Assembly (NCBI GenBank): GCA_965240325.2
Contig: OZ251226.1
Location: forward strand, 1,922,001-1,986,000
DNA length: 64,000 nt
Reading direction: 5' to 3'
Source: Rebecca billardiae RCC1528
Lineage: Eukaryota; Protista; Haptophyta
Part shown: one piece after another, positions 1 to 64,000 of the stretch
How positions within the stretch are numbered: position 1 is the stretch's first letter
Layout: each line of letters opens with the position of its first letter
Translations under genes and position numbers: made by a program
Notes under the pieces: generated by a model
Database searches by the model: none
Told to the model about the DNA's origin: nothing
The model's input: only the letters and a program-made list of their open reading frames with translations

Positions 1-2025
1 ACACCCGGTCCGGGTGTGGGCACAGGCGGCGCGGCAGGTGCGCCGGCTGGGACTGACGGCGCGACGCCTGTGGGCGGCGCCGGCGTCGGCGCGGTGCCTA
101 CGGGCGGCGCCGGCGGGATCGGTGGCGCGGCGCCCGCGGGCGGCGCTGCCGTGACGCTCGATCCGCGCGCGCGCGAGCTCTACCGCCGCGAGCGCGAGAC
201 CGAGGAACAGATGTATGAGCGGCAGGCGAGCGAGCACGCCATGCTGGACATCAAGCTCCGACAGAGCGTGTTGGAGGCAGCGCCGGACGGCGACGAGGCG
301 GACCCCGCCAAGTACGCCGGGGCGCAGTACGAGAAACGGACGGCTTTCTTACGCACCGAGCTGCGGTCGTGGGTGACGGAGGCTGCGTGGCAGCACATCA
401 ACCGCCTCATGGAGACGCAGCCGGAGGTGCAGGAGGAGCGCGCGCGCCTGAGCGCACTTACGCCGGGGCGCGAGTTCCTGTACCTGTGGAAGGCGATCCT
501 GCGCATGCGCAAGCCCGACGACATGCGGAAGTACATGTCGGTGCGGGCACGCTGGCATCGGACGGTCCTGCCGGACTGCGGCAAGGACGGCGTCGGCGCA
601 CTCGAGCTCTTCCAGGTGCTACAGCACAACCACGTGCTGCTGCAGGAGCTGAGTGACGCAGCGCCAGCGGCGGAGATGCTTGCGCGGCTCATCGAGTTCA
701 TTCCGCCGGTGGGCGCGGGCATCGAGATGCGGACGCGGTACGAGTCGAAGGACTACAGGACCGTGACGAACTTCGACGTGCAGGAGCTCGTGCACGAGCT
801 CAACGGCAAGTTCGAGGACTGGGACTTCTCCAAGGGCAAGCGGGTTGACCGCGGCGGCCCTGGGCGCCCAGGGGCGGGTGGCCGCACGCCAGGAGGCGGC
901 GGCGCTACCCGCGCGCACCCAATCGACGGGCTCCGCCTGGCGCAGGCGGCGGCGGCGTCGGCGGGTGGCGGCGGCGGCGACACGACGTCGCCGGCTGGCC
1001 GTGGTGGCGGCGGCGGAGGTCGTGGCGGTGGCGGCGGCGGCACTGGCCGCGGCGCCGGCCGCGGAGGCCAGGACGACTCCGACGACGCGCACGGGCCGCG
1101 CTGCTACAAGTGCGGCGCCGTGGGGCATATCAAGCGTTACTGCCCGCAGGTGACGCAGGCTGATCGCGACTCGAACGCTGGCGATGACGCGGCGTCGACG
1201 CGGTCGGATCGCAGCCGTGGCTCACATCGGAGCGGCGGCGGCGGTGGCGGCAGCGGTGCGGGGGGCAGCACCCGCGCCGTGGTCGGGAATGGCAACGGCG
1301 GCGGCACGGTCCGCACGCAGGTCGCGTTCGCACCCGAGCAGGGTGACGAGCCCGACGGCGCCGTTGGTGGCGACGGTGACGCTGACGCCGGAGACGGCGG
1401 CGGCGCCGGCGCCGGACTCGGCTTGGCGCCTATTGGCGCGGCTATCGGCGGCAGGGCGCAGCGCGACGAGGACGTCGAGATCGTCGCGGCGCGGGCGGCC
1501 GAGGCACGCGTGGCGCCGCCGGAGGACAACACGCGGGCGTTGGTGTTTGACACTGGCGCACGGAAGAACATCGCCATGGCCGAGGATTTGACGAATCTTA
1601 CCCCGGTGGACGGCGCATGTCAGATCGAGTGGGGGAACGGTGCGCGGGAGCGGGTCACTCACCGCGGGACCCTGGTGGTCAAGCTTGCGGCGGACGACGA
1701 CAGCGACAAGGTCCTCACGCTCGAGATCGAGGCGTGGGCGTCGCGGCGCGTCACGGCGCCGCTGCTGTCGGTCGAGCACTGCGCGGACGCAGGCATCGAG
1801 TTCCACTACTCGCAGCGCGGCAACACTGCGGACTTTACGGCGCTGGGAGGCGGCGTCGTGCAGCTGCCGCGCGATTCCACGCTGCGCGCCGAGATCGTAC
1901 GGCGCCAGGTGGGGCCGGACGTCGGCGATGCGCCGACGGAGCCGCGCGCACGGCGCAGGGCGCCAGTGCGGCGCGTGGGCGCGGGGCGGGGGCGCGTTGG
2001 CGCTGCGCCGCCCCCAAACGCCTAA
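1..2025 (+). CDS. gag: copia Gag + aspartic protease ORF (5'-partial)
   Basis: Frame is open from position 1. CCHC knuckle CYKCGAVGHIKRYC; protease motif LVFDTGA and later PLLSV; stop TAA at 2023-2025. Confidence 0.9.
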   Translation, partial: TPGPGVGTGGAAGAPAGTDGATPVGGAGVGAVPTGGAGGIGGAAPAGGAAVTLDPRARELYRRERETEEQMYERQASEHAMLDIKLRQSVLEAAPDGDEADPAKYAGAQYEKRTAFLRTELRSWVTEAAWQHINRLMETQPEVQEERARLSALTPGREFLYLWKAILRMRKPDDMRKYMSVRARWHRTVLPDCGKDGVGALELFQVLQHNHVLLQELSDAAPAAEMLARLIEFIPPVGAGIEMRTRYESKDYRTVTNFDVQELVHELNGKFEDWDFSKGKRVDRGGPGRPGAGGRTPGGGGATRAHPIDGLRLAQAAAASAGGGGGDTTSPAGRGGGGGGRGGGGGGTGRGAGRGGQDDSDDAHGPRCYKCGAVGHIKRYCPQVTQADRDSNAGDDAASTRSDRSRGSHRSGGGGGGSGAGGSTRAVVGNGNGGGTVRTQVAFAPEQGDEPDGAVGGDGDADAGDGGGAGAGLGLAPIGAAIGGRAQRDEDVEIVAARAAEARVAPPEDNTRALVFDTGARKNIAMAEDLTNLTPVDGACQIEWGNGARERVTHRGTLVVKLAADDDSDKVLTLEIEAWASRRVTAPLLSVEHCADAGIEFHYSQRGNTADFTALGGGVVQLPRDSTLRAEIVRRQVGPDVGDAPTEPRARRRAPVRRVGAGRGRVGAAPPPNA

Positions 2026-2050
2026 GCCCGGAACCCGCGCAGGTGCGAGC
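2013..2050 (+). promoter_or_regulatory. putative -1 programmed ribosomal frameshift signal
   Basis: C CCA AAC (X XXY YYZ) in the Gag frame at 2013-2019, one codon before the stop. A 6-nt spacer precedes an imperfect stem-loop at 2026-2050. Confidence 0.7.
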
Positions 2051-5000
2051 CACAAACACAACCACTACGGTATCTGATACCACTACTACTACGGAGGCGG
2101 CGCGAGGCGCTGATCCGGCGTGGTTACGCACTTGGTCGGTTCGAACGGGCACCAATGACCAACGTCTACTCGAGCGCACGCGACGCGTGGCCGAGGGGAT
2201 GGAGGGGGCGAACGCGCGACGTGAGCCGCTTGACGAGCAGTCGGCGGCGGGCATGACGCGGCGGTCGTTCGCGGACGCGATGCCGACGGCGCACTACCCT
2301 GGGCAGGTGACGCACGTCGACATCTTCTCTATGGCGCGCATCGACTTACCAGTTGGGGCCGATGGCGCACGTGGAGGGTATCCTCATGGGATCATATTCA
2401 TCGATGGGCATTCACGTCGATGGCAAGTGTACGCGCTACGCAGCTTGGATGACGCCGAGGTTGGTCGGGCATTCCGCTGGTACGCGCAGTTGCTTGGAAC
2501 AGGGGCCATGCACATGTCGCATTGGGTCCTGGCGTCTGGGTGTACTATGGCGCGACGCCATATTCACACCGACGGTGGCTCGACGTTACTGAGTACGTAC
2601 GTCGAGGGTGAGCTGGCGAAGCTTGGGTTCTCGTCGACGGTCACGTCGGCGCCCGACTCGCCGAGCTCGAATGGCGTGGCGGAACGCGCTATCCGCACGC
2701 TGAAGTCGAGACTGCGCGCCACGGTCGTTGCGCGTGGAGTTTCGAGGGTCGATTGGCACTACGCGGCGTGGCACGCATGCGCGTCGCGCAATCGACTGGC
2801 GTCACGTGGTATCATTCGTGACGATGGAGACATTGAGTGGCTCACGCCGGATGAGCTGTTCTTTGGCAAACGTCCGACGTGGAAGCATCACGTGGCGTTT
2901 GGCGCGCGCTGCCGCGTGCTGATGCTGGGCGCACGGCGCAATGCATTGGGGCAGCTGAAGCAGCGCGCACTACCCGGACGTGTCTATCTCTGGGGTGGGC
3001 ACGGCGTGCAGTGGCACGGTACATGGCGCTACGTGCTTGGGTACGTATGTCGTTTAGACGACGGACGTCTCGTTCACTCACGTGATGTACGCATCGACGA
3101 GACCGACCTGGTCGAGGGGGGGCACTCGTCGCTGGGCGCACCTGACGGTGGCGCGTACGTGGGTGATGGTGACGGCGCCGCGGTAAGCGGCGGACATCGT
3201 CCAGTCGGCGGTGACGCCGACGGTGAGGACGAGGACGGCGACGGTGGCGAGACGCCAGCCGACGCCGGGAATGACGACGCGACAGAGTTCGACGTCGGGT
3301 ACGACGACGACGCAGATGCGTCAACGTCGGGGCGCGGGCGCAGCAGCGTGGACGCGGGACAACGCGGGTGCAGCAGCGCGGGCGCACAGCCGTCGACGCC
3401 GACGCCGCAGGGCGGGCGTGGCGGGGCAGGCGCGTCGATGACGCAGCCGGGTCGGCAGGATCAGATACCGCCGACGGAATCACGGCGCGGGACCGCAGCA
3501 GATGCTGGCGGGCCGCCGCGCGGCGCAGACGGTGACGACGGCGTGATCGAGGACGCGCCGCCGCCCGGTCTGGATATGGGACACGATCCGCTTCGCAGGG
3601 ATCGGACGTCGCGCCGACGGCCGCAGCTGCTTACTGCCGTCGTCAGCGCCGCGTCGGTGTTCCAGAAGATCAACGTGAAGGTGCCGACGAACTATCGCGA
3701 GGCGATGCGGTCGGCGGAGGCGCCCCAGTGGCAGGGCGCCATGCTCGAGCACTTGGAAGGTCACAAGTTGCTCGGCACCTCGGAGGAGGTGGTGGTTCCG
3801 GAGGGCACGCGGGTGTTGCCGAGCCAGTGGGTCTTTGACGTCAAGTCGAACCCGGAGGGCGAGGTGACGCGCTTCAAGGCGCGGTCGGTGCTACTGGGGA
3901 ACCTACAGCGGCCGGGGATCGACTTTCAGGAGGTCTTTGCTCCGACGATCCGGCCGGAACAAGTGCGACTACTCGTGGCGATCGCCGCTCAGCAGGCTGG
4001 CGCGAGAGTTGACTTGGGTGCAGCGTCGGTTGCGGCGCTGGGCATACTGTCGAAGGGCGACGTCAAGGACGCGTACCTCAACTCGGAGTTGAAGCCGGAT
4101 GAGCGGCCTCTCTTCTCATTCCCGCCGGGCTACGTGCCGAGCACGCAGGCGCCGCCGGGGTACAAAGTCGTGGGCCGGAGCCTCAAGGCGTATCCGGGCC
4201 TACGCCAGTCTGGGCGCGCGTGGCATCGCACGCACCGCACCCAGCTGCTCGCGCGCGGCTTCTCGGAGTGTCCGAGTGCGCCGTGCATCTACGTCAAGGA
4301 GTCGGCGCCGGGCGAGTTCATCATCGCGGGCGGCTTTGTCGACGACTTGCTGTTTCTCAACCTGACGCGCGACGCGCGCGCGGTGGAGAAGCTGGCGGCT
4401 GACCTGAAGGAGCACTACGAGATCAAGCTGAGTGAGCGGCTCGATAAGTTCCTGGGCGCCGTGTTTGAAGTTCATGACGACGGCATCCTGATGCATCTGG
4501 GGCCGTACGTCGAGAGCGTGCTTCAGCGGTTCGGTTTGAACGCGAGCACGCCGGCGCGCACGCCGGAGCCGGCGGCGCGGGCGCAGCTGAGCGACGACGA
4601 CGAGGCGTTGCTGCAGCGCGCGGAGATTGAGAACTACCAGGCGATGGTGGGATGTCTCATGTTTGCGATGGTCACGGCGCGGCCGGACATCGCGCACGCG
4701 GTGAACATGCTGACGCGACGCATGTCATGTCCGCGGGCGGTGGATCTGGTAAGTGCGAAGCGTGTGCTGCGCTACTTACGTGGATGCCCGCGATTGGGAA
4801 TCTTGTTCAAGTTTGCAACAGATTCCGAGCACCCCGACCTACTTGCTTTCGCTGACTCCGATTGGGCAAGCAATCCGGTGGAGACCAAGGGCAGGTCGAC
4901 GGGTGGATACATTGTGTTCTACAATGGGGCGCCGGTGTCGTGGCACAGCGGGCTGCAAGGTACAGTCTCGCTGAGCTCGACGGAGGCGGAGTACGTCGCG

Positions 5001-5327
5001 CTGAGCGATTGCTGCCGCGAGGTGAGCTACTTGCGGAGCATACTCGAGTCCATGCGGCAGCCGCCGCGGGCCGCGACGGGGGTGCGAGAGGACAACAAAG
5101 GGGCTATCGACCTCGTAGAGAATCCTGTGCACCACAAGCGCTCGAAGCACATCGAGATCAAGCATCACTATGTGCGTGACGCGCAGGAGGGTGGCAAGGT
5201 GAAGGTGGTCAAGGTACACACCTCACTCAACCACTCTGACATCATGACGAAGGCGACGGACGGTGCGACGTTCAAGCGGCACGTCGACGCCATCATGGTG
5301 GAGCGACACCCGACGCGCGCGCGGTAA
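2013..5327 (+). CDS. pol: copia Pol (integrase, reverse transcriptase, RNase H) in the -1 frame; open frame 1617..5327
   Basis: IN: HVDIF / HTDGG / NGVAER (DDE). RT: WVFDVK, FKARSV, DVKDAYL, GLRQSGRAW, FVDDLL. RNaseH: ADSDWA, TEAEYVA, EDNKGA, KHIEIKHHYVRD, SDIMTKA. Confidence 0.95.
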   Translation, partial: PKRLSPEPAQVRATNTTTTVSDTTTTTEAARGADPAWLRTWSVRTGTNDQRLLERTRRVAEGMEGANARREPLDEQSAAGMTRRSFADAMPTAHYPGQVTHVDIFSMARIDLPVGADGARGGYPHGIIFIDGHSRRWQVYALRSLDDAEVGRAFRWYAQLLGTGAMHMSHWVLASGCTMARRHIHTDGGSTLLSTYVEGELAKLGFSSTVTSAPDSPSSNGVAERAIRTLKSRLRATVVARGVSRVDWHYAAWHACASRNRLASRGIIRDDGDIEWLTPDELFFGKRPTWKHHVAFGARCRVLMLGARRNALGQLKQRALPGRVYLWGGHGVQWHGTWRYVLGYVCRLDDGRLVHSRDVRIDETDLVEGGHSSLGAPDGGAYVGDGDGAAVSGGHRPVGGDADGEDEDGDGGETPADAGNDDATEFDVGYDDDADASTSGRGRSSVDAGQRGCSSAGAQPSTPTPQGGRGGAGASMTQPGRQDQIPPTESRRGTAADAGGPPRGADGDDGVIEDAPPPGLDMGHDPLRRDRTSRRRPQLLTAVVSAASVFQKINVKVPTNYREAMRSAEAPQWQGAMLEHLEGHKLLGTSEEVVVPEGTRVLPSQWVFDVKSNPEGEVTRFKARSVLLGNLQRPGIDFQEVFAPTIRPEQVRLLVAIAAQQAGARVDLGAASVAALGILSKGDVKDAYLNSELKPDERPLFSFPPGYVPSTQAPPGYKVVGRSLKAYPGLRQSGRAWHRTHRTQLLARGFSECPSAPCIYVKESAPGEFIIAGGFVDDLLFLNLTRDARAVEKLAADLKEHYEIKLSERLDKFLGAVFEVHDDGILMHLGPYVESVLQRFGLNASTPARTPEPAARAQLSDDDEALLQRAEIENYQAMVGCLMFAMVTARPDIAHAVNMLTRRMSCPRAVDLVSAKRVLRYLRGCPRLGILFKFATDSEHPDLLAFADSDWASNPVETKGRSTGGYIVFYNGAPVSWHSGLQGTVSLSSTEAEYVALSDCCREVSYLRSILESMRQPPRAATGVREDNKGAIDLVENPVHHKRSKHIEIKHHYVRDAQEGGKVKVVKVHTSLNHSDIMTKATDGATFKRHVDAIMVERHPTRAR

Positions 5328-5354
5328 GCGGCGCAGCTCGCGGCTATGGCTGTC

Positions 5355-5363
5355 GAGGGGGGG
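5355..5363 (+). promoter_or_regulatory. polypurine tract
   Basis: GAGGGGGGG immediately before TGTTGAG. Confidence 0.85.
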
Positions 5364-6172
5364 TGTTGAGCTGACGCAGCCTGGGGCGCGCATCTCAGCA
5401 GATGGCGTCGCCGCTGGGACGTCAGGGCCGGCGCCGCACCAGGCGGGCCGGCGGCATCAGCTACGGAGCAGTGGCTGGCTCTGGCGGCGCGCGCGCGCGG
5501 CGCGCGCGGCGGCAGGAGCGCGAGCGCAGCAGCGCTGGCGCGGATCGACGTGGACGCGGAGCGCGGACGCGGCAGCGCGGACGCGGAGCGACACGGACGC
5601 GGCGCGTGCGCGGGCGGTACGGCCCGGCGCAGCGCGGCACGGTGACGTCGCACGGGCATGGCCCGGCCGCCATCGTGGAAGCGTGTTGGAGTTCTCGAGA
5701 ACGCAAACACGACCGTTTCATCCAGAAATTCATCACGGACGAGGACGTCCGGATTCAACGGGTACACGGATCCAGAAACCGTGTGCGACCAGCAGTTACG
5801 GCGGTGCGTCGGGAACACCTGTGATTGGTTGACGCACGGGGCGTGCGGCTCGGAATCATTGAGATTCCCCGAGCCGGGCCAGCAAACGCCGGGTCACCCC
5901 GCCGGAGCCGAAAAGAGCTCGGCGGGAGGTTACTTTTGCTCGTCCGAGGAGCGAGGGTCAGATTGCCTCGTGGGCGTCATCGTCGACGCGCCCGGCTACG
6001 CGCCGGTGAGCTTTTAGCAGGGCTCGACACGCTCGGAGCTCGCGTTTACCCAATATGTTACTCATGCTGCGTCAGGCTATACTGCCCGCGGATCTTAGGC
6101 ACTTCAGGCAATGCCTGAGTAACTCCCAGACCGGGGTAGCCTCGTCAGCGGTCTTGTTCGCAGCGGTCAGCA
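5364..6172 (+). repeat. 3' LTR (end approximate)
   Basis: Starts TGTTG right after the PPT. The 5' LTR is not in the window, so the end cannot be confirmed. Confidence 0.65.
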
Positions 6173-6372
6173 GCTGTGACAGCACGCCGTCGCCGCCCTC
6201 ACGTCCGCGCTGCACGCCTTGAAGACAAGGGCTCTTGCCTTGCAAGACCTTGCTGATATATATTTAACGACGTGGCATATTGAATTCTAATTTGGAATTG
6301 GAAATATTCAATTATTTACGCTGTCTTCATATTCCAGCCGCCGCGCGACCGCTAGGTACAACCTCATCGCAA

Positions 6373-6454
6373 GACACATTGCCCGAGTGGTCAAGGGGGA
6401 GGACTTGAAATCCTCTGCGTACTACGCGCGTAGGTTCAAATCCTGCATGTGTCG
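6373..6454 (+). tRNA. tRNA-Ser: tRNA-Ser(TGA)
   Basis: Acceptor GACACAT/ATGTGTC plus G discriminator; D-loop AGTGGTCAAG; anticodon arm GAGGA-CT-TGA-AA-TCCTC; long variable arm; GGTTCAAATCC; T-run shortly downstream. Confidence 0.95.
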
Positions 6455-6711
6455 CTGGATGTCTCCGTTTTCAACACAGCAGTCTTTCTCTGTCCAGGCG
6501 GCTGTGCGGCGCGCTATTTCTATCAACGAGCTGTACGCTCATGTCTTCTCATCAGGCTCTGTGTCTTAAGCCGGTGCTGCCACAGCATAGCTACTCGCTG
6601 TCTGGCTTAGCCGAGCACGGAACTCCGAGCCCGGGTCAGGATGCCACACTCCATGGATCCACACAGCGTCGCGTTGCGCGCGCGACCGGCCAGGGCCGCT
6701 AGGCTGCGATC

Positions 6712-8148
6712 TCACCACCACCGCGGCTCCACGCTCGGGCGGGGCGGGCGTGGGTCGCGGTACTTGTGCCCGCGCAGCCACTCGCGCAGGAAGGCGGCCA
6801 TGCCGCGCAGCGCCTCGTCGGCCTGCGCGCGGCTGACTTGGGCCTCGTCCACACCCGCCTCCTCCGCGAGCCGCCGCGCGAGCGTGCGGATGCGCTCCGG
6901 CGGTGCTGCCATGTGCGTCAGCGCGTGCTCCAGCAGCACGTGCAGGTCGCCGCGCCGCCGGCGCTCCTGCTTCTTCACCGTCTTGAGCTTCGAGCCCATC
7001 CCGCTGTAGTGCAGCGCGAGCACACCGTCGCGCGTGATCTCGCGCTCGATCTCGGCCGGGTCGACCTCGATGCGCCCGGACATGATCCCAAAGCGCGGCG
7101 CGATGCTGCGGCCGCGCGCGTCGCGCCGCTCGGGGTAGTTCTCGACGTGCACGAGCGACGGGTGCTCGACGGCGAGCAGGAAGGGCACGCGGCACGACTG
7201 CGTGTCCCAGCCCTCGCCGTCCCACGCGGCGAACGACTCGTACACCAGCCGCGCGAACGGCGCGCCGGGGCGCGAGAGCATCATCCCGTTGTTCAGCTTG
7301 CCGGACGTCCACTTGCTCCAGTCGTAGGGCATGGTGAAGTCATATGCGCGCAGCTCGTGCAGCGGGCGCACGACGAAGCAGTCGGCGTCGAGGTAGATGC
7401 CGCCGTCGTCGAGCAGCACCTGGATGCGCAGCACGTCGCTGAGGTGCTGCGGGAGCATGCGCTCGGGGCGGAGCGGCCGCCGCGCCGCCGCCGCGGCCGG
7501 CGGCATGCGCACGCGCGGGTGCACCTGCACGTGGCCCAGCCGGCGCATGCACCGCCAGTTGGGAAGCTCGGCCGCCGGCTCGACGTCCACGTGGATCACC
7601 ATCTCGGCCGGGTTGTGCACGAGCGCGGCGGTGAGCATCGAGAGGCACGCGTACCCGTGCGGCTGCGCGCCGCCGACGTGCACGATGTGCACCACGTCGG
7701 GCACCACCGGCGTGCCGCGCCGCGGCGCGGAGAAGTTGGCGAGGTGCTTGAAGAGCGCGGGCGGCGTGCGCGCGGCGAGCAGCGCGCCGCGCGCCGTGTG
7801 CAGCGCGAGGCGCAGCTCGGAGCGCGGCTCGTGCACGCCGCGCCAGATGGATGGGTCGGCGTACGGCGCAACGCACTCGGCGCGCACGACCCGCCGCGCC
7901 GCGTCGATGGACCACGAGCGCGGCGCGCCCGCGCTCACGTTGCCAAAGAGGCACTCGACGCCGCGAACGGCCGCCGCGCTCGTCGCGTGCTTCGGCGCGG
8001 GGAGCGCGATGTGCACGACGTGCCCGCTTGGGCCCGCCGCGATCACGTCGCGCTCGAGGAGCTCCCACCGCCGCACACCCGAGCCCGCGCGCCCGCACCG
8101 CGCGCCCCATGCGAGCAGCAACAGCAGCCGGCCGAGCGGCGCAGCCAT
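6712..8148 (-). CDS. DXD glycosyltransferase, GT32 (alpha-1,4-glycosyltransferase-like), secretory pathway
   Basis: Signal peptide MAAPLGRLLLLLAW; VPDVVH; HLSDVLRIQVLLDDGGIYLDAD; LNNGMM. Confidence 0.85.
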   Translation of the reverse strand: MAAPLGRLLLLLAWGARCGRAGSGVRRWELLERDVIAAGPSGHVVHIALPAPKHATSAAAVRGVECLFGNVSAGAPRSWSIDAARRVVRAECVAPYADPSIWRGVHEPRSELRLALHTARGALLAARTPPALFKHLANFSAPRRGTPVVPDVVHIVHVGGAQPHGYACLSMLTAALVHNPAEMVIHVDVEPAAELPNWRCMRRLGHVQVHPRVRMPPAAAAARRPLRPERMLPQHLSDVLRIQVLLDDGGIYLDADCFVVRPLHELRAYDFTMPYDWSKWTSGKLNNGMMLSRPGAPFARLVYESFAAWDGEGWDTQSCRVPFLLAVEHPSLVHVENYPERRDARGRSIAPRFGIMSGRIEVDPAEIEREITRDGVLALHYSGMGSKLKTVKKQERRRRGDLHVLLEHALTHMAAPPERIRTLARRLAEEAGVDEAQVSRAQADEALRGMAAFLREWLRGHKYRDPRPPRPSVEPRWW

Positions 8149-8327
8149 CGTGCGCTGGCGGCAGGACTGCGCACTGGAGCGCTCCGGCGGCGCTGAGCAA
8201 GCGCGGCAGGCCCGCCGCACCGCAGGCGCGAGAAGGTGCGCGCATCCTCCACACCACCCGCTCTTCTCGCGCGGTCATTCCCCCCCTGCGTGGCCGCATC
8301 CGCACGAGCAGCGCGCCGAGCAGAGCT

Positions 8328-11144
8328 ATGCAGCTTCGCGTCGCGATCGCGTGCCTGCTCTGCGCCGCGGGCGCGGAGGCGCTGGCACCTGCCTCGCTTG
8401 CCGCCGCGCGCGGCCGCACGGCGGCGCTGCCCGCCGCGCGCCGCGCGGCGAGGCACGGCGGTGCGGCCGTGCGCGCGCTCGCCGACCCGCCGCCCGTCGA
8501 CGGCGGCGTGGCACGCGACGCGCTCGCGTCTTTCGGCGCGACGCTCGACGGCATCGGCGCAAGCGGGATGTCCCTCCTCCGCTCGGTCTCCTCGGCCGAG
8601 GCGCAGGCGACCGCGCAGGCCGTGGAGGCGGTGCGCGCGGTCGCGCCCTCGCTGCCGACCATCGCGCTGCCGCCGCTCTCGGTGAGCGCGCCGCCCGCGC
8701 TGGTGGAGGCGGCGGACACGCTGCCGCCCGACGTGCGCGACATGCTCGTGCAGATCGCGCCCGTCGCCGCCGGCGTGCTGACCGCGCTCGCCGCCGGCGT
8801 CGGCGCGCTCGCCGTCCTCGCCGAGCCGCGCACCGACACGCCCTACCCGACCGGACGCTACGACGCGGCCGCGGCCGCGGCGTACTTTGGCGAGCGTCCG
8901 GGCGCGCTGCTCTTCCGCGCGCTCGACCTGCTGCGGCTGGGTCAGCGCCTCGGCGTCGGGCTGCTGCTCGACTGGCGGCTCGGCAACCTCGACAAGAACG
9001 AGCGCAAGCGCGCGAAGCAGCTGACGCAGCTCCTGACTGACTGCGGCGCGACGTTCATCAAGATCGGCCAAGCGCTTTCGATCCGTGCGGACCTGCTCTC
9101 GCCGGCGTACACCGAGGCGCTGTGCGAGCTGCAGGACCGCGTGCCCGCCTTCCGCACCTCGATCGCGTACGACACCATCTGCGCCGAGCTCGGCCTGCCG
9201 CGCACGACCGCCGCCGGCGGGATCCCATCCGCCTTCTCCGAACTTTCGCCCGAGCCGGTCGCGGCGGCGAGCCTCGGGCAGGTGTACCGCGGGCGCGTGC
9301 GGAACAGCGGCGTGGAGGTGGCGGTGAAGGTGCAGCGGCCGGGCGTGCTCGAGGCGATCGCGATCGACATGTACCTCATCCGCACCGTCGCCTCGCTCGC
9401 CAAGCGCCTCTTCCCGGGGATCAACTCGGATCTGATCGGGATCGTCGACGAGTGGGGCGACCGTTTCATCGACGAGCTGGACTACGAGCTCGAGGCGCAG
9501 AACGCGCTGCGCTTCCAGCGGGACATCGCGAAGAGCCCACTCGGCGCGGTGGTGACCGCGCCCACGCCCATCCCCGAGCTCTCCTCCAAGCGCGTGCTCA
9601 CAGCCGAGTGGGTGAAGGGCGTGCGGCTCGACGACCGTTCGAACACCAACGACGACGTCGGCAAGCTGTGCGCGGTCGGCCTCACCGCCTACCTGACGAT
9701 GCTGCTCGAGACGGGCACGCTGCACTGCGACCCGCACCCGGGCAACCTGCTGCGCACCGAGGACGGCCGGCTGTGCATCCTCGACTGGGGCCTCGTCACC
9801 GAGATCGACCCCGAGCTCCAGATCTCGTTCCTCGAGCACGTCGCGCATCTCACGAGCCGAGATTACCCTCCGATCCCGGGCGATCTCGTCCGGCTCGGCT
9901 TCGTGCCGCCGGACCGGGAGGAGGCGATCGCGAAGGAGGGCGTGGCGGAGATCCTCTCGGGCGTGTACTCGCAGCTCGCCGGCGGCGGCGGCGCGCGCAA
10001 GATCGACATCAACGACGTCGCGCGCACGCTCAACGGCATGACGCAGACCTATGGTAACGTGTTCCGGCTGCCGCCGTACTTTTGTTACGTGCTGCGCGCC
10101 TTCTCGGTCCTGGAGGGGATCGGGCTGCAGAACGACCCGGACTACACGATCATCGACGAGTGCCTGCCGTACATCACGCAGCGCCTCGTCTCCGACCGCT
10201 CGCCCCGCTCGCGCGACGCCCTGCGCACCTTCGTCTCCACGGCAAGCTCGTCGGGGCTCGGCCGCCAGCTGGACCCGCGGCGCGCGAGCCAGCTTCTTGG
10301 AGGGCTGAGCAACTACGCGTCGGCGACCCTCGGCGTGAACGGCACGGCGGAGGGCGCGGCGGAGGACCCGGCGGCGATCGCGGTGCGGCTGATGCTCGAC
10401 GCGCGCGGCAACCCGCTCCAGGCCCTCGCACTCGAGGAGGGCGCGCGCGTCGCGGACGCGCTCACCCGGGACGCTGCCCACCAGCTCGGTGAGGCGCTCG
10501 ACGCCGCGGGGCCGCTCGCGCGCGCGCTCGACCCGCTCGGCGCGGGGCGCGTGCTGCGCGAGCTGCTCAAGAAGGAGCGCGAGGACGACGAGGTGCTCGC
10601 CACGCTGGGTGGGATGGCCGCGCTCCTCGGCGCCGACGACGCCGACGCGGAGCAGCACGACGCCGGCGCGAAGGGCGCGGCCGCGCCGGCTCCGGGCTCG
10701 GCGGGCGCCCTTCCCACGACCACCACGACCTCCCTCGTGCAGGCGGCGACGCGGCTGCCGGCGCGGCTGGACCCGCAGGTGCGCGAGCAGCTCGGGCGCG
10801 AGCTGTGGCAGCAGCGCGACGCCGCGGGCACCTTCGCCATGCGCCTCGGCGCGCGGCTGCTGCTGCGCGCCTCCGAGCGGCTCGGCCGCGTGAGCGAGCC
10901 GCCGACGGCCGACGGCTCGCGCCGCGGCGCTTCGGCCTCCGCAGACCCGGTGGTCGTGGCGGCCGCGACGATCGGCAAGGCGGCGACGGCGCTCACCGCG
11001 GCGCAGCTGGCGGCCGCGTCGCAGATGAGCCTCGACGATGGGGACGCGGGCACCGCCCGCTCGCGCGCCGCCAACGGCCGCGCGCCGAGCAGCAGCAGCA
11101 GCTCAACGCGGTCGGGCGCGTCGCTTCCCTCCGCCCAGCGCTGA
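8328..11144 (+). CDS. ABC1/UbiB atypical kinase, probably plastid-targeted
   Basis: GATFIKIGQ, LQDRVP, AAASLGQVY, VAVKVQRP, HCDPHPGN, LDWGL; N-terminal signal peptide plus Ala/Arg-rich transit-like region. Confidence 0.92.
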   Translation: MQLRVAIACLLCAAGAEALAPASLAAARGRTAALPAARRAARHGGAAVRALADPPPVDGGVARDALASFGATLDGIGASGMSLLRSVSSAEAQATAQAVEAVRAVAPSLPTIALPPLSVSAPPALVEAADTLPPDVRDMLVQIAPVAAGVLTALAAGVGALAVLAEPRTDTPYPTGRYDAAAAAAYFGERPGALLFRALDLLRLGQRLGVGLLLDWRLGNLDKNERKRAKQLTQLLTDCGATFIKIGQALSIRADLLSPAYTEALCELQDRVPAFRTSIAYDTICAELGLPRTTAAGGIPSAFSELSPEPVAAASLGQVYRGRVRNSGVEVAVKVQRPGVLEAIAIDMYLIRTVASLAKRLFPGINSDLIGIVDEWGDRFIDELDYELEAQNALRFQRDIAKSPLGAVVTAPTPIPELSSKRVLTAEWVKGVRLDDRSNTNDDVGKLCAVGLTAYLTMLLETGTLHCDPHPGNLLRTEDGRLCILDWGLVTEIDPELQISFLEHVAHLTSRDYPPIPGDLVRLGFVPPDREEAIAKEGVAEILSGVYSQLAGGGGARKIDINDVARTLNGMTQTYGNVFRLPPYFCYVLRAFSVLEGIGLQNDPDYTIIDECLPYITQRLVSDRSPRSRDALRTFVSTASSSGLGRQLDPRRASQLLGGLSNYASATLGVNGTAEGAAEDPAAIAVRLMLDARGNPLQALALEEGARVADALTRDAAHQLGEALDAAGPLARALDPLGAGRVLRELLKKEREDDEVLATLGGMAALLGADDADAEQHDAGAKGAAAPAPGSAGALPTTTTTSLVQAATRLPARLDPQVREQLGRELWQQRDAAGTFAMRLGARLLLRASERLGRVSEPPTADGSRRGASASADPVVVAAATIGKAATALTAAQLAAASQMSLDDGDAGTARSRAANGRAPSSSSSSTRSGASLPSAQR

Positions 11145-11596
11145 CGGGCCCGCCCCGCCCCCAGTGAAATGCTTATTGATGACTATTACTCTTGCTAATA
11201 CGTAGCTTAGATATGACGAGGTACAGCCTAATTACGACTCTGACAACCTCGCCGCCATCCGATCAGGCCGAATCAATGATGAAGGTCTACCAACGCCATT
11301 CGGACGTCGCCGCGCGCCACGGTGCCGAGCACGTACCTGGCCGGCCAATGCGACTCCCCAAGGGAAGAATGGAAGATACGGTATGTAGGTAGCTACGGCG
11401 GCGGAGTTCGGAATAATTCGGAAAGCCGAACAGCAATGAATCTTACCAATAATAATCTTAGTCGCCGATTCATGGCAGCCGAGCGAGCCCGTCCGACGAC
11501 GACGGCTCATCAAGTTTCAGGTTGCCTCGCCACTGCTCGGACATTTCGCGGCTTTGCGCACTTTGAACTTGACTCTTGAGAACTTCCGGCTCCGCC

Positions 11597-12055
11597 ATGG
11601 CCAAGCCCGTCACAATCGGCGTGGACGCCTCCGCGCTCTGCTGACACCGGTACCTCGAGGGCGCCTTCCAGAAGGCGCTCTGCTCTGCCGTGGAGCGTGC
11701 AGGAGCCGGCCAGGCGATCAGCGTCGTGCTCGACGCGCGCCTCGCCGACGTGGTCGTGAAATTACCAGCGCAGGCGCACTTTCAAGCCGTCGCTGAGCGC
11801 ACTGTGCGCGCCACGCTCGCAAGAGCAGCAGCCAAGGAGTACAGGTCGGCTGCAGTTCCTAAGGGCGCCACCGCGCCTAGTGACGCACGTATGAAGGCTG
11901 CTGCCCGACAAACCCGGCCCAAGGGTGGGGTTCAGCCTGAGAGCACACGCGTCATGAAGCCTTCGGCTTCGGTGCCAGGAGCCCGACCCGCCGGGCAATC
12001 TGCGCCCGGTGCACATGCGGCGAAAAGCCACGGGCTCACGGGTGATCCACGATGA
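11597..12055 (+). pseudogene. ATG-initiated ORF interrupted by one in-frame TGA (pseudogene or recoded gene)
   Basis: GCCATGG start, coding-like codons, TGA at 11642-11644 after a Cys codon, and in-frame continuation into ORF 11690..12055. Confidence 0.3.
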
Positions 12056-13554
12056 ATGAGGACCGATGGATCTTGAGTCCAGCACGATCGCACGCCCGCG
12101 CTGACATTGTACGCTCTTAGTATGCAACGCTTCGTCATAACGGTGCGTGGCTCCAGTGACACGCACAGTGTCTCCTCTGAGTGACAATAATTGACCTGTG
12201 CCCACCAAGGTTTGGCGGCCATCGTGCCGGCCACTGGGCGCAGGAATTTCGGGTGGGGATTTTCTTTTCCGAATATGTTGGTGATGCCGTGAGAGCACCA
12301 CCAACCTCTGCCGCTGGCGGCTGCACTAACAGCGCGCTGGGCGGCGCTGGAGGGGCGAGATGGGCGCCGACTGCGCGCCCTCCTGCGGTAGTTGCGTGCC
12401 CGCGAAGGCGGTGCGCGTGGTTGAGCGCGGCTGAAGAGCAGCTATTTGCGTCGTTCCACCGCTCGCCGTTCGGAATCACTGCATCCGCCGCGCCTCAGGC
12501 CATCGCGTGCGCCGCACCAACAAGGAAGTTGTGTGCATTCCTCGGCTGACTGCACGCGTGCCGCGAGCAGCGGCGTCGGCGTCCGGCACTTGGTTGCACT
12601 GGGCAATGCCCAAGTAGTTTATGCACGCGTCATCGCTCGTCACAGTACGCTGCCTGGCATACGCATCTGCACGGGTCACACAGCCGTCAAAACTGGCACG
12701 ATCGAGCATCACAAAGGCCGGTTGGCATCGACCTACGGCGAGGGTCATGTGAGCTGATGCAAAGCACTGACATGCGCCCTTCTGGATAGTGATGTAGTGA
12801 GCACATTCCCGCGTGAAAGGAGCGCGCGCCATTCAGGCACCGGAAGCGGCGTCGGGGCTGGATGCTCACGTCTTAGGCAGGCTGATGCTGCCTTCCGGCT
12901 GCACGGGTGCGTCTATCAAGGCTGACCGTGTGTGCACGATGCGCACCGTCAAGTTCGACACGAACTTCCAGACGTGAGCTACTGCTTGACAAGGTAGTAT
13001 ACACACATTCATACACGCGCCGTGTCATCCGAGGAGGCACATACACGCAGGCCATCATGGGCCTCGTTCAGATATATTCTGCATCAGCACGCATGCATGC
13101 ACGTACTAGCTCGGGCCAAGATTGACGTCGGAGCACGAGTCAGGGAGTTCAATGCCGGGGCAGAGCTGGACAGCGGTCACGCGTGTGGCCACTCCGCGCG
13201 AGCGCACATGCTCCGCGTCACCGCATATCAGCATGGCGTGCGCTGCAACGTCATCGTCGGGCCAGAGCGCTTGTTCGACCAATCGGCTCGTATGAATGAT
13301 GCAATCAGCACACCTGAACGCAGCTGTTCGGACCCGCGCTCATGCGCGGCGGCGCAAGGTAGCGCAGTGCGTACAGCGTAGGCCTCGCCGCGCGGAAGCG
13401 CATGCTCCGTGTGTGTCTCGCCTCGCATGGCGCACGCGGGCGACGGGCTGGCCGTGTGGCGGTGTGCACAGACAAGTGCTGGCCCGAGGCAAGTACAGCC
13501 GAATGCGATGCGCGGCGCGAAGCGGCGAATGGCACTTCAGCACGACTGCCCAGC

Positions 13555-14666
13555 CAAGGGTGTCCAGGGTCCGCAACAGCCAGTGCGCAGCGCGGCAGAG
13601 GCTGGGGAAGAGGCAGGTCGCCGCTCGCCAGTGGGACTCGCCCGCCCGCCGCCGTGCACGGCGGCGGAGCCGCTCGCGCCGTGCGCTCCTGCGGCCGTCG
13701 GATCGGGCTGCGTAGGCGGCGCGCGGCTTGGGCCGTCGCTGAGCCACCCAGCGCCCCTCGCTGCGCCGCGCGCCTTCCTCGTCCTCGCCTCCTCCGCGCC
13801 TTGAAGCAGCACGCACACGCGCGGCGCCGCCACAAAAGCAGCGCAGGCGCTCGCGTGCAAGCGCGCGCGCGCAGCGCGCGACGGGCTCGACTCAGGGCTC
13901 GCGCCGCTGCGGGGGCATGCAGCACCATCACATGCGCGCGCGACGCCACCTCGAACTTGCGCATCGCTGTGACCGTCACGCGCCAAATGCTCACACGTCC
14001 TCGTGTTGAAGTAGGCCCAATCTGACCAGAACCTGCCATGCGTCAGGACGACTTCTTAGGCAAGACACGATGACAGCTACGTACGCGGCGCTTCTCAGCA
14101 AGCGTGGAGACCACAAGAGAAGCGCACGCAAGCATGACCGTCCCCGCATCGATCGCGTCGACGTACTCAAGGCCCGTTGTGGAAGCTTCCGTCGCACGTG
14201 TGATGATGCCAAGTCAGACCATTTTGTAACGTGCATCAGCGTGCACTGACGGTCAAACGCGCAGGCTCGAGGTGGCGTCGCGCGCGCATGTGATAGCACT
14301 GCATGTCCCCGCAGAGGCTCGAACACCGAGTCGAGTCCGTCGCGCGCTGCGCGCGCGCGCTTGCACGCGAGCGCCTGCGCTGCTTTTGTGGCGGCGCCGC
14401 GCGTGTGCGTGCTGCTTCAAGGCGCGGAGGAGGCGAGGACGAGGAAGGCGCGCGGCGCAGCGAGGGGCGCTGGGTGGCTCAGCGACGGCCCAAGCCGCGC
14501 GCCGCCTACGCAGCCCGATCCGACGGCCGCAGGAGCGCACGGCGCGAGCGGCTCCGCCGCCGTGCACGGCGGCGGGCGGGCGAGTCCCACTGGCGAGCGG
14601 CGACCTGCCTCTTCCCCAGCCTCTGCCGCGCTGCGCACTGGCTGTTGCGGACCCTGGACACCCTTG
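13555..14666. repeat. long inverted repeat / fold-back palindrome 1
   Basis: Arms about 13555-13955 and 14267-14666 are reverse complements; GCCCAGC occurs on both flanks. Confidence 0.95.
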
Positions 14667-14927
14667 GCCCAGCCTAGCTCGCCGGCTCTGCGCTCGCGGG
14701 ATCGTCCACACGCACGGGAGCGCGGCGCCGTCGCCCGCTCGCCCGAGACGCGCGCGTCCGCCGCGCAGCGCGCGGCTGAATAAATGCAAGGCGGAAAAAA
14801 AAAGCGCGCCGATTTTCTGAGTTCTCCGACCCTGGGTGCCGTGTCCCCAGTGGAAGCCGACTCCCTTCCTTCATGGCCGCGGCCGCGCGGCGCCCTTGCG
14901 GAGGCGGGAGGACCAACGGCGAGCACA

Positions 14928-16097
14928 ATGCGGCCGCGACGAGCCGCCGCGCGCATTCTGCTCACGGTGTGCGTCGTGCTGCCTCCCGCGCCTGCGCCAG
15001 TCGCGCCGGGGCCTCTGGACTCGTTGCACACGCTCGTCGTGCGAAACAACGGCTCCCTGGCGGCCATCGTCTCCGTCGCCGACACTTCCCGCGTCTCGTT
15101 GGAGCACGGGCTCCGCGGCTTGCGTGTCGCGCAGCGCATGAACCCACGGGCAAGGGTGATCGCGGTGCGGCCTTCGCGCATGCGCGACGCAGTGGTACGC
15201 GCCGGGCTTGGCTTCTTCCCACTGACCCACTCGAAGGAGTACGACCGGCTCTACCAGCACTCGTCGGTCAACCCGCGCCGCTTCGAGCTCTTCTGCTTCG
15301 AGCGCTACCGTCTGGTGCTCAGCGCGCTGCGCGCGGCGCGCGCCGATGCGGGGGCCGTCGCCGTCGTCGACGACGATCTGGTCGTCATGCACGACTTGGC
15401 CGACCTCGTGCTCCGCGCACCGCCGGGCGTGCGCTCCGCCCACGTGGCGCTCCCGGTCCTCGGCGCGCTCACGATCGCGTCTGCGGAGGCTCTGCGCCGC
15501 TTCGTGGCCTTCACGATCGCCGCGTGGTCGCTCCCGTCCGAGCAGCTCCTCGCGCTCGTGCGCGCGCACGGCGTGCGCACAGCGAGCTGTCCCAGCACGG
15601 AGCGCTGCGCCGTGCCACGCGCGCTGCGCTGGGGCGAGCCGCTGCTCCAGTTCCAGCAGTTCAGTGACATGTGGATGTGGATGGCCTTCCAGGCAGCGGG
15701 CGCGACAGGAGGTGGCGCGCGCGCACGGCTGCCGTTCGCCGATCGGCTGGTGTCCGAGACCGGGGGCGCTGTCAAGGTGAGCTCCGCACCGTATGACTGG
15801 GCGACGCGCAACCGGGTCTGCGTGCCGGTGCCGCAGTGGTGCAGCAGGTACAGCTGCTCCCAGCCCAGCGCGGCGTCGTCCAGTGGTCTGCCGGCCGGGC
15901 TGGCCGCGCATGCCGACGGCCGTCTCGAGGACGAGCGTGAGCGCCTGCCGCTATGCTGGGCGCACATGCATGGCAGGGCGAAGACGCCCAGAAGCGGCGC
16001 CCTCGACGCAGTTCTGAGAGCCGCGTGCGCAACGGGAGGCCCGCCCGTTGGCTTCCGGCCCTCGTGCTCGGCGCACGGCCACGGGTCGGCGGGCTGA
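14928..16097 (+). CDS. hypothetical secreted/type II protein, possible nucleotide-sugar transferase
   Basis: Hydrophobic N-terminus; YQHSSVNPRRFELFCFERY followed by VVDDDL (DxD-like) and FSDM. Confidence 0.6.
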   Translation: MRPRRAAARILLTVCVVLPPAPAPVAPGPLDSLHTLVVRNNGSLAAIVSVADTSRVSLEHGLRGLRVAQRMNPRARVIAVRPSRMRDAVVRAGLGFFPLTHSKEYDRLYQHSSVNPRRFELFCFERYRLVLSALRAARADAGAVAVVDDDLVVMHDLADLVLRAPPGVRSAHVALPVLGALTIASAEALRRFVAFTIAAWSLPSEQLLALVRAHGVRTASCPSTERCAVPRALRWGEPLLQFQQFSDMWMWMAFQAAGATGGGARARLPFADRLVSETGGAVKVSSAPYDWATRNRVCVPVPQWCSRYSCSQPSAASSSGLPAGLAAHADGRLEDERERLPLCWAHMHGRAKTPRSGALDAVLRAACATGGPPVGFRPSCSAHGHGSAG

Positions 16098-16611
16098 TCA
16101 CCCATGGCCGAACGAATTTACTATGACGATAGGTAACTACATGCGCCACTAGGCCTTCCGGGACGTGTCTGAGTACTATAGCAGTGTCATAGGGCGCGGG
16201 TTACCAGCCGACTGCCGAGCAGGCAGTGTTGAGTGAGTGTTCCGATGTCAAGCTCATGACTCGCGGTTCAATAATGAGTTTGCATCATCAGCATTCATCT
16301 CACTTGCACCATTACCCAGACTCGGAGTTCAGACCGCCACCAATCAGTCAGCTCGCTACTCAGGTGCATCATGATGCCACCTCGACTGTACTCAAGCTAC
16401 GAGGGGCGGCGCTGCCGCCTGAGTCACTCTGACTCGTCTGAGCCGGGTCCGATCGTCATGTGATGTGATGATTCGTCGCGAATGGACCAACGACGGCCTC
16501 GTCATTCTCGAGCCATCGTGCACTCCGCCGGTCGAGACTTGGCGAGTTGGCGCAAGGCGGCCTTCCGTTTGGGTTTGATGTGGCGGATGGCCACCGAGCT
16601 GGAGAGCTGCG

Positions 16612-18641
16612 ATGACGCGTGAGCTGAAGCGCGAGCTCGCCGCGGCGGAGGAGCGTGGCGACAAGGAGGCGCAGCGGCGCGCCCTGCGTGCGCTCGTCGA
16701 GAGTAGCGCGCGCGCTGGCAGCTCCGAGCAAGCCTCGCGCTACGCTGCGCGATGGTCCTCCATCGCCCTCGAGGAGGACGAGCACGCAGACGCGGCCGCG
16801 GCGGAGTTCTGCCGCGCGCAGGCGCTCGCTCGTCTCTCGCAGCGCGGCGCGGCGGAGGAGGCGTACGGCCGGTGTATCCAGTACGCAAAGCAGTACACGG
16901 AGACTGGCACCTTCGACCCAGAGACGTACGAGATCCAAGCGAGGGCGCATCTTTTCCGCGCGCGCGCACTCGCTGGGCAGGGCGGCGCGAGCGCAATCGT
17001 GCGGCGAGCGCGCGAGGAGGGGAAGCACGCGCTCAGCGCGGCTCGGCGCTCGGGCAATGCTGAGCTCGTGGAGCGCGTGGAGGCGGCTGTCGAAGAGATG
17101 AGCAGGCTCGCTCCTTCCGCCGAGACGATCGATCTCACCGCCGCAGACGGCGGCGGCTCACTCGCCCCTCGGGCGGGCGCGGACGCGGAGGCGTGTCCAC
17201 GCGCGCGCAAGCCCGGCGCCGCGCGTGCGCACGGCAGCATCGCTGCGCGCGGCATTCGCGGCCCCGTCGTCGTGCGAGGAGGCGCCGCCGCGGCCGGCAC
17301 TACCCGCCGGCACGCGGAGGCGCCGCGCGCGCCCGGTCCCCACGCCGGCGCCGGTCGGCAGGCCGAGTCCCGCCGAGCGCGCGCCGTGCACCCCTACTTC
17401 GCGTCCCACGGGTCGGCGGTGCGCACGAGCGCGGAGCACGGCGCAGCGCGAGCCGGGGCGGTCGGTGGCCCGAGCGCGCCGCCGCAGCCGCCTCTGCCCT
17501 CGAGCCTCGCCGCGTGGGCGAGTCTGCGCGCCGCAGATGCACCGCTTGCTTTGCCGTCGGCCGGCTCAGCTGCCGTCCCCGCGGCCGGCCAGGCCGCGGC
17601 TCCGCACGAGGGAGGGTCAGGGCGCCCGCTCGAGGACTGCACGTTGCGCGCATCGAATCTAGGAGGGGCCCACGGCGCTCCTCCGGCGCACGCGGCGACG
17701 GCCGCGTCGGTCGCTGGCGAGGGACGCGCACCATCTGCGCGCACGTCGCACGCGGCGCCTGCGGGCGCCCAGTCGGCCGCGGCAGCTGGCGCATCGGCCG
17801 CGGCGGCCGACGATGACGAGGACCTGGACGAGGACATGACGTGCACAGTGTGCCAGGACCTCATGTACCGCCCCATCAGCCTGCCGTGCGGCCACACATT
17901 CTGCAAGGTGCGCGCGCCGCGCGCGCGCTCGCAGATGCCCCGCGCCAGCCCCAGCCGCGTGCTGCGCCACGCGCACACAGTGCTGTGGACCCCCGCTGAC
18001 GCTCGCGGCCGTCTCACGGCTGCGCGCCCCCTCCGCAGGGCTGCTTGCTCAAGTGGCAGGCGGTGAAGGGCACGTGCCCGACGTGCCGCCAGGCGCTGCC
18101 CTCGCTCGTCAGCGCAGATGGCACGGCGGCCACGACGGGCGCGGCTGTCAACACCGCCCTCTGGAGTCTGATCCAGCGCAAGTACCCGGCGCGTGTCGCC
18201 TCGATGCGAGCGCAGAGCGAGGCGGCCCTGCAGCAGGAGGAGGCGGCCGCGGCGGCAGCCGCCCGGCGGCAGCGGCTGATGGCGGACATGACGGCTCGGC
18301 GCGCACTCGCCGCCCGCGCGGACTACCTGGCGCTGGTCAAGCAGGCCCTCGAGGCGGGCTGCTGGCGCATGTGCCGCTGTGCTCCTCCGATGGTCACGGT
18401 CCCACGCACGCTGCGCAGGCCGGGCGATCGGGTGCGTGCGCGCCTGCGCGGACCGCGGCCACGCGCGGTATGCTCGTGCATCACTCAGCGCTCACCGTGC
18501 TGCGTGCACCCACCGCTGATGCCGCCGCCTCCCTCTGTGCCATCCCACGCCGCGCGCCCTTCTCAGCACGACGGGCGCGTGTACTTTGCATGCCCACGGC
18601 CGCAAGAGAGCTCCTGCGGCTTCTTCGAGTACGAGTACTGA
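16612..18641 (+). CDS. C3HC4 RING finger + GRF-type zinc finger protein (introns 17908-18038, 18432-18566)
   Basis: Spliced CTVCQDLMYRPISLPCGHTFCK|GCLLKW...CPTCR; C-terminal CRC...HDGRVYFACP...CGFFEY. Confidence 0.85.
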
Positions 18642-19143
18642 TAAGCTAATGCTATGTGCTGACGATCGTAATTGCACGATAGTCGATACGCTGGTGATAC
18701 GAGCGCGCTGCATCACCGACACCGTCTTCCCCGCTGGCGCGCGGTACTAGCTGCTGTACTCACCGGCGGCAGACTGGTCTTTGCGCAGCGCGCTGCGCGG
18801 ACGACACCATCACCGCATCACTCATAGTCATCATCATCATATCATCATCACATCGTCATCACGTAGTCCGAATGACACTTGTCAAGTGACTTGACAGCAG
18901 CCGCAGCAGCGCACCGTCGAGAACATCATGAGTCACATCGTGATCGTCGCGTTGTACTCATCGTCATCAGCAGCGCGCTTAATGATGCGCCTGCTTATTC
19001 CAGATCGAAATAATAAGTATTATACGATCGCGCGCGTATGAGTAATCGTATAGTCGCATATCTGATGATCATCAGCAATAACTACATCCGTCGTCGTACC
19101 TAGCTGGGCTCTTCTCAATGAAAGTGGTTGACCATCATCATCG

Positions 19144-20919
19144 TCAAGCAGCAGACGAGGAGACCGCGTCGACGGCGGCCGCGCTCTCGGGATGCTCTCG
19201 CCGCACGTAGGCCTCGAGGGCCTGCCGGCCGACGCGCACCGCGTCGGGCAGGCGCGCCTCGTCCTCGTACGCGATGTCGTACCTCGGGCCCTGGTACGCC
19301 AGCTCGTGGAACACCTCGATGTCCTTGCGCCAGAACGTGAGCTGCTTGCCGTACACCTGTGAGATCCAGTCGTCCGAGTACCAGTTCTTGAAGGTGGGCG
19401 GGTAGTACCAGCCGAAGATGGCGCGATGCGTGCAGTGGGCGAACGACTGCGTCATCAGCCGCGGGTTGTTGGTGTCCAGCGGGCCGGTCACGCCCACGTT
19501 GGGCAGCACCGGGTTCTCGCGTAGCGTGTCCACCAGCTCCTGCGCCCAGCCGGCCGTGCGCAGGCTGATGTCGTCATTCAGCTGATAGAAGTAACCGCAC
19601 CCGTCGGAGCACGAGCGCTCGAAGAGCGCGTTCCACACCCAGCACGGCGCGCCGCGCATCCCGCGCATCTCGAGCAGCCGCAGCGTGATACGCCCCGCCC
19701 CGACGAGCTCGGCCACCACGCGCTCGAGCTCGAGCCGGTTCGCCGCGTCCGCGTAGAACGGGTCGTCGTCGTCGTGCCCCACGTACACGATGTAACGAAA
19801 CCGGGTAGGGTCGGCGTCGCCGGCGGCCGTGCGGACGAGGGAGGGCAGGAGCACGGTCGTGAGCGCGAGCTCGCGCGCGGTCTGCCCCGGCCTCGCGCGC
19901 GACGCCACGCCCAGCGCGATGCACGCCGGCGGCTGCGGTCGCGCGCCGCCGCCGCTGCCGCCGTCCGCGGGCTCGCCCAGCCGCGCGAGGTTGAAACGCG
20001 TGTGTCCGCAGGATGGCTGCTCGCACGCGCGCCACGGCGGGCCCCGATCGCCGTGCGCGCGGACGGAGACGCCGTCCGTGCCGAGGCCGCGGAAGTTGAG
20101 CAGCGCCCCGCCGCCGTTGCGCAGCCCCTCGCCGTCCACGGCCCACCACGCGTCCTCGTCCTCCTCGCGCGTGCCGTCCGCGCGCACCGTCCACGCCTCC
20201 GGCGCCGGCGGGTAGACCACTCTCACAAACCGGTGTGTGCGGCGGCTGCGCAGGACGAACCAGCCAGGGGCGGTGTCGGGCGCGCCGCCGGGCCGCGGGC
20301 GCGGGATCACGTCAAACTGCGTGTCGCTCTGCGACGGCCGCCATCCCGACGCCACCAGTAGGCCGCCTTCGTCGACGCGGACATAGCGGCGGTTGTGCTC
20401 GCAGTGAATGGCGTGTGCGCTGCCGCTGCCATTCGGAACGCCGCCAAAGCTCCCGTGCTGCGGGCGGGAGAGCCGTGTCCGGGCGCGCGCCGCGCCACGC
20501 GTGCCTGCTTCAGAGGCCCCGCCGTACCACGCGCCGCCAAAGAGCTGCGCGATCCAGCTCCCCGCGGCCTCGTCGCCAGCACGCGCCGACGGCGGGAGCT
20601 CGAGGCCCTTGCTCACAGCATCAGCGACAAAGCGCTCAGCCACCTTCCACAGGAGCTCGTCCTCATCGAGAGCGGGCGGGGCATCGAGCTCGCGAGTGCC
20701 TTGGCTCGTGCGCGACGAGAGGCGATCGAGCCCTCGATCCTTCTGCCCGGAGTGCAGGCGAGGCGCGTACAGCATCCACACCTGCGCGCATGCGCGCGGG
20801 GCCGCCGGGTCGCCGTGTCATCCACAGCGCACACGCCGTGTGGAGCCGGCTCTGGGCGCGGCGCGTACGCAAGTCAGGATGACAAGCGTTGATAGCACGA
20901 TTCCGAGGGCGCGCAGCAT
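19144..20919 (-). CDS. type II membrane GT-A (GT2-like) glycosyltransferase with a beta-trefoil/fascin-like region (intron 20782-20868)
   Basis: Spliced anchor MLRALGIVLSTLVILTC|VWML; YVGHDDDD, YFYQLNDDI, FKNWYSDDWISQVY. Confidence 0.75.
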
Positions 20920-21708
20920 GCCCTCTGCGGGCCACGTGCGATCCTGGCCACGTGGCCTCACAAGCTGTGAGCGATCGGCCCGCCGCCGCGGGCCGCCATC
21001 GTGGCCCGCGTCATCCGTGTACGACGCGATCTGTATTCCCGCAAGCGGCTTATTTCTTTTACTTTTTCACGTCGCCGTGACCGAGACGGCCACTCGCCCG
21101 ACTGGCGAGTGGCGACTCGGCTGCCAGCCTACCAGTCTTCATAGCCGACTGACGTGCCTGGCGATAGTGCCGCGATACGTGCCGGAGACACGCCTGACGC
21201 GCTCAGGCCAAACGGGCACAGCTCGGACGATGAAGTAGTCGTCACTTCGCGCGCGGCGCCATTTTCATCCGGGGTGATCAGCATCGAGTAAGCTAACTCT
21301 GCTAAGCAGTAAGCTCATGTCGTCATGGACATATGATCGATTGATCGCAGACTCGTCTCCGCCTCCGGTCGGTGACCTGACAGTCCTGGGGCTGACTGTC
21401 GCCCGTCTCGCCCGGCACTCGGCAGCCGGCTGGGCGCTGGCACCGAGCAGTGTCAGTGTCACAGCGCCAGCGGCAGCGGGCTGAGGCTAACACTCATCAT
21501 CATGACGCCTGACGGAGTGACCGGCGACGAAGTCAGCGCGCCGCAAGCCAGCCGATCGCCATCTGCCGCTGTCGAAGATTGATTAGCAGACTCATTACTC
21601 ATTAGTCATTAGGACAATGTTGTTATTGATGCCATTCAGATGATCGAATGATGCTGATGTCATCATTATCATGGCAGCATGAGCATCAGCGCGCGCCTGC
21701 AAGTGCCG

Positions 21709-23040
21709 CTACTCCTGACGTGGCCGCTTCTTGTCGGCAGGGGAAGCCAGCCGCTCCTGCTCCTGCCGCGCAGCTACCCCCGCCGTCGCCGCTTTCGCCG
21801 GCGGTGCTGCCCGCTTGTACGCAGCGAGCACATGCCCCGTCGGCTCGACGTTGGTCATTTTGGGGTGCGTGCGGTTTGGCAGCACCTGGTACTCGCGCGC
21901 CCAGCTCTCGTACAAGGTCGAGTTCAGCAGCGGAGCGCCGGCGCCCGAGCCGCACGCGTCCACGCACAGCACGAGGGACTGCACGAAGGAGTTGTACACG
22001 ACCACGCTGCCGGATGGGCGAACGGCGCGCAGCAGCTGCTGCAGCAGGTCGACCGGCGTCGCGCGCATGCAGACGACGAGGCTGTCGGCGCCGGCGTCGA
22101 GCCACGCGCGCACGCCGGCCTTGTCGAGCCGCGCCGCCTTCCGACCGACGTGCACCGCCCGCGAGCCGCCCGCGCCCTCGGCCTCGGCGGCTGCAGGTGC
22201 CGCGCCCGGCGCGCCCGCATCAGCCGCCTCCACCGAGCCCTCGAGCGCGTCGAGCACGTCGTCCAGCGGTGCGGTGCGGACAGCGGCCCAGTGCTGATGC
22301 TCCAGGTTCAGCTGGTGGATCGCGTCAAGCGCGGGGCGGGGCTTGACGTGGGCGATGAGGAGCTCGCCCTCGCCGCCAAGCCGCTCTGCCAGCCCAGCCG
22401 TGAGCACCCCTGCGCCGGTCTCCACGACGAGCGCGCGCGAGCCGGCGCGCACGTTTGAACGCTCCAGCGAAAGCGCCAGCGCGTCTGCGCGGAGCGCGTG
22501 GATGCGGTCCAGCCGCTGCGTGTGGGCATACATCTCGCACAGCTCGGTGGGCGTGGTCTCCAGCAGCTGTACGACCGGCGTGTACTTCTGCGCCTTCTTC
22601 TTGAGCCACTTGTGCTGCGAAAAGGCCGTCTTGCTCTCGAACGTGGCCGAGTTGCGCGCGAGCGTGCTCACGAGCTCGTCGCCCGCGAGCCCGTCGGCTT
22701 TGAGCCGTTCGATGTCCTCTCCCGAGAGCTTTTGCGCCGTGCCGTCGTCGAAGAGCTCCTTATTCGACCGGTCCTCGACGACCCCGGTGTCGCCTGCCTG
22801 CATAGCGCTCTCCCACTCGCGCGCGATCCCGTTGATGTCCTCGGGCAGGCGGTCATCCGCGACGATTCTGCGCCCGTCCACCGCGAGCACAGATCCGTAA
22901 GGCAGGCCAACCAGCTGCTGCGCGGGGAATCGGTCGGTGCCGACCTGCACTTTGCCACTCTTGTCGACGCGCAGCAGCTTCTTCTCCCCGTTTGTCGCGA
23001 TGATCACCCAATCCTCGTCTCGCACGCGGCGTGCAGCCAT
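21709..23040 (-). CDS. TRM6: tRNA m1A58 methyltransferase non-catalytic subunit (Gcd10/Trm6)
   Basis: LVGLPYG; NKELFDDGTAQKLSGEDIERLK; NSATFESKTAFSQHKWLKKKAQKY; ESWAREYQVLPNRTHP. Confidence 0.95.
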   Translation of the reverse strand: MAARRVRDEDWVIIATNGEKKLLRVDKSGKVQVGTDRFPAQQLVGLPYGSVLAVDGRRIVADDRLPEDINGIAREWESAMQAGDTGVVEDRSNKELFDDGTAQKLSGEDIERLKADGLAGDELVSTLARNSATFESKTAFSQHKWLKKKAQKYTPVVQLLETTPTELCEMYAHTQRLDRIHALRADALALSLERSNVRAGSRALVVETGAGVLTAGLAERLGGEGELLIAHVKPRPALDAIHQLNLEHQHWAAVRTAPLDDVLDALEGSVEAADAGAPGAAPAAAEAEGAGGSRAVHVGRKAARLDKAGVRAWLDAGADSLVVCMRATPVDLLQQLLRAVRPSGSVVVYNSFVQSLVLCVDACGSGAGAPLLNSTLYESWAREYQVLPNRTHPKMTNVEPTGHVLAAYKRAAPPAKAATAGVAARQEQERLASPADKKRPRQE

Positions 23041-23312
23041 CGTGCGGCGTTCGCACGTCGACAGGCCCGCAAAAGCCACGCGCGAGTGAGCACTGAGCAA
23101 CCGCGCCACCGCGGTTTTCGCATCCGACGAGTCCGGGAGCCAGCTGGCGCTCGCCCTGGTCCGGAACTTCTGCGGGAATTGAGATTGGCGCGAACGGCCA
23201 TCAGTTTTTGGCAGTGTCTTCTGCTCGCAGACGCGTCCAGTGACTCCAGTCGAACATCGCGCGACTAGACATCGGCACGCGCGACACCAACGCGATGACG
23301 AGAATAGCAACG

Positions 23313-24374
23313 ATGCCGTGGGCAAGGCGGGTGCGCAGCGGTGGGAGCGAGACCATCCTCCTCACGGACATCAACGACACGTCGAAGAGCACCGTCCTCG
23401 CCCTCAAGTGCGACGTGACAGCGAACAAGACACCCGAGACGTGTGCGCTGTGCTGTGAGACGATGGACGAGCAGTCGGCGATGCGGTGCAAGGTATTCCT
23501 CCCCGGTGCGCCCATGTCGACGAGCTGCGGGCATGCCTTCTGCTGGTCCTGTCTATGCAAGGAGACGCGTCGAGTCGCGGCGGTCGACGTCGACTTCGAC
23601 TCGCTCAAGCTGCGCGATGCGCACGTCCTGTGCCCGTTCGTGCAGGACTTGAGCGCGTGGCGAGTCCTGGCCGACGCGCACGAGGAGGGCAAGCTCGTTG
23701 ACCTGCTCGACGGCATCCCACCGGTCGAGGCATCGGATGAGGTCTCCACTCTCTTCGAGTCGTTCGCCGCCATGGAGTTCACGATGCGGAGCGCGCTCGT
23801 GAAGGACGCGGTTGCCGCGTGCGGCTGCGCGAGCGCGCCGTTCACCGACCGCCAGCTGGCGATGGCGTGCGACGACGCGTCGTTTGACATGTACTCGCGC
23901 GCACGCGCGCGCGTGCGCGATGACGCGATCTTCAGCGCTGCGCAAGAGGAGGTCGTGGAGACAGTGATGGGCCTGCGCGCCGCCTTCGACCAGAAGCGCG
24001 ACTTCAACGTGCGCCACGGCCTGCTCGCCAAGCAGCTCAAGAACCAGATGCCCCGCGCGCGGCAGTGCGGCCGCTGCTTCTTCGGCCCGGTGGACCACTT
24101 TGCATGCGGTGACCTGCAGGCGCATCACAACCAGGGCATCGGCCGAGCTGGCGCGCGCGTGAACAACAGCTGCCCCAAGTGCGGCTGGTTCTCTGCCGAG
24201 CTGCGCGATTGGCCAGAGTGGGACGGCGAGCTCACGCCGTGCCTCGACGACCTGGTAGACTTCAGCTCGGCGCCGCGGCGTGAGTTCAAGGACGCGGCGA
24301 CAGCGACGGAGGTCATGCCGGCGCTCACTGCATTCGCTCGATGGACTATTCCGCGCCGAGCGCGGTCGGCGTAG
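23313..24374 (+). CDS. RING-like zinc-binding protein (RBR/IBR-like C-terminus)
   Basis: CALCC...CGHAFCWSC...CP; C-terminal QCGRCFFGPVDHFACGDL..HH...NSCPKCGWF. Alternative ATG at 23295. Confidence 0.7.
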   Translation: MPWARRVRSGGSETILLTDINDTSKSTVLALKCDVTANKTPETCALCCETMDEQSAMRCKVFLPGAPMSTSCGHAFCWSCLCKETRRVAAVDVDFDSLKLRDAHVLCPFVQDLSAWRVLADAHEEGKLVDLLDGIPPVEASDEVSTLFESFAAMEFTMRSALVKDAVAACGCASAPFTDRQLAMACDDASFDMYSRARARVRDDAIFSAAQEEVVETVMGLRAAFDQKRDFNVRHGLLAKQLKNQMPRARQCGRCFFGPVDHFACGDLQAHHNQGIGRAGARVNNSCPKCGWFSAELRDWPEWDGELTPCLDDLVDFSSAPRREFKDAATATEVMPALTAFARWTIPRRARSA

Positions 24375-25424
24375 TGCCCGGACTATTGTGACACGATTCG
24401 AGATCATTCCCGCAGATGAGAGTGCACTGAAGAAAAACAGTTCGCGCGATAAGAGTGGCCCGCTAGATAGTTATTAATGACGATATCGCGGCTCCAGCTG
24501 ACTGCCGAGTAACTGCCTACTCTCTACACAGTCTACTCTGCTGCTCGGACAGGCGGACAGAATACTAGCTCGATCGGCTACAGAGTACAGTACTGACTGT
24601 AGAGTACTCGGATGGCGGCGTCGTCCTGTCTTATGTCTAAATGTAGTCAGCTCATTCACTGCTGTGAGACTATAGTAACGCTGCCTGCTATTTCATGTAG
24701 AGTACGTATTCACTACGACTGTACATAGCATGCCTCAGCAGAGTCCGAACTAGTCGTAGAGACACTACCGCGCTGTAAGCTACTTACCCGACGACTTCTC
24801 AGAGTTCTCTGAGTACTTCTGAACTAGTTCACGGTCCGTCTCTGGTCTCGGAGCCACTGCTGTGCCTATTCATCGATCTAAAATTTGGCATGATGTGCGC
24901 TATGTCAAGTAATAATAATATTGGTGCCAGCTGCTTCTTGAATCATTGACTCTTTGTCGCGGCGAGTTTGAATTATTATTATTAGCTATACCGAATATAT
25001 CAAAAAGACGAAGCCTCTAAGTCTAACCTAATAATTGGCACCGTGTACATAGAGCTATAAGTTAATATTTGACGAGATCATAATATTCATCATAATAAAT
25101 TATTATTATTATTATTAAATAATAATAATAATTATAAGTGAGATTGCCGGCGGACCGCGCACTCGCGCATCTTATGCGACCACAAGTGTGCACGTTAAAA
25201 CATAGAAAACTGTAACCCGTACGGCGCCTCGGCGCCTTCACCGTTCACGGCTTTATCAGGCGGTCCGATTCAACACGATTCGTCAGAGTCTGCTGCTGGC
25301 CGTGACCAATTCGCGAGTTCACGCGCCGCGGGCGGCGGATCCGGTGCTGCGTGACACATCACCCAGCCACTAGCCAGTGCTCCCACGTCGGCGGGGCGCG
25401 GGCGCCAGGCGCATCTGCGTCTCG

Positions 25425-26066
25425 TCAATCATCGGCAGTTGCGGGAGCAGCCTCTTGGCTCGCGGGAGCCCCGGCATTTGGCGCTGTTGCGCTCTCCTCC
25501 TGGTCCTCTGCAGGTGCCGCCGCCGCTGCTGGCGCCTCAAGCTGCTTCTGCTCGCCGGGAGCAGGGACATCTGCGACTGGGGCGCCCGGCAGCGATTCAG
25601 ATTTGGGGTGGCCCATGATGGTCTCACGAAGGACCTCCATCCTTCGCTGCGCCTCCCACCACGGGCGGTACATCAGTGCATCGGGGAAAGACCGTCCCGT
25701 GACGGCGACGCGCGTCTCGTATGTGCAGTCGGCGAGGCCCTCTGCACGCTCAGCCTCCTCCAACTTGGCGTGGTATTCTTTTTCGATCTCTGCACGAACG
25801 TAGTTCTTCCCAAGCTCTTCCCACGTCTGACGTGCCTGGCTAGAGCGCGCAATCTCCATTCGACGCTTGGCCTCGTCGCTCGTGCGGTAGAAGAGACTGT
25901 CATTTTGGCGCCGGCCAGTGACGGCCTGCCGTGTTGCCTCTGTGAAGTCTGTGAGGGCACCGTTTGCCGCGGCTTGTCTGCTGGCCTCTGAGCAGTCCGG
26001 GAGGCGCTCGCTCGGATCGACGTCGTCCCAGAAGCGCTGGCGCCCGGTCTCGAGGAGGGCGTGCAT
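25425..26066 (-). CDS. hypothetical protein
   Basis: 213-aa ORF with normal composition, a helical/coiled-coil middle and an acidic Ala-rich tail. Confidence 0.6.
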   Translation of the reverse strand: MHALLETGRQRFWDDVDPSERLPDCSEASRQAAANGALTDFTEATRQAVTGRRQNDSLFYRTSDEAKRRMEIARSSQARQTWEELGKNYVRAEIEKEYHAKLEEAERAEGLADCTYETRVAVTGRSFPDALMYRPWWEAQRRMEVLRETIMGHPKSESLPGAPVADVPAPGEQKQLEAPAAAAAPAEDQEESATAPNAGAPASQEAAPATADD

Positions 26067-26272
26067 CGACAGCCGAGGGCGGAGGGCGGAAGGCGGCGGC
26101 GGCCTGCTCGCAGTCGGCTAGAAGAATTCGTCAGTGCAACGCTGCAGGTCCGGATGGTGTCGTCGCAGGGGCGTTCCCCGCGCGGGTCATGCGCCAATAA
26201 AAACTCACGCGCGAAAACAAAGCGCGGAAAATGAAAACGCGCTTGGCGCCGAAGGCGCGCTGGCGTCGATGG

Positions 26273-27174
26273 GCGCTTGGCGCGCGCGCGGCGCGGCGCG
26301 CTGCGGCCGTCGAGTTGCCATGCGAAGGCGGCGCGTTGCGTGCGTGGCATCGGAACGCTGCCGTGCTCCGCATTGCGCCCCGCAGCTCGCTCCTCGTCGA
26401 CTTTGCTGCGCCTACGATCAGCGCGCACGCGAGCGTCGCCTCGGAATGAGCAGCCCGCGCCAGCCTCAGCCGTGAGCACCCGCCTGGCGCGCGATGCGAT
26501 CAACTCGGAGCACGAGCTGCGGCTGAGCGAGGAAGCATGTGCCTGCGCGCAAGCCGCGCCGCCTTGAGACATCGATCGTGCGCGTTGATGCAGCTTCAGA
26601 CGGCTGTCGACGAATGCCCATCAGCCTGCACGAGCCTTGCATGCAGTGGAGATGAAACAACAGACCGTGAGCGCCCTGAAGCGATGAATAGGAGTCTTCG
26701 GGTTGCGTGTGCGCGCAGTGACTCGTGTACATCCATGCATCGCCTGCGCGCGTGGCTGCCGTCATGCCTTGCTTAAGTAGTTGCTCTGATAAGGAGTCCT
26801 TTCAAGGACACCGCGACAATGCGCAAGGGCAAGAAGAATAGTTGCGTGCAAGGTGCGTGCCCTGCTCACGATCGGTGTCTCAAGGCGGCGCGGCTTGCGC
26901 GCAGGCACATGCTTCCTCGCCCAGCCGCAGCTCGTGCCCCGAGTTGATCGCATCGCGCGCCAGGCGGGCGCTCACGGCTGAGGCCGGCGCGGGCTGCTCA
27001 TTCCGAGGCGACGCTGGCGTGCGCGCTGATCGTAGGCGCAGCAAAGTCGACGAGGAGCGAGCTGCGGGGCGCAATGCGGAGCACGGCAGCGTTCCGATGC
27101 CACGCACGCAACGCGCCGCCTTCGCATGGCAACTCGACGGCCGCAGCGCGCCGCGCCGCGCGCGCGCCAAGCGC
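26273..27174. repeat. long inverted repeat / fold-back palindrome 2
   Basis: Arms 26273-26580 and 26867-27174 are reverse complements with few mismatches. Confidence 0.95.
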
Positions 27175-27225
27175 TGTTGCGCCGCAGTCCGGGTTGGCGG
27201 CCGCCACTGCCGCAGCGCCAGTCCG

Positions 27226-27261
27226 GAAGGCAAAGCCCCCGCAGCGGGGGCTTTGCTTTTC
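27226..27261. repeat. short perfect GC hairpin followed by T-run
   Basis: GCAAAGCCCCCGC-A-GCGGGGGCTTTGC-TTTT. Confidence 0.8.
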
Positions 27262-27578
27262 AGGAGCGTGTGGCAGGATCCCGGGAACGCCCTTGAGGAC
27301 ACCGGAGCGGCGGCGCCAGGCTGGAGGCCCAGGCCCGGACGCGCGCGCAGCGGTCGCTCGGCGGCGTACGCGATGTCGGTGCGCGCGATGTCGGCCGCGC
27401 AGCATTCGCGCCCCCCCCACCCTCCCCCGTGCGCGCCGTCGCAACCCGCTCCTGAGAAATTGGCGCCGTCCGCCATCGCCCGTGGCGCTCCTGCCGCCCG
27501 CTGTGCCCCTGGTAGGAGCGTGGTCGGAAGCGGCCGGCGCCAACATCGCCCGAGCCAACAAGCCCAAGGCTAGGATCC

Positions 27579-28311
27579 ATGAACGACACGTGCCCCGAGC
27601 TGTCCTCGCACCTGCAGGCGGAGGAGCGCGCGATCCGAACAGAGACCTTCTCCGCCGTGCTGAATGGAGAGCTCATCCAGCGCTCAAAGGACGCAAAGGC
27701 CCTGGTGGCGGACGTGCACGAAGTGAGCTCGCACGAGGAGGCCATCGAAAAGGGGCTGGTGAAGCGTGTGCTCGCGGCGCTCCACGGGACTCACCGCATG
27801 AGCGTGCAGCTGACGACGTGGCTCGGCACATTCACGCCGCCGCTGAGCGTGGGCGGGAACGCGGGCGTCAGCGCCGAGGTGCAGGACGGCATCTTCTCCA
27901 ACATGCAGCAGCTCGTGCAGACGTGCTCGGACGGCCTGCACCGCATGCTCGCGTTCGAGAAGGAGCGGGCCATGATGCGCCTCAAATGCCTCGAGGAGAA
28001 GGCAGGCTCCGAGTCCGAGCGCGAGGCGGTGTGGCGCCGGTACGAGTCCGCGCTCGAGGAGAACCAACTGCACGAGCTGCGAAAGGTGCGCCGCATGCGC
28101 GTGCCTGCTTGGCGCGGCAGCCCGTTGCCTGTGTCCGCCCAGGTGACCAGGCTCGCGCCCGCCCGGCGCTGCGCTGCGTCACCTACCCGCGATGCGCGCG
28201 GCACAGACTTGCCTCACGCTCAACGCAGATTTGCTATGCGTGGCCCACACGCTGAAGAACAATGGCGAGCATCTCACGACACACAGCAACCAGAATTTGA
28301 CCATGTTCTGA
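27579..28311 (+). CDS. divergent proteasome activator PA28/REG (PSME3-like) (intron 28086-28206)
   Basis: WLGTFTPPLSVGGNAGVSAEVQD resembles the PA28 activation loop (WIQLLIP.IEDGNNFGVSIQE). The spliced end LKNNGEHL...NLTMF* resembles the PA28 C-terminus. Confidence 0.65.
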
Positions 28312-28695
28312 TATTGGGCTTCCGCCTGCAGCGCACACGGCAGCGCACGTCGCTCGCCCCTCGGGTGTTTGCAGCCTGGCAGCACAGAATCTTGCACGGA
28401 TCTTCATTCCTTTGGACAACTTACTTGCACGGCGAGCATCGGCTTTGTACGTCATCAACGATGACAGCTCTATTTGTCGATCATCAGCGCCGCCTTGCAG
28501 GGAACTCCAGTCCTAGAACGGCCACTTGCGGGAGGGCGACTCGTCGGGCCACTAGCATCAAGAGCACGAGTCCGACTTCTCCGGTCACTAGTCGTTGCGA
28601 CGACATTCATCGATGGTACTTCAGCTACGGTACCGTGGAGTGTGGAGTTGGACCAGTACGGTCAGCAGCAGACTGAGACTACGGCGTAATATTAA

Positions 28696-30371
28696 TGGCC
28701 CGCGGTGCAGGGCGGAGCGCGCAGCGTGGAGCCCGCACCAGCGGGCCCGAACAACGTTTCAAAAAGATCTTTGATCAAGAAAAAAGGGACGGGGGACGAT
28801 TTTCATGGCTGGAGGAGACCGAGTTTCGAATTTTGAGACCCTCTCTAACACTATGCATCACTGCCGAAAAAGGTCGCGCCCACGGCAAGTTCATAGTAAA
28901 GCGTGGAGTGACGCCCGTCCAAAACACTTCACGCCCTTTAGGATCCCTAACGTAACGAACCGTTACAAGCGATTTTTCCGGCCAATGAGATTGCAGCAAG
29001 GTCCAAGGAGCGATGACGTATCTAGATAGAGATTGCCGCGAACCGATGTGACCATGTACGTCCCTTGAATCAGTTGTGAATCAACTATTCAATCGCGCCG
29101 TGTCTGTATCAGGAGCCGACGAGGCAAGGGTCAGTAGCCGATGGGCCAACCTCGGCGAATCTCAATACTATCTGACGCGAACGGACTTGGTTGGGCGCGC
29201 GCGTGGCCCCGGGCGGCGGCCCACCAGAGGCGGCCCGCGTTTGGAGGCGAGCCACGGGCACGAGGCTCACTCGAGCGACCGACGGGTGAGGACGGCGATG
29301 GGCAGGTGCGCGCGGCGAATGGCGCCTGGAGCGCGCGGCTGCGGCGGGTCCCGACTGCCGTCGACATCGCGTTCGTCGTGCCCCCGCTCACTCCGCGCGC
29401 CCCCGCCGCCCCTGCCGCCCTGTCGATGCCTCGGCGCGGCTTTGCGCGGCCCCGGCGCGTCCGCGAGCCGGCGCCGCAGCCGCCGCCCTGTGTTCGGGCT
29501 CTCGCAAGCTCGGGGGCAGCGGCGCCTGATGCCGGACTGATCGATCTCTGAGCCTTCGACTTCACCACGCGCCGCCCTTGCCATGCCTTTCCGGGGTCTC
29601 CCAGAACTCTTCTTGATTGAGAGAGAGCAGGCGCGCCGACGATCCGAGTCCATCGTCGGTCGACTCTGAGCGAGGGCTACGCCTCGGAACTGAACGGTAC
29701 TCTACGAGGAGGACGAGCTGCGCGGGCGACGGTGGTGCGTGACGTCCCCAGAGCTGGCCGTGCCTCTGCAACGCGTGCCGAGCCTGATCGAGGTGTGTCA
29801 GCTGCCCGTGCACGCGCGGCGAGTGCGCGAACCGGATCACCGCGGTGCCCTCGCACCTCGGCACCGTGCTCCCTCGGGCTGTCAGCTCCGCGTGGCCTGG
29901 CGTGCACGTAGAGTTGCGCTCATGCGTCGATCACGCCTCGCGCCCGCCTGTCGGCCGTCGCGCAGGCGCTGGTCGAACCCTACTCGGACCCTACTCCTCC
30001 AGCCCTACTCCCGGGCGCTGCCGGCGCGGGGGGTGACCCCGGGGACAGCGGTCAGCAGCAGCGGCCCGAACGAATCCGCGGCCCCGCACCGTGCTCCCTG
30101 GCTGTCAGCTCCGCGTGGCCTGGTGTGCACGTGGAGTCGCGCTCATGCGTCGATCACGCCTCGTCGCATCCGCCTGTACACAATCGGCGCCGCGCCGGCG
30201 GCTGCAATGGGCCCGCCCGGCGCGGCGGGCGGCGGCGCGCCGCTGATGGAGTCTAGTTGTACGGGCATATGCAACTGGTCTGTCAATAGACGACTGCGAC
30301 GGAGGGTGCACCGCCACCGCGGGCCCTGAACTACGTTCGTTCTACGGAAAAAGGACCGCGGAACGCGGTCA
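28696..30371 (+). mobile_element. non-autonomous element A with Helitron2/Helentron-like ends
   Basis: 5' GGCCCGCGGTG (28697); subterminal inverted copy CACCGCGGGCC (30315-30325); terminal hairpin GACCGCG-GAA-CGCGGTC (30354-30370); sits between A and T with no clear TSD. Confidence 0.75.
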
Positions 30372-31628
30372 TAATAACGATGTAATATTTATTAGTAATT
30401 ACGTAACGTCGTAGTCGTTATGCTCACTACTCAATTCTCAATCAATGATGCAGAATGCTTCCGCCCGCCTGAATGCGCGGCCGCCCGGACCGCGTCTGAT
30501 AAGATTTCATCATCAGTCGGTATCACTTTTCACTAGAATCAGATTATCAGTGATGTCGTCATCGTGCAATAAGTCATCGTCTTAAACTTTAGTCTTTATA
30601 ATAAGATGAAAATGTCAACATTATTTAATATAAAAATTTGGACTCGGCCTCGGCAATCCGTGATGAATAATCGGTCGTACATGAGTAGTAGGATGCTATG
30701 ATCTTCAGCAGCATATCACTTTTAAATTATCGTCAAATGTTATTATAATATATATAGTATTAGTAATAACTACATATGAAGTATAAGCGCTAAGGTCACG
30801 GTGTCCGCGATCGCAGACCTGAAAGGCTGAATTACCTGCATGATCATGACGGAGCCTAGTTCCGAAGAGTCGTAGACCGCGCGAGTATAGTAGTTATATA
30901 ATTTCCGTCTAATATCCGATGCAACGCCAAGCTAATAATGGCCCGCGGTGCAGGGCGGAGCGCGCATCGTGGAGCCCGCACCAGCGGGCCGGAACCACGT
31001 TTCAAAAAGATCTTTGATCAAGAAAAAGGGACGCGGGGGCCGATTTTTAGGGCTGGCGGAGACCGAGTTTCGAATTTTGAGACCCTCTCTACAGATGCAT
31101 CACGGAGAAAAAAACCGCGTCCACGACATTCCCCTAATCAATCGTGGACGGCCGGGCGTGAGAGTTCACTTCTGTGTGAAGTAGGACGGTTACAAGTCCA
31201 ATACAAGCGTCAGCTTCTTTGAGGCTATTTTTGCACGTCCTTACGGGATCAGCGAAGTAACCAACCGATATATATTGGCTTCGTCGGGGTCGTATTCACT
31301 ACTGGAGAACATTTGCACCGCGCTTCGTATTCATATGTATGGTTCACGCAGGCATAAAATCGCTTCGTCGGGGTCGTATCCACTATACTCATTCTATGAT
31401 TTAACGACACAGGTAGGACGGCGCAGGTCTCCTGATTCGTCGTCGGCAGTGCCCGATCGTCGACACGAAGTCGGCGCTGGTGGCAGAGCATAGCCTGAAC
31501 CGCGATCGAATGGCTTGAGCGCGGCCTTGAGCTGCTGGAGCGCGATCCACCTGCGCTGCGCGGCTCGCATGGACCTGCTGTGCCCCGAGCGAGGGCGAGG
31601 GTGCAGGTCCGGATGTCAGACGGCCGTC

Positions 31629-32414
31629 TCAGCCGCTGGGCCCTGGCGGGTGATCCGGCGGTGATGTAGTCGTCCCCGTGTGCCCTGCGCGGCCGCGTGC
31701 GCGCTTGCCGCTCTGCTCAGCTGGCTTGCTGGCGGCGGCTGGCGCTGCTGCGGCGTGCAGGGTACGCTTTGCCCCCGACTGCTGCGCATCCTCGTCGTCC
31801 GAGTCGTCGTCCATGGACGAGTCTCGGTCCGCGTGGGGGACAGCAGCTGGAGCAGGCGCAGGTGCTGCGGGCAGAGAGGCCGCCAGCCGCGCCGCCTTGC
31901 GCTCCTGGCGTTTCTCGACGGCGCGCCGCGACGAGGTGCGGCGGCTCGATGGAGATCGAATCCGCCTGCCTTGCGCGTCACGCCGAGGCCCGCGCTTCCC
32001 GCGCCGAGGCTTCTTCTTCCGCTTCTGAGAGTGCTGCTGCTCGCCGTTTGCAGCCTGCACTCCAGTACCCGAGCCCTGCGCGGCGAGCGCGCGCGCCGGC
32101 GGAGCCGACTTGCGCGCTCGGCGCGGGGCGGGATGCAGGGGAGCTTTAGAAGGCGCGCCACCACCTCCCTCGCGCCGCTGGCTGCCACCAGCGGGGGTTC
32201 CCTGTGGAGAAGCATCAGGCCCTTGTGCATCAGGCGGACGCACAGACACCGTCAGACGGACACTCCCATCTGGCAGGAGGGAGATGTGCACCGCGCGCGG
32301 GAGGCCGTCGGCGGCGGTGAGCCTTGCTGCGTCACGCCAAAGGCGGACGTAGAGGCGCACCCAACGATCCGACAGCCCCTCGGGCAGCAGCGCAGTCACG
32401 TCGAGGTCGTCCAT
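31629..32414 (-). CDS. Arg/Lys-rich hypothetical ORF carried in element B
   Basis: 261-aa ORF with QKRKKKPRRGKRGPRRDAQGRRIRSPSSRR; homologous segment at about 45300-45830. Confidence 0.4.
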   Translation of the reverse strand: MDDLDVTALLPEGLSDRWVRLYVRLWRDAARLTAADGLPRAVHISLLPDGSVRLTVSVRPPDAQGPDASPQGTPAGGSQRREGGGGAPSKAPLHPAPRRARKSAPPARALAAQGSGTGVQAANGEQQHSQKRKKKPRRGKRGPRRDAQGRRIRSPSSRRTSSRRAVEKRQERKAARLAASLPAAPAPAPAAVPHADRDSSMDDDSDDEDAQQSGAKRTLHAAAAPAAASKPAEQSGKRARGRAGHTGTTTSPPDHPPGPSG

Positions 32415-33994
32415 GCGAGCGTCGCCATGTACACGTGGACAGGAACCGAGGAGAACATCATTTGCACCGCTTCGTTTTCATCGAGCAGAATATCATCGAT
32501 ATTCATCAGGCGCACGTGTGCGTATTCATCATCAGCCTTCGGGAATTGGGAGTAGCTATTGGCCTTTGCCCTCTGGCGAGCCAGTTGTGCGCACTTTAAG
32601 AGCAGGCCTGAGCAGGCTCGAGGCCACTTTTTTGCCGCTCACGTGGACATGATGCCGAGCACGTCTCACGAGGTGCGCGCGGCGAGTGGCGTCTGGAGCG
32701 CGCGGCTGTGGTGGGCCCCGACGGCCGTCGACATCGCGTTCGTGCCCCGCTCACTCTGAACTCCGCGCGCCCCCGCCGCCCTATCGATCGATCATCGATG
32801 CCTGCGCGCGGAATCGTGCACCGCGCGTGCCGCCCGCGACCGGCCGCGGCAGGCCCGAGCCGCCCTTTCGGGCTCTCGCAAGCACGGGGGCAGCGGCGCC
32901 TGATGGCGGACTGATCGACATCTGAGTCTCCGACTTCACCACGCGCCCCCCTCGTCATGCCTTCCCGGGGTCTCCCACGGAAGACGGACTAACCGAGCAG
33001 GCGACGGTACTGTCTGTACGCTGCCGTGACACACGGCGCCTGGGCAGCGGGCAGTGGTGGCGGGGTCCCGCGGACGTCAGTCTTCCCCTCGCGCCCTGCT
33101 CACCTCGAGTGCGCCGCCACGCGCCTCCGCACGCGTGTCCCATCGATGCGCAGAGCGGCATGCTTGCATGAAAGTTGAAATGGCTGGGTCATCAGCCCGC
33201 GCCGGCAAGTCTGTCTAGCGCTGGACGGACGGACATAGGAGGACGAGCAGCGCGGGCGACGGTGGTGCGCGACGCTCCCAGAGCTGGCCGTGCCTCTGCG
33301 ACGCGTGCCGAGCCTGACCGAGGTGTGTCACCCGGTCCACGCGCGGCGCGCGCGAAGGCACCGGTGCTGTGGCTGCTCGGCTCGAATCCGCGGCCTCGCC
33401 TGGCACCGCGGCACCGTGCTCCCTGGCTGTCAGCTCCGCGTGGCCTGGCGTGCACGTAGAGTTGCGCTCATGCGTCGATCACGCCTCGCGCCCGCCTGTC
33501 GGCCGTCGCGCAGGCGCTGGTCGAACCCTACTCGGACCAGTGCAAATCATCTATCCCGTGGCCGCTGCCGGCGCGCGGTGACGGGACAGCGCGGTCAGCA
33601 GCAGGCGCAGCGGCCCGAACGAATCCGCGGCCCCGCACCGTGCTCCCTGGCTGTCTGCTCCGCGTGGCCTGGCGTGCACGTGGAGTCGCGCTCATGCGTC
33701 GATCACGCCTCGTCGCATCCGCCTGTACACAATATCGGCGCCGCGGCGGCGGCTCGCGGTCAGCAGCAGGCGCAGCGGCCCGAACGAATCCGCGGCCCCG
33801 CACCGTGCTCCCTGGCTGTCTGCTCCGCGTGGCCTGGCGTGCACGTGGAGTCGCGCTCATGCGTCGATCACGCCTCGTCGCATCCGCCTGTACACAATAT
33901 CGGCGCCGCGGCGGCGGCTGTGACTGGGCCCGCCCGGCCCCGGGCGCCCCGGCGGCCCGGCGCGGCCGAGGCGGCGGCGCGCCGCTGGAGTCTA

Positions 33995-34121
33995 CTGCTA
34001 CAGTTTACTAAGAATAAGAGACGCACACAGCTCAGGCAGGCGAGATTGACGCCCGCCAGCTGTCACCGCCCATGAAGCCGTCGCCGATGGTAGCGCCGCC
34101 GGAAAAAAATCGTTACATCAG
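33995..34121 (+). mobile_element. 127-bp insertion between duplicated TA dinucleotides, carrying a Tc1/mariner(pogo)-like end
   Basis: Element A has GAGTCTAGTTGTACGG; element B has GAGTCTA[127 bp]TAGTTGTACGG. The insert contains TA-CAGTTTACTAAGAATAAGAGACGCAC. Confidence 0.65.
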
Positions 34122-34514
34122 TAGTTGTACGGGCATGCCAACCGTGCCATTACTGGTCTCACTCTCAGCCTCAGGTCTGTCCGAATCGGACAATCGTGAA
34201 ATTGAATAGAGTTAGACGACTGCGCGACGGAGGGTGCACCGCCACCGCGGGCCCCGAACTACGTTCGTTCTACGGAAAAGGACCGCGGAACGCGGTCATA
34301 TATGAATTCTGTAGTCTGCTAGTAATAAGTAAGCGCTGCAGATGCCACATCAGATGGCCTGAACTCAACTAATATACTATTAATACGACTGGCGGTATTG
34401 CGCTAGCTACTGATAAGTTATTGCATATATAGCGTCGTGTCGAAGTTGCCCTGCTCGCCGCCGGACTCTGCTGAGTGAGTCTGCAGCTCCGGGTCGCAGT
34501 CCCGTACTCGTCCT

Positions 34515-36038
34515 TCATTCAGCTACGCTGCTGCAAACGCCCTCATCGTCCTCACGATCGCCGTGACCGACAGCTGCATCGTGGGCAATCAGCCTGGTAT
34601 CCAGCGCATCATCCAGCCTGGACCCCTCTCCGCCCGTTGCCATGCCATCGCGCTCTTCGCGGCGATCGCCTGCGCCGTGCCCCAAGGGCAAGGCGGAGGC
34701 CATCCGGTGGCTTTCGGGAGCCGAGGGGATGAAGGGCGTGGCTAGGACGCCGACGAGCGCGCACAGTCCCCCGCCCGCAAGAGCGCGGCACACGTCGCTG
34801 CGTGGCCGCGCGCCGAACAGCGCCGAGCACGCGAGAGAGGTGCACACCTCCGCTGCGACCACGAAGATGTTGAGCTTGCCCATCAGCAGCCCGAGCTCCG
34901 AGCGCGGCGCGTGCTGGGCGACCACGAGGTAGGGCACGGTCTGCGTCGCGGCCCACGCGGGGCCGAGGGCACCGATGAGCGCGAGCGCGGCCGCGTGGGA
35001 GGCGCGAGCGGGCAGGCGCGGCACCGCGCACGTCGCGCACGTGAGCACGCCCTGGAGCACGAGGGCAGCGGCGAAGGTTTGGCGCAGCCCCGCCGCGCGG
35101 ATCACGAGCTGCAGCGGACCGGCGCCGGTCAGCGCCGTCAGCGCCGCTTGGAGCGTGAGCCCGAGCGCGGCGAAGTGCACGCCGCGCGCGTACGCCTCGC
35201 GCTCGGCCGTGTCAGACGACGCGCCGTCCCCGCCGAAGACGTCGGCACCGACCCAGTGGCTGGCGAACAGGATGCACGCGAACCAGCCCAGCCACGCACA
35301 GAAAGTGGAGCAGCACACGGCGCGCATCCACCGAGGCAGCCGCCACACGGCGAACGCGCGCAGCACGTGCGCGGTGCGCCGCTCGGCGTGGGCGACGGGC
35401 GCCGCCGGCGTGGCTGGCGTGCTGCGGCCGTGGCTCCCCGCCAGCGCAACGCTCGCGCCGCCCGCGCAGAGCACAAGCACGCCCGCACCGAAGAGGAAGC
35501 TCAGGTCGAGCGCCGCTGGGAGCCCGCATGCGCGCGCGAGCTGCTGCGACGAGGCGAGGTACCCAACGAGCTGGCCGAGGCCATCGGCGGACGCGAGTGC
35601 GGCCTGTGCGTTCGCCTGGTGCTCCGCGGCGCACGCATCCGCCGCCATCGCGCGCAACGAGACGAGTGTCAGGTTGAGGCCAATGTCAAGCGCCCACAGC
35701 GCTGCGACCGCGAGCGGGAGTGCGACGCCGCGGCCGAGGAGGAAGCTCGCGTTCGGGAGCACGAGCAGCCCGGCGCACATGAGCAGCACGCCCGCACCGA
35801 AGAAGGCGCGTCGCGAGCCGCGCCGATCGGAGAGCGCGCCCGCGGCCGGCTGCACGATGAGTCCCGCGAGTGGGCCGGCGAGCCGGATGGTGCTCACAGA
35901 CGCCTCGCGCACACCGTAGCGCAGAACGAAGAGCGAGGTGGCCCACGCCGTCTGCACTGCCCACGCGAACTGCACGCTCACCATGCCCGTGGCGATCGCC
36001 ATCAGCCGTCGCGTCGATGCGTCGACTGAGTGCTGCAT
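34515..36038 (-). CDS. MFS/GPH sucrose-H+ symporter-like (SUT/SLC45 family)
   Basis: VQFAWAVQ, LAGPLAGLIVQP.AGALSDR..SRR, WALDIGLN, WLGWF, WVGADVFGGD, GLLMGKLNIFVV. Confidence 0.9.
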   Translation of the reverse strand: MQHSVDASTRRLMAIATGMVSVQFAWAVQTAWATSLFVLRYGVREASVSTIRLAGPLAGLIVQPAAGALSDRRGSRRAFFGAGVLLMCAGLLVLPNASFLLGRGVALPLAVAALWALDIGLNLTLVSLRAMAADACAAEHQANAQAALASADGLGQLVGYLASSQQLARACGLPAALDLSFLFGAGVLVLCAGGASVALAGSHGRSTPATPAAPVAHAERRTAHVLRAFAVWRLPRWMRAVCCSTFCAWLGWFACILFASHWVGADVFGGDGASSDTAEREAYARGVHFAALGLTLQAALTALTGAGPLQLVIRAAGLRQTFAAALVLQGVLTCATCAVPRLPARASHAAALALIGALGPAWAATQTVPYLVVAQHAPRSELGLLMGKLNIFVVAAEVCTSLACSALFGARPRSDVCRALAGGGLCALVGVLATPFIPSAPESHRMASALPLGHGAGDRREERDGMATGGEGSRLDDALDTRLIAHDAAVGHGDREDDEGVCSSVAE

Positions 36039-36177
36039 AAGTGCTCGCCAAGGCTTCAGCTGGTGGCGGCCGCCATCGTTTGCCTCCGCTTTGTACTTTG
36101 TACGCGAGCGTGCTGCAAGCCTGCAAGCCTGCAACCGGTAGGCGAGCGCGGCGCGCGCTGCTGGGCCGCGGCAATCC

Positions 36178-37205
36178 ATGCCGCACGTCGAGCACCTCGA
36201 GCAGTGCATCACGTGCCATGCGTGGAACAAGGATCGCACGAGTGCGCGCCGCGCCAGTGCGCTGTCTGCCCGACGCGTTCGCTGCGCCCGATGCGCGCGC
36301 CCGATGCGCCCGCGCCGCCAGCGCCCGCTGATCGCGCGTGCATGCCGGTGCGCGCACGCGTGCGCCGCGAGCGCAGTGCTCGCGCTCTCGCCAAATAACA
36401 GCGAGATCCACATATACACCGTGGACGCGAGCTCTGCGGGCTCGCCAAAGTTCACCCGCGCGTGGACCCTGCGGGAGCACGACGCGCTCGTGACGGGCAT
36501 CGACTGGGCGCGCAAGACGGATCGCATCGTGAGCTCGTCGCAGGATAGGAACGCGTACGTGTGGGAGAGGCAAGGAGCCGAGTGGAAGCCGACGCTCGTC
36601 ATCCTGCGGATCCAGCGCGCGGCCACGTGCGTGAGCTGGAGCCCTGACGGTGAGCTCGCACGGGCGCGTCGCCGCGCCGCGAGCCGCGCGGCCGCACTGA
36701 TCGCCCGCGACGCCTCGCGCCGCGCCCCGCGCGCGCCGCGCGCGCGCACGCGCAGAGGCCAAGTTCGCGGTGGGGAGCGGCGAGAAGCTCGTCCCGGTGT
36801 GCTACTTCGAGGAGCAGAACAACTTCTGGGTGAGCAAGCACATGCGCAAGCACCACTCCACCGTGCTCTGCGCCGAGTGGGCGCCGAGCTCGCTGCTGCT
36901 CGCCACGGGCTGCGCCGACCGCAAGCTGCGCGTGCTGAGCGCGTACGTGAAGGGCGTGGACACGGGGCCGCGCGACGCGGTGCCCGGCGCGGACCAGCCG
37001 TTCGGCGCGGTCCTCGCCGAGTTCGCGTGCGGCGGCTGGGTGCACGCCGTGGCATGGCACCCGAACGGCACGACCGTCGCGTGCGCCGCGCACGACTCGA
37101 CGGTCACGCTCGCGAGCGTCTCGGCTCCGGCCGCGCCGCAGCAGGTGATCCGGTTGCGAGACCTGCCGCTCAAGGTGCGGGCGCGCGCGCGTGCGCCTCG
37201 CCGAG

Positions 37206-37238
<33 letters not shown>

Positions 37239-37686
37239 ACGCCTCGCTCCCTCACGCCGTGCGCCTCGCTGCCGCTGCGCCTCGCTGCCGCAGGCGCTGG
37301 CCTTCCTGCCGAGCGGCGCGCTGGTGGGCGCGGGCTTCACGTACACGCCTCTCGTCTTCTCGCAGCAGCCCGGCGGCAGCGGGTACAGCAGTGGCACGCG
37401 CGTCGACAGCGGCGGCGGGAGCACCGGCGACACGGGCACCACGTCAGCGGTCAGCGCCGCGCGGCGCATGTTCCAGGCGCAGGACAAGGCGCGGCAGGAG
37501 CAGACCGTCGACCACGCGGCGCGGCTGGACTCTGTCCACCAGAACTGCGTCACGTGCATCCGCGCATTTCCCGGCAGCGTCGGCGGGAACGCTGTCGAGT
37601 TCACGACCACCGCGCTCGACGGCAAGCTTGTGTTCTGGAGCAGCGACGAGCTGAGCAGCGCCATGCGCAAGCTGTCCGTCACCTGA
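36178..37686 (+). CDS. ARPC1: Arp2/3 complex subunit 1 (p41-Arc); introns 36242-36376, 36650-36755, 37175-37293
   Basis: [62 protein letters not shown]. Confidence 0.95.
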
Positions 37687-38560
37687 GCCGACGGCCCGCG
37701 GCGACGGCGGCGAGTAGGCTGAGCGCCGAGTCGTGCGCTCGCAGCCGCCCGCCAATCAGCTGACGACTGGCAACTTGCTGACGACTGACGAGGATGCTGG
37801 TGAGGCAATTATAATGACAGCGACAGAGGAAGCTGTCAGACTGGGCACCAGTCCTCGGTGACACCGTTCCACACGCTGAGTCGCGCGGGTCGTACGGATT
37901 AAGTTCGTCATCTCACGGTGCCTGCGGCAGCAGGGCGTCTGGACTTGGAGCTGACATCGACAGTCGCCTAGTGAGCATGCTTACCTGCCCCTGGGGTTGG
38001 CTGCTACTCGCACGTGATGCCTGGAATGTATGATGCCGTCAGCCCGACTCGAATGGCCTACCAGGCCGCAGCTGCTAGCAGACTCTGCGTGCGTGCTGAG
38101 AGCATGTGGTCCCGGAAAGTGGTCCCGGGACGGTGCCCGCGGCGGCGCAGCGGCGCAGCTGCCGCCTGGGGCTGGCGCGGAAGCTGAGTGAGCATGTTCG
38201 TCCGTCCTGAGGTGGTCTACTGCATGTATGTAATGTCTAGAATGCATGATGCCGTTAGCCCGACTCACACGGCTCACCAGGCAGCGGCTCTGCGCGCTGA
38301 GAGCCCGCGGGTCCGAAAGTTGAAGCATGCCGTCGGCGGCCCCGTCGTGGTCCACGTGGACCTCGTGGCGTCCGTGGGGCACATGGTAGTGGAACAAAGT
38401 CGTCTAAATGGTACATAGCCGCTGGGTTGTACCTCAGGCACACCCTGGGGGTGCCGCCAGACGCGATCTCGAGCGACCCCCGGGGGCGCCGCCGCCATCG
38501 TGCACAAAAAGTGAACAGCAATCGGGTCCGAAAGTTGAAGCGCAGCGACCTGTAGTCCTG

Positions 38561-38611
38561 TACAGTTTACTAAAAAGAATAAGAGACGCACACAGCTCAG
38601 GCAGGCGAGAT
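38561..38611 (+). repeat. solo TA-CAGTTTACT transposon end (copy 2)
   Basis: TACAGTTTACTAAAAAGAATAAGAGACGCACACAGCTCAGGCAGGCGAGAT, nearly identical to 33999-34046. Confidence 0.75.
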
Positions 38612-40959
38612 AGTAGCAGTGCCCATTTACCAGCATTTTGCCCCCCGCGGACGCAAAAGTCAGAACATGAGAACAGAGCCACGCGCGGTCGGCGGACGAA
38701 TGATGATCGACGATGTCGATGGCGGCACTACGGCAGCACGAGGTGGTGAATTGGTCAACATCCGAGACATGCGAGCCGCGGAAGGGGCACTCGCTGACGG
38801 ACGATGCATCACGTAGATCATCGCTACGACTCTGCTCCTGCTCATGAGCATGCCACTACAGTATACTCGGCGACACGGTCGGCTGCGCGGTCGGCACGCG
38901 CCCGGATGGCGGCGGCGGCAGCGGCAGCACGGCCGGCCGTTCTGAGGCATCACTTGTCAGGCGCTGTCGGAGTTGCCGCGTTGCAGATGCGGCGGCACCC
39001 GCGCAGGCGTGCTTACCTGCTGGGCGGGCCCGCCGGGCATCGTCTCACCGGAGCCGTCGAGCAGGTCGTCGATGGCGGGCACGTGCTGTCGGTCAGTGCC
39101 CCCCCCCCCCCTTCGGGGCGGCGGACTGCTCCAGCTGGGCGTCGGCGTCGGCGGCTGCATTGGCGGACGGCTGCTCCGGCAGGGTTGCGGCTGCGGCTGC
39201 GGGCGGGTCGGGCTGGTTGTCGACGCGCTGCGACGGTGGCAGCGGCAGCGGGCTTGGCAGCTGTCTGGGCGGCTGCTGCAGGCTGGGCGGCAGCGGCGGC
39301 TGCGGCGGTCTACTGAGGCATGCGGCGTCGGCGCCGGCCTCGGTGCGCTGGGCGCCTGCCTGCGGCTGCGCAGCGCGTGCACGGCGCGGGCCGACAGCTG
39401 GTCGGCAAGCGTGCAGCGCCGCCGTGCACAGCAGGCGTCCTGCTGCGTGCGTAGGCTGCAGCGCAGCCGTGCACGCCTGGTACACACATGGCCCTTCAAG
39501 CCAGCCGCGGAACTGGGCGCGGCCCCTGACAAAGCTCTCGCGCATGTCAGAGTAGCACTCTGCGTGAAGGCTGAGCTGGTGGCTCGCACGCTGTCGAGCG
39601 CGCGCTGGGCGGCGTCGGCGATGACACACTGGGCGTAGCAGCCGCGCGCACTCAGCACGCCCTCGTCCGAGCGCGTGGCCGCGAGCGCACCGAGCACTGC
39701 TAGGTAGAGGGATAAAGCAGTGCCCCAGGCGCGCGGCTCGCGGCGACTGCGACATCGAGCGCTGCGCTGAGCGCACACGCGTGCGCGGCGCGCAGTGGGC
39801 GTCGGCCTCGGCGCTGGCACCGGCGGCGGCGGGGCCATCGGCGGATGCGGCGGCATCGGCGGCGGCGGCCGCATCTGGGCGGGGGCGCAGGACTTCACTG
39901 TCGCTGCCACGCGCCGCGCGCCTGGCTCTCGCCAGATGGCGGCGTCTGCGTGGCACTTGCCGCTGGGAGTGGGGCCGAGCGGCTGCTGCTGTGCGTGCAC
40001 GTGCTACTCGGCGGGCAGCGCGTCGCTGGGTCGCTCTCGGGACTCTCTGAGTCGGCGCCGTCGGTGGTGTCGCTGCGCCGTCGGTGGCGTCGGTGGCGTC
40101 GTTGGCAAACAGGCGCGGAGGCGCGCACGCTGAGCAGCCGCGTGCGCTCAGCACGCCCTCGTTCAAGGCGTGGCCGCGAGCGCAGCGAGCACTGCTAGGT
40201 AGAGGGATAAAGCAGTGCCCCAGGCGCGCGGCTCGAGGCGACCGTCGGCATCGAGCACTGCGCTGAGCGCACGTGTGTGCGGCGCGCGCAATGGGCGTCG
40301 GCCTGCCCCCCCTCCCCCCCTGATGTACGTCGTACGAACGAATAATAAGCCTGATGATGATCATGCACGTATCATCGATAGATCTAAGCGCTACGACTCT
40401 GAAATCCTGCTCATGAGCTCGCCACTATACTCGGCGACACGGTCGGCTCGGCTCGGCACGCGCCCGGATTCGGCGGCAGCGGCAGCGGCAGCCGCCGGCA
40501 GCGCATCGGTGGCGGCGGCGGCATCCGCAGTCAGCAGTGCACGTGTGTGAGGGGCGTGCAGAGGGCGTAGTAGGCCTTGGCGCTGGCACCGGCTGTGGCG
40601 GGGGCATGGGCTGATGCGGTGGCATAGGGGGCGGCGGCGCAGGCTGTCGAGCGCGCGCGCGCTGGGCGGCGTCGGCTATGACGCCGGGTGAAGCTTGTGG
40701 CCGCGAGCGCGCCGAGCGTGGCGAGGGCGAGGGCGAACGCGGCGCCTCACGGGCGCCGCGTCGGCGACCGTGGGCATCGAGCACTGCGCTGAGCGCATGT
40801 GCGTGCGCGGCGCGCAGTGGGCATCGGCCTCGGCGCTGGCACCGGCGGCGGCGGGGGCATCGGAGGATGCAGCGGCATCGGTGGCGGCGGCGGCATCGGC
40901 GGCGGGGGTGCCTGGCGAGCGGCGGAAGGTGGAAGGTGCGATGGATGGCGCCGCCGGGC

Positions 40960-41430
40960 GTGTCCGTGCTCTCGACCGTGGAGCACCTTGCCGCCGAAGG
41001 GTGTGTCGGTGTTGCACAGGTCCTGCAGCGTGCGGTCGAGCGACTCGATTAAGCGCAGCACGGGCGCCTCGTTCCAGATGACAAGCCGCGCGCTGGCGAG
41101 CAGGTCGCCGCGCTGCGCGCTGTTGAACATGAGTGAATGAAAGGTCTTGTTCTCGTGCTGCTTGTCAACGTGCATGTGGTGCTGCACGTGGAAGGTGCGA
41201 TCGCCATCGAAGGCAAGCGCCGTGATGTTGGACGACGCGCACGGCAGCGCCACGTCCCCAGCCGCGCGCGCGCAGCAGGGCGCGCAGCATGACCGTCCGT
41301 TTCGCGCGCCAGCGCGGAGGCGCGGCTGAGCGAGTGCAGCACTCCGCGCGGTCGGCGCGTCGACGTCGGAGAGCACGGCGTGGACGATGCAGGCCTGCTC
41401 GTCGTCGAGCACGGGCACGCGCGCGGCGGC
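40960..41430 (-). pseudogene. PIF1-type (Helitron RepHel) helicase fragment
   Basis: LDDEQ..IV; ASSNITAL...GDRTFH; ARLVIWNEAPV (DE changed to NE); IESLDRTLQDL...PFGGKVL. Walker A is missing. Confidence 0.8.
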
Positions 41431-41538
41431 CGCACCCACGCGCTCGTCCGCGCGGGCGTCGGCGCGCCTGGGCTCGGCGCGCGTGGCGGGCGGGAGCTCT
41501 GAGCTCTCGTGGGACGGACGTCCGGCGGGGCTGCAACA

Positions 41539-41710
41539 CTTGCTTGGTCCGGCTTCCGCATAACTAACTTACTTGGTCCGGCGTTTCTTACTTGATCCGG
41601 CGTTTTTTACTTGGATTGGCGGTTTATGCGGCGTGACGAACGTTTTTTACTCCGATTGGCGCCTGCTTACTCCGATTGGCGGTTTATGCGGCGCGAAAAA
41701 CGTGACGAAA
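41539..41710 (+). repeat. ~19-20 bp degenerate tandem repeats
   Basis: Six units of ACTTGGTCCGGCG / ACTCCGATTGGCG separated by T-rich linkers. Confidence 0.75.
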
Positions 41711-41890
41711 TACCAAGTAATTTCAAAGTAGCATTTTCGGCGAGCCGGACTGTGCCGAAACACCAACTCGGCGAGCCGGATCGTGGAGAGAAACAGGAAG
41801 AGCGGAGACCCCTTGCGCGATCTAGATCGTAGTACTGTAAGTTCGTGGAAACAGGGAAGGGTTGTGGATGGGTAGGTCCTGTGTGTTTAT

Positions 41891-41924
41891 TTAAATTCCC
41901 CTTTATAACGGGCTCCGGGTGATC
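41891..41924 (+). repeat. 34-bp direct repeat, copy 1
   Basis: TTAAATTCCCCTTTATAACGGGCTCCGGGTGATC, identical at 45878-45911. Confidence 0.9.
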
Positions 41925-42217
41925 AGACTGGCGGCCGAAGCCTCCAGCCCTACCCTGGCCAGCCCCCTGTTCGGCGGTCCTACACGCCTGTACCACGATT
42001 AATCAAGCTTGATACGTTTGGTGCTCCCGCAAGCTTGTGAAACACTTGAAACCTGGGCGCACGTTTTACCGCTTTGAAAATATGAATGGGAGTGAGTTAA
42101 TTGTGATTGTGAAACCTGGTGAGTGTTCGCTCGGTGAATGAGGCATGAGGGTACGATGGTGATTGCGTTTTTAAGGGGAGATGGAATGAGAATAATGAAT
42201 GGAAGAGATTCAATCTC

Positions 42218-42353
42218 CTTAAATGATGGACTGATTACATCGATCCACGATCTATGTATCTCGTATGTCATCTCATACTTCTCCAATATTGAAATTTTGA
42301 GATAATATTCGAGATATAAATTGAGGATCGATGTAATCAGTCCATCATCTAAG
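42218..42353. other. AT-rich 136-nt hairpin (pre-miRNA-like or MITE-like)
   Basis: 24-bp perfect stem ATGATGGACTGATTACATCGATCC / GGATCGATGTAATCAGTCCATCAT plus an imperfect inner stem. Confidence 0.7.
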
Positions 42354-42504
42354 AATGTGATGACAGGTGAGTGAGATTGCATCCCCGACATGTTAGGATC
42401 GCGAGAATATGACCGTACTCCCGCCCAGTTTCTACCCTTTTTCCCTGTCGTTCCCTACTACAACATCACCCAAACACAAACCTCCGCCGCAACACATCCT
42501 CACC

Positions 42505-44178
42505 ATGTCGTGGGGCCATCAGCAGATGGGCCTGGAGTCCACAACACACACCTTCGGGGCCGGCATCGGTCACGCGCAGTCCGCGCAGCTCCCAGCCCCG
42601 AGCACCTCGCAGCTCCCCGCGTGGAGCCTCGGCCAAGGCGGTCTCGGCGCGCAGCCGCCGCCCACGGACACGCTTGTCGCGTCCAAGGTGCAGCTCGCAG
42701 CCTACTACAACGCGCTGTCACAGCAGCTTCCGGAGTCGTCGGGCATGGCGTCGACGGGCGCGCTCGCGCCGCATTCGTCGCACGCGCACGCGGCGCACGC
42801 GCAGAACCTCAGCTTGCAGCAGCTGCTCGCGAGCGCGCAGCAGCACCAGAACACGTATCACCAGCAGCCGCTGTCGCACCAGCTGCAGCACTACCAGCAG
42901 CAGACGCAGATGATGCAGGGCGGGCTCTCGGGCCCGTCGACGACGCAGGAGCTGTCCTCGCTGCTCTGGTCCGGCCTCGCCGCGAACGGCGGGCACGGGC
43001 TCAACACGAACCAGTCGGCCGCGGCCGGCGCGACCAGCTTTGGCCTCCTCTCGGGCTCAGGCGGCGTGCCGTCGCCGTCGCAGGCGCCGGGCCTCGGGGC
43101 GTACAGCGCGTCCGTCCCCGCCGTCGCGCCGACGCCACGGCTCTCGGACGCGCAGCCGCAGCTCTCCGTGCGCGCGGTCAAGGACGGGCAGAGCCAGGCC
43201 ACGCCCAACCCGGGCTCGAACGGCGGCGCGACGTTTGTCATCCCGCTGCCGACGAGCACGGGCGGGCAGAAGCGCACGGCGACGTCCTCCTCGGGCGCGC
43301 CCGCCGTCGCCGAGCCGCGCGCCGCCGCGCCGCGCGCTGTGGACGCGCCCGCGCACGGCGGGCCGCCGCCGCGCCGCGTCGGCCGGAAGCCCAAGCTCGT
43401 CACGTTCGAGTCGATCGCGCAGCGGTTTGACCAGCCGATCGAGCGCGCCGCGCGCTCGCTCGGCGTGTGCACGACCGTCATCAAGAAGGTCTGCCGCGCG
43501 AACGGCGTGCAGCGGTGGCCGTACCGCAAGATCCAGTCGGTCGTCCGGCCGATCATGCAGCTGCAGCTGCGCGTCGCGCAGGGCATCGCCTCGCCGGACG
43601 AGATCGCCGAGCTGCAGCGGCTGGTGCGCGCCGCGACGCGCGCCCCGCGCGCCCGCGCGCTCCACCCACCGCGCTGCCGCGCCCGCCGACACGCGCTCTC
43701 ACTGGACGCCTCCCCGCCCGCGCTCACGCTCGCGCAGACGCGCGCGCAGCAGAAGGCCGCATCGGACGACGAGCCCAACTCGGTCGCAGGCGGCGGCTCG
43801 TCGATCGACGGCGAGTCGGAGGACGTGCCGGCGCTCGCGGTCGGCGGCGGCTCGCCGGCGCAGTCGACGCCGTCGCTCCACGTCGAGCTGCAGCTCCCGG
43901 CGCTGCCGCAGATGCAGCAGCAGCAGCAGTACCACCACCACCAGCAGCAGCAGCAGCAGCCGCACGCGCAGTTCAACGCCTGCTTTGACTCGCAGACCGT
44001 GCACACGGCTGGGCTCTCGTCGCTCGGCTACGAGTACCCGCCCTCGGCGATGCAGGGCCAATACGGCATGCTCAGCTACTCGCAGATGTTGCAAGCACAG
44101 ATGCAGCAGCAGCAGTTCCAGCAGCAGTTCCAGCAGTTCCAGCCGCAGCAGCAGCAGCACGCGGCGTACGGCGGCTAG
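42505..44178 (+). CDS. RWP-RK (RKD-type, no PB1 seen) transcription factor; probable intron 43624-43737
   Basis: VTFESIAQRFDQPIERAARSLGVCTTVIKKVCRANGVQRWPYRKIQS; Gln-rich flanks. Confidence 0.92.
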   Translation: MSWGHQQMGLESTTHTFGAGIGHAQSAQLPAPSTSQLPAWSLGQGGLGAQPPPTDTLVASKVQLAAYYNALSQQLPESSGMASTGALAPHSSHAHAAHAQNLSLQQLLASAQQHQNTYHQQPLSHQLQHYQQQTQMMQGGLSGPSTTQELSSLLWSGLAANGGHGLNTNQSAAAGATSFGLLSGSGGVPSPSQAPGLGAYSASVPAVAPTPRLSDAQPQLSVRAVKDGQSQATPNPGSNGGATFVIPLPTSTGGQKRTATSSSGAPAVAEPRAAAPRAVDAPAHGGPPPRRVGRKPKLVTFESIAQRFDQPIERAARSLGVCTTVIKKVCRANGVQRWPYRKIQSVVRPIMQLQLRVAQGIASPDEIAELQRLVRAATRAPRARALHPPRCRARRHALSLDASPPALTLAQTRAQQKAASDDEPNSVAGGGSSIDGESEDVPALAVGGGSPAQSTPSLHVELQLPALPQMQQQQQYHHHQQQQQQPHAQFNACFDSQTVHTAGLSSLGYEYPPSAMQGQYGMLSYSQMLQAQMQQQQFQQQFQQFQPQQQQHAAYGG

Positions 44179-45299
44179 CCGGGCGGCCTCGCACGCCTCG
44201 CCACCTTCACAACACCAACCGTCAACCACACCGCACACCGGGGCGCCGCGCGCCTGGCGATGGTCCCTCCTGGGCCTCCCAGCGCCCCCCGCCTCTGCGA
44301 CGATGGCCCCCCGGCCACCGCTCGCCCCAAACCAGCAGCTCACGTCGTCCCTCAGGCCTCCATGCCATCCATGGCCCTCGCCTCGACGTCCGCCGTTGCG
44401 CACACCCAGTCGCACACCTCCCGTGCCCACCCTGGCACGCCGCATGTGGCGCCAGCTGTCGGCTCCGCTGCTCATTCCGCCCATTGAGCAGCCCAGCCGC
44501 ACGCTGTCCGCGCCCTCCCCCACTCGTCTCTCCATCTCGCTCTCGCCGTGGCCGACGCGCACTCGTCGCCACGCGTGTACCCCATACATCGCGCTCGAGG
44601 CTTCCGCCCGTGTGTGGCTCGCTCGAGACGTGCCCGACGCAGACTTTTGTGTCTGCTCGCGCACCTCTCGCGCCCCCACGCATGCCCGGATGCCCGGTGC
44701 ACCCTTTCGCCGCCGCCTGAGCACCTGAGCCTGGCTCGCCTGCGTCAGGCGCGCGTTGCCCGCACGCGCCCGCTCACCGCGCCTGCCGCCCTCGAGCCCG
44801 CCACTCCACCCGCGTGGACCCCCGCCCTCCGATGAGGGCGGGCTGCCACGTGGCCGAGTGCGCGCTCGAGGACGCCAGCCGGTGTGCGCCCGCTTCCGTG
44901 CCCACGCACGCGCGCCAGTGGCTGCTCCGCCAGCCCGACGCCCCGAGCCTCTCTCAGGACGCCAGCGGTCCACCCGTCCGCGAGGACACCCGTGGACACT
45001 TTGCTGACTGTCGACCGTCGACGGCTGGTCCCACCGGCGTTCCCACCGAGGCACGGCTCGCTTCTCGAGTCGTTCGCCCCGTGCCCGAACGCGGTCTCGA
45101 CCTCAGCCGCCCGACATCCATTCTGCCAGCCAGTTCAGTTCCACGACCACCGGCTTATGCGACTCCGCGCGCCGCCACTTGTGGAGTCCCACACTGCTCA
45201 GCAGCGGTGTGAGGCGCAGCATAATTAATAATTATTATTTAATTATATATATTATAATTATTATTTATTGCCTTTCAAATATATGGCACGGCATATCTG

Positions 45300-45830
45300 A
45301 ACGGCCCGCGGCGGCGCGGCGGGCCTTGAGCTGCTGGAGCGCGATCCACCTGCGCTGCGCGGCTCGCATGGCCCTGCTGTGCCCCGAGCGAGGGCGATGG
45401 TGCAGATCCGGATGTCAGCTGGCACTGGCAGTCTCTGCCGCTGGTAGCCGGCTGCGGTCAAGCCTTCCCTGCACTGCTCCCTGGGCGGTCGCGTGCGCGC
45501 TAGCCCGCGCTTGCCGCTCGTCGCTCGAGTCCGAGCTGGCTGGCTGGCCGCGGCTGGCGCCGCGGCGTCGTCCAGGGTGCGCTTCGTCCGCTGCTGCGGC
45601 AGCTCCTCGTCGTGCAAGTCGTCGCCCGGGGGCGAGTCTCGGTCCTCGTGGAGGGGGACAGCAGGGACTGGCGTGGGTGCAGCGGTCGGCGGCCAGGCGC
45701 GCCGCCTTGCGCGCCTGGCGTTCCTTGACGGCGCGGCGCGTCGAGGACTTAGTCGAGGAGCGACGGCTCGATGGAGAACGAATCCGTCGGCCCTCGGCGT
45801 CGCGCCGTTGCCCGCGCTTCCCACGCCAGG
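45300..45830 (-). repeat. second, degenerate copy of the basic-ORF repeat in element B
   Basis: 45320-45420 matches 31520-31620; encodes RGKRGQRRDAEGRRIRSPSSRR...ERQARKAARLAA. Confidence 0.8.
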
Positions 45831-45877
45831 GGACTGCGCGGTTCACTATTTTCATCAGTAGCTTTAGATCATGTATA

Positions 45878-45911
45878 TTAAATTCCCCTTTATAACGGGC
45901 TCCGGGTGATC
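45878..45911 (+). repeat. 34-bp direct repeat, copy 2
   Basis: Identical to 41891-41924. Confidence 0.9.
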
Positions 45912-47777
45912 CGGCCGCCGATAATTCACCTACATCACTAGCTATCGATCGGATATGAGTAGTGAAACTTTATTCTGGTTCTGGTGAACACAGCTTTAAA
46001 CAATTTTAATTCGTGACAAAGCCCTGGGAGACCCAGCTCCGACCCCCTTTAATTGTGTGTGACGGACGTACTGCTGAGGAAAGTAATACCGGAGTAAGAA
46101 TACGAAGAATGAAGCCCGAAGCGTTTTTTATTAGGCGCGCTTCGGGAATCGAGAACGCATGTCGTTACCTTTTTGAGCGCGCGCCATAGGGATGTCGTTG
46201 CGATTCCCACCTATTTGTTGACGCTTTTCTACGCGACCATCCACCTCCCTTGACCATCCGCTCCCAAGTTGAGGAACCGCGACGATTGCTTTCGCCACCG
46301 CGCCGCGCGCGCTCGGCACACACGATTGAGTATGACGAACGAGCTCAGCGCGCTGCTGCAGGAGGTGACGGCCACGCGCGACACGCAGAACGGCGCTCAG
46401 CCGGCGTGGCTCGACGACGCTTCCGGCACTCGCGCTCGCACTCGCACACAGGCGTACGTGTGCGACGAGGATCAGCTCCGCGGGCCTCCGCCGAACCCAG
46501 CGCCACAGATGCCATCGTCGGCGTCGCGAGATACTGCGCCGATCTGGCGGAGATCCAGCGGCACGTGGCGGCGATCAAGCAGCCGCAGCCGCATCAGATG
46601 ACGTGCACGAACGGCCTCATGGAGAAGCTCGTACCACAAGCCTACCATAAGCCACCCGCTCGCCGACTTGCCTGACTACTAGTACTACTCGCGCTGGCTC
46701 GTCAAGTCGTCACCAACGGGCGCGGCCTTCGAGCCGTCACCCGCGCCGCGCGCGGCTCGCGGCGCCATTGCGGAGGTGCGTGCCCGCCGGCGCGAGCTGC
46801 ACAACACAACATGCACACCGACGCGAGCCGCTCGTACCACGTCGTGCCCGACGGGCCGTGCTCAGCGACGGCTGCAAGCCTACGCCATGCAGTCGGTTGT
46901 GCCCTGCGCCGCTCGCCTCGCACCCGTGCAGACCCGAGACCGGTGGGCCATCCGCGGTGCGTGCCGTTGCCGCGCCGTCGTGCCCGAGCGGCCGTGCGCA
47001 GCGATGACTGCATCGACGCGCGCCTCGCCGTGCGCCTCGGTGGGCTGCGTGCGCCGTGCAGTGAACCGCGGTGGCGGTGCGGTACCGTGCTGCGGCGCCG
47101 CGCGCGCGCGCCTGCGGCGCGCCACCGGATGATACCGTTATTTATAGTCAGCGCTGAACGGCCAACTCGTCCCATCGTCGTCGGGTCTGCCGGCCCTAAC
47201 CAGCTTCTCCGTCGCGTCCTAGACGCGCTGTGTTCGACCAGCCCCACCGGGACAAGGCCGCCAGGCCCCCGCAGGTTTTGCTCCGACGGCGGGCTGCCGC
47301 AACGACGACTCGACGAGCAGTCCGGTAGCATAGTATATTGGGCCGCCGCGCCCGCATCCATACAGTATCATGCTACAGTATGGAGGATGACTGGCAACGA
47401 TATAAAAGCCTGTGGCTGCTGAACTGCTGATATAATCACTTGGACCATGTGTCTGACATTGGACGGACCATTTGTCCATTGGACTAGTCGACGATGACGG
47501 CCGCGGATCGGGGCACCGGCGACCGCGCCCTTCAGCTGTGATTGATGATGATTGCACCGGTAATCGCCAGCGGCCTGAGGATAGGCCCAGCGGCGTGCCC
47601 GTTGCCGTCCGCGTCGCTCAAGTCTTGGCCTGTCGTCGCACTCCGGTCGAGCCGGACCAGAATGCCCAGCAAGCAATAAGATGCCATCCGCAGAAAGCTC
47701 ATCGGCATTGCGCATGATCTTGGGTCAGCAGCGGCATGCGCGCGATCTCGTCGGACCAGTGTGTGCCCGTGCAATTG

Positions 47778-48017
47778 TCACTTCTTAGCTGCAGCAGACA
47801 TCACCGACTGCCGCGCAGCATGCTGCGTCGAGCGCGACGCCTGTGGGTTGGTCGTGACGCCGATCTGGCCGGCGATGGAAGCTTGCGACCGGCCAGAGTT
47901 GCCTTGCGCAGCCGCCGCCATCACCGCCTGACGAGAGGCATGCTGAGTCGCCGTGCTGAGCTGCGGGTTGTTGGCGACGCCAAGGTGACCCGCGACTTGC
48001 TGCTTGGACATGGACAT
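47778..48017 (-). CDS. 79-aa microprotein made of two ~39-aa repeats
   Basis: SKQQVAGHLGVANNPQLSTATQHASRQAVMAAAA / SQASIAGQIGVTTNPQASRSTQHAARQSVMSAAA; the repeat is conserved at protein level. Confidence 0.65.
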   Translation of the reverse strand: MSMSKQQVAGHLGVANNPQLSTATQHASRQAVMAAAAQGNSGRSQASIAGQIGVTTNPQASRSTQHAARQSVMSAAAKK

Positions 48018-48232
48018 CGTCGTTGGTGGAGAGCTGCGACTGCGGGCGTAGAAGGGGGCAAGCGGACGTGGTCGCTCGTTGCCGCGCCGCGCCGCAGCGA
48101 CGACCAACTGAGGGTTCTGCAGACGCACGGGCTGCGCCCGGACGCCGCACCGGGAGGGCGCCACACCTGTCCACCGGACCCCGACCGGGACCGCCCTCTA
48201 AAATGCCGGCTGCGGGCGCGTGCCGTATCAGC

Positions 48233-48841
48233 ATGCGCTGGGCCGGCGTTCTCCTCATCGGCCTTCACTGCGTCACCGTCTCAAGAGCAGCGCCACGGAC
48301 TGCAAGCCGGCGAGCAGTGCTGCGCAGTGCCATCGGTGCCGTCCTCGTGAGCGCGCCGCCCCACCGCTCTGCTCATGCGGATGTGGTGGGAGGCCTGTTG
48401 CCACCATGCTCGGGGCGCGCGTGCGTGTCTTCGCAGGACGACAGGCCCGCCGTCTGGGATAACCCGTGGGAGTATGACGGGTCTGCCAAAACCCTTGCCC
48501 AGCGCATTCGCATGGCACTGGCAGCCGAGCCTGGTGCTCAGCTGCTCGAGAGCAACGACGACGCCTACGTGCATGCCAACGTCGCAGCGCCAGGTGGAGC
48601 TGTGGATCACGTGGAGCTATACCTGATGCCAGGGGACAATCTCGTGCAATTTCGCGCGGAGCGCATCCCTCGTGGGACTCCAGACTTTGGAGGCAACCGT
48701 CGCCGGCTGGAACGACTCCGCGTCCAGCTGGGCCTGGACAAGACGATTGTGCTGCGCGCGCGCACGACGGTGCTTGGTCTGGAGAGCCCGCTCGATTGGT
48801 TTGGCCCGGCAGAGTATGATGCAGAGGGTGTGTTGCGATAG
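48233..48841 (+). CDS. DUF1499 family protein, probably thylakoid lumen
   Basis: Signal peptide, twin-Arg SRRAVL, AHA cleavage site; LPPC...CVSSQ, VDHVE, DFGGNRRRLERLR. Confidence 0.8.
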   Translation: MRWAGVLLIGLHCVTVSRAAPRTASRRAVLRSAIGAVLVSAPPHRSAHADVVGGLLPPCSGRACVSSQDDRPAVWDNPWEYDGSAKTLAQRIRMALAAEPGAQLLESNDDAYVHANVAAPGGAVDHVELYLMPGDNLVQFRAERIPRGTPDFGGNRRRLERLRVQLGLDKTIVLRARTTVLGLESPLDWFGPAEYDAEGVLR

Positions 48842-48881
48842 CTGTGTTTCGGAACTGCTGGCTGGCGCGCGCGCGGCATCA

Positions 48882-49051
48882 TAGCCCGCGGTGCAGGGCG
48901 GACCGCGTCTCAGCGTGGAGCCTTCGCCGGGGGCTCTCCCTACGCCTGTCAAAAAGCGCCTCCTATACCGTAGTTTCGGATCCGGGAAGAAAAGTAAAGC
49001 GCAGGACGGGGGGCGATTTTGACGGTTGCCGGTTGGTGGAGGGCCTGAGTT

Positions 49052-49054
<3 letters not shown>
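48882..49054 (+). mobile_element. truncated, diverged 5' end of the element A/B family
   Basis: TAGCCCGCGGTGCAGGGCGGA..CAGCGTGGAGCC...TCAAAAAG...GGACGGGGGGCGATTTT...GAGTTTC. Confidence 0.65.

Positions 49055-49055
<1 letters not shown>

Positions 49056-49089
<34 letters not shown>
49056..49089. repeat. (CT)n microsatellite
   Basis: Perfect CT run. Confidence 0.95.
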
Positions 49090-49091
<2 letters not shown>

Positions 49092-49387
49092 TGAGGGCCC
49101 CTATATTGTACGCGCCATCAGACTCTGATCCGATCTGCGATATATATATAATGCGCGCAGCATCTTAAACCGGTCTGATGAGTCTCAGTGATATAATGGT
49201 TGACGAATCGTTACATACTGTAATCACTGCTGGTAACTCACTTTGAGCGTCTGCGACTGCGTCACAGCCACAGGGCGCAGCGAGTCGTATAGCGACCACT
49301 CTGATGAACCAGCGTGACGAGCGTAGCTCCGTCGGCACATGATGGCTGCACCGCGCATATCGCGTGATAGGTGCGATGCTGAACTGC

Positions 49388-50711
49388 TCATTCTGCGCGT
49401 GCCACGGACGGCTCGGTGAACCAGAGCTCGCTGAGTGCGCCATCGTGTGCGCCGTACCCGAGCACGTGCACGCTCCCGACCACGGACGAAACAGCCAGGC
49501 CAGGCCCGAGCGACGCGGGCGCATCCACTTCGGCCGCGGCGTGTGCACCGCCTGCCGGTGGGGGCCACACGTTGTTGAGGCAGGCGAGGGCCGTCAGCTG
49601 CGCGCCCCCAGCAGAGGGCGACATGGTCGTGCGCGTGCCCCCTTCTCCGCCGGGGAGTAATGCGTGGGTGGCGACGAGACCATCCTTCGAGCAGGACGCG
49701 GTGGCGATCGCGCTGCCCGCCGAGTCGGTGTGTGGCAGGAATGCGCAGCCCGTGACGGCATGCGTGTGCACGCCGCGCACGGCCTCGCCGAGCTGCCCGC
49801 CGGTGCGCGTGTCGAACAGGCGCAGCTCGCACCCCTCGCCCGAGAAGCCGTTCGTGCCCGCGAGCACGTACTTCCCATCGGCGCTCACGTCGACGCAGAG
49901 CGCGAAGAACGACCATGCCGGTGCGGGCTGGAGGCTGAGGGCGGGCTGCAGCGTGCGCACGTCCAGTACGCTCAGCGAGAGGTCCTCGGAGCCCTGGGCG
50001 ACGAGCGCAGGGCTGCCCGACGGGAACGGGCACATGCACGTCACCAGGTTGCGCGCGCGCTTGTAGGACCCCGTCTGCTTGCCCGTCGTCGCGTCCCAGG
50101 TGCGCACGGTGCAGTCGCGCGAGCCGGAGACGATGGTCCAAGCTCCGCCCACGCCGCCGATCGCCGCGACAGCTGAGACCGTCAGCTCGTGCCCTTCGAG
50201 GACGGCGAGCGCCTGCTCGGATTCGCGGCCCCATATGCGCACAGTCCCGTCGCGCGACGCGCTCAGTGCCCCCTTCGTCGGCTCGAACGCCACGGCATGA
50301 TTCACGCCTCGCTTGTGGCCCGCCCACCGCAGTATAGGCGCACGCGCTCGCGCATCGTACAGCAGGACAGACTGGCGCGCGGACGGAGGCGAGAGCGGGC
50401 AGTGCGCGCGGGATGTGACCGGGGGTCATGCGGGCGGGCCTATCGGCAGCGCCCTGCACCACCTGCAAGGGCAGCGCCCGCGCGCGGTGGGGTGGGCCGC
50501 GCGCGCTCACCTTGTCCTCCGAGCACGACAGCCACTCGCCATGGAGCGGGCCGGCCGCGACACAGTTCACAATGTCGGTGTGAGCAGGCGCGAGAGCGGC
50601 GGCAGTGGAGCTGGCGGGCTCAGCACCGCGCGCAGGCCCCTTCTCATCCGCGGCATACGCCCCGGCGCGGCCGGCGGGCTTGGACTTGTCAGCGCTCACG
50701 CACGCCCCCAT
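49388..50711 (-). CDS. WDR31: WD40 protein, WDR31-like, N-acylation motif (intron ~50372-50510)
   Basis: MGAC start; SCSEDK|SVLLYD; SASRDGTVRIW; SGSRDCTVRTWD; RNLVT; QGSEDL; NGFSGEGCELRLFD. Confidence 0.7.
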
Positions 50712-50777
50712 CCTGGCGCCGGTGTTTTTTCTCGCGCAAAGCTGCCATTTTCTTTTTCCACCCCGCTCAATTTCAAA

Positions 50778-52313
50778 ATGGCCGCGATGGCAGCCGCTCG
50801 AGTGGGCGTTGCGTTGCTGCTCGTGCTCGCGCAGCGCAGCCAGGTGCACGGCGCGCCCTTCCTGTCCTCAGCGCGAGACGGGCGAGCTAGCCCAGAGTCA
50901 CTGGCCTCGAGCGTCGACCAGCTGGCCGCCGTATCCAGACTGCTCGATGTGCGGCGCGCGGTGCAATCACAGCTCGCGCGGCACGACGCACACATCTCCG
51001 GAGGCGGCAAGAAGAGTTTCAGTGCGAGCGACTACGCCATGTTTTCGCAACGGTACGAGTCGGTCTGGGCGGTGCGCATCCACGGCGATTCCGTGGATTA
51101 CATCTCCAAGCGCACCGTCTCGAGCTGGAGCGGGATGAAGATGAAGGACGCGGTGCGCGCCGCCTTCTACGGCCAGCTGCACATGTTTATCAACCTGATC
51201 CGCACGACGCTCCGCTCGCATCCGGAGGCACGGCCGGCGCAGCCCATCGTCATCCTCGTCAACACGCACGACAAGCCGGTGATCTACGCGCGCGCCGCGC
51301 GCCTCGGCCCGCTGCCCGCGCCGTTCGAGTCGGGCGCGCCCCAGCTCGACTCCGCCTCCGGCCTGCAGCTCGAGCACCCGGCGTGGATGGTGTCGGACTC
51401 CAAGCTGCTGCTGGACCTGCACAGCTACATCGAGCGCGGCGAGCTCGACTTCGCGTGGGTGGGCTCCGGCCGCCCGCCGCCCGTCCTCTCGCCCTCCGTC
51501 GTGCCGCGCGTGCACCTGGACGTGCTCTGGCCGAACCGGCACAAGATGATCTGCGACGAGAACGCCTTCGACCCGCGGCTGGCGGCGGTGCGGTGGGAGG
51601 ACAAGGCGGACGTGGTCAGCTTCAAGGGCTTCGGCGACGCGTGCCCCCGGGACCGGCCGCGCAACGTGCGCCAGCGCATCATGTGCCACGTGGGCGCGCG
51701 CGCCGCCAACATGAGCCGCACGCTCGGCGTGCGCTTCGACCTGGGCGGCGTGCGCGAGCCCCCCTACAAGTCGGCGCTGAACAAGTACCTGCTGCTCGTG
51801 GACGGCGTGGTCGGCTCGTTCAGGTCGACGTGGTACCTGCGCACCGGCTCGGTCATCCTCGCCTCGGGCCTCTTCCTCGACGTGCGCACGCAGCTGCTCA
51901 GGCCGTGGGTGCACTACGTGCCCTTCGACCCGATGCGGCCGGACGGGCTCGAGCGCGCGCTCGGCTTCCTCGTGCGCAACCCGGCGTACGCGCGCTGGGT
52001 GGGCGAGAACGCGCGCATCGCGGGCGACCTGCTCACCGGGCGCGACAACGGGCATACCTTCGACAAGGCGTACGCCGCAGAGCTGCTGCGGCAGTACGCG
52101 CAGCGCTACCCGCTCGCCAGAAGCGCGCGAGACAACCTGCTGGACTTCACCAACTCGACGCGCTGCGACAGCTTCACAGCAGGCTGGCCGGCGGTGAACT
52201 GGATGCGCATCGCCGGCTGCCTCGACGCTCGCTACGCATGCCACGGCGAGCTCCTAGACAGCGCCTCCCTCAAGGATCCCGTCACCGTGGCATCTGGGCG
52301 CCTGCCGTTGTAG
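50778..52313 (+). CDS. GT90/CAP10-family glycosyltransferase
   Basis: Signal peptide; VNTHDKP; WEDK; KYLLLVDG...SFR...LRTGSVIL; LRPWVHYVP. Confidence 0.8.
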   Translation: MAAMAAARVGVALLLVLAQRSQVHGAPFLSSARDGRASPESLASSVDQLAAVSRLLDVRRAVQSQLARHDAHISGGGKKSFSASDYAMFSQRYESVWAVRIHGDSVDYISKRTVSSWSGMKMKDAVRAAFYGQLHMFINLIRTTLRSHPEARPAQPIVILVNTHDKPVIYARAARLGPLPAPFESGAPQLDSASGLQLEHPAWMVSDSKLLLDLHSYIERGELDFAWVGSGRPPPVLSPSVVPRVHLDVLWPNRHKMICDENAFDPRLAAVRWEDKADVVSFKGFGDACPRDRPRNVRQRIMCHVGARAANMSRTLGVRFDLGGVREPPYKSALNKYLLLVDGVVGSFRSTWYLRTGSVILASGLFLDVRTQLLRPWVHYVPFDPMRPDGLERALGFLVRNPAYARWVGENARIAGDLLTGRDNGHTFDKAYAAELLRQYAQRYPLARSARDNLLDFTNSTRCDSFTAGWPAVNWMRIAGCLDARYACHGELLDSASLKDPVTVASGRLPL

Positions 52314-52495
52314 AAGTGTGCGCTGCAAGGGTGCCGCGGCCCGCGTGCTGAATGCATAATGGCGGGTGCTGTGTGTGTGCTGATCTGATGGAAATTCCGC
52401 AATATTCAAATTCGTCAATAAATTCGGACGTCGTACCACGAAGAAGGTGCGCGCAGCAGCCGGTGCACCTGCCGCAAGTGACCTCGTCGTGCAGC

Positions 52496-53572
52496 ATGGC
52501 CGCCGGCCAACTCATGGGCGGCCAAATCTTGCTCGTTGCCCTCACTAGCGTGGGCCGTGCTCGGCGGGCATTGATGGGCGAGCTGGACGTGGTGGCGGCA
52601 AATGTCTCGTTCGCCACGCCCAAGCCCGAGTGCCCCACCGACATGAACCTTGTGTGCTCTCCTGAGCTGCCAGAGAACGAGGCAAAGGCGGCACGCGATG
52701 CCGAGGCTGTGCGTGTCCGCGAGTTCGGCAGCCGCGACGGCGACGTGAACGTCGCGCCTGGCGGCGGTGACGCAGGAGGCTGGCCCACCAACCTTTCCAC
52801 TCTTGCCGTGGCGTCGGCCTCGCAGTTCGGCCGCGGCGTGGCTCTGTCTACGGAGATGTGTCGTTCGTTCCTGCATGACCCCTCGCACATGTTCAGCTTC
52901 ATGTGGTCCAGTCGGGGCCCGACGTTGAGCGAGACGAGCGCGCCAGGGTGCGCGCCCGTGCGCCATCGCGTGAAACGGTGGTTGGACGCCACGCTGGAGG
53001 GCGCGGTGTGCGCCCGCAACTGGTATGAGGGCTCGCTCGGCTGCAGTGACGCGGCCAGCCGCGTGCCCTTCCCGGGCGGGCGCCTGTCCACGGTGCAGGG
53101 GCTCCTGGGCCCGGCGGGTCGGACTCGGGAGCTGTGCAATGCGCGACTCGGAGTGCGCGACGAGGCATGCTTTGCGTCACGGCAGGCAGCGTGCCAGCGT
53201 GCAGGCTACACCCTACTCTCACTCCGCGGCACTCTGCCGCCGTGGTCGCAGTGCCGAGCGCTCGAGTGGCTGCTCTGCGCACTCACCGACCGACTGCCAG
53301 GCCAGCGCACGGGCGCGGGCGTCGCCTTCGCCATGCCGCCAAGCGAGCTGGACACGGGGTACTTGGTCATGGCGGCGCGGCGACGCACCCCGGCCTATAG
53401 GTCCACCCTTACGTACTACCTTCAGGCGTGCATCACCAGCGTGGTCTGCAGCAACGGTGACGACATCTGGCATCTGCCGCGTGCTGAGGCCGGACGGGCG
53501 TGGCACTGCGAGATCAATCGCACGGCCGTCGAACAGCTTCCGATTTACGTCCGCGCGGCGGCGGCAACCTAG
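52496..53572 (+). CDS. hypothetical Cys/Trp-rich secreted protein
   Basis: Hydrophobic N-terminus; CARNWYEG; many Cys; long ORF. Confidence 0.6.
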   Translation: MAAGQLMGGQILLVALTSVGRARRALMGELDVVAANVSFATPKPECPTDMNLVCSPELPENEAKAARDAEAVRVREFGSRDGDVNVAPGGGDAGGWPTNLSTLAVASASQFGRGVALSTEMCRSFLHDPSHMFSFMWSSRGPTLSETSAPGCAPVRHRVKRWLDATLEGAVCARNWYEGSLGCSDAASRVPFPGGRLSTVQGLLGPAGRTRELCNARLGVRDEACFASRQAACQRAGYTLLSLRGTLPPWSQCRALEWLLCALTDRLPGQRTGAGVAFAMPPSELDTGYLVMAARRRTPAYRSTLTYYLQACITSVVCSNGDDIWHLPRAEAGRAWHCEINRTAVEQLPIYVRAAAAT

Positions 53573-53910
53573 CTAGCCCGCGATTGCGGCGCCTGGCAAT
53601 GAGCCCGCAGGCCGCTGGCCGAGTGCCACGCCACGCCGCGCTGGTCAGTGCCAGTGGTCACCGGCTGAGTCGGCGCTGGTCGGTGGTCCGCGTGCCCGCC
53701 GGTGCCGCCGGTCCGGCGGTCCGCCGCCGCTCGGCCTCATGATCTAGAATCAGGTCTGAGAATCGGAATATATCGTCAATCAGATCCCGCGCTATGTAGT
53801 GCCATGAGTCCCAATGACGATTATGACCGCGCGCACGGCCTGAATCTGTCGCCAGTGTCGGATACTTCCCTGAAGAGTGAAGGCTGAATTTGTGGAATGA
53901 ATCCGTATCA

Positions 53911-54381
53911 TCAAGCATTTGAAGATGTCTGGCCACTCTCTGCTTGCGCGCCCAGCAGCTTGCGCCGGTGGCGAAAAAGTGCCGTGATCACGAACGCTGC
54001 ACTGGGCAGCTGCACTGCCAAGTGGATGGCCGACACGACAGCTACTGGCGTGTAGCCCCCAAACACTACAACGATGAGGATGATCGAGACCAGCGTGATC
54101 ACGAATGTATGCAGCACCAGGAACACTGGCGTGAGGCGGAGCGTACCAGCATCGTCCTTCCCGATCGCGCGTATGGAGCGAGCGGTCTGAACGATCGAGA
54201 GCAAGCACCCCGGTCCAGCCAGAATGAAGCCAAGAAAGTGAAGAGCAGCTGGCGGAGGGCCCATGCGCTCAGTCGAGAAGGAACCATCTGGGCGCAGAAA
54301 CGCGACGATCATGCCGTATACGAAGCCCACGGCACACAGCGCGATGAATAGCTTGAGCGTTGTGACCAACTCGAGCTGCAT
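53911..54381 (-). CDS. small 4-TM membrane protein
   Basis: Four hydrophobic segments in 156 aa. Confidence 0.65.
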   Translation of the reverse strand: MQLELVTTLKLFIALCAVGFVYGMIVAFLRPDGSFSTERMGPPPAALHFLGFILAGPGCLLSIVQTARSIRAIGKDDAGTLRLTPVFLVLHTFVITLVSIILIVVVFGGYTPVAVVSAIHLAVQLPSAAFVITALFRHRRKLLGAQAESGQTSSNA

Positions 54382-54828
54382 GATGTCAAACACGGCGACC
54401 AGAGCGAGCCTCTGTCGGTCGTCGATCGCGACGACGCACGGCTTGGTGTGCTGATGGCCGACCAAAAAGCGCTAGCTTTTTGAGCACAACCCCCTCTGAG
54501 CGCGAGGTTAGATGCCGAGACGAACTGGAGAACTGAAACGGAACTGACGACGCGCGCGCACCCGCCGAACGAAACCTCATACTACTAGTAGTACCGTAGT
54601 AATAGTAGTATGGGGGTAAGCTAGAGTCTGCTACGGCCTACGGCTGACGATCGACGATTTCTGATCCGGACCGGATTGAGTTCGTATCAGTCATCTAGCT
54701 GATACGTACTCCGCCGTACTGCATACCGAAGAGTGCCGTCCGTAACGCAGCTCATGCGTGATCTGCCCGTCACGTTGACCGCAAATGTTGCCAACAGGTG
54801 GCAACATCACGGGCCGACTGAATGCGGT

Positions 54829-54879
54829 ATCTCGCCTGTCTGATGAGCTGTGTGCGTCTCTTATTCTTAGTAAACTGTA
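54829..54879 (-). repeat. solo TA-CAGTTTACT transposon end (copy 3, inverted)
   Basis: Reverse complement reads TACAGTTTACTAAGAATAAGAGACGCACACAGCTCATCAGACAGGCGAGAT. Confidence 0.75.
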
Positions 54880-54993
54880 TGTGTCGGCACCACGCTGACA
54901 CGGTGACGGTCCGACGCCGGCACGGCGTCCACCCGCGGCCGCGGTCACGCAGCGCTCGTGTAGCCATGCTGCCCCGAACTCAAGCTGTTGTCG

Positions 54994-56919
54994 TCATGCA
55001 CTGAGCCCAGCGATAGAGTCAGCCTTGTCGACGCCGTAGTACGAGATGCGAGGGTCGCGCCCGCCACCACCGGGTGCGGCGTCGTGCGGGCCGCTTGACT
55101 CGTCAGCGAGCGTCAACTTGAGCTCGGAGAGCGTGTCGGCGGGCGGGTCGTCCTCGGCGGGTGCGGCGGACGCCGAGCGCGCGAGCTCGGCTTTCGACGG
55201 CTGACGCACGGCGGAGTGCTGGCGGGCGTGCGGCGACTGCTCGACTTGGACGGTCACGGCGGAGTTCTTGCGCGAGCGCGCGTCGTTGAGCGCCACGCGC
55301 ACGCGCGATTCGAGCACGGCGCACTCGCCGGCCGCCGCGGCCTCGAGGCAGCTGCGCAGGTGGTCGCGATGCTTCACGAGCGTGCACTCCGCCTTGTCCA
55401 CCGCGAGCTGCTCGACCGCGTCACCGCCGCCGGGCAGCTCGCACACTTCGATGTCGGCTGCGCTGAAGTCCAGCTCCAGCGCGGTCAGCATCTCCACCAG
55501 CGTCCACAGCCGGCCGGTGAACGACGGGCCGAGGAGGACGAGTACGCTCCGGCAGCCTCCGATGCGCTCGGGCAGGTGTGCGAGCGCCTCGCCGATGGGC
55601 TGGCCCTGCTCGACGCACACCTGGTCCAGCCTGCACGCGCGGCGCGCGCGCGGCGCGCGCGGCGCGCGGGGCGGCACGGCGGGGTGCTCAGCGCGTGCGC
55701 ACGCCGGCGAGGCCCGGGGCTCGCGCCTCGAGCCGGCGCGCCCACGCGCGCCGCGCGCCCGGCCGCGCGTGCGCGCGCGCGCAGCAACACACCACACGAC
55801 GGGCTCGCGGCCCGTCTTGGCGCGGAACGAGGTGCGCCACGCCTGCAGGGCGCGCCACTTGGAGTCCAAGTCGTCGTGGCTGCTGTGCGAGACGTAGGCG
55901 TCCACCTCGCCGAACCGGACGTCCTTCAGAATCGACGCCGAATTCTTCCGCCCCGCCGGGCTGTTCCTCCGCCCTGAGCCGCCCTTGGGCTCCAGCGGCG
56001 GCCCGCCCACCACGCCGCCGAGCTGCGTGCTCGCACGCCTCGGGTCGAGGTGGCGCTTCTGCAGGCTGGCGAGCGAGACGCCGCGCAGCGCGAAGGGCTC
56101 GGGCTCGTCCGCGGGGGGCGGCTTGGGGGCGAGCGCGACGAGCGTGATCGCCCTGAGCGAGACGCGCGCGCGCCTCGCCAGCCGGTGCGCCACCAGCCAG
56201 GAGTTGGGCTCTGTGGGGACGAGCAGGGCGAACGCGAGCTCGGCGGCGCCGCGCACGAGATGGATCGCGCCCAGCGGCATCGGCTCGAGGGGCTCGGCGT
56301 CGAAGACGAGCATGAGGACGGCGGCGGCCAGCCTGGTCAGCCCGATCCCGGCACACACGCCGCGCACGGCGCGCAGCGTCGCGCGCCGCGTGCCGCTCGG
56401 CCGGCCGCGGCAGCCTGCGAGCACAAAGGTGAGGGCGACGGCGACGAGCGCGATGATGGCCGCCGCGGCGCTGCGGATGGTGTCGAGCATGGGGAGGGTG
56501 AGCGGCGCGCCGCTGCCTGCCGTGAGCCATGCGTCCATGTCCACGGCCCCGCCCGTCGCGAGCATCAAGTCCAGGGCTGCCAAAGCCAGGACGAAGATGC
56601 TGACGGCAGCGGCCATGCCGTACGGGAGCACGCGGTCGCACGGCATGACCGCGCTCGCCATGAGCCACAGCGCCGAGAAGCCGAGGACGAAGTTCGCGTA
56701 GAGGGCGAGGTGCATCCAGATCACGGCCAATCCGGCGCCGTCGCTCGCGGAGAACTCGCGGGCGAAGCGCGGCGAGATGAGCAGGACGGCGATGGCCGGC
56801 GCAATCATCATGCCACCCAGGACGAGAAGCGGCGCCTGCACCAAGCGCCGCACGCGCTTCCTCGTGTTGTGTGCGGCTTTGAGCCGCGCATGTATCTCGG
56901 CCTCTGCGGTGTACACCAT
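54994..56919 (-). CDS. multi-pass (~6 TM) membrane protein with C-terminal TIR_2-like domain (intron 55631-55792)
   Basis: Spliced DAYVSHS...VWLDQVC...IGGCRSVLVLLGPSFTGRLWTLVEM matches TIR betaA, betaB, betaC and alphaC (WxxxE). Confidence 0.75.
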   Translation of the reverse strand: MVYTAEAEIHARLKAAHNTRKRVRRLVQAPLLVLGGMMIAPAIAVLLISPRFAREFSASDGAGLAVIWMHLALYANFVLGFSALWLMASAVMPCDRVLPYGMAAAVSIFVLALAALDLMLATGGAVDMDAWLTAGSGAPLTLPMLDTIRSAAAAIIALVAVALTFVLAGCRGRPSGTRRATLRAVRGVCAGIGLTRLAAAVLMLVFDAEPLEPMPLGAIHLVRGAAELAFALLVPTEPNSWLVAHRLARRARVSLRAITLVALAPKPPPADEPEPFALRGVSLASLQKRHLDPRRASTQLGGVVGGPPLEPKGGSGRRNSPAGRKNSASILKDVRFGEVDAYVSHSSHDDLDSKWRALQAWRTSFRAKTGREPVVWCVAARARTRGRARGARGRAGSRREPRASPACARAEHPAVPPRAPRAPRARRACRLDQVCVEQGQPIGEALAHLPERIGGCRSVLVLLGPSFTGRLWTLVEMLTALELDFSAADIEVCELPGGGDAVEQLAVDKAECTLVKHRDHLRSCLEAAAAGECAVLESRVRVALNDARSRKNSAVTVQVEQSPHARQHSAVRQPSKAELARSASAAPAEDDPPADTLSELKLTLADESSGPHDAAPGGGGRDPRISYYGVDKADSIAGLSA

Positions 56920-57076
56920 GACGACGACGCCGCGCGCCCGTCAGATGGCGGCGACGCCCACGAACGCGTTCACAACGCTCGTCGACCGGCGACGTTGATG
57001 ACTCTTGGCGGACCAATTACTACTACTAGTAAAACCGAGTCAGGGAACTCGTCAAGCGTCGCAGGGGTGCCGGGCG

Positions 57077-57108
57077 TGAGGATTCTCCGACGCATCGGAG
57101 AATCCTCA
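57077..57108. repeat. perfect 14-bp hairpin
   Basis: TGAGGATTCTCCGA-CGCA-TCGGAGAATCCTCA. Confidence 0.85.
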
Positions 57109-57330
57109 TTTACGGGCTACGGCGAAACGAGCGAAAAAGCGCCCGAAAATGCCCAAACTCTATAGAAGATTGGTATAGGAGTCGTAACCGCTCACAGGTG
57201 GCGTGTACTCCCTTCATTGTTCATTGACGATTGCTACTGAGTCAACGTTGGTAAGGTATGTCTCAACAATGATCATGTCTCACGGTTTGGTTTAGCCCTA
57301 AACCAGGGACTCCCGGGGCGATCCAAGCCG

Positions 57331-58396
57331 AGGCCACTCGAGCGACTTCGTGTCTGGCGAGGCAGATCGCGCCAGTGCGTGGCGAGGCAGACGCTCGCCT
57401 GCCTCGCCGCTTGGCGAGGCAGCTAAGCTAGTAAAGCCAAGGGGGTAAAGCCGCGGCCGAACTTTACGAAAGCCATATGTCTGCCGGTGCGCCGCCCGTC
57501 TTTTGCGCACGGTGACAAGGGCGCGCGAGGGCGCTTCCTCACGATCCCGAAGAGCGCTGCGCGCGGCGTCGCGTTGGCGGCGGCAGCGGCGCTGGGGTGT
57601 ATCTTGCCCATTCTGCGTGGCGGCGCGCTCTCATGACGCCTCGGCCGCCGCCACGCCATGCGCGACCGGGCGTGTCGCCTTCTTGACGGGCAGTGCACAC
57701 GCCCTTGCAAGCGCACAGCCGTGAAGAGCCGAGAGCGTCCGTCGCGAGCACGCCGCCCACGCGGGATGCGTTATGTCGTCACCGAAGCCACCTTGCGCAT
57801 GCGCTTCGCCGAGTTCGCCATGCGTTCAGAGCAGTCAAGATCACTGAACGAGAGGATGTCATCGGCTGAAATGCAGGTTAGCAGTGCTCATCATAGCTGC
57901 TACCCATGGTCATCCTGGCTCGCACATGCCAGAGCGCGAGCACCCAGTGTCATACGAATAGCCCTGGCAACGCATCCCGCGTGGGCGGCGTGCTCGCGAC
58001 GGACGCTCTCGGCTCTTCACGGCTGTGCGCTTGCAAGGGCGTGTGCACTGCCCGTCAAGAAGGCGACACGCCCGGTCGCGCATGGCGTGGCGGCGGCCGA
58101 GGCGTCATGAGAGCGCGCCGCCACGCAGAATGGGCAAGATACACCCCAGCGCCGCTGCCGCCGCCAACGCGACGCCGCGCGCAGCGCTCTTCGGGATCGT
58201 GAGGAAGCGCCCTCGCGCGCCCTTGTCACCGTGCGCAAAAGACGGGCGGCGCACCGGCAGACATTTGGCTTTCGTAAAGTTCGGCCGCGGCTTTACTAGC
58301 TTAGCTGCCTCGCCAAGCGGCGAGGCAGGCGAGCGTCTGCCTCGCCACGCACTGGCGCGATCTGCCTCGCCAGACACGAAGTCGCTCGAGTGGCCT
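57331..58396. repeat. long inverted repeat / fold-back palindrome 3
   Basis: Arms 57331-57772 and 57969-58396 are near-identical reverse complements (one 14-bp indel); CAAGCCG occurs on both flanks. Confidence 0.95.
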
Positions 58397-58922
58397 CAAG
58401 CCGTTTCCCGTGAGCGGCCGAGCAAGCGCATGGCTGCCGTTGTGGGGCGCCGTGGGCGACAACATCTTGTCCAGCACGGCGCCGAGAGCCCACATGCATC
58501 GGTGGAGAGGGGCTACTGTAGTCACGTCGCGTACCATCCCATCACACCATACTGGTGGGCTTGAGCCGACATCTTGCGCGCGCATGAGGCCGTATGTTCG
58601 TGCGGGCTGGTTGGCACAATCATGGGCGTTGCCGTTCGGCTTCAAACGTGCAGGCGGGGTGAGGTGTAGCACCGCGAGGCGAGGGGGACTGTGTTGGGGG
58701 ACATGTCGGTAAGGCCCTAGCGCGCACTCCACCCGCTCTGCTTTGTCATTACGTGTACTACGTAGTCCCAAACTACCCGCTCTGGGCGCCGCGCGAGGCC
58801 GCGCGCCCTTCGGGAGCCGCGCCGGGGCGGGTGCGCCTCTCCCGGCCGAAAAAATCGTTTCACGGACTCACCAGCACGGCCGCTCGCGAGCGGCGGCGCA
58901 TGCAAAGGCCGATCAGTGGGCC

Positions 58923-60721
58923 ATGGGCGACTTCCGCGGCCTCTTCGGCGACGACGCTCCGCATGAGGGGTGCAGCATCACGCAGCCGGAGGAGCGCGGC
59001 GTCACGCTGCAACAGCTCCGCCGGCTGGCCGCGACCGCCGCGGACGCGAGCAAGACCCTGCACGACGTGCTTAATGACGTTATCAAGCCTGCGACGCAGC
59101 AGCGCAAGTGCTCGCTCGTCGAGCTGGTCGCCACGAGCGCGCAGCGCCCCCAGTGGTTCGTCGTACACTTCTACGGGACTCCGATGGCGGATCTTCTCGC
59201 TGCACTGTCGCAGCATGCCACGGATCACAGCCTGGGCGAGGACACGCCGTACTGGCTGTGTGCCTGCGCGCTGAGCCCGCACGGTGGTGGGCAGCCGCTC
59301 AGCGGCGCGACGGACACGCTGCCATTCGTGCAGGCGCTCAAGGCGGTGCAGGGCGTGGTGAGCGTGATCGACCGCGAGGGCGAGGCGCTCCAGCGCGCAT
59401 GGACCGGCTTCGAGCTGTACCTCGCCTTCACCACGCGCGGGCGGAGTCTCCTCCACGACATCTACGCCGTCGCGGGCGACCAGGACAAGCCGGTCGGGCT
59501 GGTTGACGGCTATGCGGCGATCGACAACGGGCTGGCCGAGCTCAAGGCGGTGCGCGAGAAGCACTTCCCGGAGGAGCTCGCGCTGCGCGCGACGCGATAC
59601 GCGCTCGGCGGGGCGCGCACCACGGTCTGGCCTGAGCGCGCGCGCATGCTCGAGCGGCTCGGTCCTTCAGTCGCTGAGCTGGACGCAACCGTGCGCGCGC
59701 GCTTTGGCTGCGTCGTGCTGCCGCGGCTGGCGCAGCGGGCAGCGGACGAGACGAGCTCGCCCGAGCTGCGGCTGCGCGAGGCGCTCGCCGCGCTGCGCGT
59801 CTCGCACATCCGCAAGGTCGTGCTCCACGAGGTGCCCGCGCCGCTGTACGCGTCCGCGCTCGGGGGCGCGCTGCCGCGCGTGCTCGAGGAGCTCGAGCTG
59901 CTCGGGGTGCACGCGAGCGTGCTGCCGGGCGTGGTCGAGTGCATCCGGAGCGCGCCGCTGCGGCAGGTGATGCTGCTGCGGTGCGGCATCGGGGACAAGG
60001 AGGCTGCCTCCCTCGCCGATGCGATCGCGAGCAGCACCGCGCTGGAGGCGCTCAACCTCGAGTGCGCGCACACGCGTCCGCGCACACCCGCGGAGCTGGC
60101 GCGCGCTGCTGCGCCCTCGCGCGCGCGCGCGCTGCCTGACTGCCGAGCCGAGCGCCCATGCCATCTGCCCGGCCGCGCGCGCGCGCAGCCAAAACGCGAT
60201 TTCGGACAAAGGCGTGGCTGATCTCGCGCGGGGGCTTGAGCGCAGCACCTCTCTCGTCTCGCTGACGCTGCGGTACGCGCGCGCGGGCGTTTCCCAGTGC
60301 GCTCGCGGGCAGCCCTGCCTGCGCGCCCAGCCTGCGGCTGGGCCGGCTTGGACGTGCGCCCGTGCTAAGGCCCCGACCCTTCCCCGCGCGGCGCGCAGCC
60401 TCAACCAAGTTCGCGACGCGGGCGCGCAGGCGCTGGCCGGTGCGCTTGCGCGCAACAGCGCGCTCGCGAAGCTGAATCTCAGGTGCGTGCGCATCCACAT
60501 CTGTGCCGCGCCTCGTACCGCTGCCGCTGAGGAGTGTCAGCGCTGCGCGATTACGTGTAGCGCACTCACCTACTTCGGGCGGCCGGGCCACCTTGCTCGG
60601 CGATGCGACTGCCTCCCGCCGCAGGTACAACAAAGTCGACAAGGTCGGCGTGAACGCCCTTCGCGAGGCGTGGGCGGCGTCCGGACGAGCCAACGAGACA
60701 CTCAAGCTCGACAGCGTGTGA
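58923..60721 (+). CDS. TIR-like N-terminal domain + RI/NLRC3-type LRR protein (introns starting 60062, 60273, 60483)
   Basis: PQWFVVHFYG...YWLCACA...RAWTGFEL; spliced LRRs LNLDQNAISDKG, LTLRLNQVRDAG, LNLRYNKVDKVG; 84-nt repeat exons. Confidence 0.75.
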
Positions 60722-61827
60722 CTGTGCTGTGTGGCGACACGCTAAGAACTTACTGCCTGTTTTAAACGTGTTAGCTGGACGCAGTCACACACTGTTTCCA
60801 GCCAAGCTGCAGTCGATCATCGATGCTGCTATGATTGTTCGTAGTATAAGTGATGTTTATTCCGCCTAGTACCAGTTCCCCGGTCACGCAGGGGCTTATC
60901 ACAGTGTCCCTGCGGACGTCGTCAGCAGCGTCGTCCGTGCGGACGAGCGGGCGGTGCGGGAGTCGTCCCACACAGGTCACAAGTCAATGTCAAGGGCAAA
61001 CGGCGGCCACCAGTAAACTGATAGGCCAGTCGTTAGACCAATAGCGCCGGGGGAAAACGTATATACGTAACCGGCGGCTTGCGTTCGCCTGCGGGCAGCG
61101 GCGAAAGCAATAGGATTAGGGGCCGAGCGCGCTCGCGCCGGTTCAGGGAGGGCAGGTACGACAGCGAGTAGTACCTGGGACTCGACCTCTCCTGGCGGTT
61201 GGATCCAAGCGCCTGGAGAGGAAAAGAAATCGTGCACGGAGGAAATTCGGGATTAATACAACAATAAGACTGGATCGAGCCGCGCGCCAGTTATTCAAGT
61301 TGCGGGCCGGCCCGATTGAGCCGCGCCGTGCCGCGGCCGCCGCGGCCGCCGCGGGTCGACCGAAGCTGGCGCGCGGTCGACCCGGAGGTCATAGCCATGC
61401 AGGCTGATGGGCTTACTGGCAGTCGATTGTCACTGCTGACACTGTCAGGAGACAGGAGTCCGATGACTAGGTCGAGCACGGTCGTCCGGCAGGCCGCGGT
61501 CTCAGTAAGACTGTAAGTGATTAGTCCGGTGATGCCTGCGCTGTGACAGCGCTCATTTCTGAGTTAGCACGACCGTCACATATGCCATCAGCGAGTAGCC
61601 TGTCCCGCCCAGCACAGGCCCGCGACCGCGTTGAAAGCACTGACGCTGACATAATTGTTACGTACGGCATGCGGCCTGCGCCAACTTGTAAGCCGGGCCG
61701 CCACGTCCCCGAGACTACGCTGAACCAGACCAGGTGCCGAGTCCAACGACGGCGTGAGCCAACTTGTGTATAGGCAGAGCATCCGCGCGCCTAGCACGCA
61801 AGTGCAGTGCCCTTGCGTCCGCACCGG

Positions 61828-62205
61828 CTATAGCTGCTGGAGGGATTTTCGGCGGTTGAACTGGCCGGCGAGAATGGAGCCCTTCGCCATCGTGTGCAGC
61901 GCGGTGCCGTGCATGTCGTAGAACGTCTCCTTCGTCGTCGTTGTGAAGCGCATCTTCCGCAGGACCGCGTCGTAGCTCTCATCCACCTCATCCTCGTCGT
62001 CCGCAGCGGCGGGTGGCTCTGCAGCGGCAGGCGGGGCCTCTGACGCTGGCGATGGCTTCTTCACCTTGACGAGCCGCGGGGGCAGGCGGTACTCCTCGGG
62101 CCCGTACTTGGACATCCAGCTCGCGCGGGTGGTGTGCTCTTTCTGAATGGACTTGTACCACTCGATCTGGCCATCAGGCGTCGCCAGGTTGATGGACGTC
62201 GCCAT
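61828..62205 (-). CDS. small protein resembling SPMIP1/ATP6V1FNB-type ciliary microtubule inner proteins
   Basis: QIEWYKSIQKEHTTRASWMSKYG fits the W....KE...R..W..KY pattern. Confidence 0.5.
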   Translation of the reverse strand: MATSINLATPDGQIEWYKSIQKEHTTRASWMSKYGPEEYRLPPRLVKVKKPSPASEAPPAAAEPPAAADDEDEVDESYDAVLRKMRFTTTTKETFYDMHGTALHTMAKGSILAGQFNRRKSLQQL

Positions 62206-62411
62206 CTCTCTGGCGAGAGCGCGTGGCCAAGCTGCGCAGCTTGTGGTTGGCCTCGGCCGGCTCGCTCTCGGGGGTGCTCAGCCTTCAGGCGCACAGCGCG
62301 CTCAAGACCTTGTAACGACCTCTTCCTGTAACGTGCACAGCCCAAGGGCCGCCACACAGCCGATATCTTTCCGCGCGAGCCGTTCACAGCCCTCGACTGA
62401 GCGCCGTGCAG

Positions 62412-63704
62412 GCCGAGATCGAGCGGCTCGAGGCGTCCGGCCTCGAGCAGCGCGCGCTGCGGCTGCTGGACACGATGGCGGACGAGCCGGTCCGCGCGGA
62501 GTTCCTGGGCTCGGACGTCGAGCGGACGGGCGTGGACGTGGCGTATGATGAGGCGTGGACGGCGTATCAGAACAATCACTACGAGGAGGCTCTCGGCCGC
62601 CTCGACGCGCTGCTCTCCGTTGTCTCTGATCACGAGCGCGCGCGCTTTGCGCGCGCCCTGTGCTACCTCAAGGTTGACAAGCCAATACGGGCGGAGGCCG
62701 AGCTCAACCGGTACATCGCCGCGGTGCACAACAAGCGCGTGAACACGTGCGACGCGCTCTTCTACCGCGCGATGGCGCTGAACCGCCTGAGCTGGGTCCA
62801 GCGCGCGCTGGCAGATCTAGATGTCGCGATCTCGTCCAAGCCCGGCTGCGTGAGCGGCTGCGCGTGCGGCATGTCGTGCAAGGCGGTCGAGGCGGTGCTG
62901 GCGCGCTTTGCGATCCTCATCGATCCGGACGTGCGTCGCGAGTACGAGGCCAGCGGCGCCGCGGGCGGCGCGCCAGCCTCGGCGGGAGGCGTGGACGCGC
63001 CGGGCCGGCCGTCGGTTGACCCCGCCATGTTCACATACGACGCGCCCACATGGGTGGTGCCGATGCACCAGCTGAACGACGCGCTCGACCGCGCGGCCGC
63101 GCGCGACCGGGTGCCGCTGCTCATCGACGACTCGTCCGACCGCGCGCTCGACCAGTCCTTCCTGTACGTGAGCGCGACCATCGTCGAGATGAAGCGGTAC
63201 GTGATCGAGCTGCGCTCGGGCCGGGTGACGCTGGCCGCCATCCACGAGGACATGCGCTGCAAGCTGGTGCACGCAATGCGTCACGGGCACACGCTCGTGC
63301 TCCGGCTGGGCACGAGCGCGGCCGACCTGGTGCACAGGTTCTGCAACGACGAGTGCTTCCCGATCAACCTGCTGGTTGGGCACAACGCTGTGCGCCGCGG
63401 CGACAACCTGCGCGGGCAGCAGCTCGAGCGCGTGCTGCGCGCAGAGGACACCAACACGGGCATCTTCGTCGTCTCAGACGGCTTCCGCGTCCTCGTCACG
63501 TCCAACCTGCCACCTGCGCGCGTGGACGAGCTGCTCGCGGAGGCCCTTCCGCTCGAGCTCATGCAGCCCGTGCATGTCGTCACGGAGACGACCGTGCGCG
63601 ACGGGCGCGCCGGCGGCGTCACCGTCGAAGAGCTGACCGCGGCCGACCGGGCCAAGCAGCCGCAGCTTGAAGGCGACCGCCTGTCGCTGTTCCTGCAGAG
63701 CTGA
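62412..63704 (+). CDS. TPR protein with C-terminal IQANK1/dynein-AAA-like region; first exon probably 62192-62311
   Basis: Three TPR-like helical pairs (ARFARALCY, ALFYRAMAL); PLLIDDS...RCKLVHAMRHGHTLVL; acceptor TGCAG at 62411. Confidence 0.7.
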   Translation, partial: AEIERLEASGLEQRALRLLDTMADEPVRAEFLGSDVERTGVDVAYDEAWTAYQNNHYEEALGRLDALLSVVSDHERARFARALCYLKVDKPIRAEAELNRYIAAVHNKRVNTCDALFYRAMALNRLSWVQRALADLDVAISSKPGCVSGCACGMSCKAVEAVLARFAILIDPDVRREYEASGAAGGAPASAGGVDAPGRPSVDPAMFTYDAPTWVVPMHQLNDALDRAAARDRVPLLIDDSSDRALDQSFLYVSATIVEMKRYVIELRSGRVTLAAIHEDMRCKLVHAMRHGHTLVLRLGTSAADLVHRFCNDECFPINLLVGHNAVRRGDNLRGQQLERVLRAEDTNTGIFVVSDGFRVLVTSNLPPARVDELLAEALPLELMQPVHVVTETTVRDGRAGGVTVEELTAADRAKQPQLEGDRLSLFLQS

Positions 63705-64000
63705 GATCAATCAGCGGTCAGAGGAATACGCCGAGCAACGGAGAGTAGTTCGCGACGTCTACTCGTATCGGATTATATTCGGCCTGCGATTATTAGTCGT
63801 GATGAACGTATACTGAACGTTAAGATGGCTGTCCGAATTTGATGAATCACTGACATTGATTAATTATGATAGACACTAGACAGACTCTGCTGCCAACGTT
63901 CGCGGCGGTACAATGGTCATCTGCCTCTTGACTTCGCGGCGATCGTCGGTAGGGAATTGTGGAGCAGCTGATCCTAGGTCTGGGGGATCCGTTATTTATT

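Follow-up and report, generated by a model that had tools for sequence, protein, structure and literature searches.

A 64,000 bp stretch (the window) of a GC-rich, 72 Mb haptophyte (Pavlovales-like) genome carries three long inverted repeats, and the question is whether these belong to one old locus family kept symmetric in place, as the original prediction held, or have some other origin. The repeats lie where that prediction put them, with arms of about 410 nt (97% complementary), 311 nt (98%) and 443/429 nt, and centres of 296, 280 and 196 nt for elements 1, 2 and 3 respectively (Table 1). Their non-coding nature and a motif common to two of them are also confirmed, but self-complementarity of the centres and a half-motif in palindrome 3 are not. 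The elements have no protein-coding capacity, with codon periodicity absent inside the palindromes and a codon-position GC contrast of no more than 0.13, as against 0.4-0.5 and strong GC3 periodicity in the flanking genes. The palindromes are very probably copies of three different non-autonomous, protein-less families of mobile DNA. An attractive interpretation as hairpin-RNA or structural loci is replaced by a tested one: these are three young transposon families, ordinary mobile DNA rather than conserved hairpin-RNA or chromosomal structural loci, with families 1 and 3 being foldback-like.

Table 1. Positions in the window of the three elements, their parts and the bipartite motif.
Feature	Position	Strand	Remark
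Family 1 left TSD, GCCCAGC	13548..13554	.	same 7-mer at 14667-14673
Family 1 left arm (long terminal inverted repeat), terminus CAAGGGTGTCC	13555..13962	+	
Bipartite motif, family 1 left arm	13689..13723	-	134 nt from terminus
Family 1 centre (loop)	13963..14258	.	98.5% identity among copies; not self-complementary
Family 1 right arm	14259..14666	-	
Bipartite motif, family 1 right arm	14498..14532	+	
Family 1 right TSD, GCCCAGC	14667..14673	.	
Family 2 whole element, 1130 bp TSD-less shell carrying the palindrome	26166..27295	+	9-19 dispersed copies, unrelated flanks
Shell left 13 bp terminal inverted repeat, CAGGGGCGTTCCC	26166..26178	+	
Family 2 palindrome left arm	26273..26583	+	distant homologue of family 1 arm positions 117-356
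Bipartite motif, family 2 left arm	26301..26335	-	135 nt from shell terminus
Family 2 palindrome centre	26584..26863	.	
Family 2 palindrome right arm	26864..27174	-	
Bipartite motif, family 2 right arm	27112..27146	+	
Shell 3' subterminal G+C-rich hairpin, then TTTT	27230..27256	+	
Shell right 13 bp terminal inverted repeat, CAAGGGCGTTCCC on - strand	27283..27295	-	
Family 3 left TSD, AAGCC	57325..57329	.	identical 5-mer at 58398-58402
Family 3 left arm, terminus GAGGCCRCTCGAGCG	57330..57772	+	
Family 3 centre	57773..57968	.	
Family 3 right arm	57969..58397	-	
Family 3 right TSD, AAGCC	58398..58402	.	

Each family is dispersed genome-wide in about 30 to 50 copies, which lie on many contigs and share full-length identities of 94-100%, centres included, with sharp ends and unrelated flanks; each palindrome is thus one copy of a separate dispersed family and not a member of a single old one. 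Exhaustive counts of the termini give 77 genome matches for family 1 (20 nt), 297 for the family 2 shell (CARGGGCGTTCCC) and 113 for family 3 (16 nt), versus 0-1 for reversed controls (0 for family 1). Target duplications (TSDs) of fixed length are present in families 1 and 3 and absent from family 2, and are exact: 7 bp in 19 of 22 family 1 copies and 5 bp in 22 of 23 family 3 copies, compared with fewer than 2% of mismatched left/right pairings (about 0.4% for family 1). Of the three candidates originally offered (hairpin-RNA genes, protein-bound chromosomal elements and foldback transposons), the foldback transposon fits elements 1 and 3, but the palindrome of element 2 is cargo.

Family 1 has about 30-35 copies, and its insertion can be seen directly in filled and empty versions of the same site. 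A family 1 copy inserted within a family 2 copy duplicates GTCATGC, which is present once in the family 2 consensus, and a 263 bp CAAGGAG-ended element inside a family 1 copy duplicates GTTGCGG. Family 3 (57330-58397 in the window) begins with GAGGCC, is present in about 50 copies and has the target consensus nGWCn; the window copy contains a private extra stretch of 14 bp near 57438 in its left arm. Exact copy counts, target preferences and direct filled-versus-empty proof of insertion with a 7 bp TSD are what is added here for this genome. Families 1 and 3 appear to be foldback-like cut-and-paste transposons with terminal inverted repeats (TIRs) of 410-440 bp. A plausible scenario is that a transposase supplied in trans binds the element ends, and that the bound element would then be excised and reinserted at staggered target cuts, the filling-in of which would generate the 7 bp (family 1) or 5 bp (family 3, nGWCn) duplications.

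Comparison with known systems gives partial matches. The elements resemble MITEs and other non-autonomous TIR transposons in being non-coding, with conserved ends, tens of copies and insertion near gene starts, and in the fixed-length TSDs of families 1 and 3, but they are larger than typical at about 1.1 kb, their arms account for 70-80% of its length, and family 2 has no TSD. The Drosophila FB (Foldback) elements have arms of tandem subrepeats and a 9 bp TSD, and membership was rejected: there are no tandem repeats at a score of at least 80 in the three elements, and the TSDs are 7 bp, none and 5 bp. Mutator/MULE elements make TSDs of 9-11 bp and were likewise rejected given the 7 and 5 bp TSDs here, and the two genome matches to PF10551 are both unlinked to these termini, leaving no MULE partner. 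One outcome named beforehand as counting against the old-family interpretation was that each element prove an unrelated high-copy MITE or MULE with a known transposase partner; the copy number is indeed high, but the partner was not found. Transib is, to our knowledge, the only large superfamily with a standard 5 bp TSD, and family 3 is similar in duplicating 5 bp at a target that is G+C-rich and weakly palindromic. The family 3 termini (GAGGCCRCTCGAG), however, begin GAGGCC and not CACWATG, and its arms are 430 bp long; Transib was rejected as the TSD fits but the CACWATG-type termini are missing.

A more complex organization is seen with family 2, where the palindrome is not itself the whole element: the conserved unit is 26166-27295, and a second copy, which lies on a different contig between unrelated flanks, matches the window copy with 100% identity over all 1130 bp. 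Palindrome 2 is internal cargo, distantly related to the family 1 arms. The conserved mobility parts of the shell are confined to about 35 nt of its 5' end and about 75 nt of its 3' end; they comprise the 13 bp inverted termini and the subterminal hairpin, and are common to an abundant family of 165-183 bp relatives, which share both shell ends and also the hairpin, with its stem changed. TSDs were found in none of 19 long copies and in one of 20 short relatives, with only a weak excess of offset or imperfect duplications (5 of 38, versus 3%) and inconsistent offsets, and no target consensus was found at family 2 insertion sites. Because TSDs are absent, cut-and-paste transposition cannot be assumed for family 2 and its short relatives; the shell inserts without target duplication, carrying the palindrome along with it. 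The carriage of one palindrome within an abundant TSD-less element is a further addition, and this carrier, with about 300 termini genome-wide, is the only part of the present findings that could lead to new ground.

How the carrier moves admits a possible, if rather doubtful, explanation, that the shell and its 165-183 bp relatives are mobilized through a circular or single-stranded intermediate by a non-DDE enzyme, either a tyrosine recombinase (Crypton/DIRS type) or an HUH rolling-circle enzyme (Helitron type), with the palindrome as passive cargo. The 38 sites without TSDs have sharp ends, the 5' and 3' end modules are conserved yet asymmetric and include a subterminal hairpin, and one family 2 copy (L018) has a tandemly duplicated right end, all of which favour such a mechanism. 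Inspection of the sequence also shows that joining the shell ends creates 10 bp inverted arms around a 6 bp spacer, resembling a recombinase core site, but the spacer sequence is not repeated at the flanks, unlike the expectation for tyrosine-recombinase integration. Helitron and Helitron2 elements make no TSD, have either TC...CTRR ends or an asymmetric subterminal repeat with a terminal hairpin, and insert between A and T or between T and T. The shell is similar to Helitron2/Helentron and tyrosine-recombinase elements in lacking TSDs and in its short inverted termini, asymmetric end modules and 3' subterminal hairpin. It differs in that its ends are CA...TG, both of its inverted repeats are terminal, the hairpin is 39 nt inside the end, and the flanks do not follow the A-T or T-T target rule; Helitron/Helitron2 membership was rejected as the TSD absence and hairpin fit but the ends, repeat placement and target rule do not. 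The shell terminus moreover resembles that of 7 bp-TSD families, no Rep/helicase or recombinase partner is known for the shell, and one unpaired end that might have led to the enzyme is a degraded short copy.

The kinship of families 1 and 2 is apparent in their arms, which give a z of 6.5 in local alignment (300 dinucleotide shuffles) and in the colinear orientation only, whereas family 3 arms score about 0; family 3 is unrelated to the other two. The best-kept island of this distant homology is a bipartite 35 bp motif noted at the outset in palindromes 1 and 2, which is a real signal: 26 of 27 fixed positions are equal, and there are 176 matches genome-wide versus 0 for the control, with the 100 matches listed all lying in family 1- or family 2-type arms except for one variant. 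The left half of the motif also reported from palindrome 3 needs a one-base deletion and is absent at up to two mismatches. The palindromes were further said to share no termini, but element 1 and the element 2 shell both begin CARGGGYGTYC; that resemblance alone is not statistically significant, and the terminal 116 nt of family 1 have no significant homology to the shell ends.

A P/Galileo affiliation seems rather unlikely: family 1, together with the CAAGG-ended 7 bp-TSD elements, would belong to this superfamily and be mobilized by a single P-type transposase gene on contig 21, with the bipartite motif as a putative subterminal binding site. A 7 bp TSD with long foldback-like TIRs, as in family 1, is the signature of Drosophila Galileo (P superfamily), and family 1 is also similar in its many protein-less copies, subfamilies and signs of exchange between repeats, with TIRs of about 400 bp and an exact TSD (PMC3573991). 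Galileo TIRs hold several THAP-domain binding sites, and conserved subterminal sites in family 1 are a plausible parallel (PMC3688188). Family 1 differs in its haptophyte algal host, in arms without internal tandem repeats, and in that no autonomous copy was found, only a P-type transposase gene without matching ends. That gene, a 1317-aa ORF, matches PF21787 (the P-transposase RNase H N-terminal domain) with 32 bits and E 2e-7, above Pfam's cut-off, and in the PDB it matches only the P transposase of Drosophila, 6p5a, in colinear order but weakly (E 0.2). A P-type transposase combines a THAP domain with an RNase H fold that holds a GTP-binding insertion. The ORF is, however, single-copy, has no detected THAP domain, and lacks TIRs, a TSD or a CARGGG terminus within about 8 kb; over 22 kb around it, long TIRs, short TIRs and TSDs were all absent, and a word search for its homologues was blank, which carries little weight. 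All that the 22 kb did yield were GC-rich matches of low complexity and a direct repeat resembling an LTR. In both family 1 and family 2 the motif is set 134-135 nt in from the left terminus, as a binding site might be, but its conservation within families is no higher than we estimate for neutral decay (about 57% perfect), and family 2 carries it yet makes no TSD. Among the three families the 7-8 bp TSD of the P superfamily (P, 1360, Galileo) is found in family 1 only, and P elements are not the sole makers of 7 bp TSDs.

No autonomous partner was found for any of the three families, and among the matches listed there are no terminus pairs 2-20 kb apart. Four unpaired termini were inspected, and are relics beside host genes or degraded copies. 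For families 1 and 3 these comprise a relic of 20 nt next to Tic22 and SET-type genes, relics of 86 and 135 nt whose neighbours are genes for a peptidase, a zinc-finger protein and a proline-rich surface protein, and one copy that is nearly full; the unpaired shell end reflects a degraded short copy and a short copy with an insert. We regard as improbable a broader scheme in which the 35 bp motif, as a putative protein-binding site that would give the module its value as cargo, marks one palindromic module common to two mobilization systems, the first a Galileo-like 7 bp-TSD foldback family driven by the lone P-type transposase, the second the TSD-less hairpin-bearing carrier, whose enzyme would possibly be of the recombinase or HUH type.

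Each family owes the near-perfect symmetry of its arms to inheritance from its source copies. Ten left/right arm differences in family 1 are common to at least 80% of copies, and variants private to a copy are overwhelmingly in one arm only, with unmirrored to mirrored ratios of 34:5, 24:0 and 33:2 (91 to 7 in total). The centres, described earlier as decayed palindromes, have no significant self-complementarity (z of 1.1, 2.1 and -0.6 with 500 dinucleotide shuffles) and between copies are conserved as well as or better than the arms. Since private changes are unmirrored and the centres lack self-complementarity, individual loci do not maintain their symmetry; the proposed in-place maintenance by conversion or by dsRNA/cruciform selection fails on these grounds, and is also opposed by the sharp-ended dispersed copies and the exact TSDs in two of the three families. 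Variants that define subfamilies are mirrored in 24 of 64 columns in family 1, 13 of 30 in family 2 and 0 of 11 in family 3, and the two arms of one copy resemble each other more than they do the opposite arms of other copies in 22 of 22, 18 of 19 and 12 of 23 cases respectively. That subfamily changes are mirrored points to conversion having occurred occasionally in transposing lineages. Following insertion the arms of each copy drift independently, with occasional arm-to-arm conversion tracts in those family 1 and 2 lineages that went on transposing; inherited symmetry, with conversion confined to propagating lineages, is a further addition of this analysis. An excess of CpG transitions, which would be a sign of methylation-driven decay, is absent.

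All three window copies are within about 100-410 nt of gene starts. Codon phase supports the placement of elements 2 and 3 between divergently oriented genes, and puts element 1 about 120 nt upstream of a + strand gene; two neighbouring ORFs are not on record. Copies with long TIRs near gene starts are likely substrates for ectopic recombination and promoter disruption in this little-studied algal lineage. Because all three adjoin gene starts, read-through or promoter-proximal transcription is plausible, and hairpin siRNAs are known to arise from foldback transposons. It is nonetheless very improbable that these are hairpin-RNA genes, with both arms transcribed, the dsRNA diced to siRNAs, and arm complementarity preserved by selection. 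Inverted repeats of this length and near-perfection could indeed fold if transcribed, but private mutations are uncompensated in the opposite arm, the family 1 arms are less conserved among copies than the loop (96.0% versus 98.5%), there is no Rfam match in the elements, and dispersal of 30-50 copies with TSDs accounts for the structure. Small RNAs may be a by-product of the transposons.

None of the three window insertions yielded an empty allele. Metagenome contigs scanned for empty versions of the family 2 and family 3 sites were blank, and in public short-read assemblies the four runs available all carry the window family 2 insertion. Chimeric long reads can create false palindromes, but there is virtually no chance that these three are assembly artefacts of long-read sequencing, an explanation already contradicted by tens of copies that share one structure and have inherited left/right differences as well as exact TSDs, and by independent short-read contigs from four runs that span the two outer junctions of the family 2 copy and terminate 17-29 nt inside both element ends.

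The three palindromes are ordinary mobile DNA, dispersed as repeats through a genome of 72 Mb (41 contigs, G+C ~67%). Each arm has dozens of near-identical matches spread over many contigs, and identity across loci is 94-100% over the entire elements with their centres. Exhaustive pattern counts over the genome give 77 matches to the 20-nt terminus of family 1 (at most two mismatches), 113 to the 16-nt terminus of family 3, and 297 to the 13-nt terminus of the shell that carries palindrome 2, with reversed controls yielding 0-1 in each case. From the terminus counts we estimate ~30-35 copies of family 1 and ~50 of family 3, and the motif count gives roughly 40 family 2 palindromes genome-wide; the shell terminus count pools long family 2 copies with shorter relatives of 165-183 bp (29 short and 6 long pairs among the first 100 places listed).

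A repeat finder recovers exactly the three inverted repeats of the original prediction (Table). They are non-coding as described, with codon periodicity in none of the three and a GC3 contrast of 0.4-0.5 in the flanking genes, and codon-periodicity analysis places elements 2 and 3 between divergently transcribed genes, as had been proposed. The 35-bp bipartite motif is present, at the coordinates originally given, in both arms of palindromes 1 and 2. Its left half, also reported from palindrome 3, matches there only if a one-base deletion is allowed. The centres had been read as decayed palindromes, a view that their self-complementarity (z of 1.1, 2.1 and -0.6 for palindromes 1, 2 and 3) does not sustain.

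Features of the palindrome families and their surroundings (bare coordinates are window positions; G000:Cn denotes contig n of the same genome, and L numbers are stretches of it)
Feature	Coordinates	Strand	Details
Palindrome 1	13553-14668		arms 410 nt, 97% complementary; centre 296 nt
Family 1 TSD	13548-13554 and 14667-14673		GCCCAGC
Gene beside element 1	14784-16097	+	element ~120 nt upstream
Palindrome 2	26273-27174		arms 311 nt, 98% complementary; centre 280 nt
Shell ends homologous to short family	26166-26200 and 27220-27295
Shell hairpin	27230-27256		G+C-rich, then TTTT; near shell 3' end
Genes beside element 2	25425-26066 and 27579-28676	- and +
Palindrome 3	57330-58397		arms 443/429 nt; centre 196 nt
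Family 3 TSD	57325-57329 and 58398-58402		AAGCC
Genes beside element 3	54994-56919 and 58743-60221	- and +
Nested pair	L008:760-3018 = G000:C11:1176241-1178499		family 1 copy at positions 21-27 of older family 2 copy
263-bp element	L033:2330-2592 (G000:C12)		inside family 1 copy; family 1 consensus is the empty site
P-type ORF	L107:3843-7796 = G000:C21:1532842-1536795	-	1317 codons
563-bp direct repeats (L108/L107)	G000:C21:1524538-1525100 and 1531767-1532329
tRNA-Ser(TGA) gene	6373-6455		downstream of RVT_2 ORF

Families 1 and 3 are elements of the cut-and-paste type. Family 1 begins with CAAGGGTGTCC, and 19 of 22 independent copies are flanked by a perfect 7-bp target-site duplication (TSD); family 3 begins with GAGGCCRCTCGAG, and a perfect 5-bp TSD with the target consensus nGWCn flanks 22 of 23 copies. 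When left and right flanks of different copies are paired as a control, <2% show a repeat of this kind. Two nested insertions provide filled-versus-empty proof: a family 1 copy within a family 2 copy duplicates GTCATGC, which is single in the family 2 consensus, and a 263-bp element within a family 1 copy, with the ends CAAGGAGTCTTTA and TAAAGACTCCTTG (CAAGGAG...CTCCTTG), duplicates GTTGCGG. The 263-bp element belongs to a third family that ends in CAAGG and makes 7-bp TSDs. We also note pairs of family 3 termini just 91 and 130 bp apart (G000:C5:2512336-2512426 and G000:C32:266580-266709), which are probably internally deleted mini-derivatives.

A different organization is seen in family 2, where palindrome 2 is cargo and the true unit is the shell at 26166-27295; the flanks immediately around the palindrome are conserved in every copy. 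The shell is bounded by inverted termini of 13 bp (CAGGGGCGTTCCC, and CAAGGGCGTTCCC on the opposite strand), and its end modules, ~35 nt long at the 5' side and ~75 nt at the 3' side, recur in an abundant 165-183-bp family (L084-L103, for example G000:C1:219228-219392). Members of this short family end in inverted repeats of 13 bp, CARGGGCGTTCCC, and carry a G+C-rich 3' subterminal hairpin followed by a T run; the hairpin stems co-vary between subfamilies. A TSD was found at 0 of 19 long and 1 of 20 short elements, no target consensus was found for the shell, and offset 7-mer matches at the flanks are in weak and inconsistent excess. The shell ends, if joined, would make a recombinase-like core; a tyrosine recombinase should leave a repeated spacer, and none is seen in the shell flanks. 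The ends depart from Helitron rules. Short-read contigs (ERR14847148-151) enter the window copy of family 2 for 17-29 nt from both flanks and then stop; since these independent contigs reach into both ends the junctions are real, and since they come from all four runs the copy is present in four data sets. One copy (L018:1920-1951, G000:C17) has its last 18 nt tandemly duplicated with a single A between. Besides the family 2 copy hit by family 1 at positions 21-27, several others (L049, L050, L056, L059, L060 and L063) are interrupted or truncated within the first 20 nt, and the start of the element may thus be a hot spot for insertion or breakage.

Family 1 arm positions 117-356 align colinearly with positions 9-251 of the family 2 palindrome arm at ~66% identity. 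The alignment scores 58, where 300 dinucleotide shuffles average 31.5 +/- 4.1 and reach at most 46; aligned in reverse orientation, the arms score no better than background. Within this homology the bipartite motif is the best-preserved stretch. In either family 134-135 nt separate it from the left terminus, and it has 176 genome-wide matches (control 0); all of the matches listed, save one with a variant spacer, are in arms of the family 1 or family 2 type. The motif is a component of families 1 and 2 and not a dispersed signal in its own right. About 57% of matches are perfect, and because this share fits neutral decay at ~2% per site (our estimate) there is no extra constraint on the motif within families. 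Family 3 is unrelated to families 1 and 2, its arms giving a z of about 0 in the comparison.

Arm symmetry had been attributed to maintenance locus by locus. Variants private to one copy are predominantly unmirrored (unmirrored:mirrored 34:5, 24:0 and 33:2 in families 1, 2 and 3), and in the window copy of family 3 one arm is longer by a 14-bp stretch private to that copy. Left/right differences common to at least 80% of copies number 10 in family 1 and 16 in family 3 and were therefore inherited from the source copy, and between copies of family 1 the centre is better conserved than the arms (98.5% versus 96.0%). Together these observations show that neither conversion nor selection acts at individual loci. 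Subfamily variants, by contrast, are often mirrored between the two arms of a copy, at 24 of 64 columns in family 1 and 13 of 30 in family 2; a tract at alignment columns 337-376 is one example. In 22/22 and 18/19 cases, respectively, the two arms of a copy resemble one another more than they resemble the opposite arms of other copies. These patterns indicate occasional arm-to-arm conversion in family 1 and 2 lineages that kept transposing, as has also been suggested for the long Galileo repeats (PMC3573991).

No autonomous partner for the three families was found among the listed termini and the unpaired ends inspected. A single-copy P-type ORF matches the RNase H N-terminal domain of P transposase (PF21787, 32 bits, above the Pfam cut-off), with a weak further match to the structure of Drosophila P transposase. 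The ~8 kb around it contain neither an inverted repeat nor a duplication nor a CARGGG terminus, and the ORF may have been domesticated or may supply transposase without moving itself. Family 1 is like Galileo in its 7-bp TSD and long terminal inverted repeats, and since the ORF is single-copy and without matching ends, the Galileo-like label denotes resemblance, short of demonstrated membership. Two 563-bp direct repeats adjoining this ORF, 100% identical and 7.2 kb apart, look like a young LTR retrotransposon.

The window (G000:C8:1922001-1986000) is eukaryotic DNA and encodes a Copia-type reverse transcriptase, Gcd10p (best named relative in Pavlovales sp. CCMP2436, 51% identity), an RWP-RK protein, an ABC1 kinase and a GT90 enzyme. 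The Gcd10p relative places the source among haptophytes of the Pavlovales kind. The RVT_2 domain of the Copia-type ORF (1617-5327, + strand, 1236 codons) points to an LTR retrotransposon. Among other features, an A+T-rich island at ~24800-25250 (G+C 0.32-0.43 versus 65-70% elsewhere) lies ~1 kb left of element 2, and a 165-bp unit is in perfect tandem duplication at 33590-33919 (2.0 copies, 100% match).

Follow-up and report, generated by a model that had tools for sequence, protein, structure and literature searches.

Two genes that carry diverged TIR-like domains lie head to head in the genome of Rebecca billardiae RCC1528, with a long palindrome between their start codons, and the question that this locus raises is whether they form one immune module or are chance neighbours. 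We analysed the 64,000-nt stretch of DNA in which they reside (hereafter the window), the host of which is a GC-rich haptophyte-type alga. An earlier, sequence-only reading had proposed a co-regulated receptor/effector pair lacking an NB-ARC or NACHT domain, possibly controlled by the intervening hairpin. Both genes, their orientation and the palindrome were all found where that reading had placed them: gene 1 (minus strand) and gene 2 (plus strand) are divergent, with 2003 bp between their ATGs, and the 1068-bp inverted repeat that sits between them has arms that are 99-100% complementary. The flanking genes encode a TPR protein and a GT90 glycosyltransferase and are unrelated. In an exact-protein look-up the sole match was a contig of 2.5 kb that agrees with the window at 100% identity and begins within the transposon end described below. 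We consider it probable that the two are separate genes, each drawn from a large, lineage-expanded family built on the same distant TIR/HET-like domain, that they are neighbours by coincidence and that the palindrome is a transposon.

Gene 1, a member of what we call family A, occupies positions 54994-56919 on the minus strand and encodes a polytopic membrane protein whose C-terminal domain is TIR/HET-like, as read from the ORF and the DNA. Exon 1 (55793-56919) and exon 2 (54994-55630, with the stop codon at 54994-54996) are separated by an in-frame intron of 162 nt with GT..AG borders (55631-55792). Besides the splice sites, the paralogues identify this intron, as the 54-codon insertion is absent at exactly its position in 20 of 20 aligned paralogues. 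The ORF read through has 641 residues and the spliced protein about 587; our analyses used the contiguous read-through ORF, intron included. The motifs DAYVSHS, W/LDQVCVEQ and GRLWTLVE are present, with WLD arising only once the intron is removed. A Kyte-Doolittle scan (window 19, threshold 1.6; a crude method) delineates a membrane block at 56218-56829 with six hydrophobic segments (residues 31-49, 63-91, 102-120, 152-170, 188-206 and 216-234), so that the earlier description of about six membrane helices followed by YVSHS, WLD and RLWTLVE holds. A basic stretch, KRVRRL, lies just ahead of the first hydrophobic segment. The modelled TIR/HET-like segment, with the intron read through, spans 55285-55950, and the Trp and Glu of its WxxxE motif are encoded at 55504-55506 and 55492-55494, all on the minus strand.

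Gene 2 belongs to family B and encodes a soluble protein, in which a TIR/HET-like domain is joined to leucine-rich repeats (LRRs), probably of the RNI type. It extends over 58923-60721 on the plus strand in four exons, assigned from reading frames and splice sites (58923-60061, 60189-60272, 60399-60482 and 60625-60721), and all introns are GT..AG and phase 2. Spliced by eye, it has 467 residues, from the ATG at 58923 to the stop codon at 60719-60721; homology to paralogues begins at residue 3. Searches were run exon by exon and not on the joined protein. The domain comprises approximately residues 74-265 in the AF2 model (59142-59717), with the WxxxE Trp at 59400-59402 and the Glu at 59412-59414, all on the plus strand, and the motifs WFVVHFYG, YWLCACAL and QRAWTGFELY are as the sequence-only reading had described them.

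The tail of gene 2 (59808-60718, plus strand) contains approximately 5-6 LRR units, of which the final three have an exon each, and each 84-nt exon encodes one repeat of 28 residues. Repeats of the RNI type are defined by 28-29-residue units with the pattern LxxLxLxxNxIxDxGAxALAxAL and a match to Pfam LRR_6. The unspliced ORF piece of gene 2 itself matches LRR_6 weakly (E 0.048), with the repeats plain by eye, and its paralogues and a homologue in Diacronema lutheri match at E 1e-17 to 1e-37. Among PDB sequences, the family-B profile matched GALA LRR proteins as well as ribonuclease inhibitor (E 2e-4 to 4e-3). An NB-ARC or NACHT NTPase domain was found in neither gene in Pfam scans, as had been claimed, and in the AF2 model of gene 2 the TIR-like domain is followed by a helical linker and then directly by the LRRs.

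A TIR fold is predicted for both proteins, more strongly for gene 1. The AF2 model of the gene 1 domain reaches a pLDDT of 78.8 as a whole, with values above 90 everywhere but in the intron loop. Compared by VIA-align with 48,161 solved chains, its 17 best matches are without exception TIR domains (Z 9.3 to 7.2), among them RPP1 (Z 9.3, 129 residues, rmsd 3.4), SARM1 (8.4) and ThsB (8.3). For gene 2 (pLDDT 86.6, pTM 0.88) TIR domains likewise fill the first eight places, with lower scores (Z 7.5 to 6.0): RPP1 aligns at Z 7.5 (133 residues, rmsd 3.5), a value within the range where VIA-align warns of a merely common arrangement, and SARM1 and RPS4 both at 6.4. Foldseek agreed for gene 1, modelled unspliced, where the RPV1 and RUN1 TIR domains were the best matches (E 0.04); it was ambiguous for gene 2, where the Toprim cores of DnaG outrank TIR domains (E 0.02). 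The two families are homologous in profile comparison: hhalign aligned family B with family A at 95.3% (E 2.3e-8, 158 collinear columns), and with the smaller family-A profile, A1, at 88.6%.

The sequence links of the families to TIR domains are all weak. Profile A1 matched the TIR domain of TLR15 among PDB sequences (E 0.004), with Glu placed on Glu ('WCQYEL'), but this match is not robust, because the larger family-A profile, A3, has no TIR match among the same sequences. One homologue (P0006) aligns with Pfam TIR_2 over 108 of 122 positions at E 1.7e-4 and 22.5 bits, against a cut-off of 28, and loci of the same genome that share the family motifs reach 26.9 bits, also below the cut-off. 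In hhalign comparisons with nine canonical TIR_2 domains from this genome, family A was collinear, with its Glu on the invariant Glu, at a marginal E of 0.019; the alignment of family B was not collinear and is meaningless. Family homologues match Pfam HET at E 0.12-0.39, and a Pfam HET scan of the genome gave at best 17.6 bits (E 0.17, cut-off 22.5), confined to a WxDxxCIDQ block. Pfam TIR, TIR_2 and HET gave no match at threshold on gene 1, gene 2 or five paralogues, and we therefore call the domains TIR/HET-like rather than proven members of the TIR family.

The Glu of both domains is predicted to stand at the position of the catalytic Glu of TIR domains, at the start of alphaC and four residues after a conserved aromatic residue. 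The proposal that both genes keep a WxxxE at this place is supported: the betaC/alphaC position follows from the gene 1 model, and the Glu of family A aligns with that of TLR15 and of TIR_2. W149 and E153 are invariant in alignment A1, the Trp and Glu are also invariant in A3, and W160 and E164 are nearly invariant in alignment A2; [RKQ]xWxxxE is kept in 149 of the 150 best distant family-A homologues. Because multi-copy families keep the Trp and Glu invariant or nearly so, the motifs of both genes are beyond chance. By analogy, we infer that the domains may have NADase activity. Yet a conserved Glu does not guarantee activity, since TLR2 and IL-1R9/10 keep it and have no NADase activity (preprint 10.64898/2026.04.20.719644).

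It is possible, though in our view clearly the less likely case, that the domains are not NAD+-cleaving TIR enzymes, and serve as non-enzymatic interaction or death-fold-type scaffolds or as HET-like death domains of unknown chemistry. The WxDxxCIxQ block resembles a motif of fungal HET, to which there are weak matches (E 0.12-0.65), and HET is only remotely related to TIR and of unknown mechanism (PMC10890737). Several animal TIR domains are inactive despite keeping the Glu (10.64898/2026.04.20.719644), and gene 2 has lost several residues that the family conserves (it has VHFYGTP in place of SHWWGEP, and CACALSPH in place of CAYAxxQH). However, the near-complete conservation of the WxxxE Trp and Glu across the alignments and the distant homologues fits selection on an active site, and the best structural matches include the active NADases SARM1, ThsB, RPP1 and RUN1.

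Both families are large. Searches with the gene 1 domain alone as query gave at least 95 family-A loci in this genome, and the family-A profile matches 5514 clusters in public data. Among the best 150 of these matches, 92 have a full N-terminal region; all 92 carry at least one upstream hydrophobic segment, and 91 carry two or more. Some family-A members end in a C-terminal lectin domain. The nearest named clusters are from haptophytes, diatoms and green algae, the ESM Atlas matches are algal clusters only, and no viral relative of family A turned up in IMG/VR. For family B we counted at least 26 loci in this genome, and there is a homologue in D. lutheri; a metagenome search gave no orthologues of gene 2. 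PF27087 was considered as an N-terminal domain of the D. lutheri homologue and rejected, the match belonging to another LRR family. None of the H-NOX loci in this genome coincides with a locus in the family-A or family-B lists.

Within family B, gene 2 is short, with 467 residues and approximately 5-6 LRRs, compared with open frames of 465-1711 residues, mostly more than 600, at the other loci, and its family motifs are degenerate. It might therefore be a decaying TIR-like-LRR paralogue on the way to becoming a pseudogene, which we regard as unlikely. Its frame is open over four exons with canonical GT..AG borders and with the phase of the 84-nt LRR exons preserved, it retains every residue that is invariant in A2, and its model is of high confidence (pLDDT 86.6). 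The same relaxed form of the motifs recurs in the paralogues L004, L011 and L012, pointing to a subfamily rather than to decay.

Are the two genes then partners? They would be if they formed a sensor/executor pair without a STAND NTPase, co-regulated from a bidirectional promoter like RRS1/RPS4. The genes are indeed head to head, only about 930 bp of non-transposon DNA separates their ATGs, and their homologous domains are joined in one case to LRRs, as in a sensor, and in the other to a membrane block. But a family-A locus lies within 5 kb at 1 of 26 family-B loci, namely at the present one, where chance predicts 0.34 such pairs (P(>=1) = 0.29; uniform placement, with the locus counts of 95 and 26 being lower bounds). 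The next nearest A-B pairs are 13 to 46 kb apart, and the family-B locus of D. lutheri, which is not orthologous, shows no synteny and has no family-A neighbour. Adjacency no greater than expected by chance had been named in advance as an outcome that counts against the module, and this is what we observe. We consider the pair improbable; the head-to-head position is most likely coincidental, and co-regulation or a receptor/effector partnership is speculation.

A fuller version of the partnership, in which a cytosolic TIR-like-LRR receptor would signal to the membrane-bound TIR-like partner by heteromerisation of the TIR-like domains or through a small molecule derived from NAD+, with both genes under a shared bidirectional promoter, is if anything still less probable. 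If true, such a STAND-less pair of a receptor and a membrane partner would represent an undescribed, minimal type of algal immune module. Of the module as first proposed, the predicted TIR fold, the WxxxE motifs, the LRRs, the lack of NB-ARC and NACHT domains and the head-to-head arrangement stand; recurrent pairing and control by the hairpin do not.

The palindrome is an ordinary non-autonomous mobile element, a DNA transposon with long terminal inverted repeats that occupies 57330-58397 and was recognised by its inverted repeat, its copies and its target-site duplication. Its arms (57330-57772 and 57969-58397) enclose a loop of 196 nt (57773-57968), its termini are GAGGCCRCTCGAGCG, and it is flanked by a 5-bp target-site duplication, AAGCC, at 57325-57329 and 58398-58402. 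Among 120 candidate places, at least 40 hold full-length copies with 93-98% identity, distributed over many contigs. All six copies that were checked have identical termini and perfect 5-bp target-site duplications, the sequence of which differs per copy. The ORF listing of the element contains nothing plausible as coding capacity. Its inverted repeats of approximately 430 bp, short loop, many near-identical copies and target-site duplications resemble foldback or long-TIR MITE-like elements; the 5-bp length of the duplication is the sole hint of a superfamily. That the palindrome is a locus-specific hairpin controlling both genes is highly improbable: it does lie between the start codons, 410 bp and 525 bp from the ATGs, but this transposon is scattered through the genome, and its near-identical copies elsewhere, at least 40 in number, have target-site duplications of their own. 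The insertion could alter expression as a side effect.

We hypothesize that the locus is best understood as two separate genes and a mobile element. Gene 1 would encode a six-helix membrane protein with a cytosolic, C-terminal TIR-fold domain containing Trp-x3-Glu, and gene 2 a soluble protein in which a TIR-like domain, homologous to that of gene 1 and more diverged, is N-terminal and RNI-type LRRs are C-terminal, with no STAND NTPase. On the model of TIR proteins, the part that varies, be it membrane block or LRRs, may sense a signal, upon which the TIR-like domain would oligomerise and either cleave NAD+ into a signal or act as a scaffold for partners. The palindrome would be a recent transposon insertion into an intergenic region formerly of approximately 930 bp.

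The significance of the locus is in the families, to which the idea of a pair with a hairpin adds nothing. This alga has a hugely expanded set of divergent TIR/HET-like domains that Pfam misses, fused variously to membrane blocks, lectins or LRRs. Should these prove to be active enzymes that process NAD+, the numbers of algal TIR genes in the literature, which rely on Pfam models, fall far short of the repertoire, and this repertoire may act in defence against viruses or bacteria, or in cell death, in bloom-forming phytoplankton. A TIR-like-LRR protein that lacks a STAND NTPase would make for a simply built receptor.

Like the paired plant NLRs RRS1/RPS4, the two genes are divergent and have related, predicted TIR-fold domains; unlike them, they lack both an NB-ARC and an integrated decoy, and the pairing does not recur among paralogues. 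In common with TIR domains (PF13676/PF01582; SARM1, RPP1/RPS4/RUN1, ThsB), the domains have a predicted order of betaA-alphaA-betaB...betaC-alphaC with the Glu early in alphaC, and serve as modules joined to sensor parts. The block of a hydrophobic strand, S/GxxY/F and xxWCxxEL aligns with the TIR domain of TLR15 and with TIR_2 domains of the same genome. In contrast to canonical TIR domains, the families have a conserved WxDxxC(I/V)xQ block after betaB, an additional conserved C-terminal helical part (F.V..A.C...D..LL..IE...G...FN) and no match to a Pfam TIR model at threshold.

Among haptophytes, Gephyrocapsa huxleyi has TIR-domain genes that are responsive to viral infection and to resistance (New Phytol 2025, PMC12489294). 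Some of the proteins are membrane-anchored, with an intracellular TIR domain and the catalytic Glu kept; the set was defined by Pfam TIR models and an HHsuite probability of at least 50%, and was reported without LRR or NBS partners (PMC12489294). The families described here likewise come from a haptophyte, are in part membrane-anchored, with a predicted intracellular TIR-like domain, and keep the Glu, but they escape Pfam, and family B has LRRs. They also resemble the HET domain of fungi (PF06985), which is related to TIR and acts in cell death, in the collinear blocks (S/T)(H/Y)xW, WxDxxCIxQ and RxW(T/C)xxE and in forming large, lineage-expanded families. They differ from it in that the matches extend over only about 20 residues, the host is an alga and not a fungus, and the domain is coupled to membrane blocks or RNI-type LRRs. 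The family-A members with a C-terminal lectin domain resemble the HET-lectin protein Bh of Podospora (PMC10890737).

In the 72-Mb assembly (41 contigs, 55-78% G+C), where the window corresponds to G000:C8:1922001-1986000, two divergent genes with TIR-like domains flank an inverted repeat. Gene 1 is a minus-strand open reading frame of 641 codons (54994-56919), analysed as a contiguous read-through reference. Gene 2, on the plus strand, was analysed exon by exon. Its first exon extends from the ATG at 58923 to 60061 and encodes WFVVHFYG, YWLCACAL and QRAWTGFELY; three later exons follow (60189-60272, 60399-60482 and 60625-60721), separated by GT..AG introns of phase 2. The start codons are 2003 bp apart and the inverted repeat (57330-58397) spans 1068 bp, with arms 99-100% complementary and a loop of 196 nt, which agrees with the sequence-only reading of divergent genes about 2.0 kb apart around a 1.07-kb palindrome. 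The flanking neighbours encode a TPR protein and a GT90 glycosyltransferase, and the locus is therefore not an immune-gene island.

Residues 1-234 of gene 1 contain six hydrophobic segments in a simple hydropathy scan, with a basic stretch ahead of them, matching the roughly six TM helices noticed earlier. Past this membrane block follow DAYVSHS, VVW, a 54-codon Arg/Ala-rich stretch, LDQVCVEQ and GRLWTLVE. Flanked by GT (55792-55791) and AG (55632-55631), the Arg/Ala-rich stretch is missing from all 20 aligned paralogues, precisely between W and (L/I)D; judged by its sequence, it is therefore an in-frame 162-nt intron. Its removal creates the WLD motif, which had been read correctly, and GRLWTLVE preserves the WxxxE motif at the position of the catalytic Glu. 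The nearest paralogue of the C-terminal half (L022, G000:C13:2301723-2304929) has neither WLD nor the Trp of WxxxE (QVHCVVE instead), retains the Glu, and perhaps represents a copy that is degenerate or regulatory.

A Pfam scan of the gene 1 protein and five paralogues gave no match for the domain. The AF2 model, built on the 21-copy family-A profile A1, is confident except in the intron loop. In a comparison with 48,161 solved chains that did not use Foldseek, all 17 of its best matches are TIR domains, headed by RPP1 (Z 9.3, 129 residues, rmsd 3.4) and including SARM1 (8.4), ThsB (8.3), RPS4 (8.2) and MyD88 (8.1), followed by nucleoside deoxyribosyltransferases and SEFIR; this predicted structure supports the TIR fold claimed for gene 1. 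Foldseek also places plant TIRs at the top, but with an E of just 0.04. The sequence links to TIR are weak. A1 matches the TIR of TLR15 (E 0.004; DAFISYS aligned with DAyvsHS, WCQYEL with LWcvvEl), a match that disappears with the larger profile A3. One homologue scores 22.5 bits against TIR_2 (cut-off 28), and loci of this genome with FLDRLCIHQ and ERLWCIFEL reach 26.9 bits. Against nine TIR_2 domains from this genome, all bona fide, hhalign gives a collinear alignment that places the Glu on the invariant Glu, with an E of just 0.019. HET matches are weaker still and restricted to the WxDxxCIDQ block. We therefore call the domain 'TIR/HET-like': it has the fold and the catalytic-position Glu, and lies outside the curated profiles.

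The FLDRLCIHQ/ERLWCIFEL loci (L062, G000:C10:2307580-2308011; L063, C23:52104-52529) have hydrophobic stretches on either side and, since their score falls just below the Pfam cut-off, could possibly bridge canonical TIR_2 and family A. In this genome, about ten canonical TIR_2 domains exceed the cut-off, in open frames of 369-1869 aa (for example C13:293189-293515 and C5:1949398-1950210); two loci each carry a tandem pair.

Family A comprises at least 95 loci in this genome, and A1 matches 5514 public clusters (50% identity) at E <= 1e-3 and 1130 at E <= 1e-30. Among the best 150 public hits, WxDxxCxx(Q/P) occurs in 145 and (R/K/Q)xWxxxE in 149. Where the N-terminus is full (92 hits), the domain is always preceded by one or more hydrophobic segments, in 91 of these hits by two to six; on this recurrence, a polytopic membrane block followed by a family-A domain is a common predicted algal architecture. 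In the ESM Atlas, the neighbours are haptophyte clusters without names.

Gene 2 belongs to family B (at least 26 loci), whose canonical members have WFVSHWWGEP, YW(V/I)CAYAxxQH and RAWCxFELY ahead of long arrays of RNI-type LRRs (Pfam LRR_6, E 1e-17 to 1e-37). It is a short member, with a joined exon model of 467 aa and relaxed motifs common to a few paralogues, and retains every invariant column, including W160 and E164 of the family-B profile (RAWTGFE), so that WxxxE is kept here too. One 28-residue RNI-type LRR is encoded by each of the two 84-nt middle exons and one by the beginning of the last exon, in line with the LRRs reported; these last three repeats were read by eye, as gene 2 was analysed exon by exon. 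The top named relative, a hypothetical protein with 36-44% identity, comes from the pavlovophyte Diacronema lutheri; in the Atlas, the neighbours of gene 2 are clusters without names from diatoms, haptophytes and green algae. AF2 models the protein with confidence (pLDDT 86.6), and over residues 74-265 the eight solved structures that match best are all TIR domains (RPP1, Z 7.5, 133 residues, rmsd 3.5; SARM1 and RPS4, Z 6.4 each). These values are modest (7.5 versus 9.3 for gene 1), and Foldseek favours Toprim cores (E 0.02), in keeping with the lesser certainty originally attached to this fold. Profile-profile homology to family A offers a stronger argument for a TIR-like domain: hhalign aligns 158 columns collinearly, starting at the first strand and reaching the C-terminal helices (95.3% probability, E 2.3e-8; 88.6% with the smaller A1). 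Both domains very probably adopt TIR-superfamily folds.

Among the 95 family-A and 26 family-B loci counted, the window holds the only A-B pair within 5 kb; the next nearest distances are 13, 39 and 46 kb. Uniform placement predicts 0.34 such pairs (P of at least one, 0.29), an expectation that rises further because the family counts are lower bounds. The adjacency thus matches chance given the family sizes, an outcome fixed beforehand as counting against a co-regulated receptor/effector pair, and we consider a functional partnership of the two genes highly improbable. Within 10 kb of a family-B gene in D. lutheri, a non-orthologous one, there is no family-A domain. Local family-A duplicates occur at 3-5 kb spacing (C14:199091/203732, C12:125088/130414/133258 and a pair on C11); the C11 pair, 494137-494271(-) (L019) and 497824-497958(+) (L020), is an inverted duplication, divergent in orientation, whose domain sequences are identical. 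Therefore, A-A clustering exists and A-B clustering does not.

The palindrome, proposed as a hairpin controlling the module, is a young foldback-type non-autonomous DNA transposon with long terminal inverted repeats. A whole-assembly search (120 candidate places) found at least 40 full-length copies, 93-98% identical, on many contigs. All six inspected copies share the termini GAGGCCRCTCGAGCG and are flanked by perfect 5-bp direct duplications that differ per copy (AAGCC in the window), which together with the copy number rules out a locus-specific control element. Family members (L046-L050 and the window copy) measure 1054-1068 bp, with arms of about 430 bp; the left arm of the window copy carries a 14-nt insertion that the other copies lack. 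The intergenic region measured about 930 bp before the transposon arrived. One contig from a public read set matches the window identically and begins 29 nt inside the transposon's end, the kind of break that a repeat is expected to cause in an assembly.

By analogy with what is established for TIR proteins, the variable part of each protein (membrane block or LRRs) would sense a cue, upon which the TIR-like domains would assemble into an NAD+-cleaving site around the Glu, or into a signalling scaffold. That both domains are NADases is conceivable, though we lean slightly against it: many eukaryotic TIRs that keep the Glu, including an algal clade with haptophytes, make cADPR isomers, and some are inactive (preprint 10.64898/2026.04.20.719644). 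Pfam-detectable TIR genes in the haptophyte G. huxleyi are responsive to both virus infection and resistance (PMC12489294). HET, a relative of TIR, is a death domain of fungi whose chemistry is not known (PMC10890737). Some family-A proteins carry a C-type lectin domain (L023:148-2583:- on G000:C30, Pfam Lectin_C, E 2e-9; public homologues P0004 and P0067), and these recall Bh of Podospora, in which HET is combined with a lectin fold.
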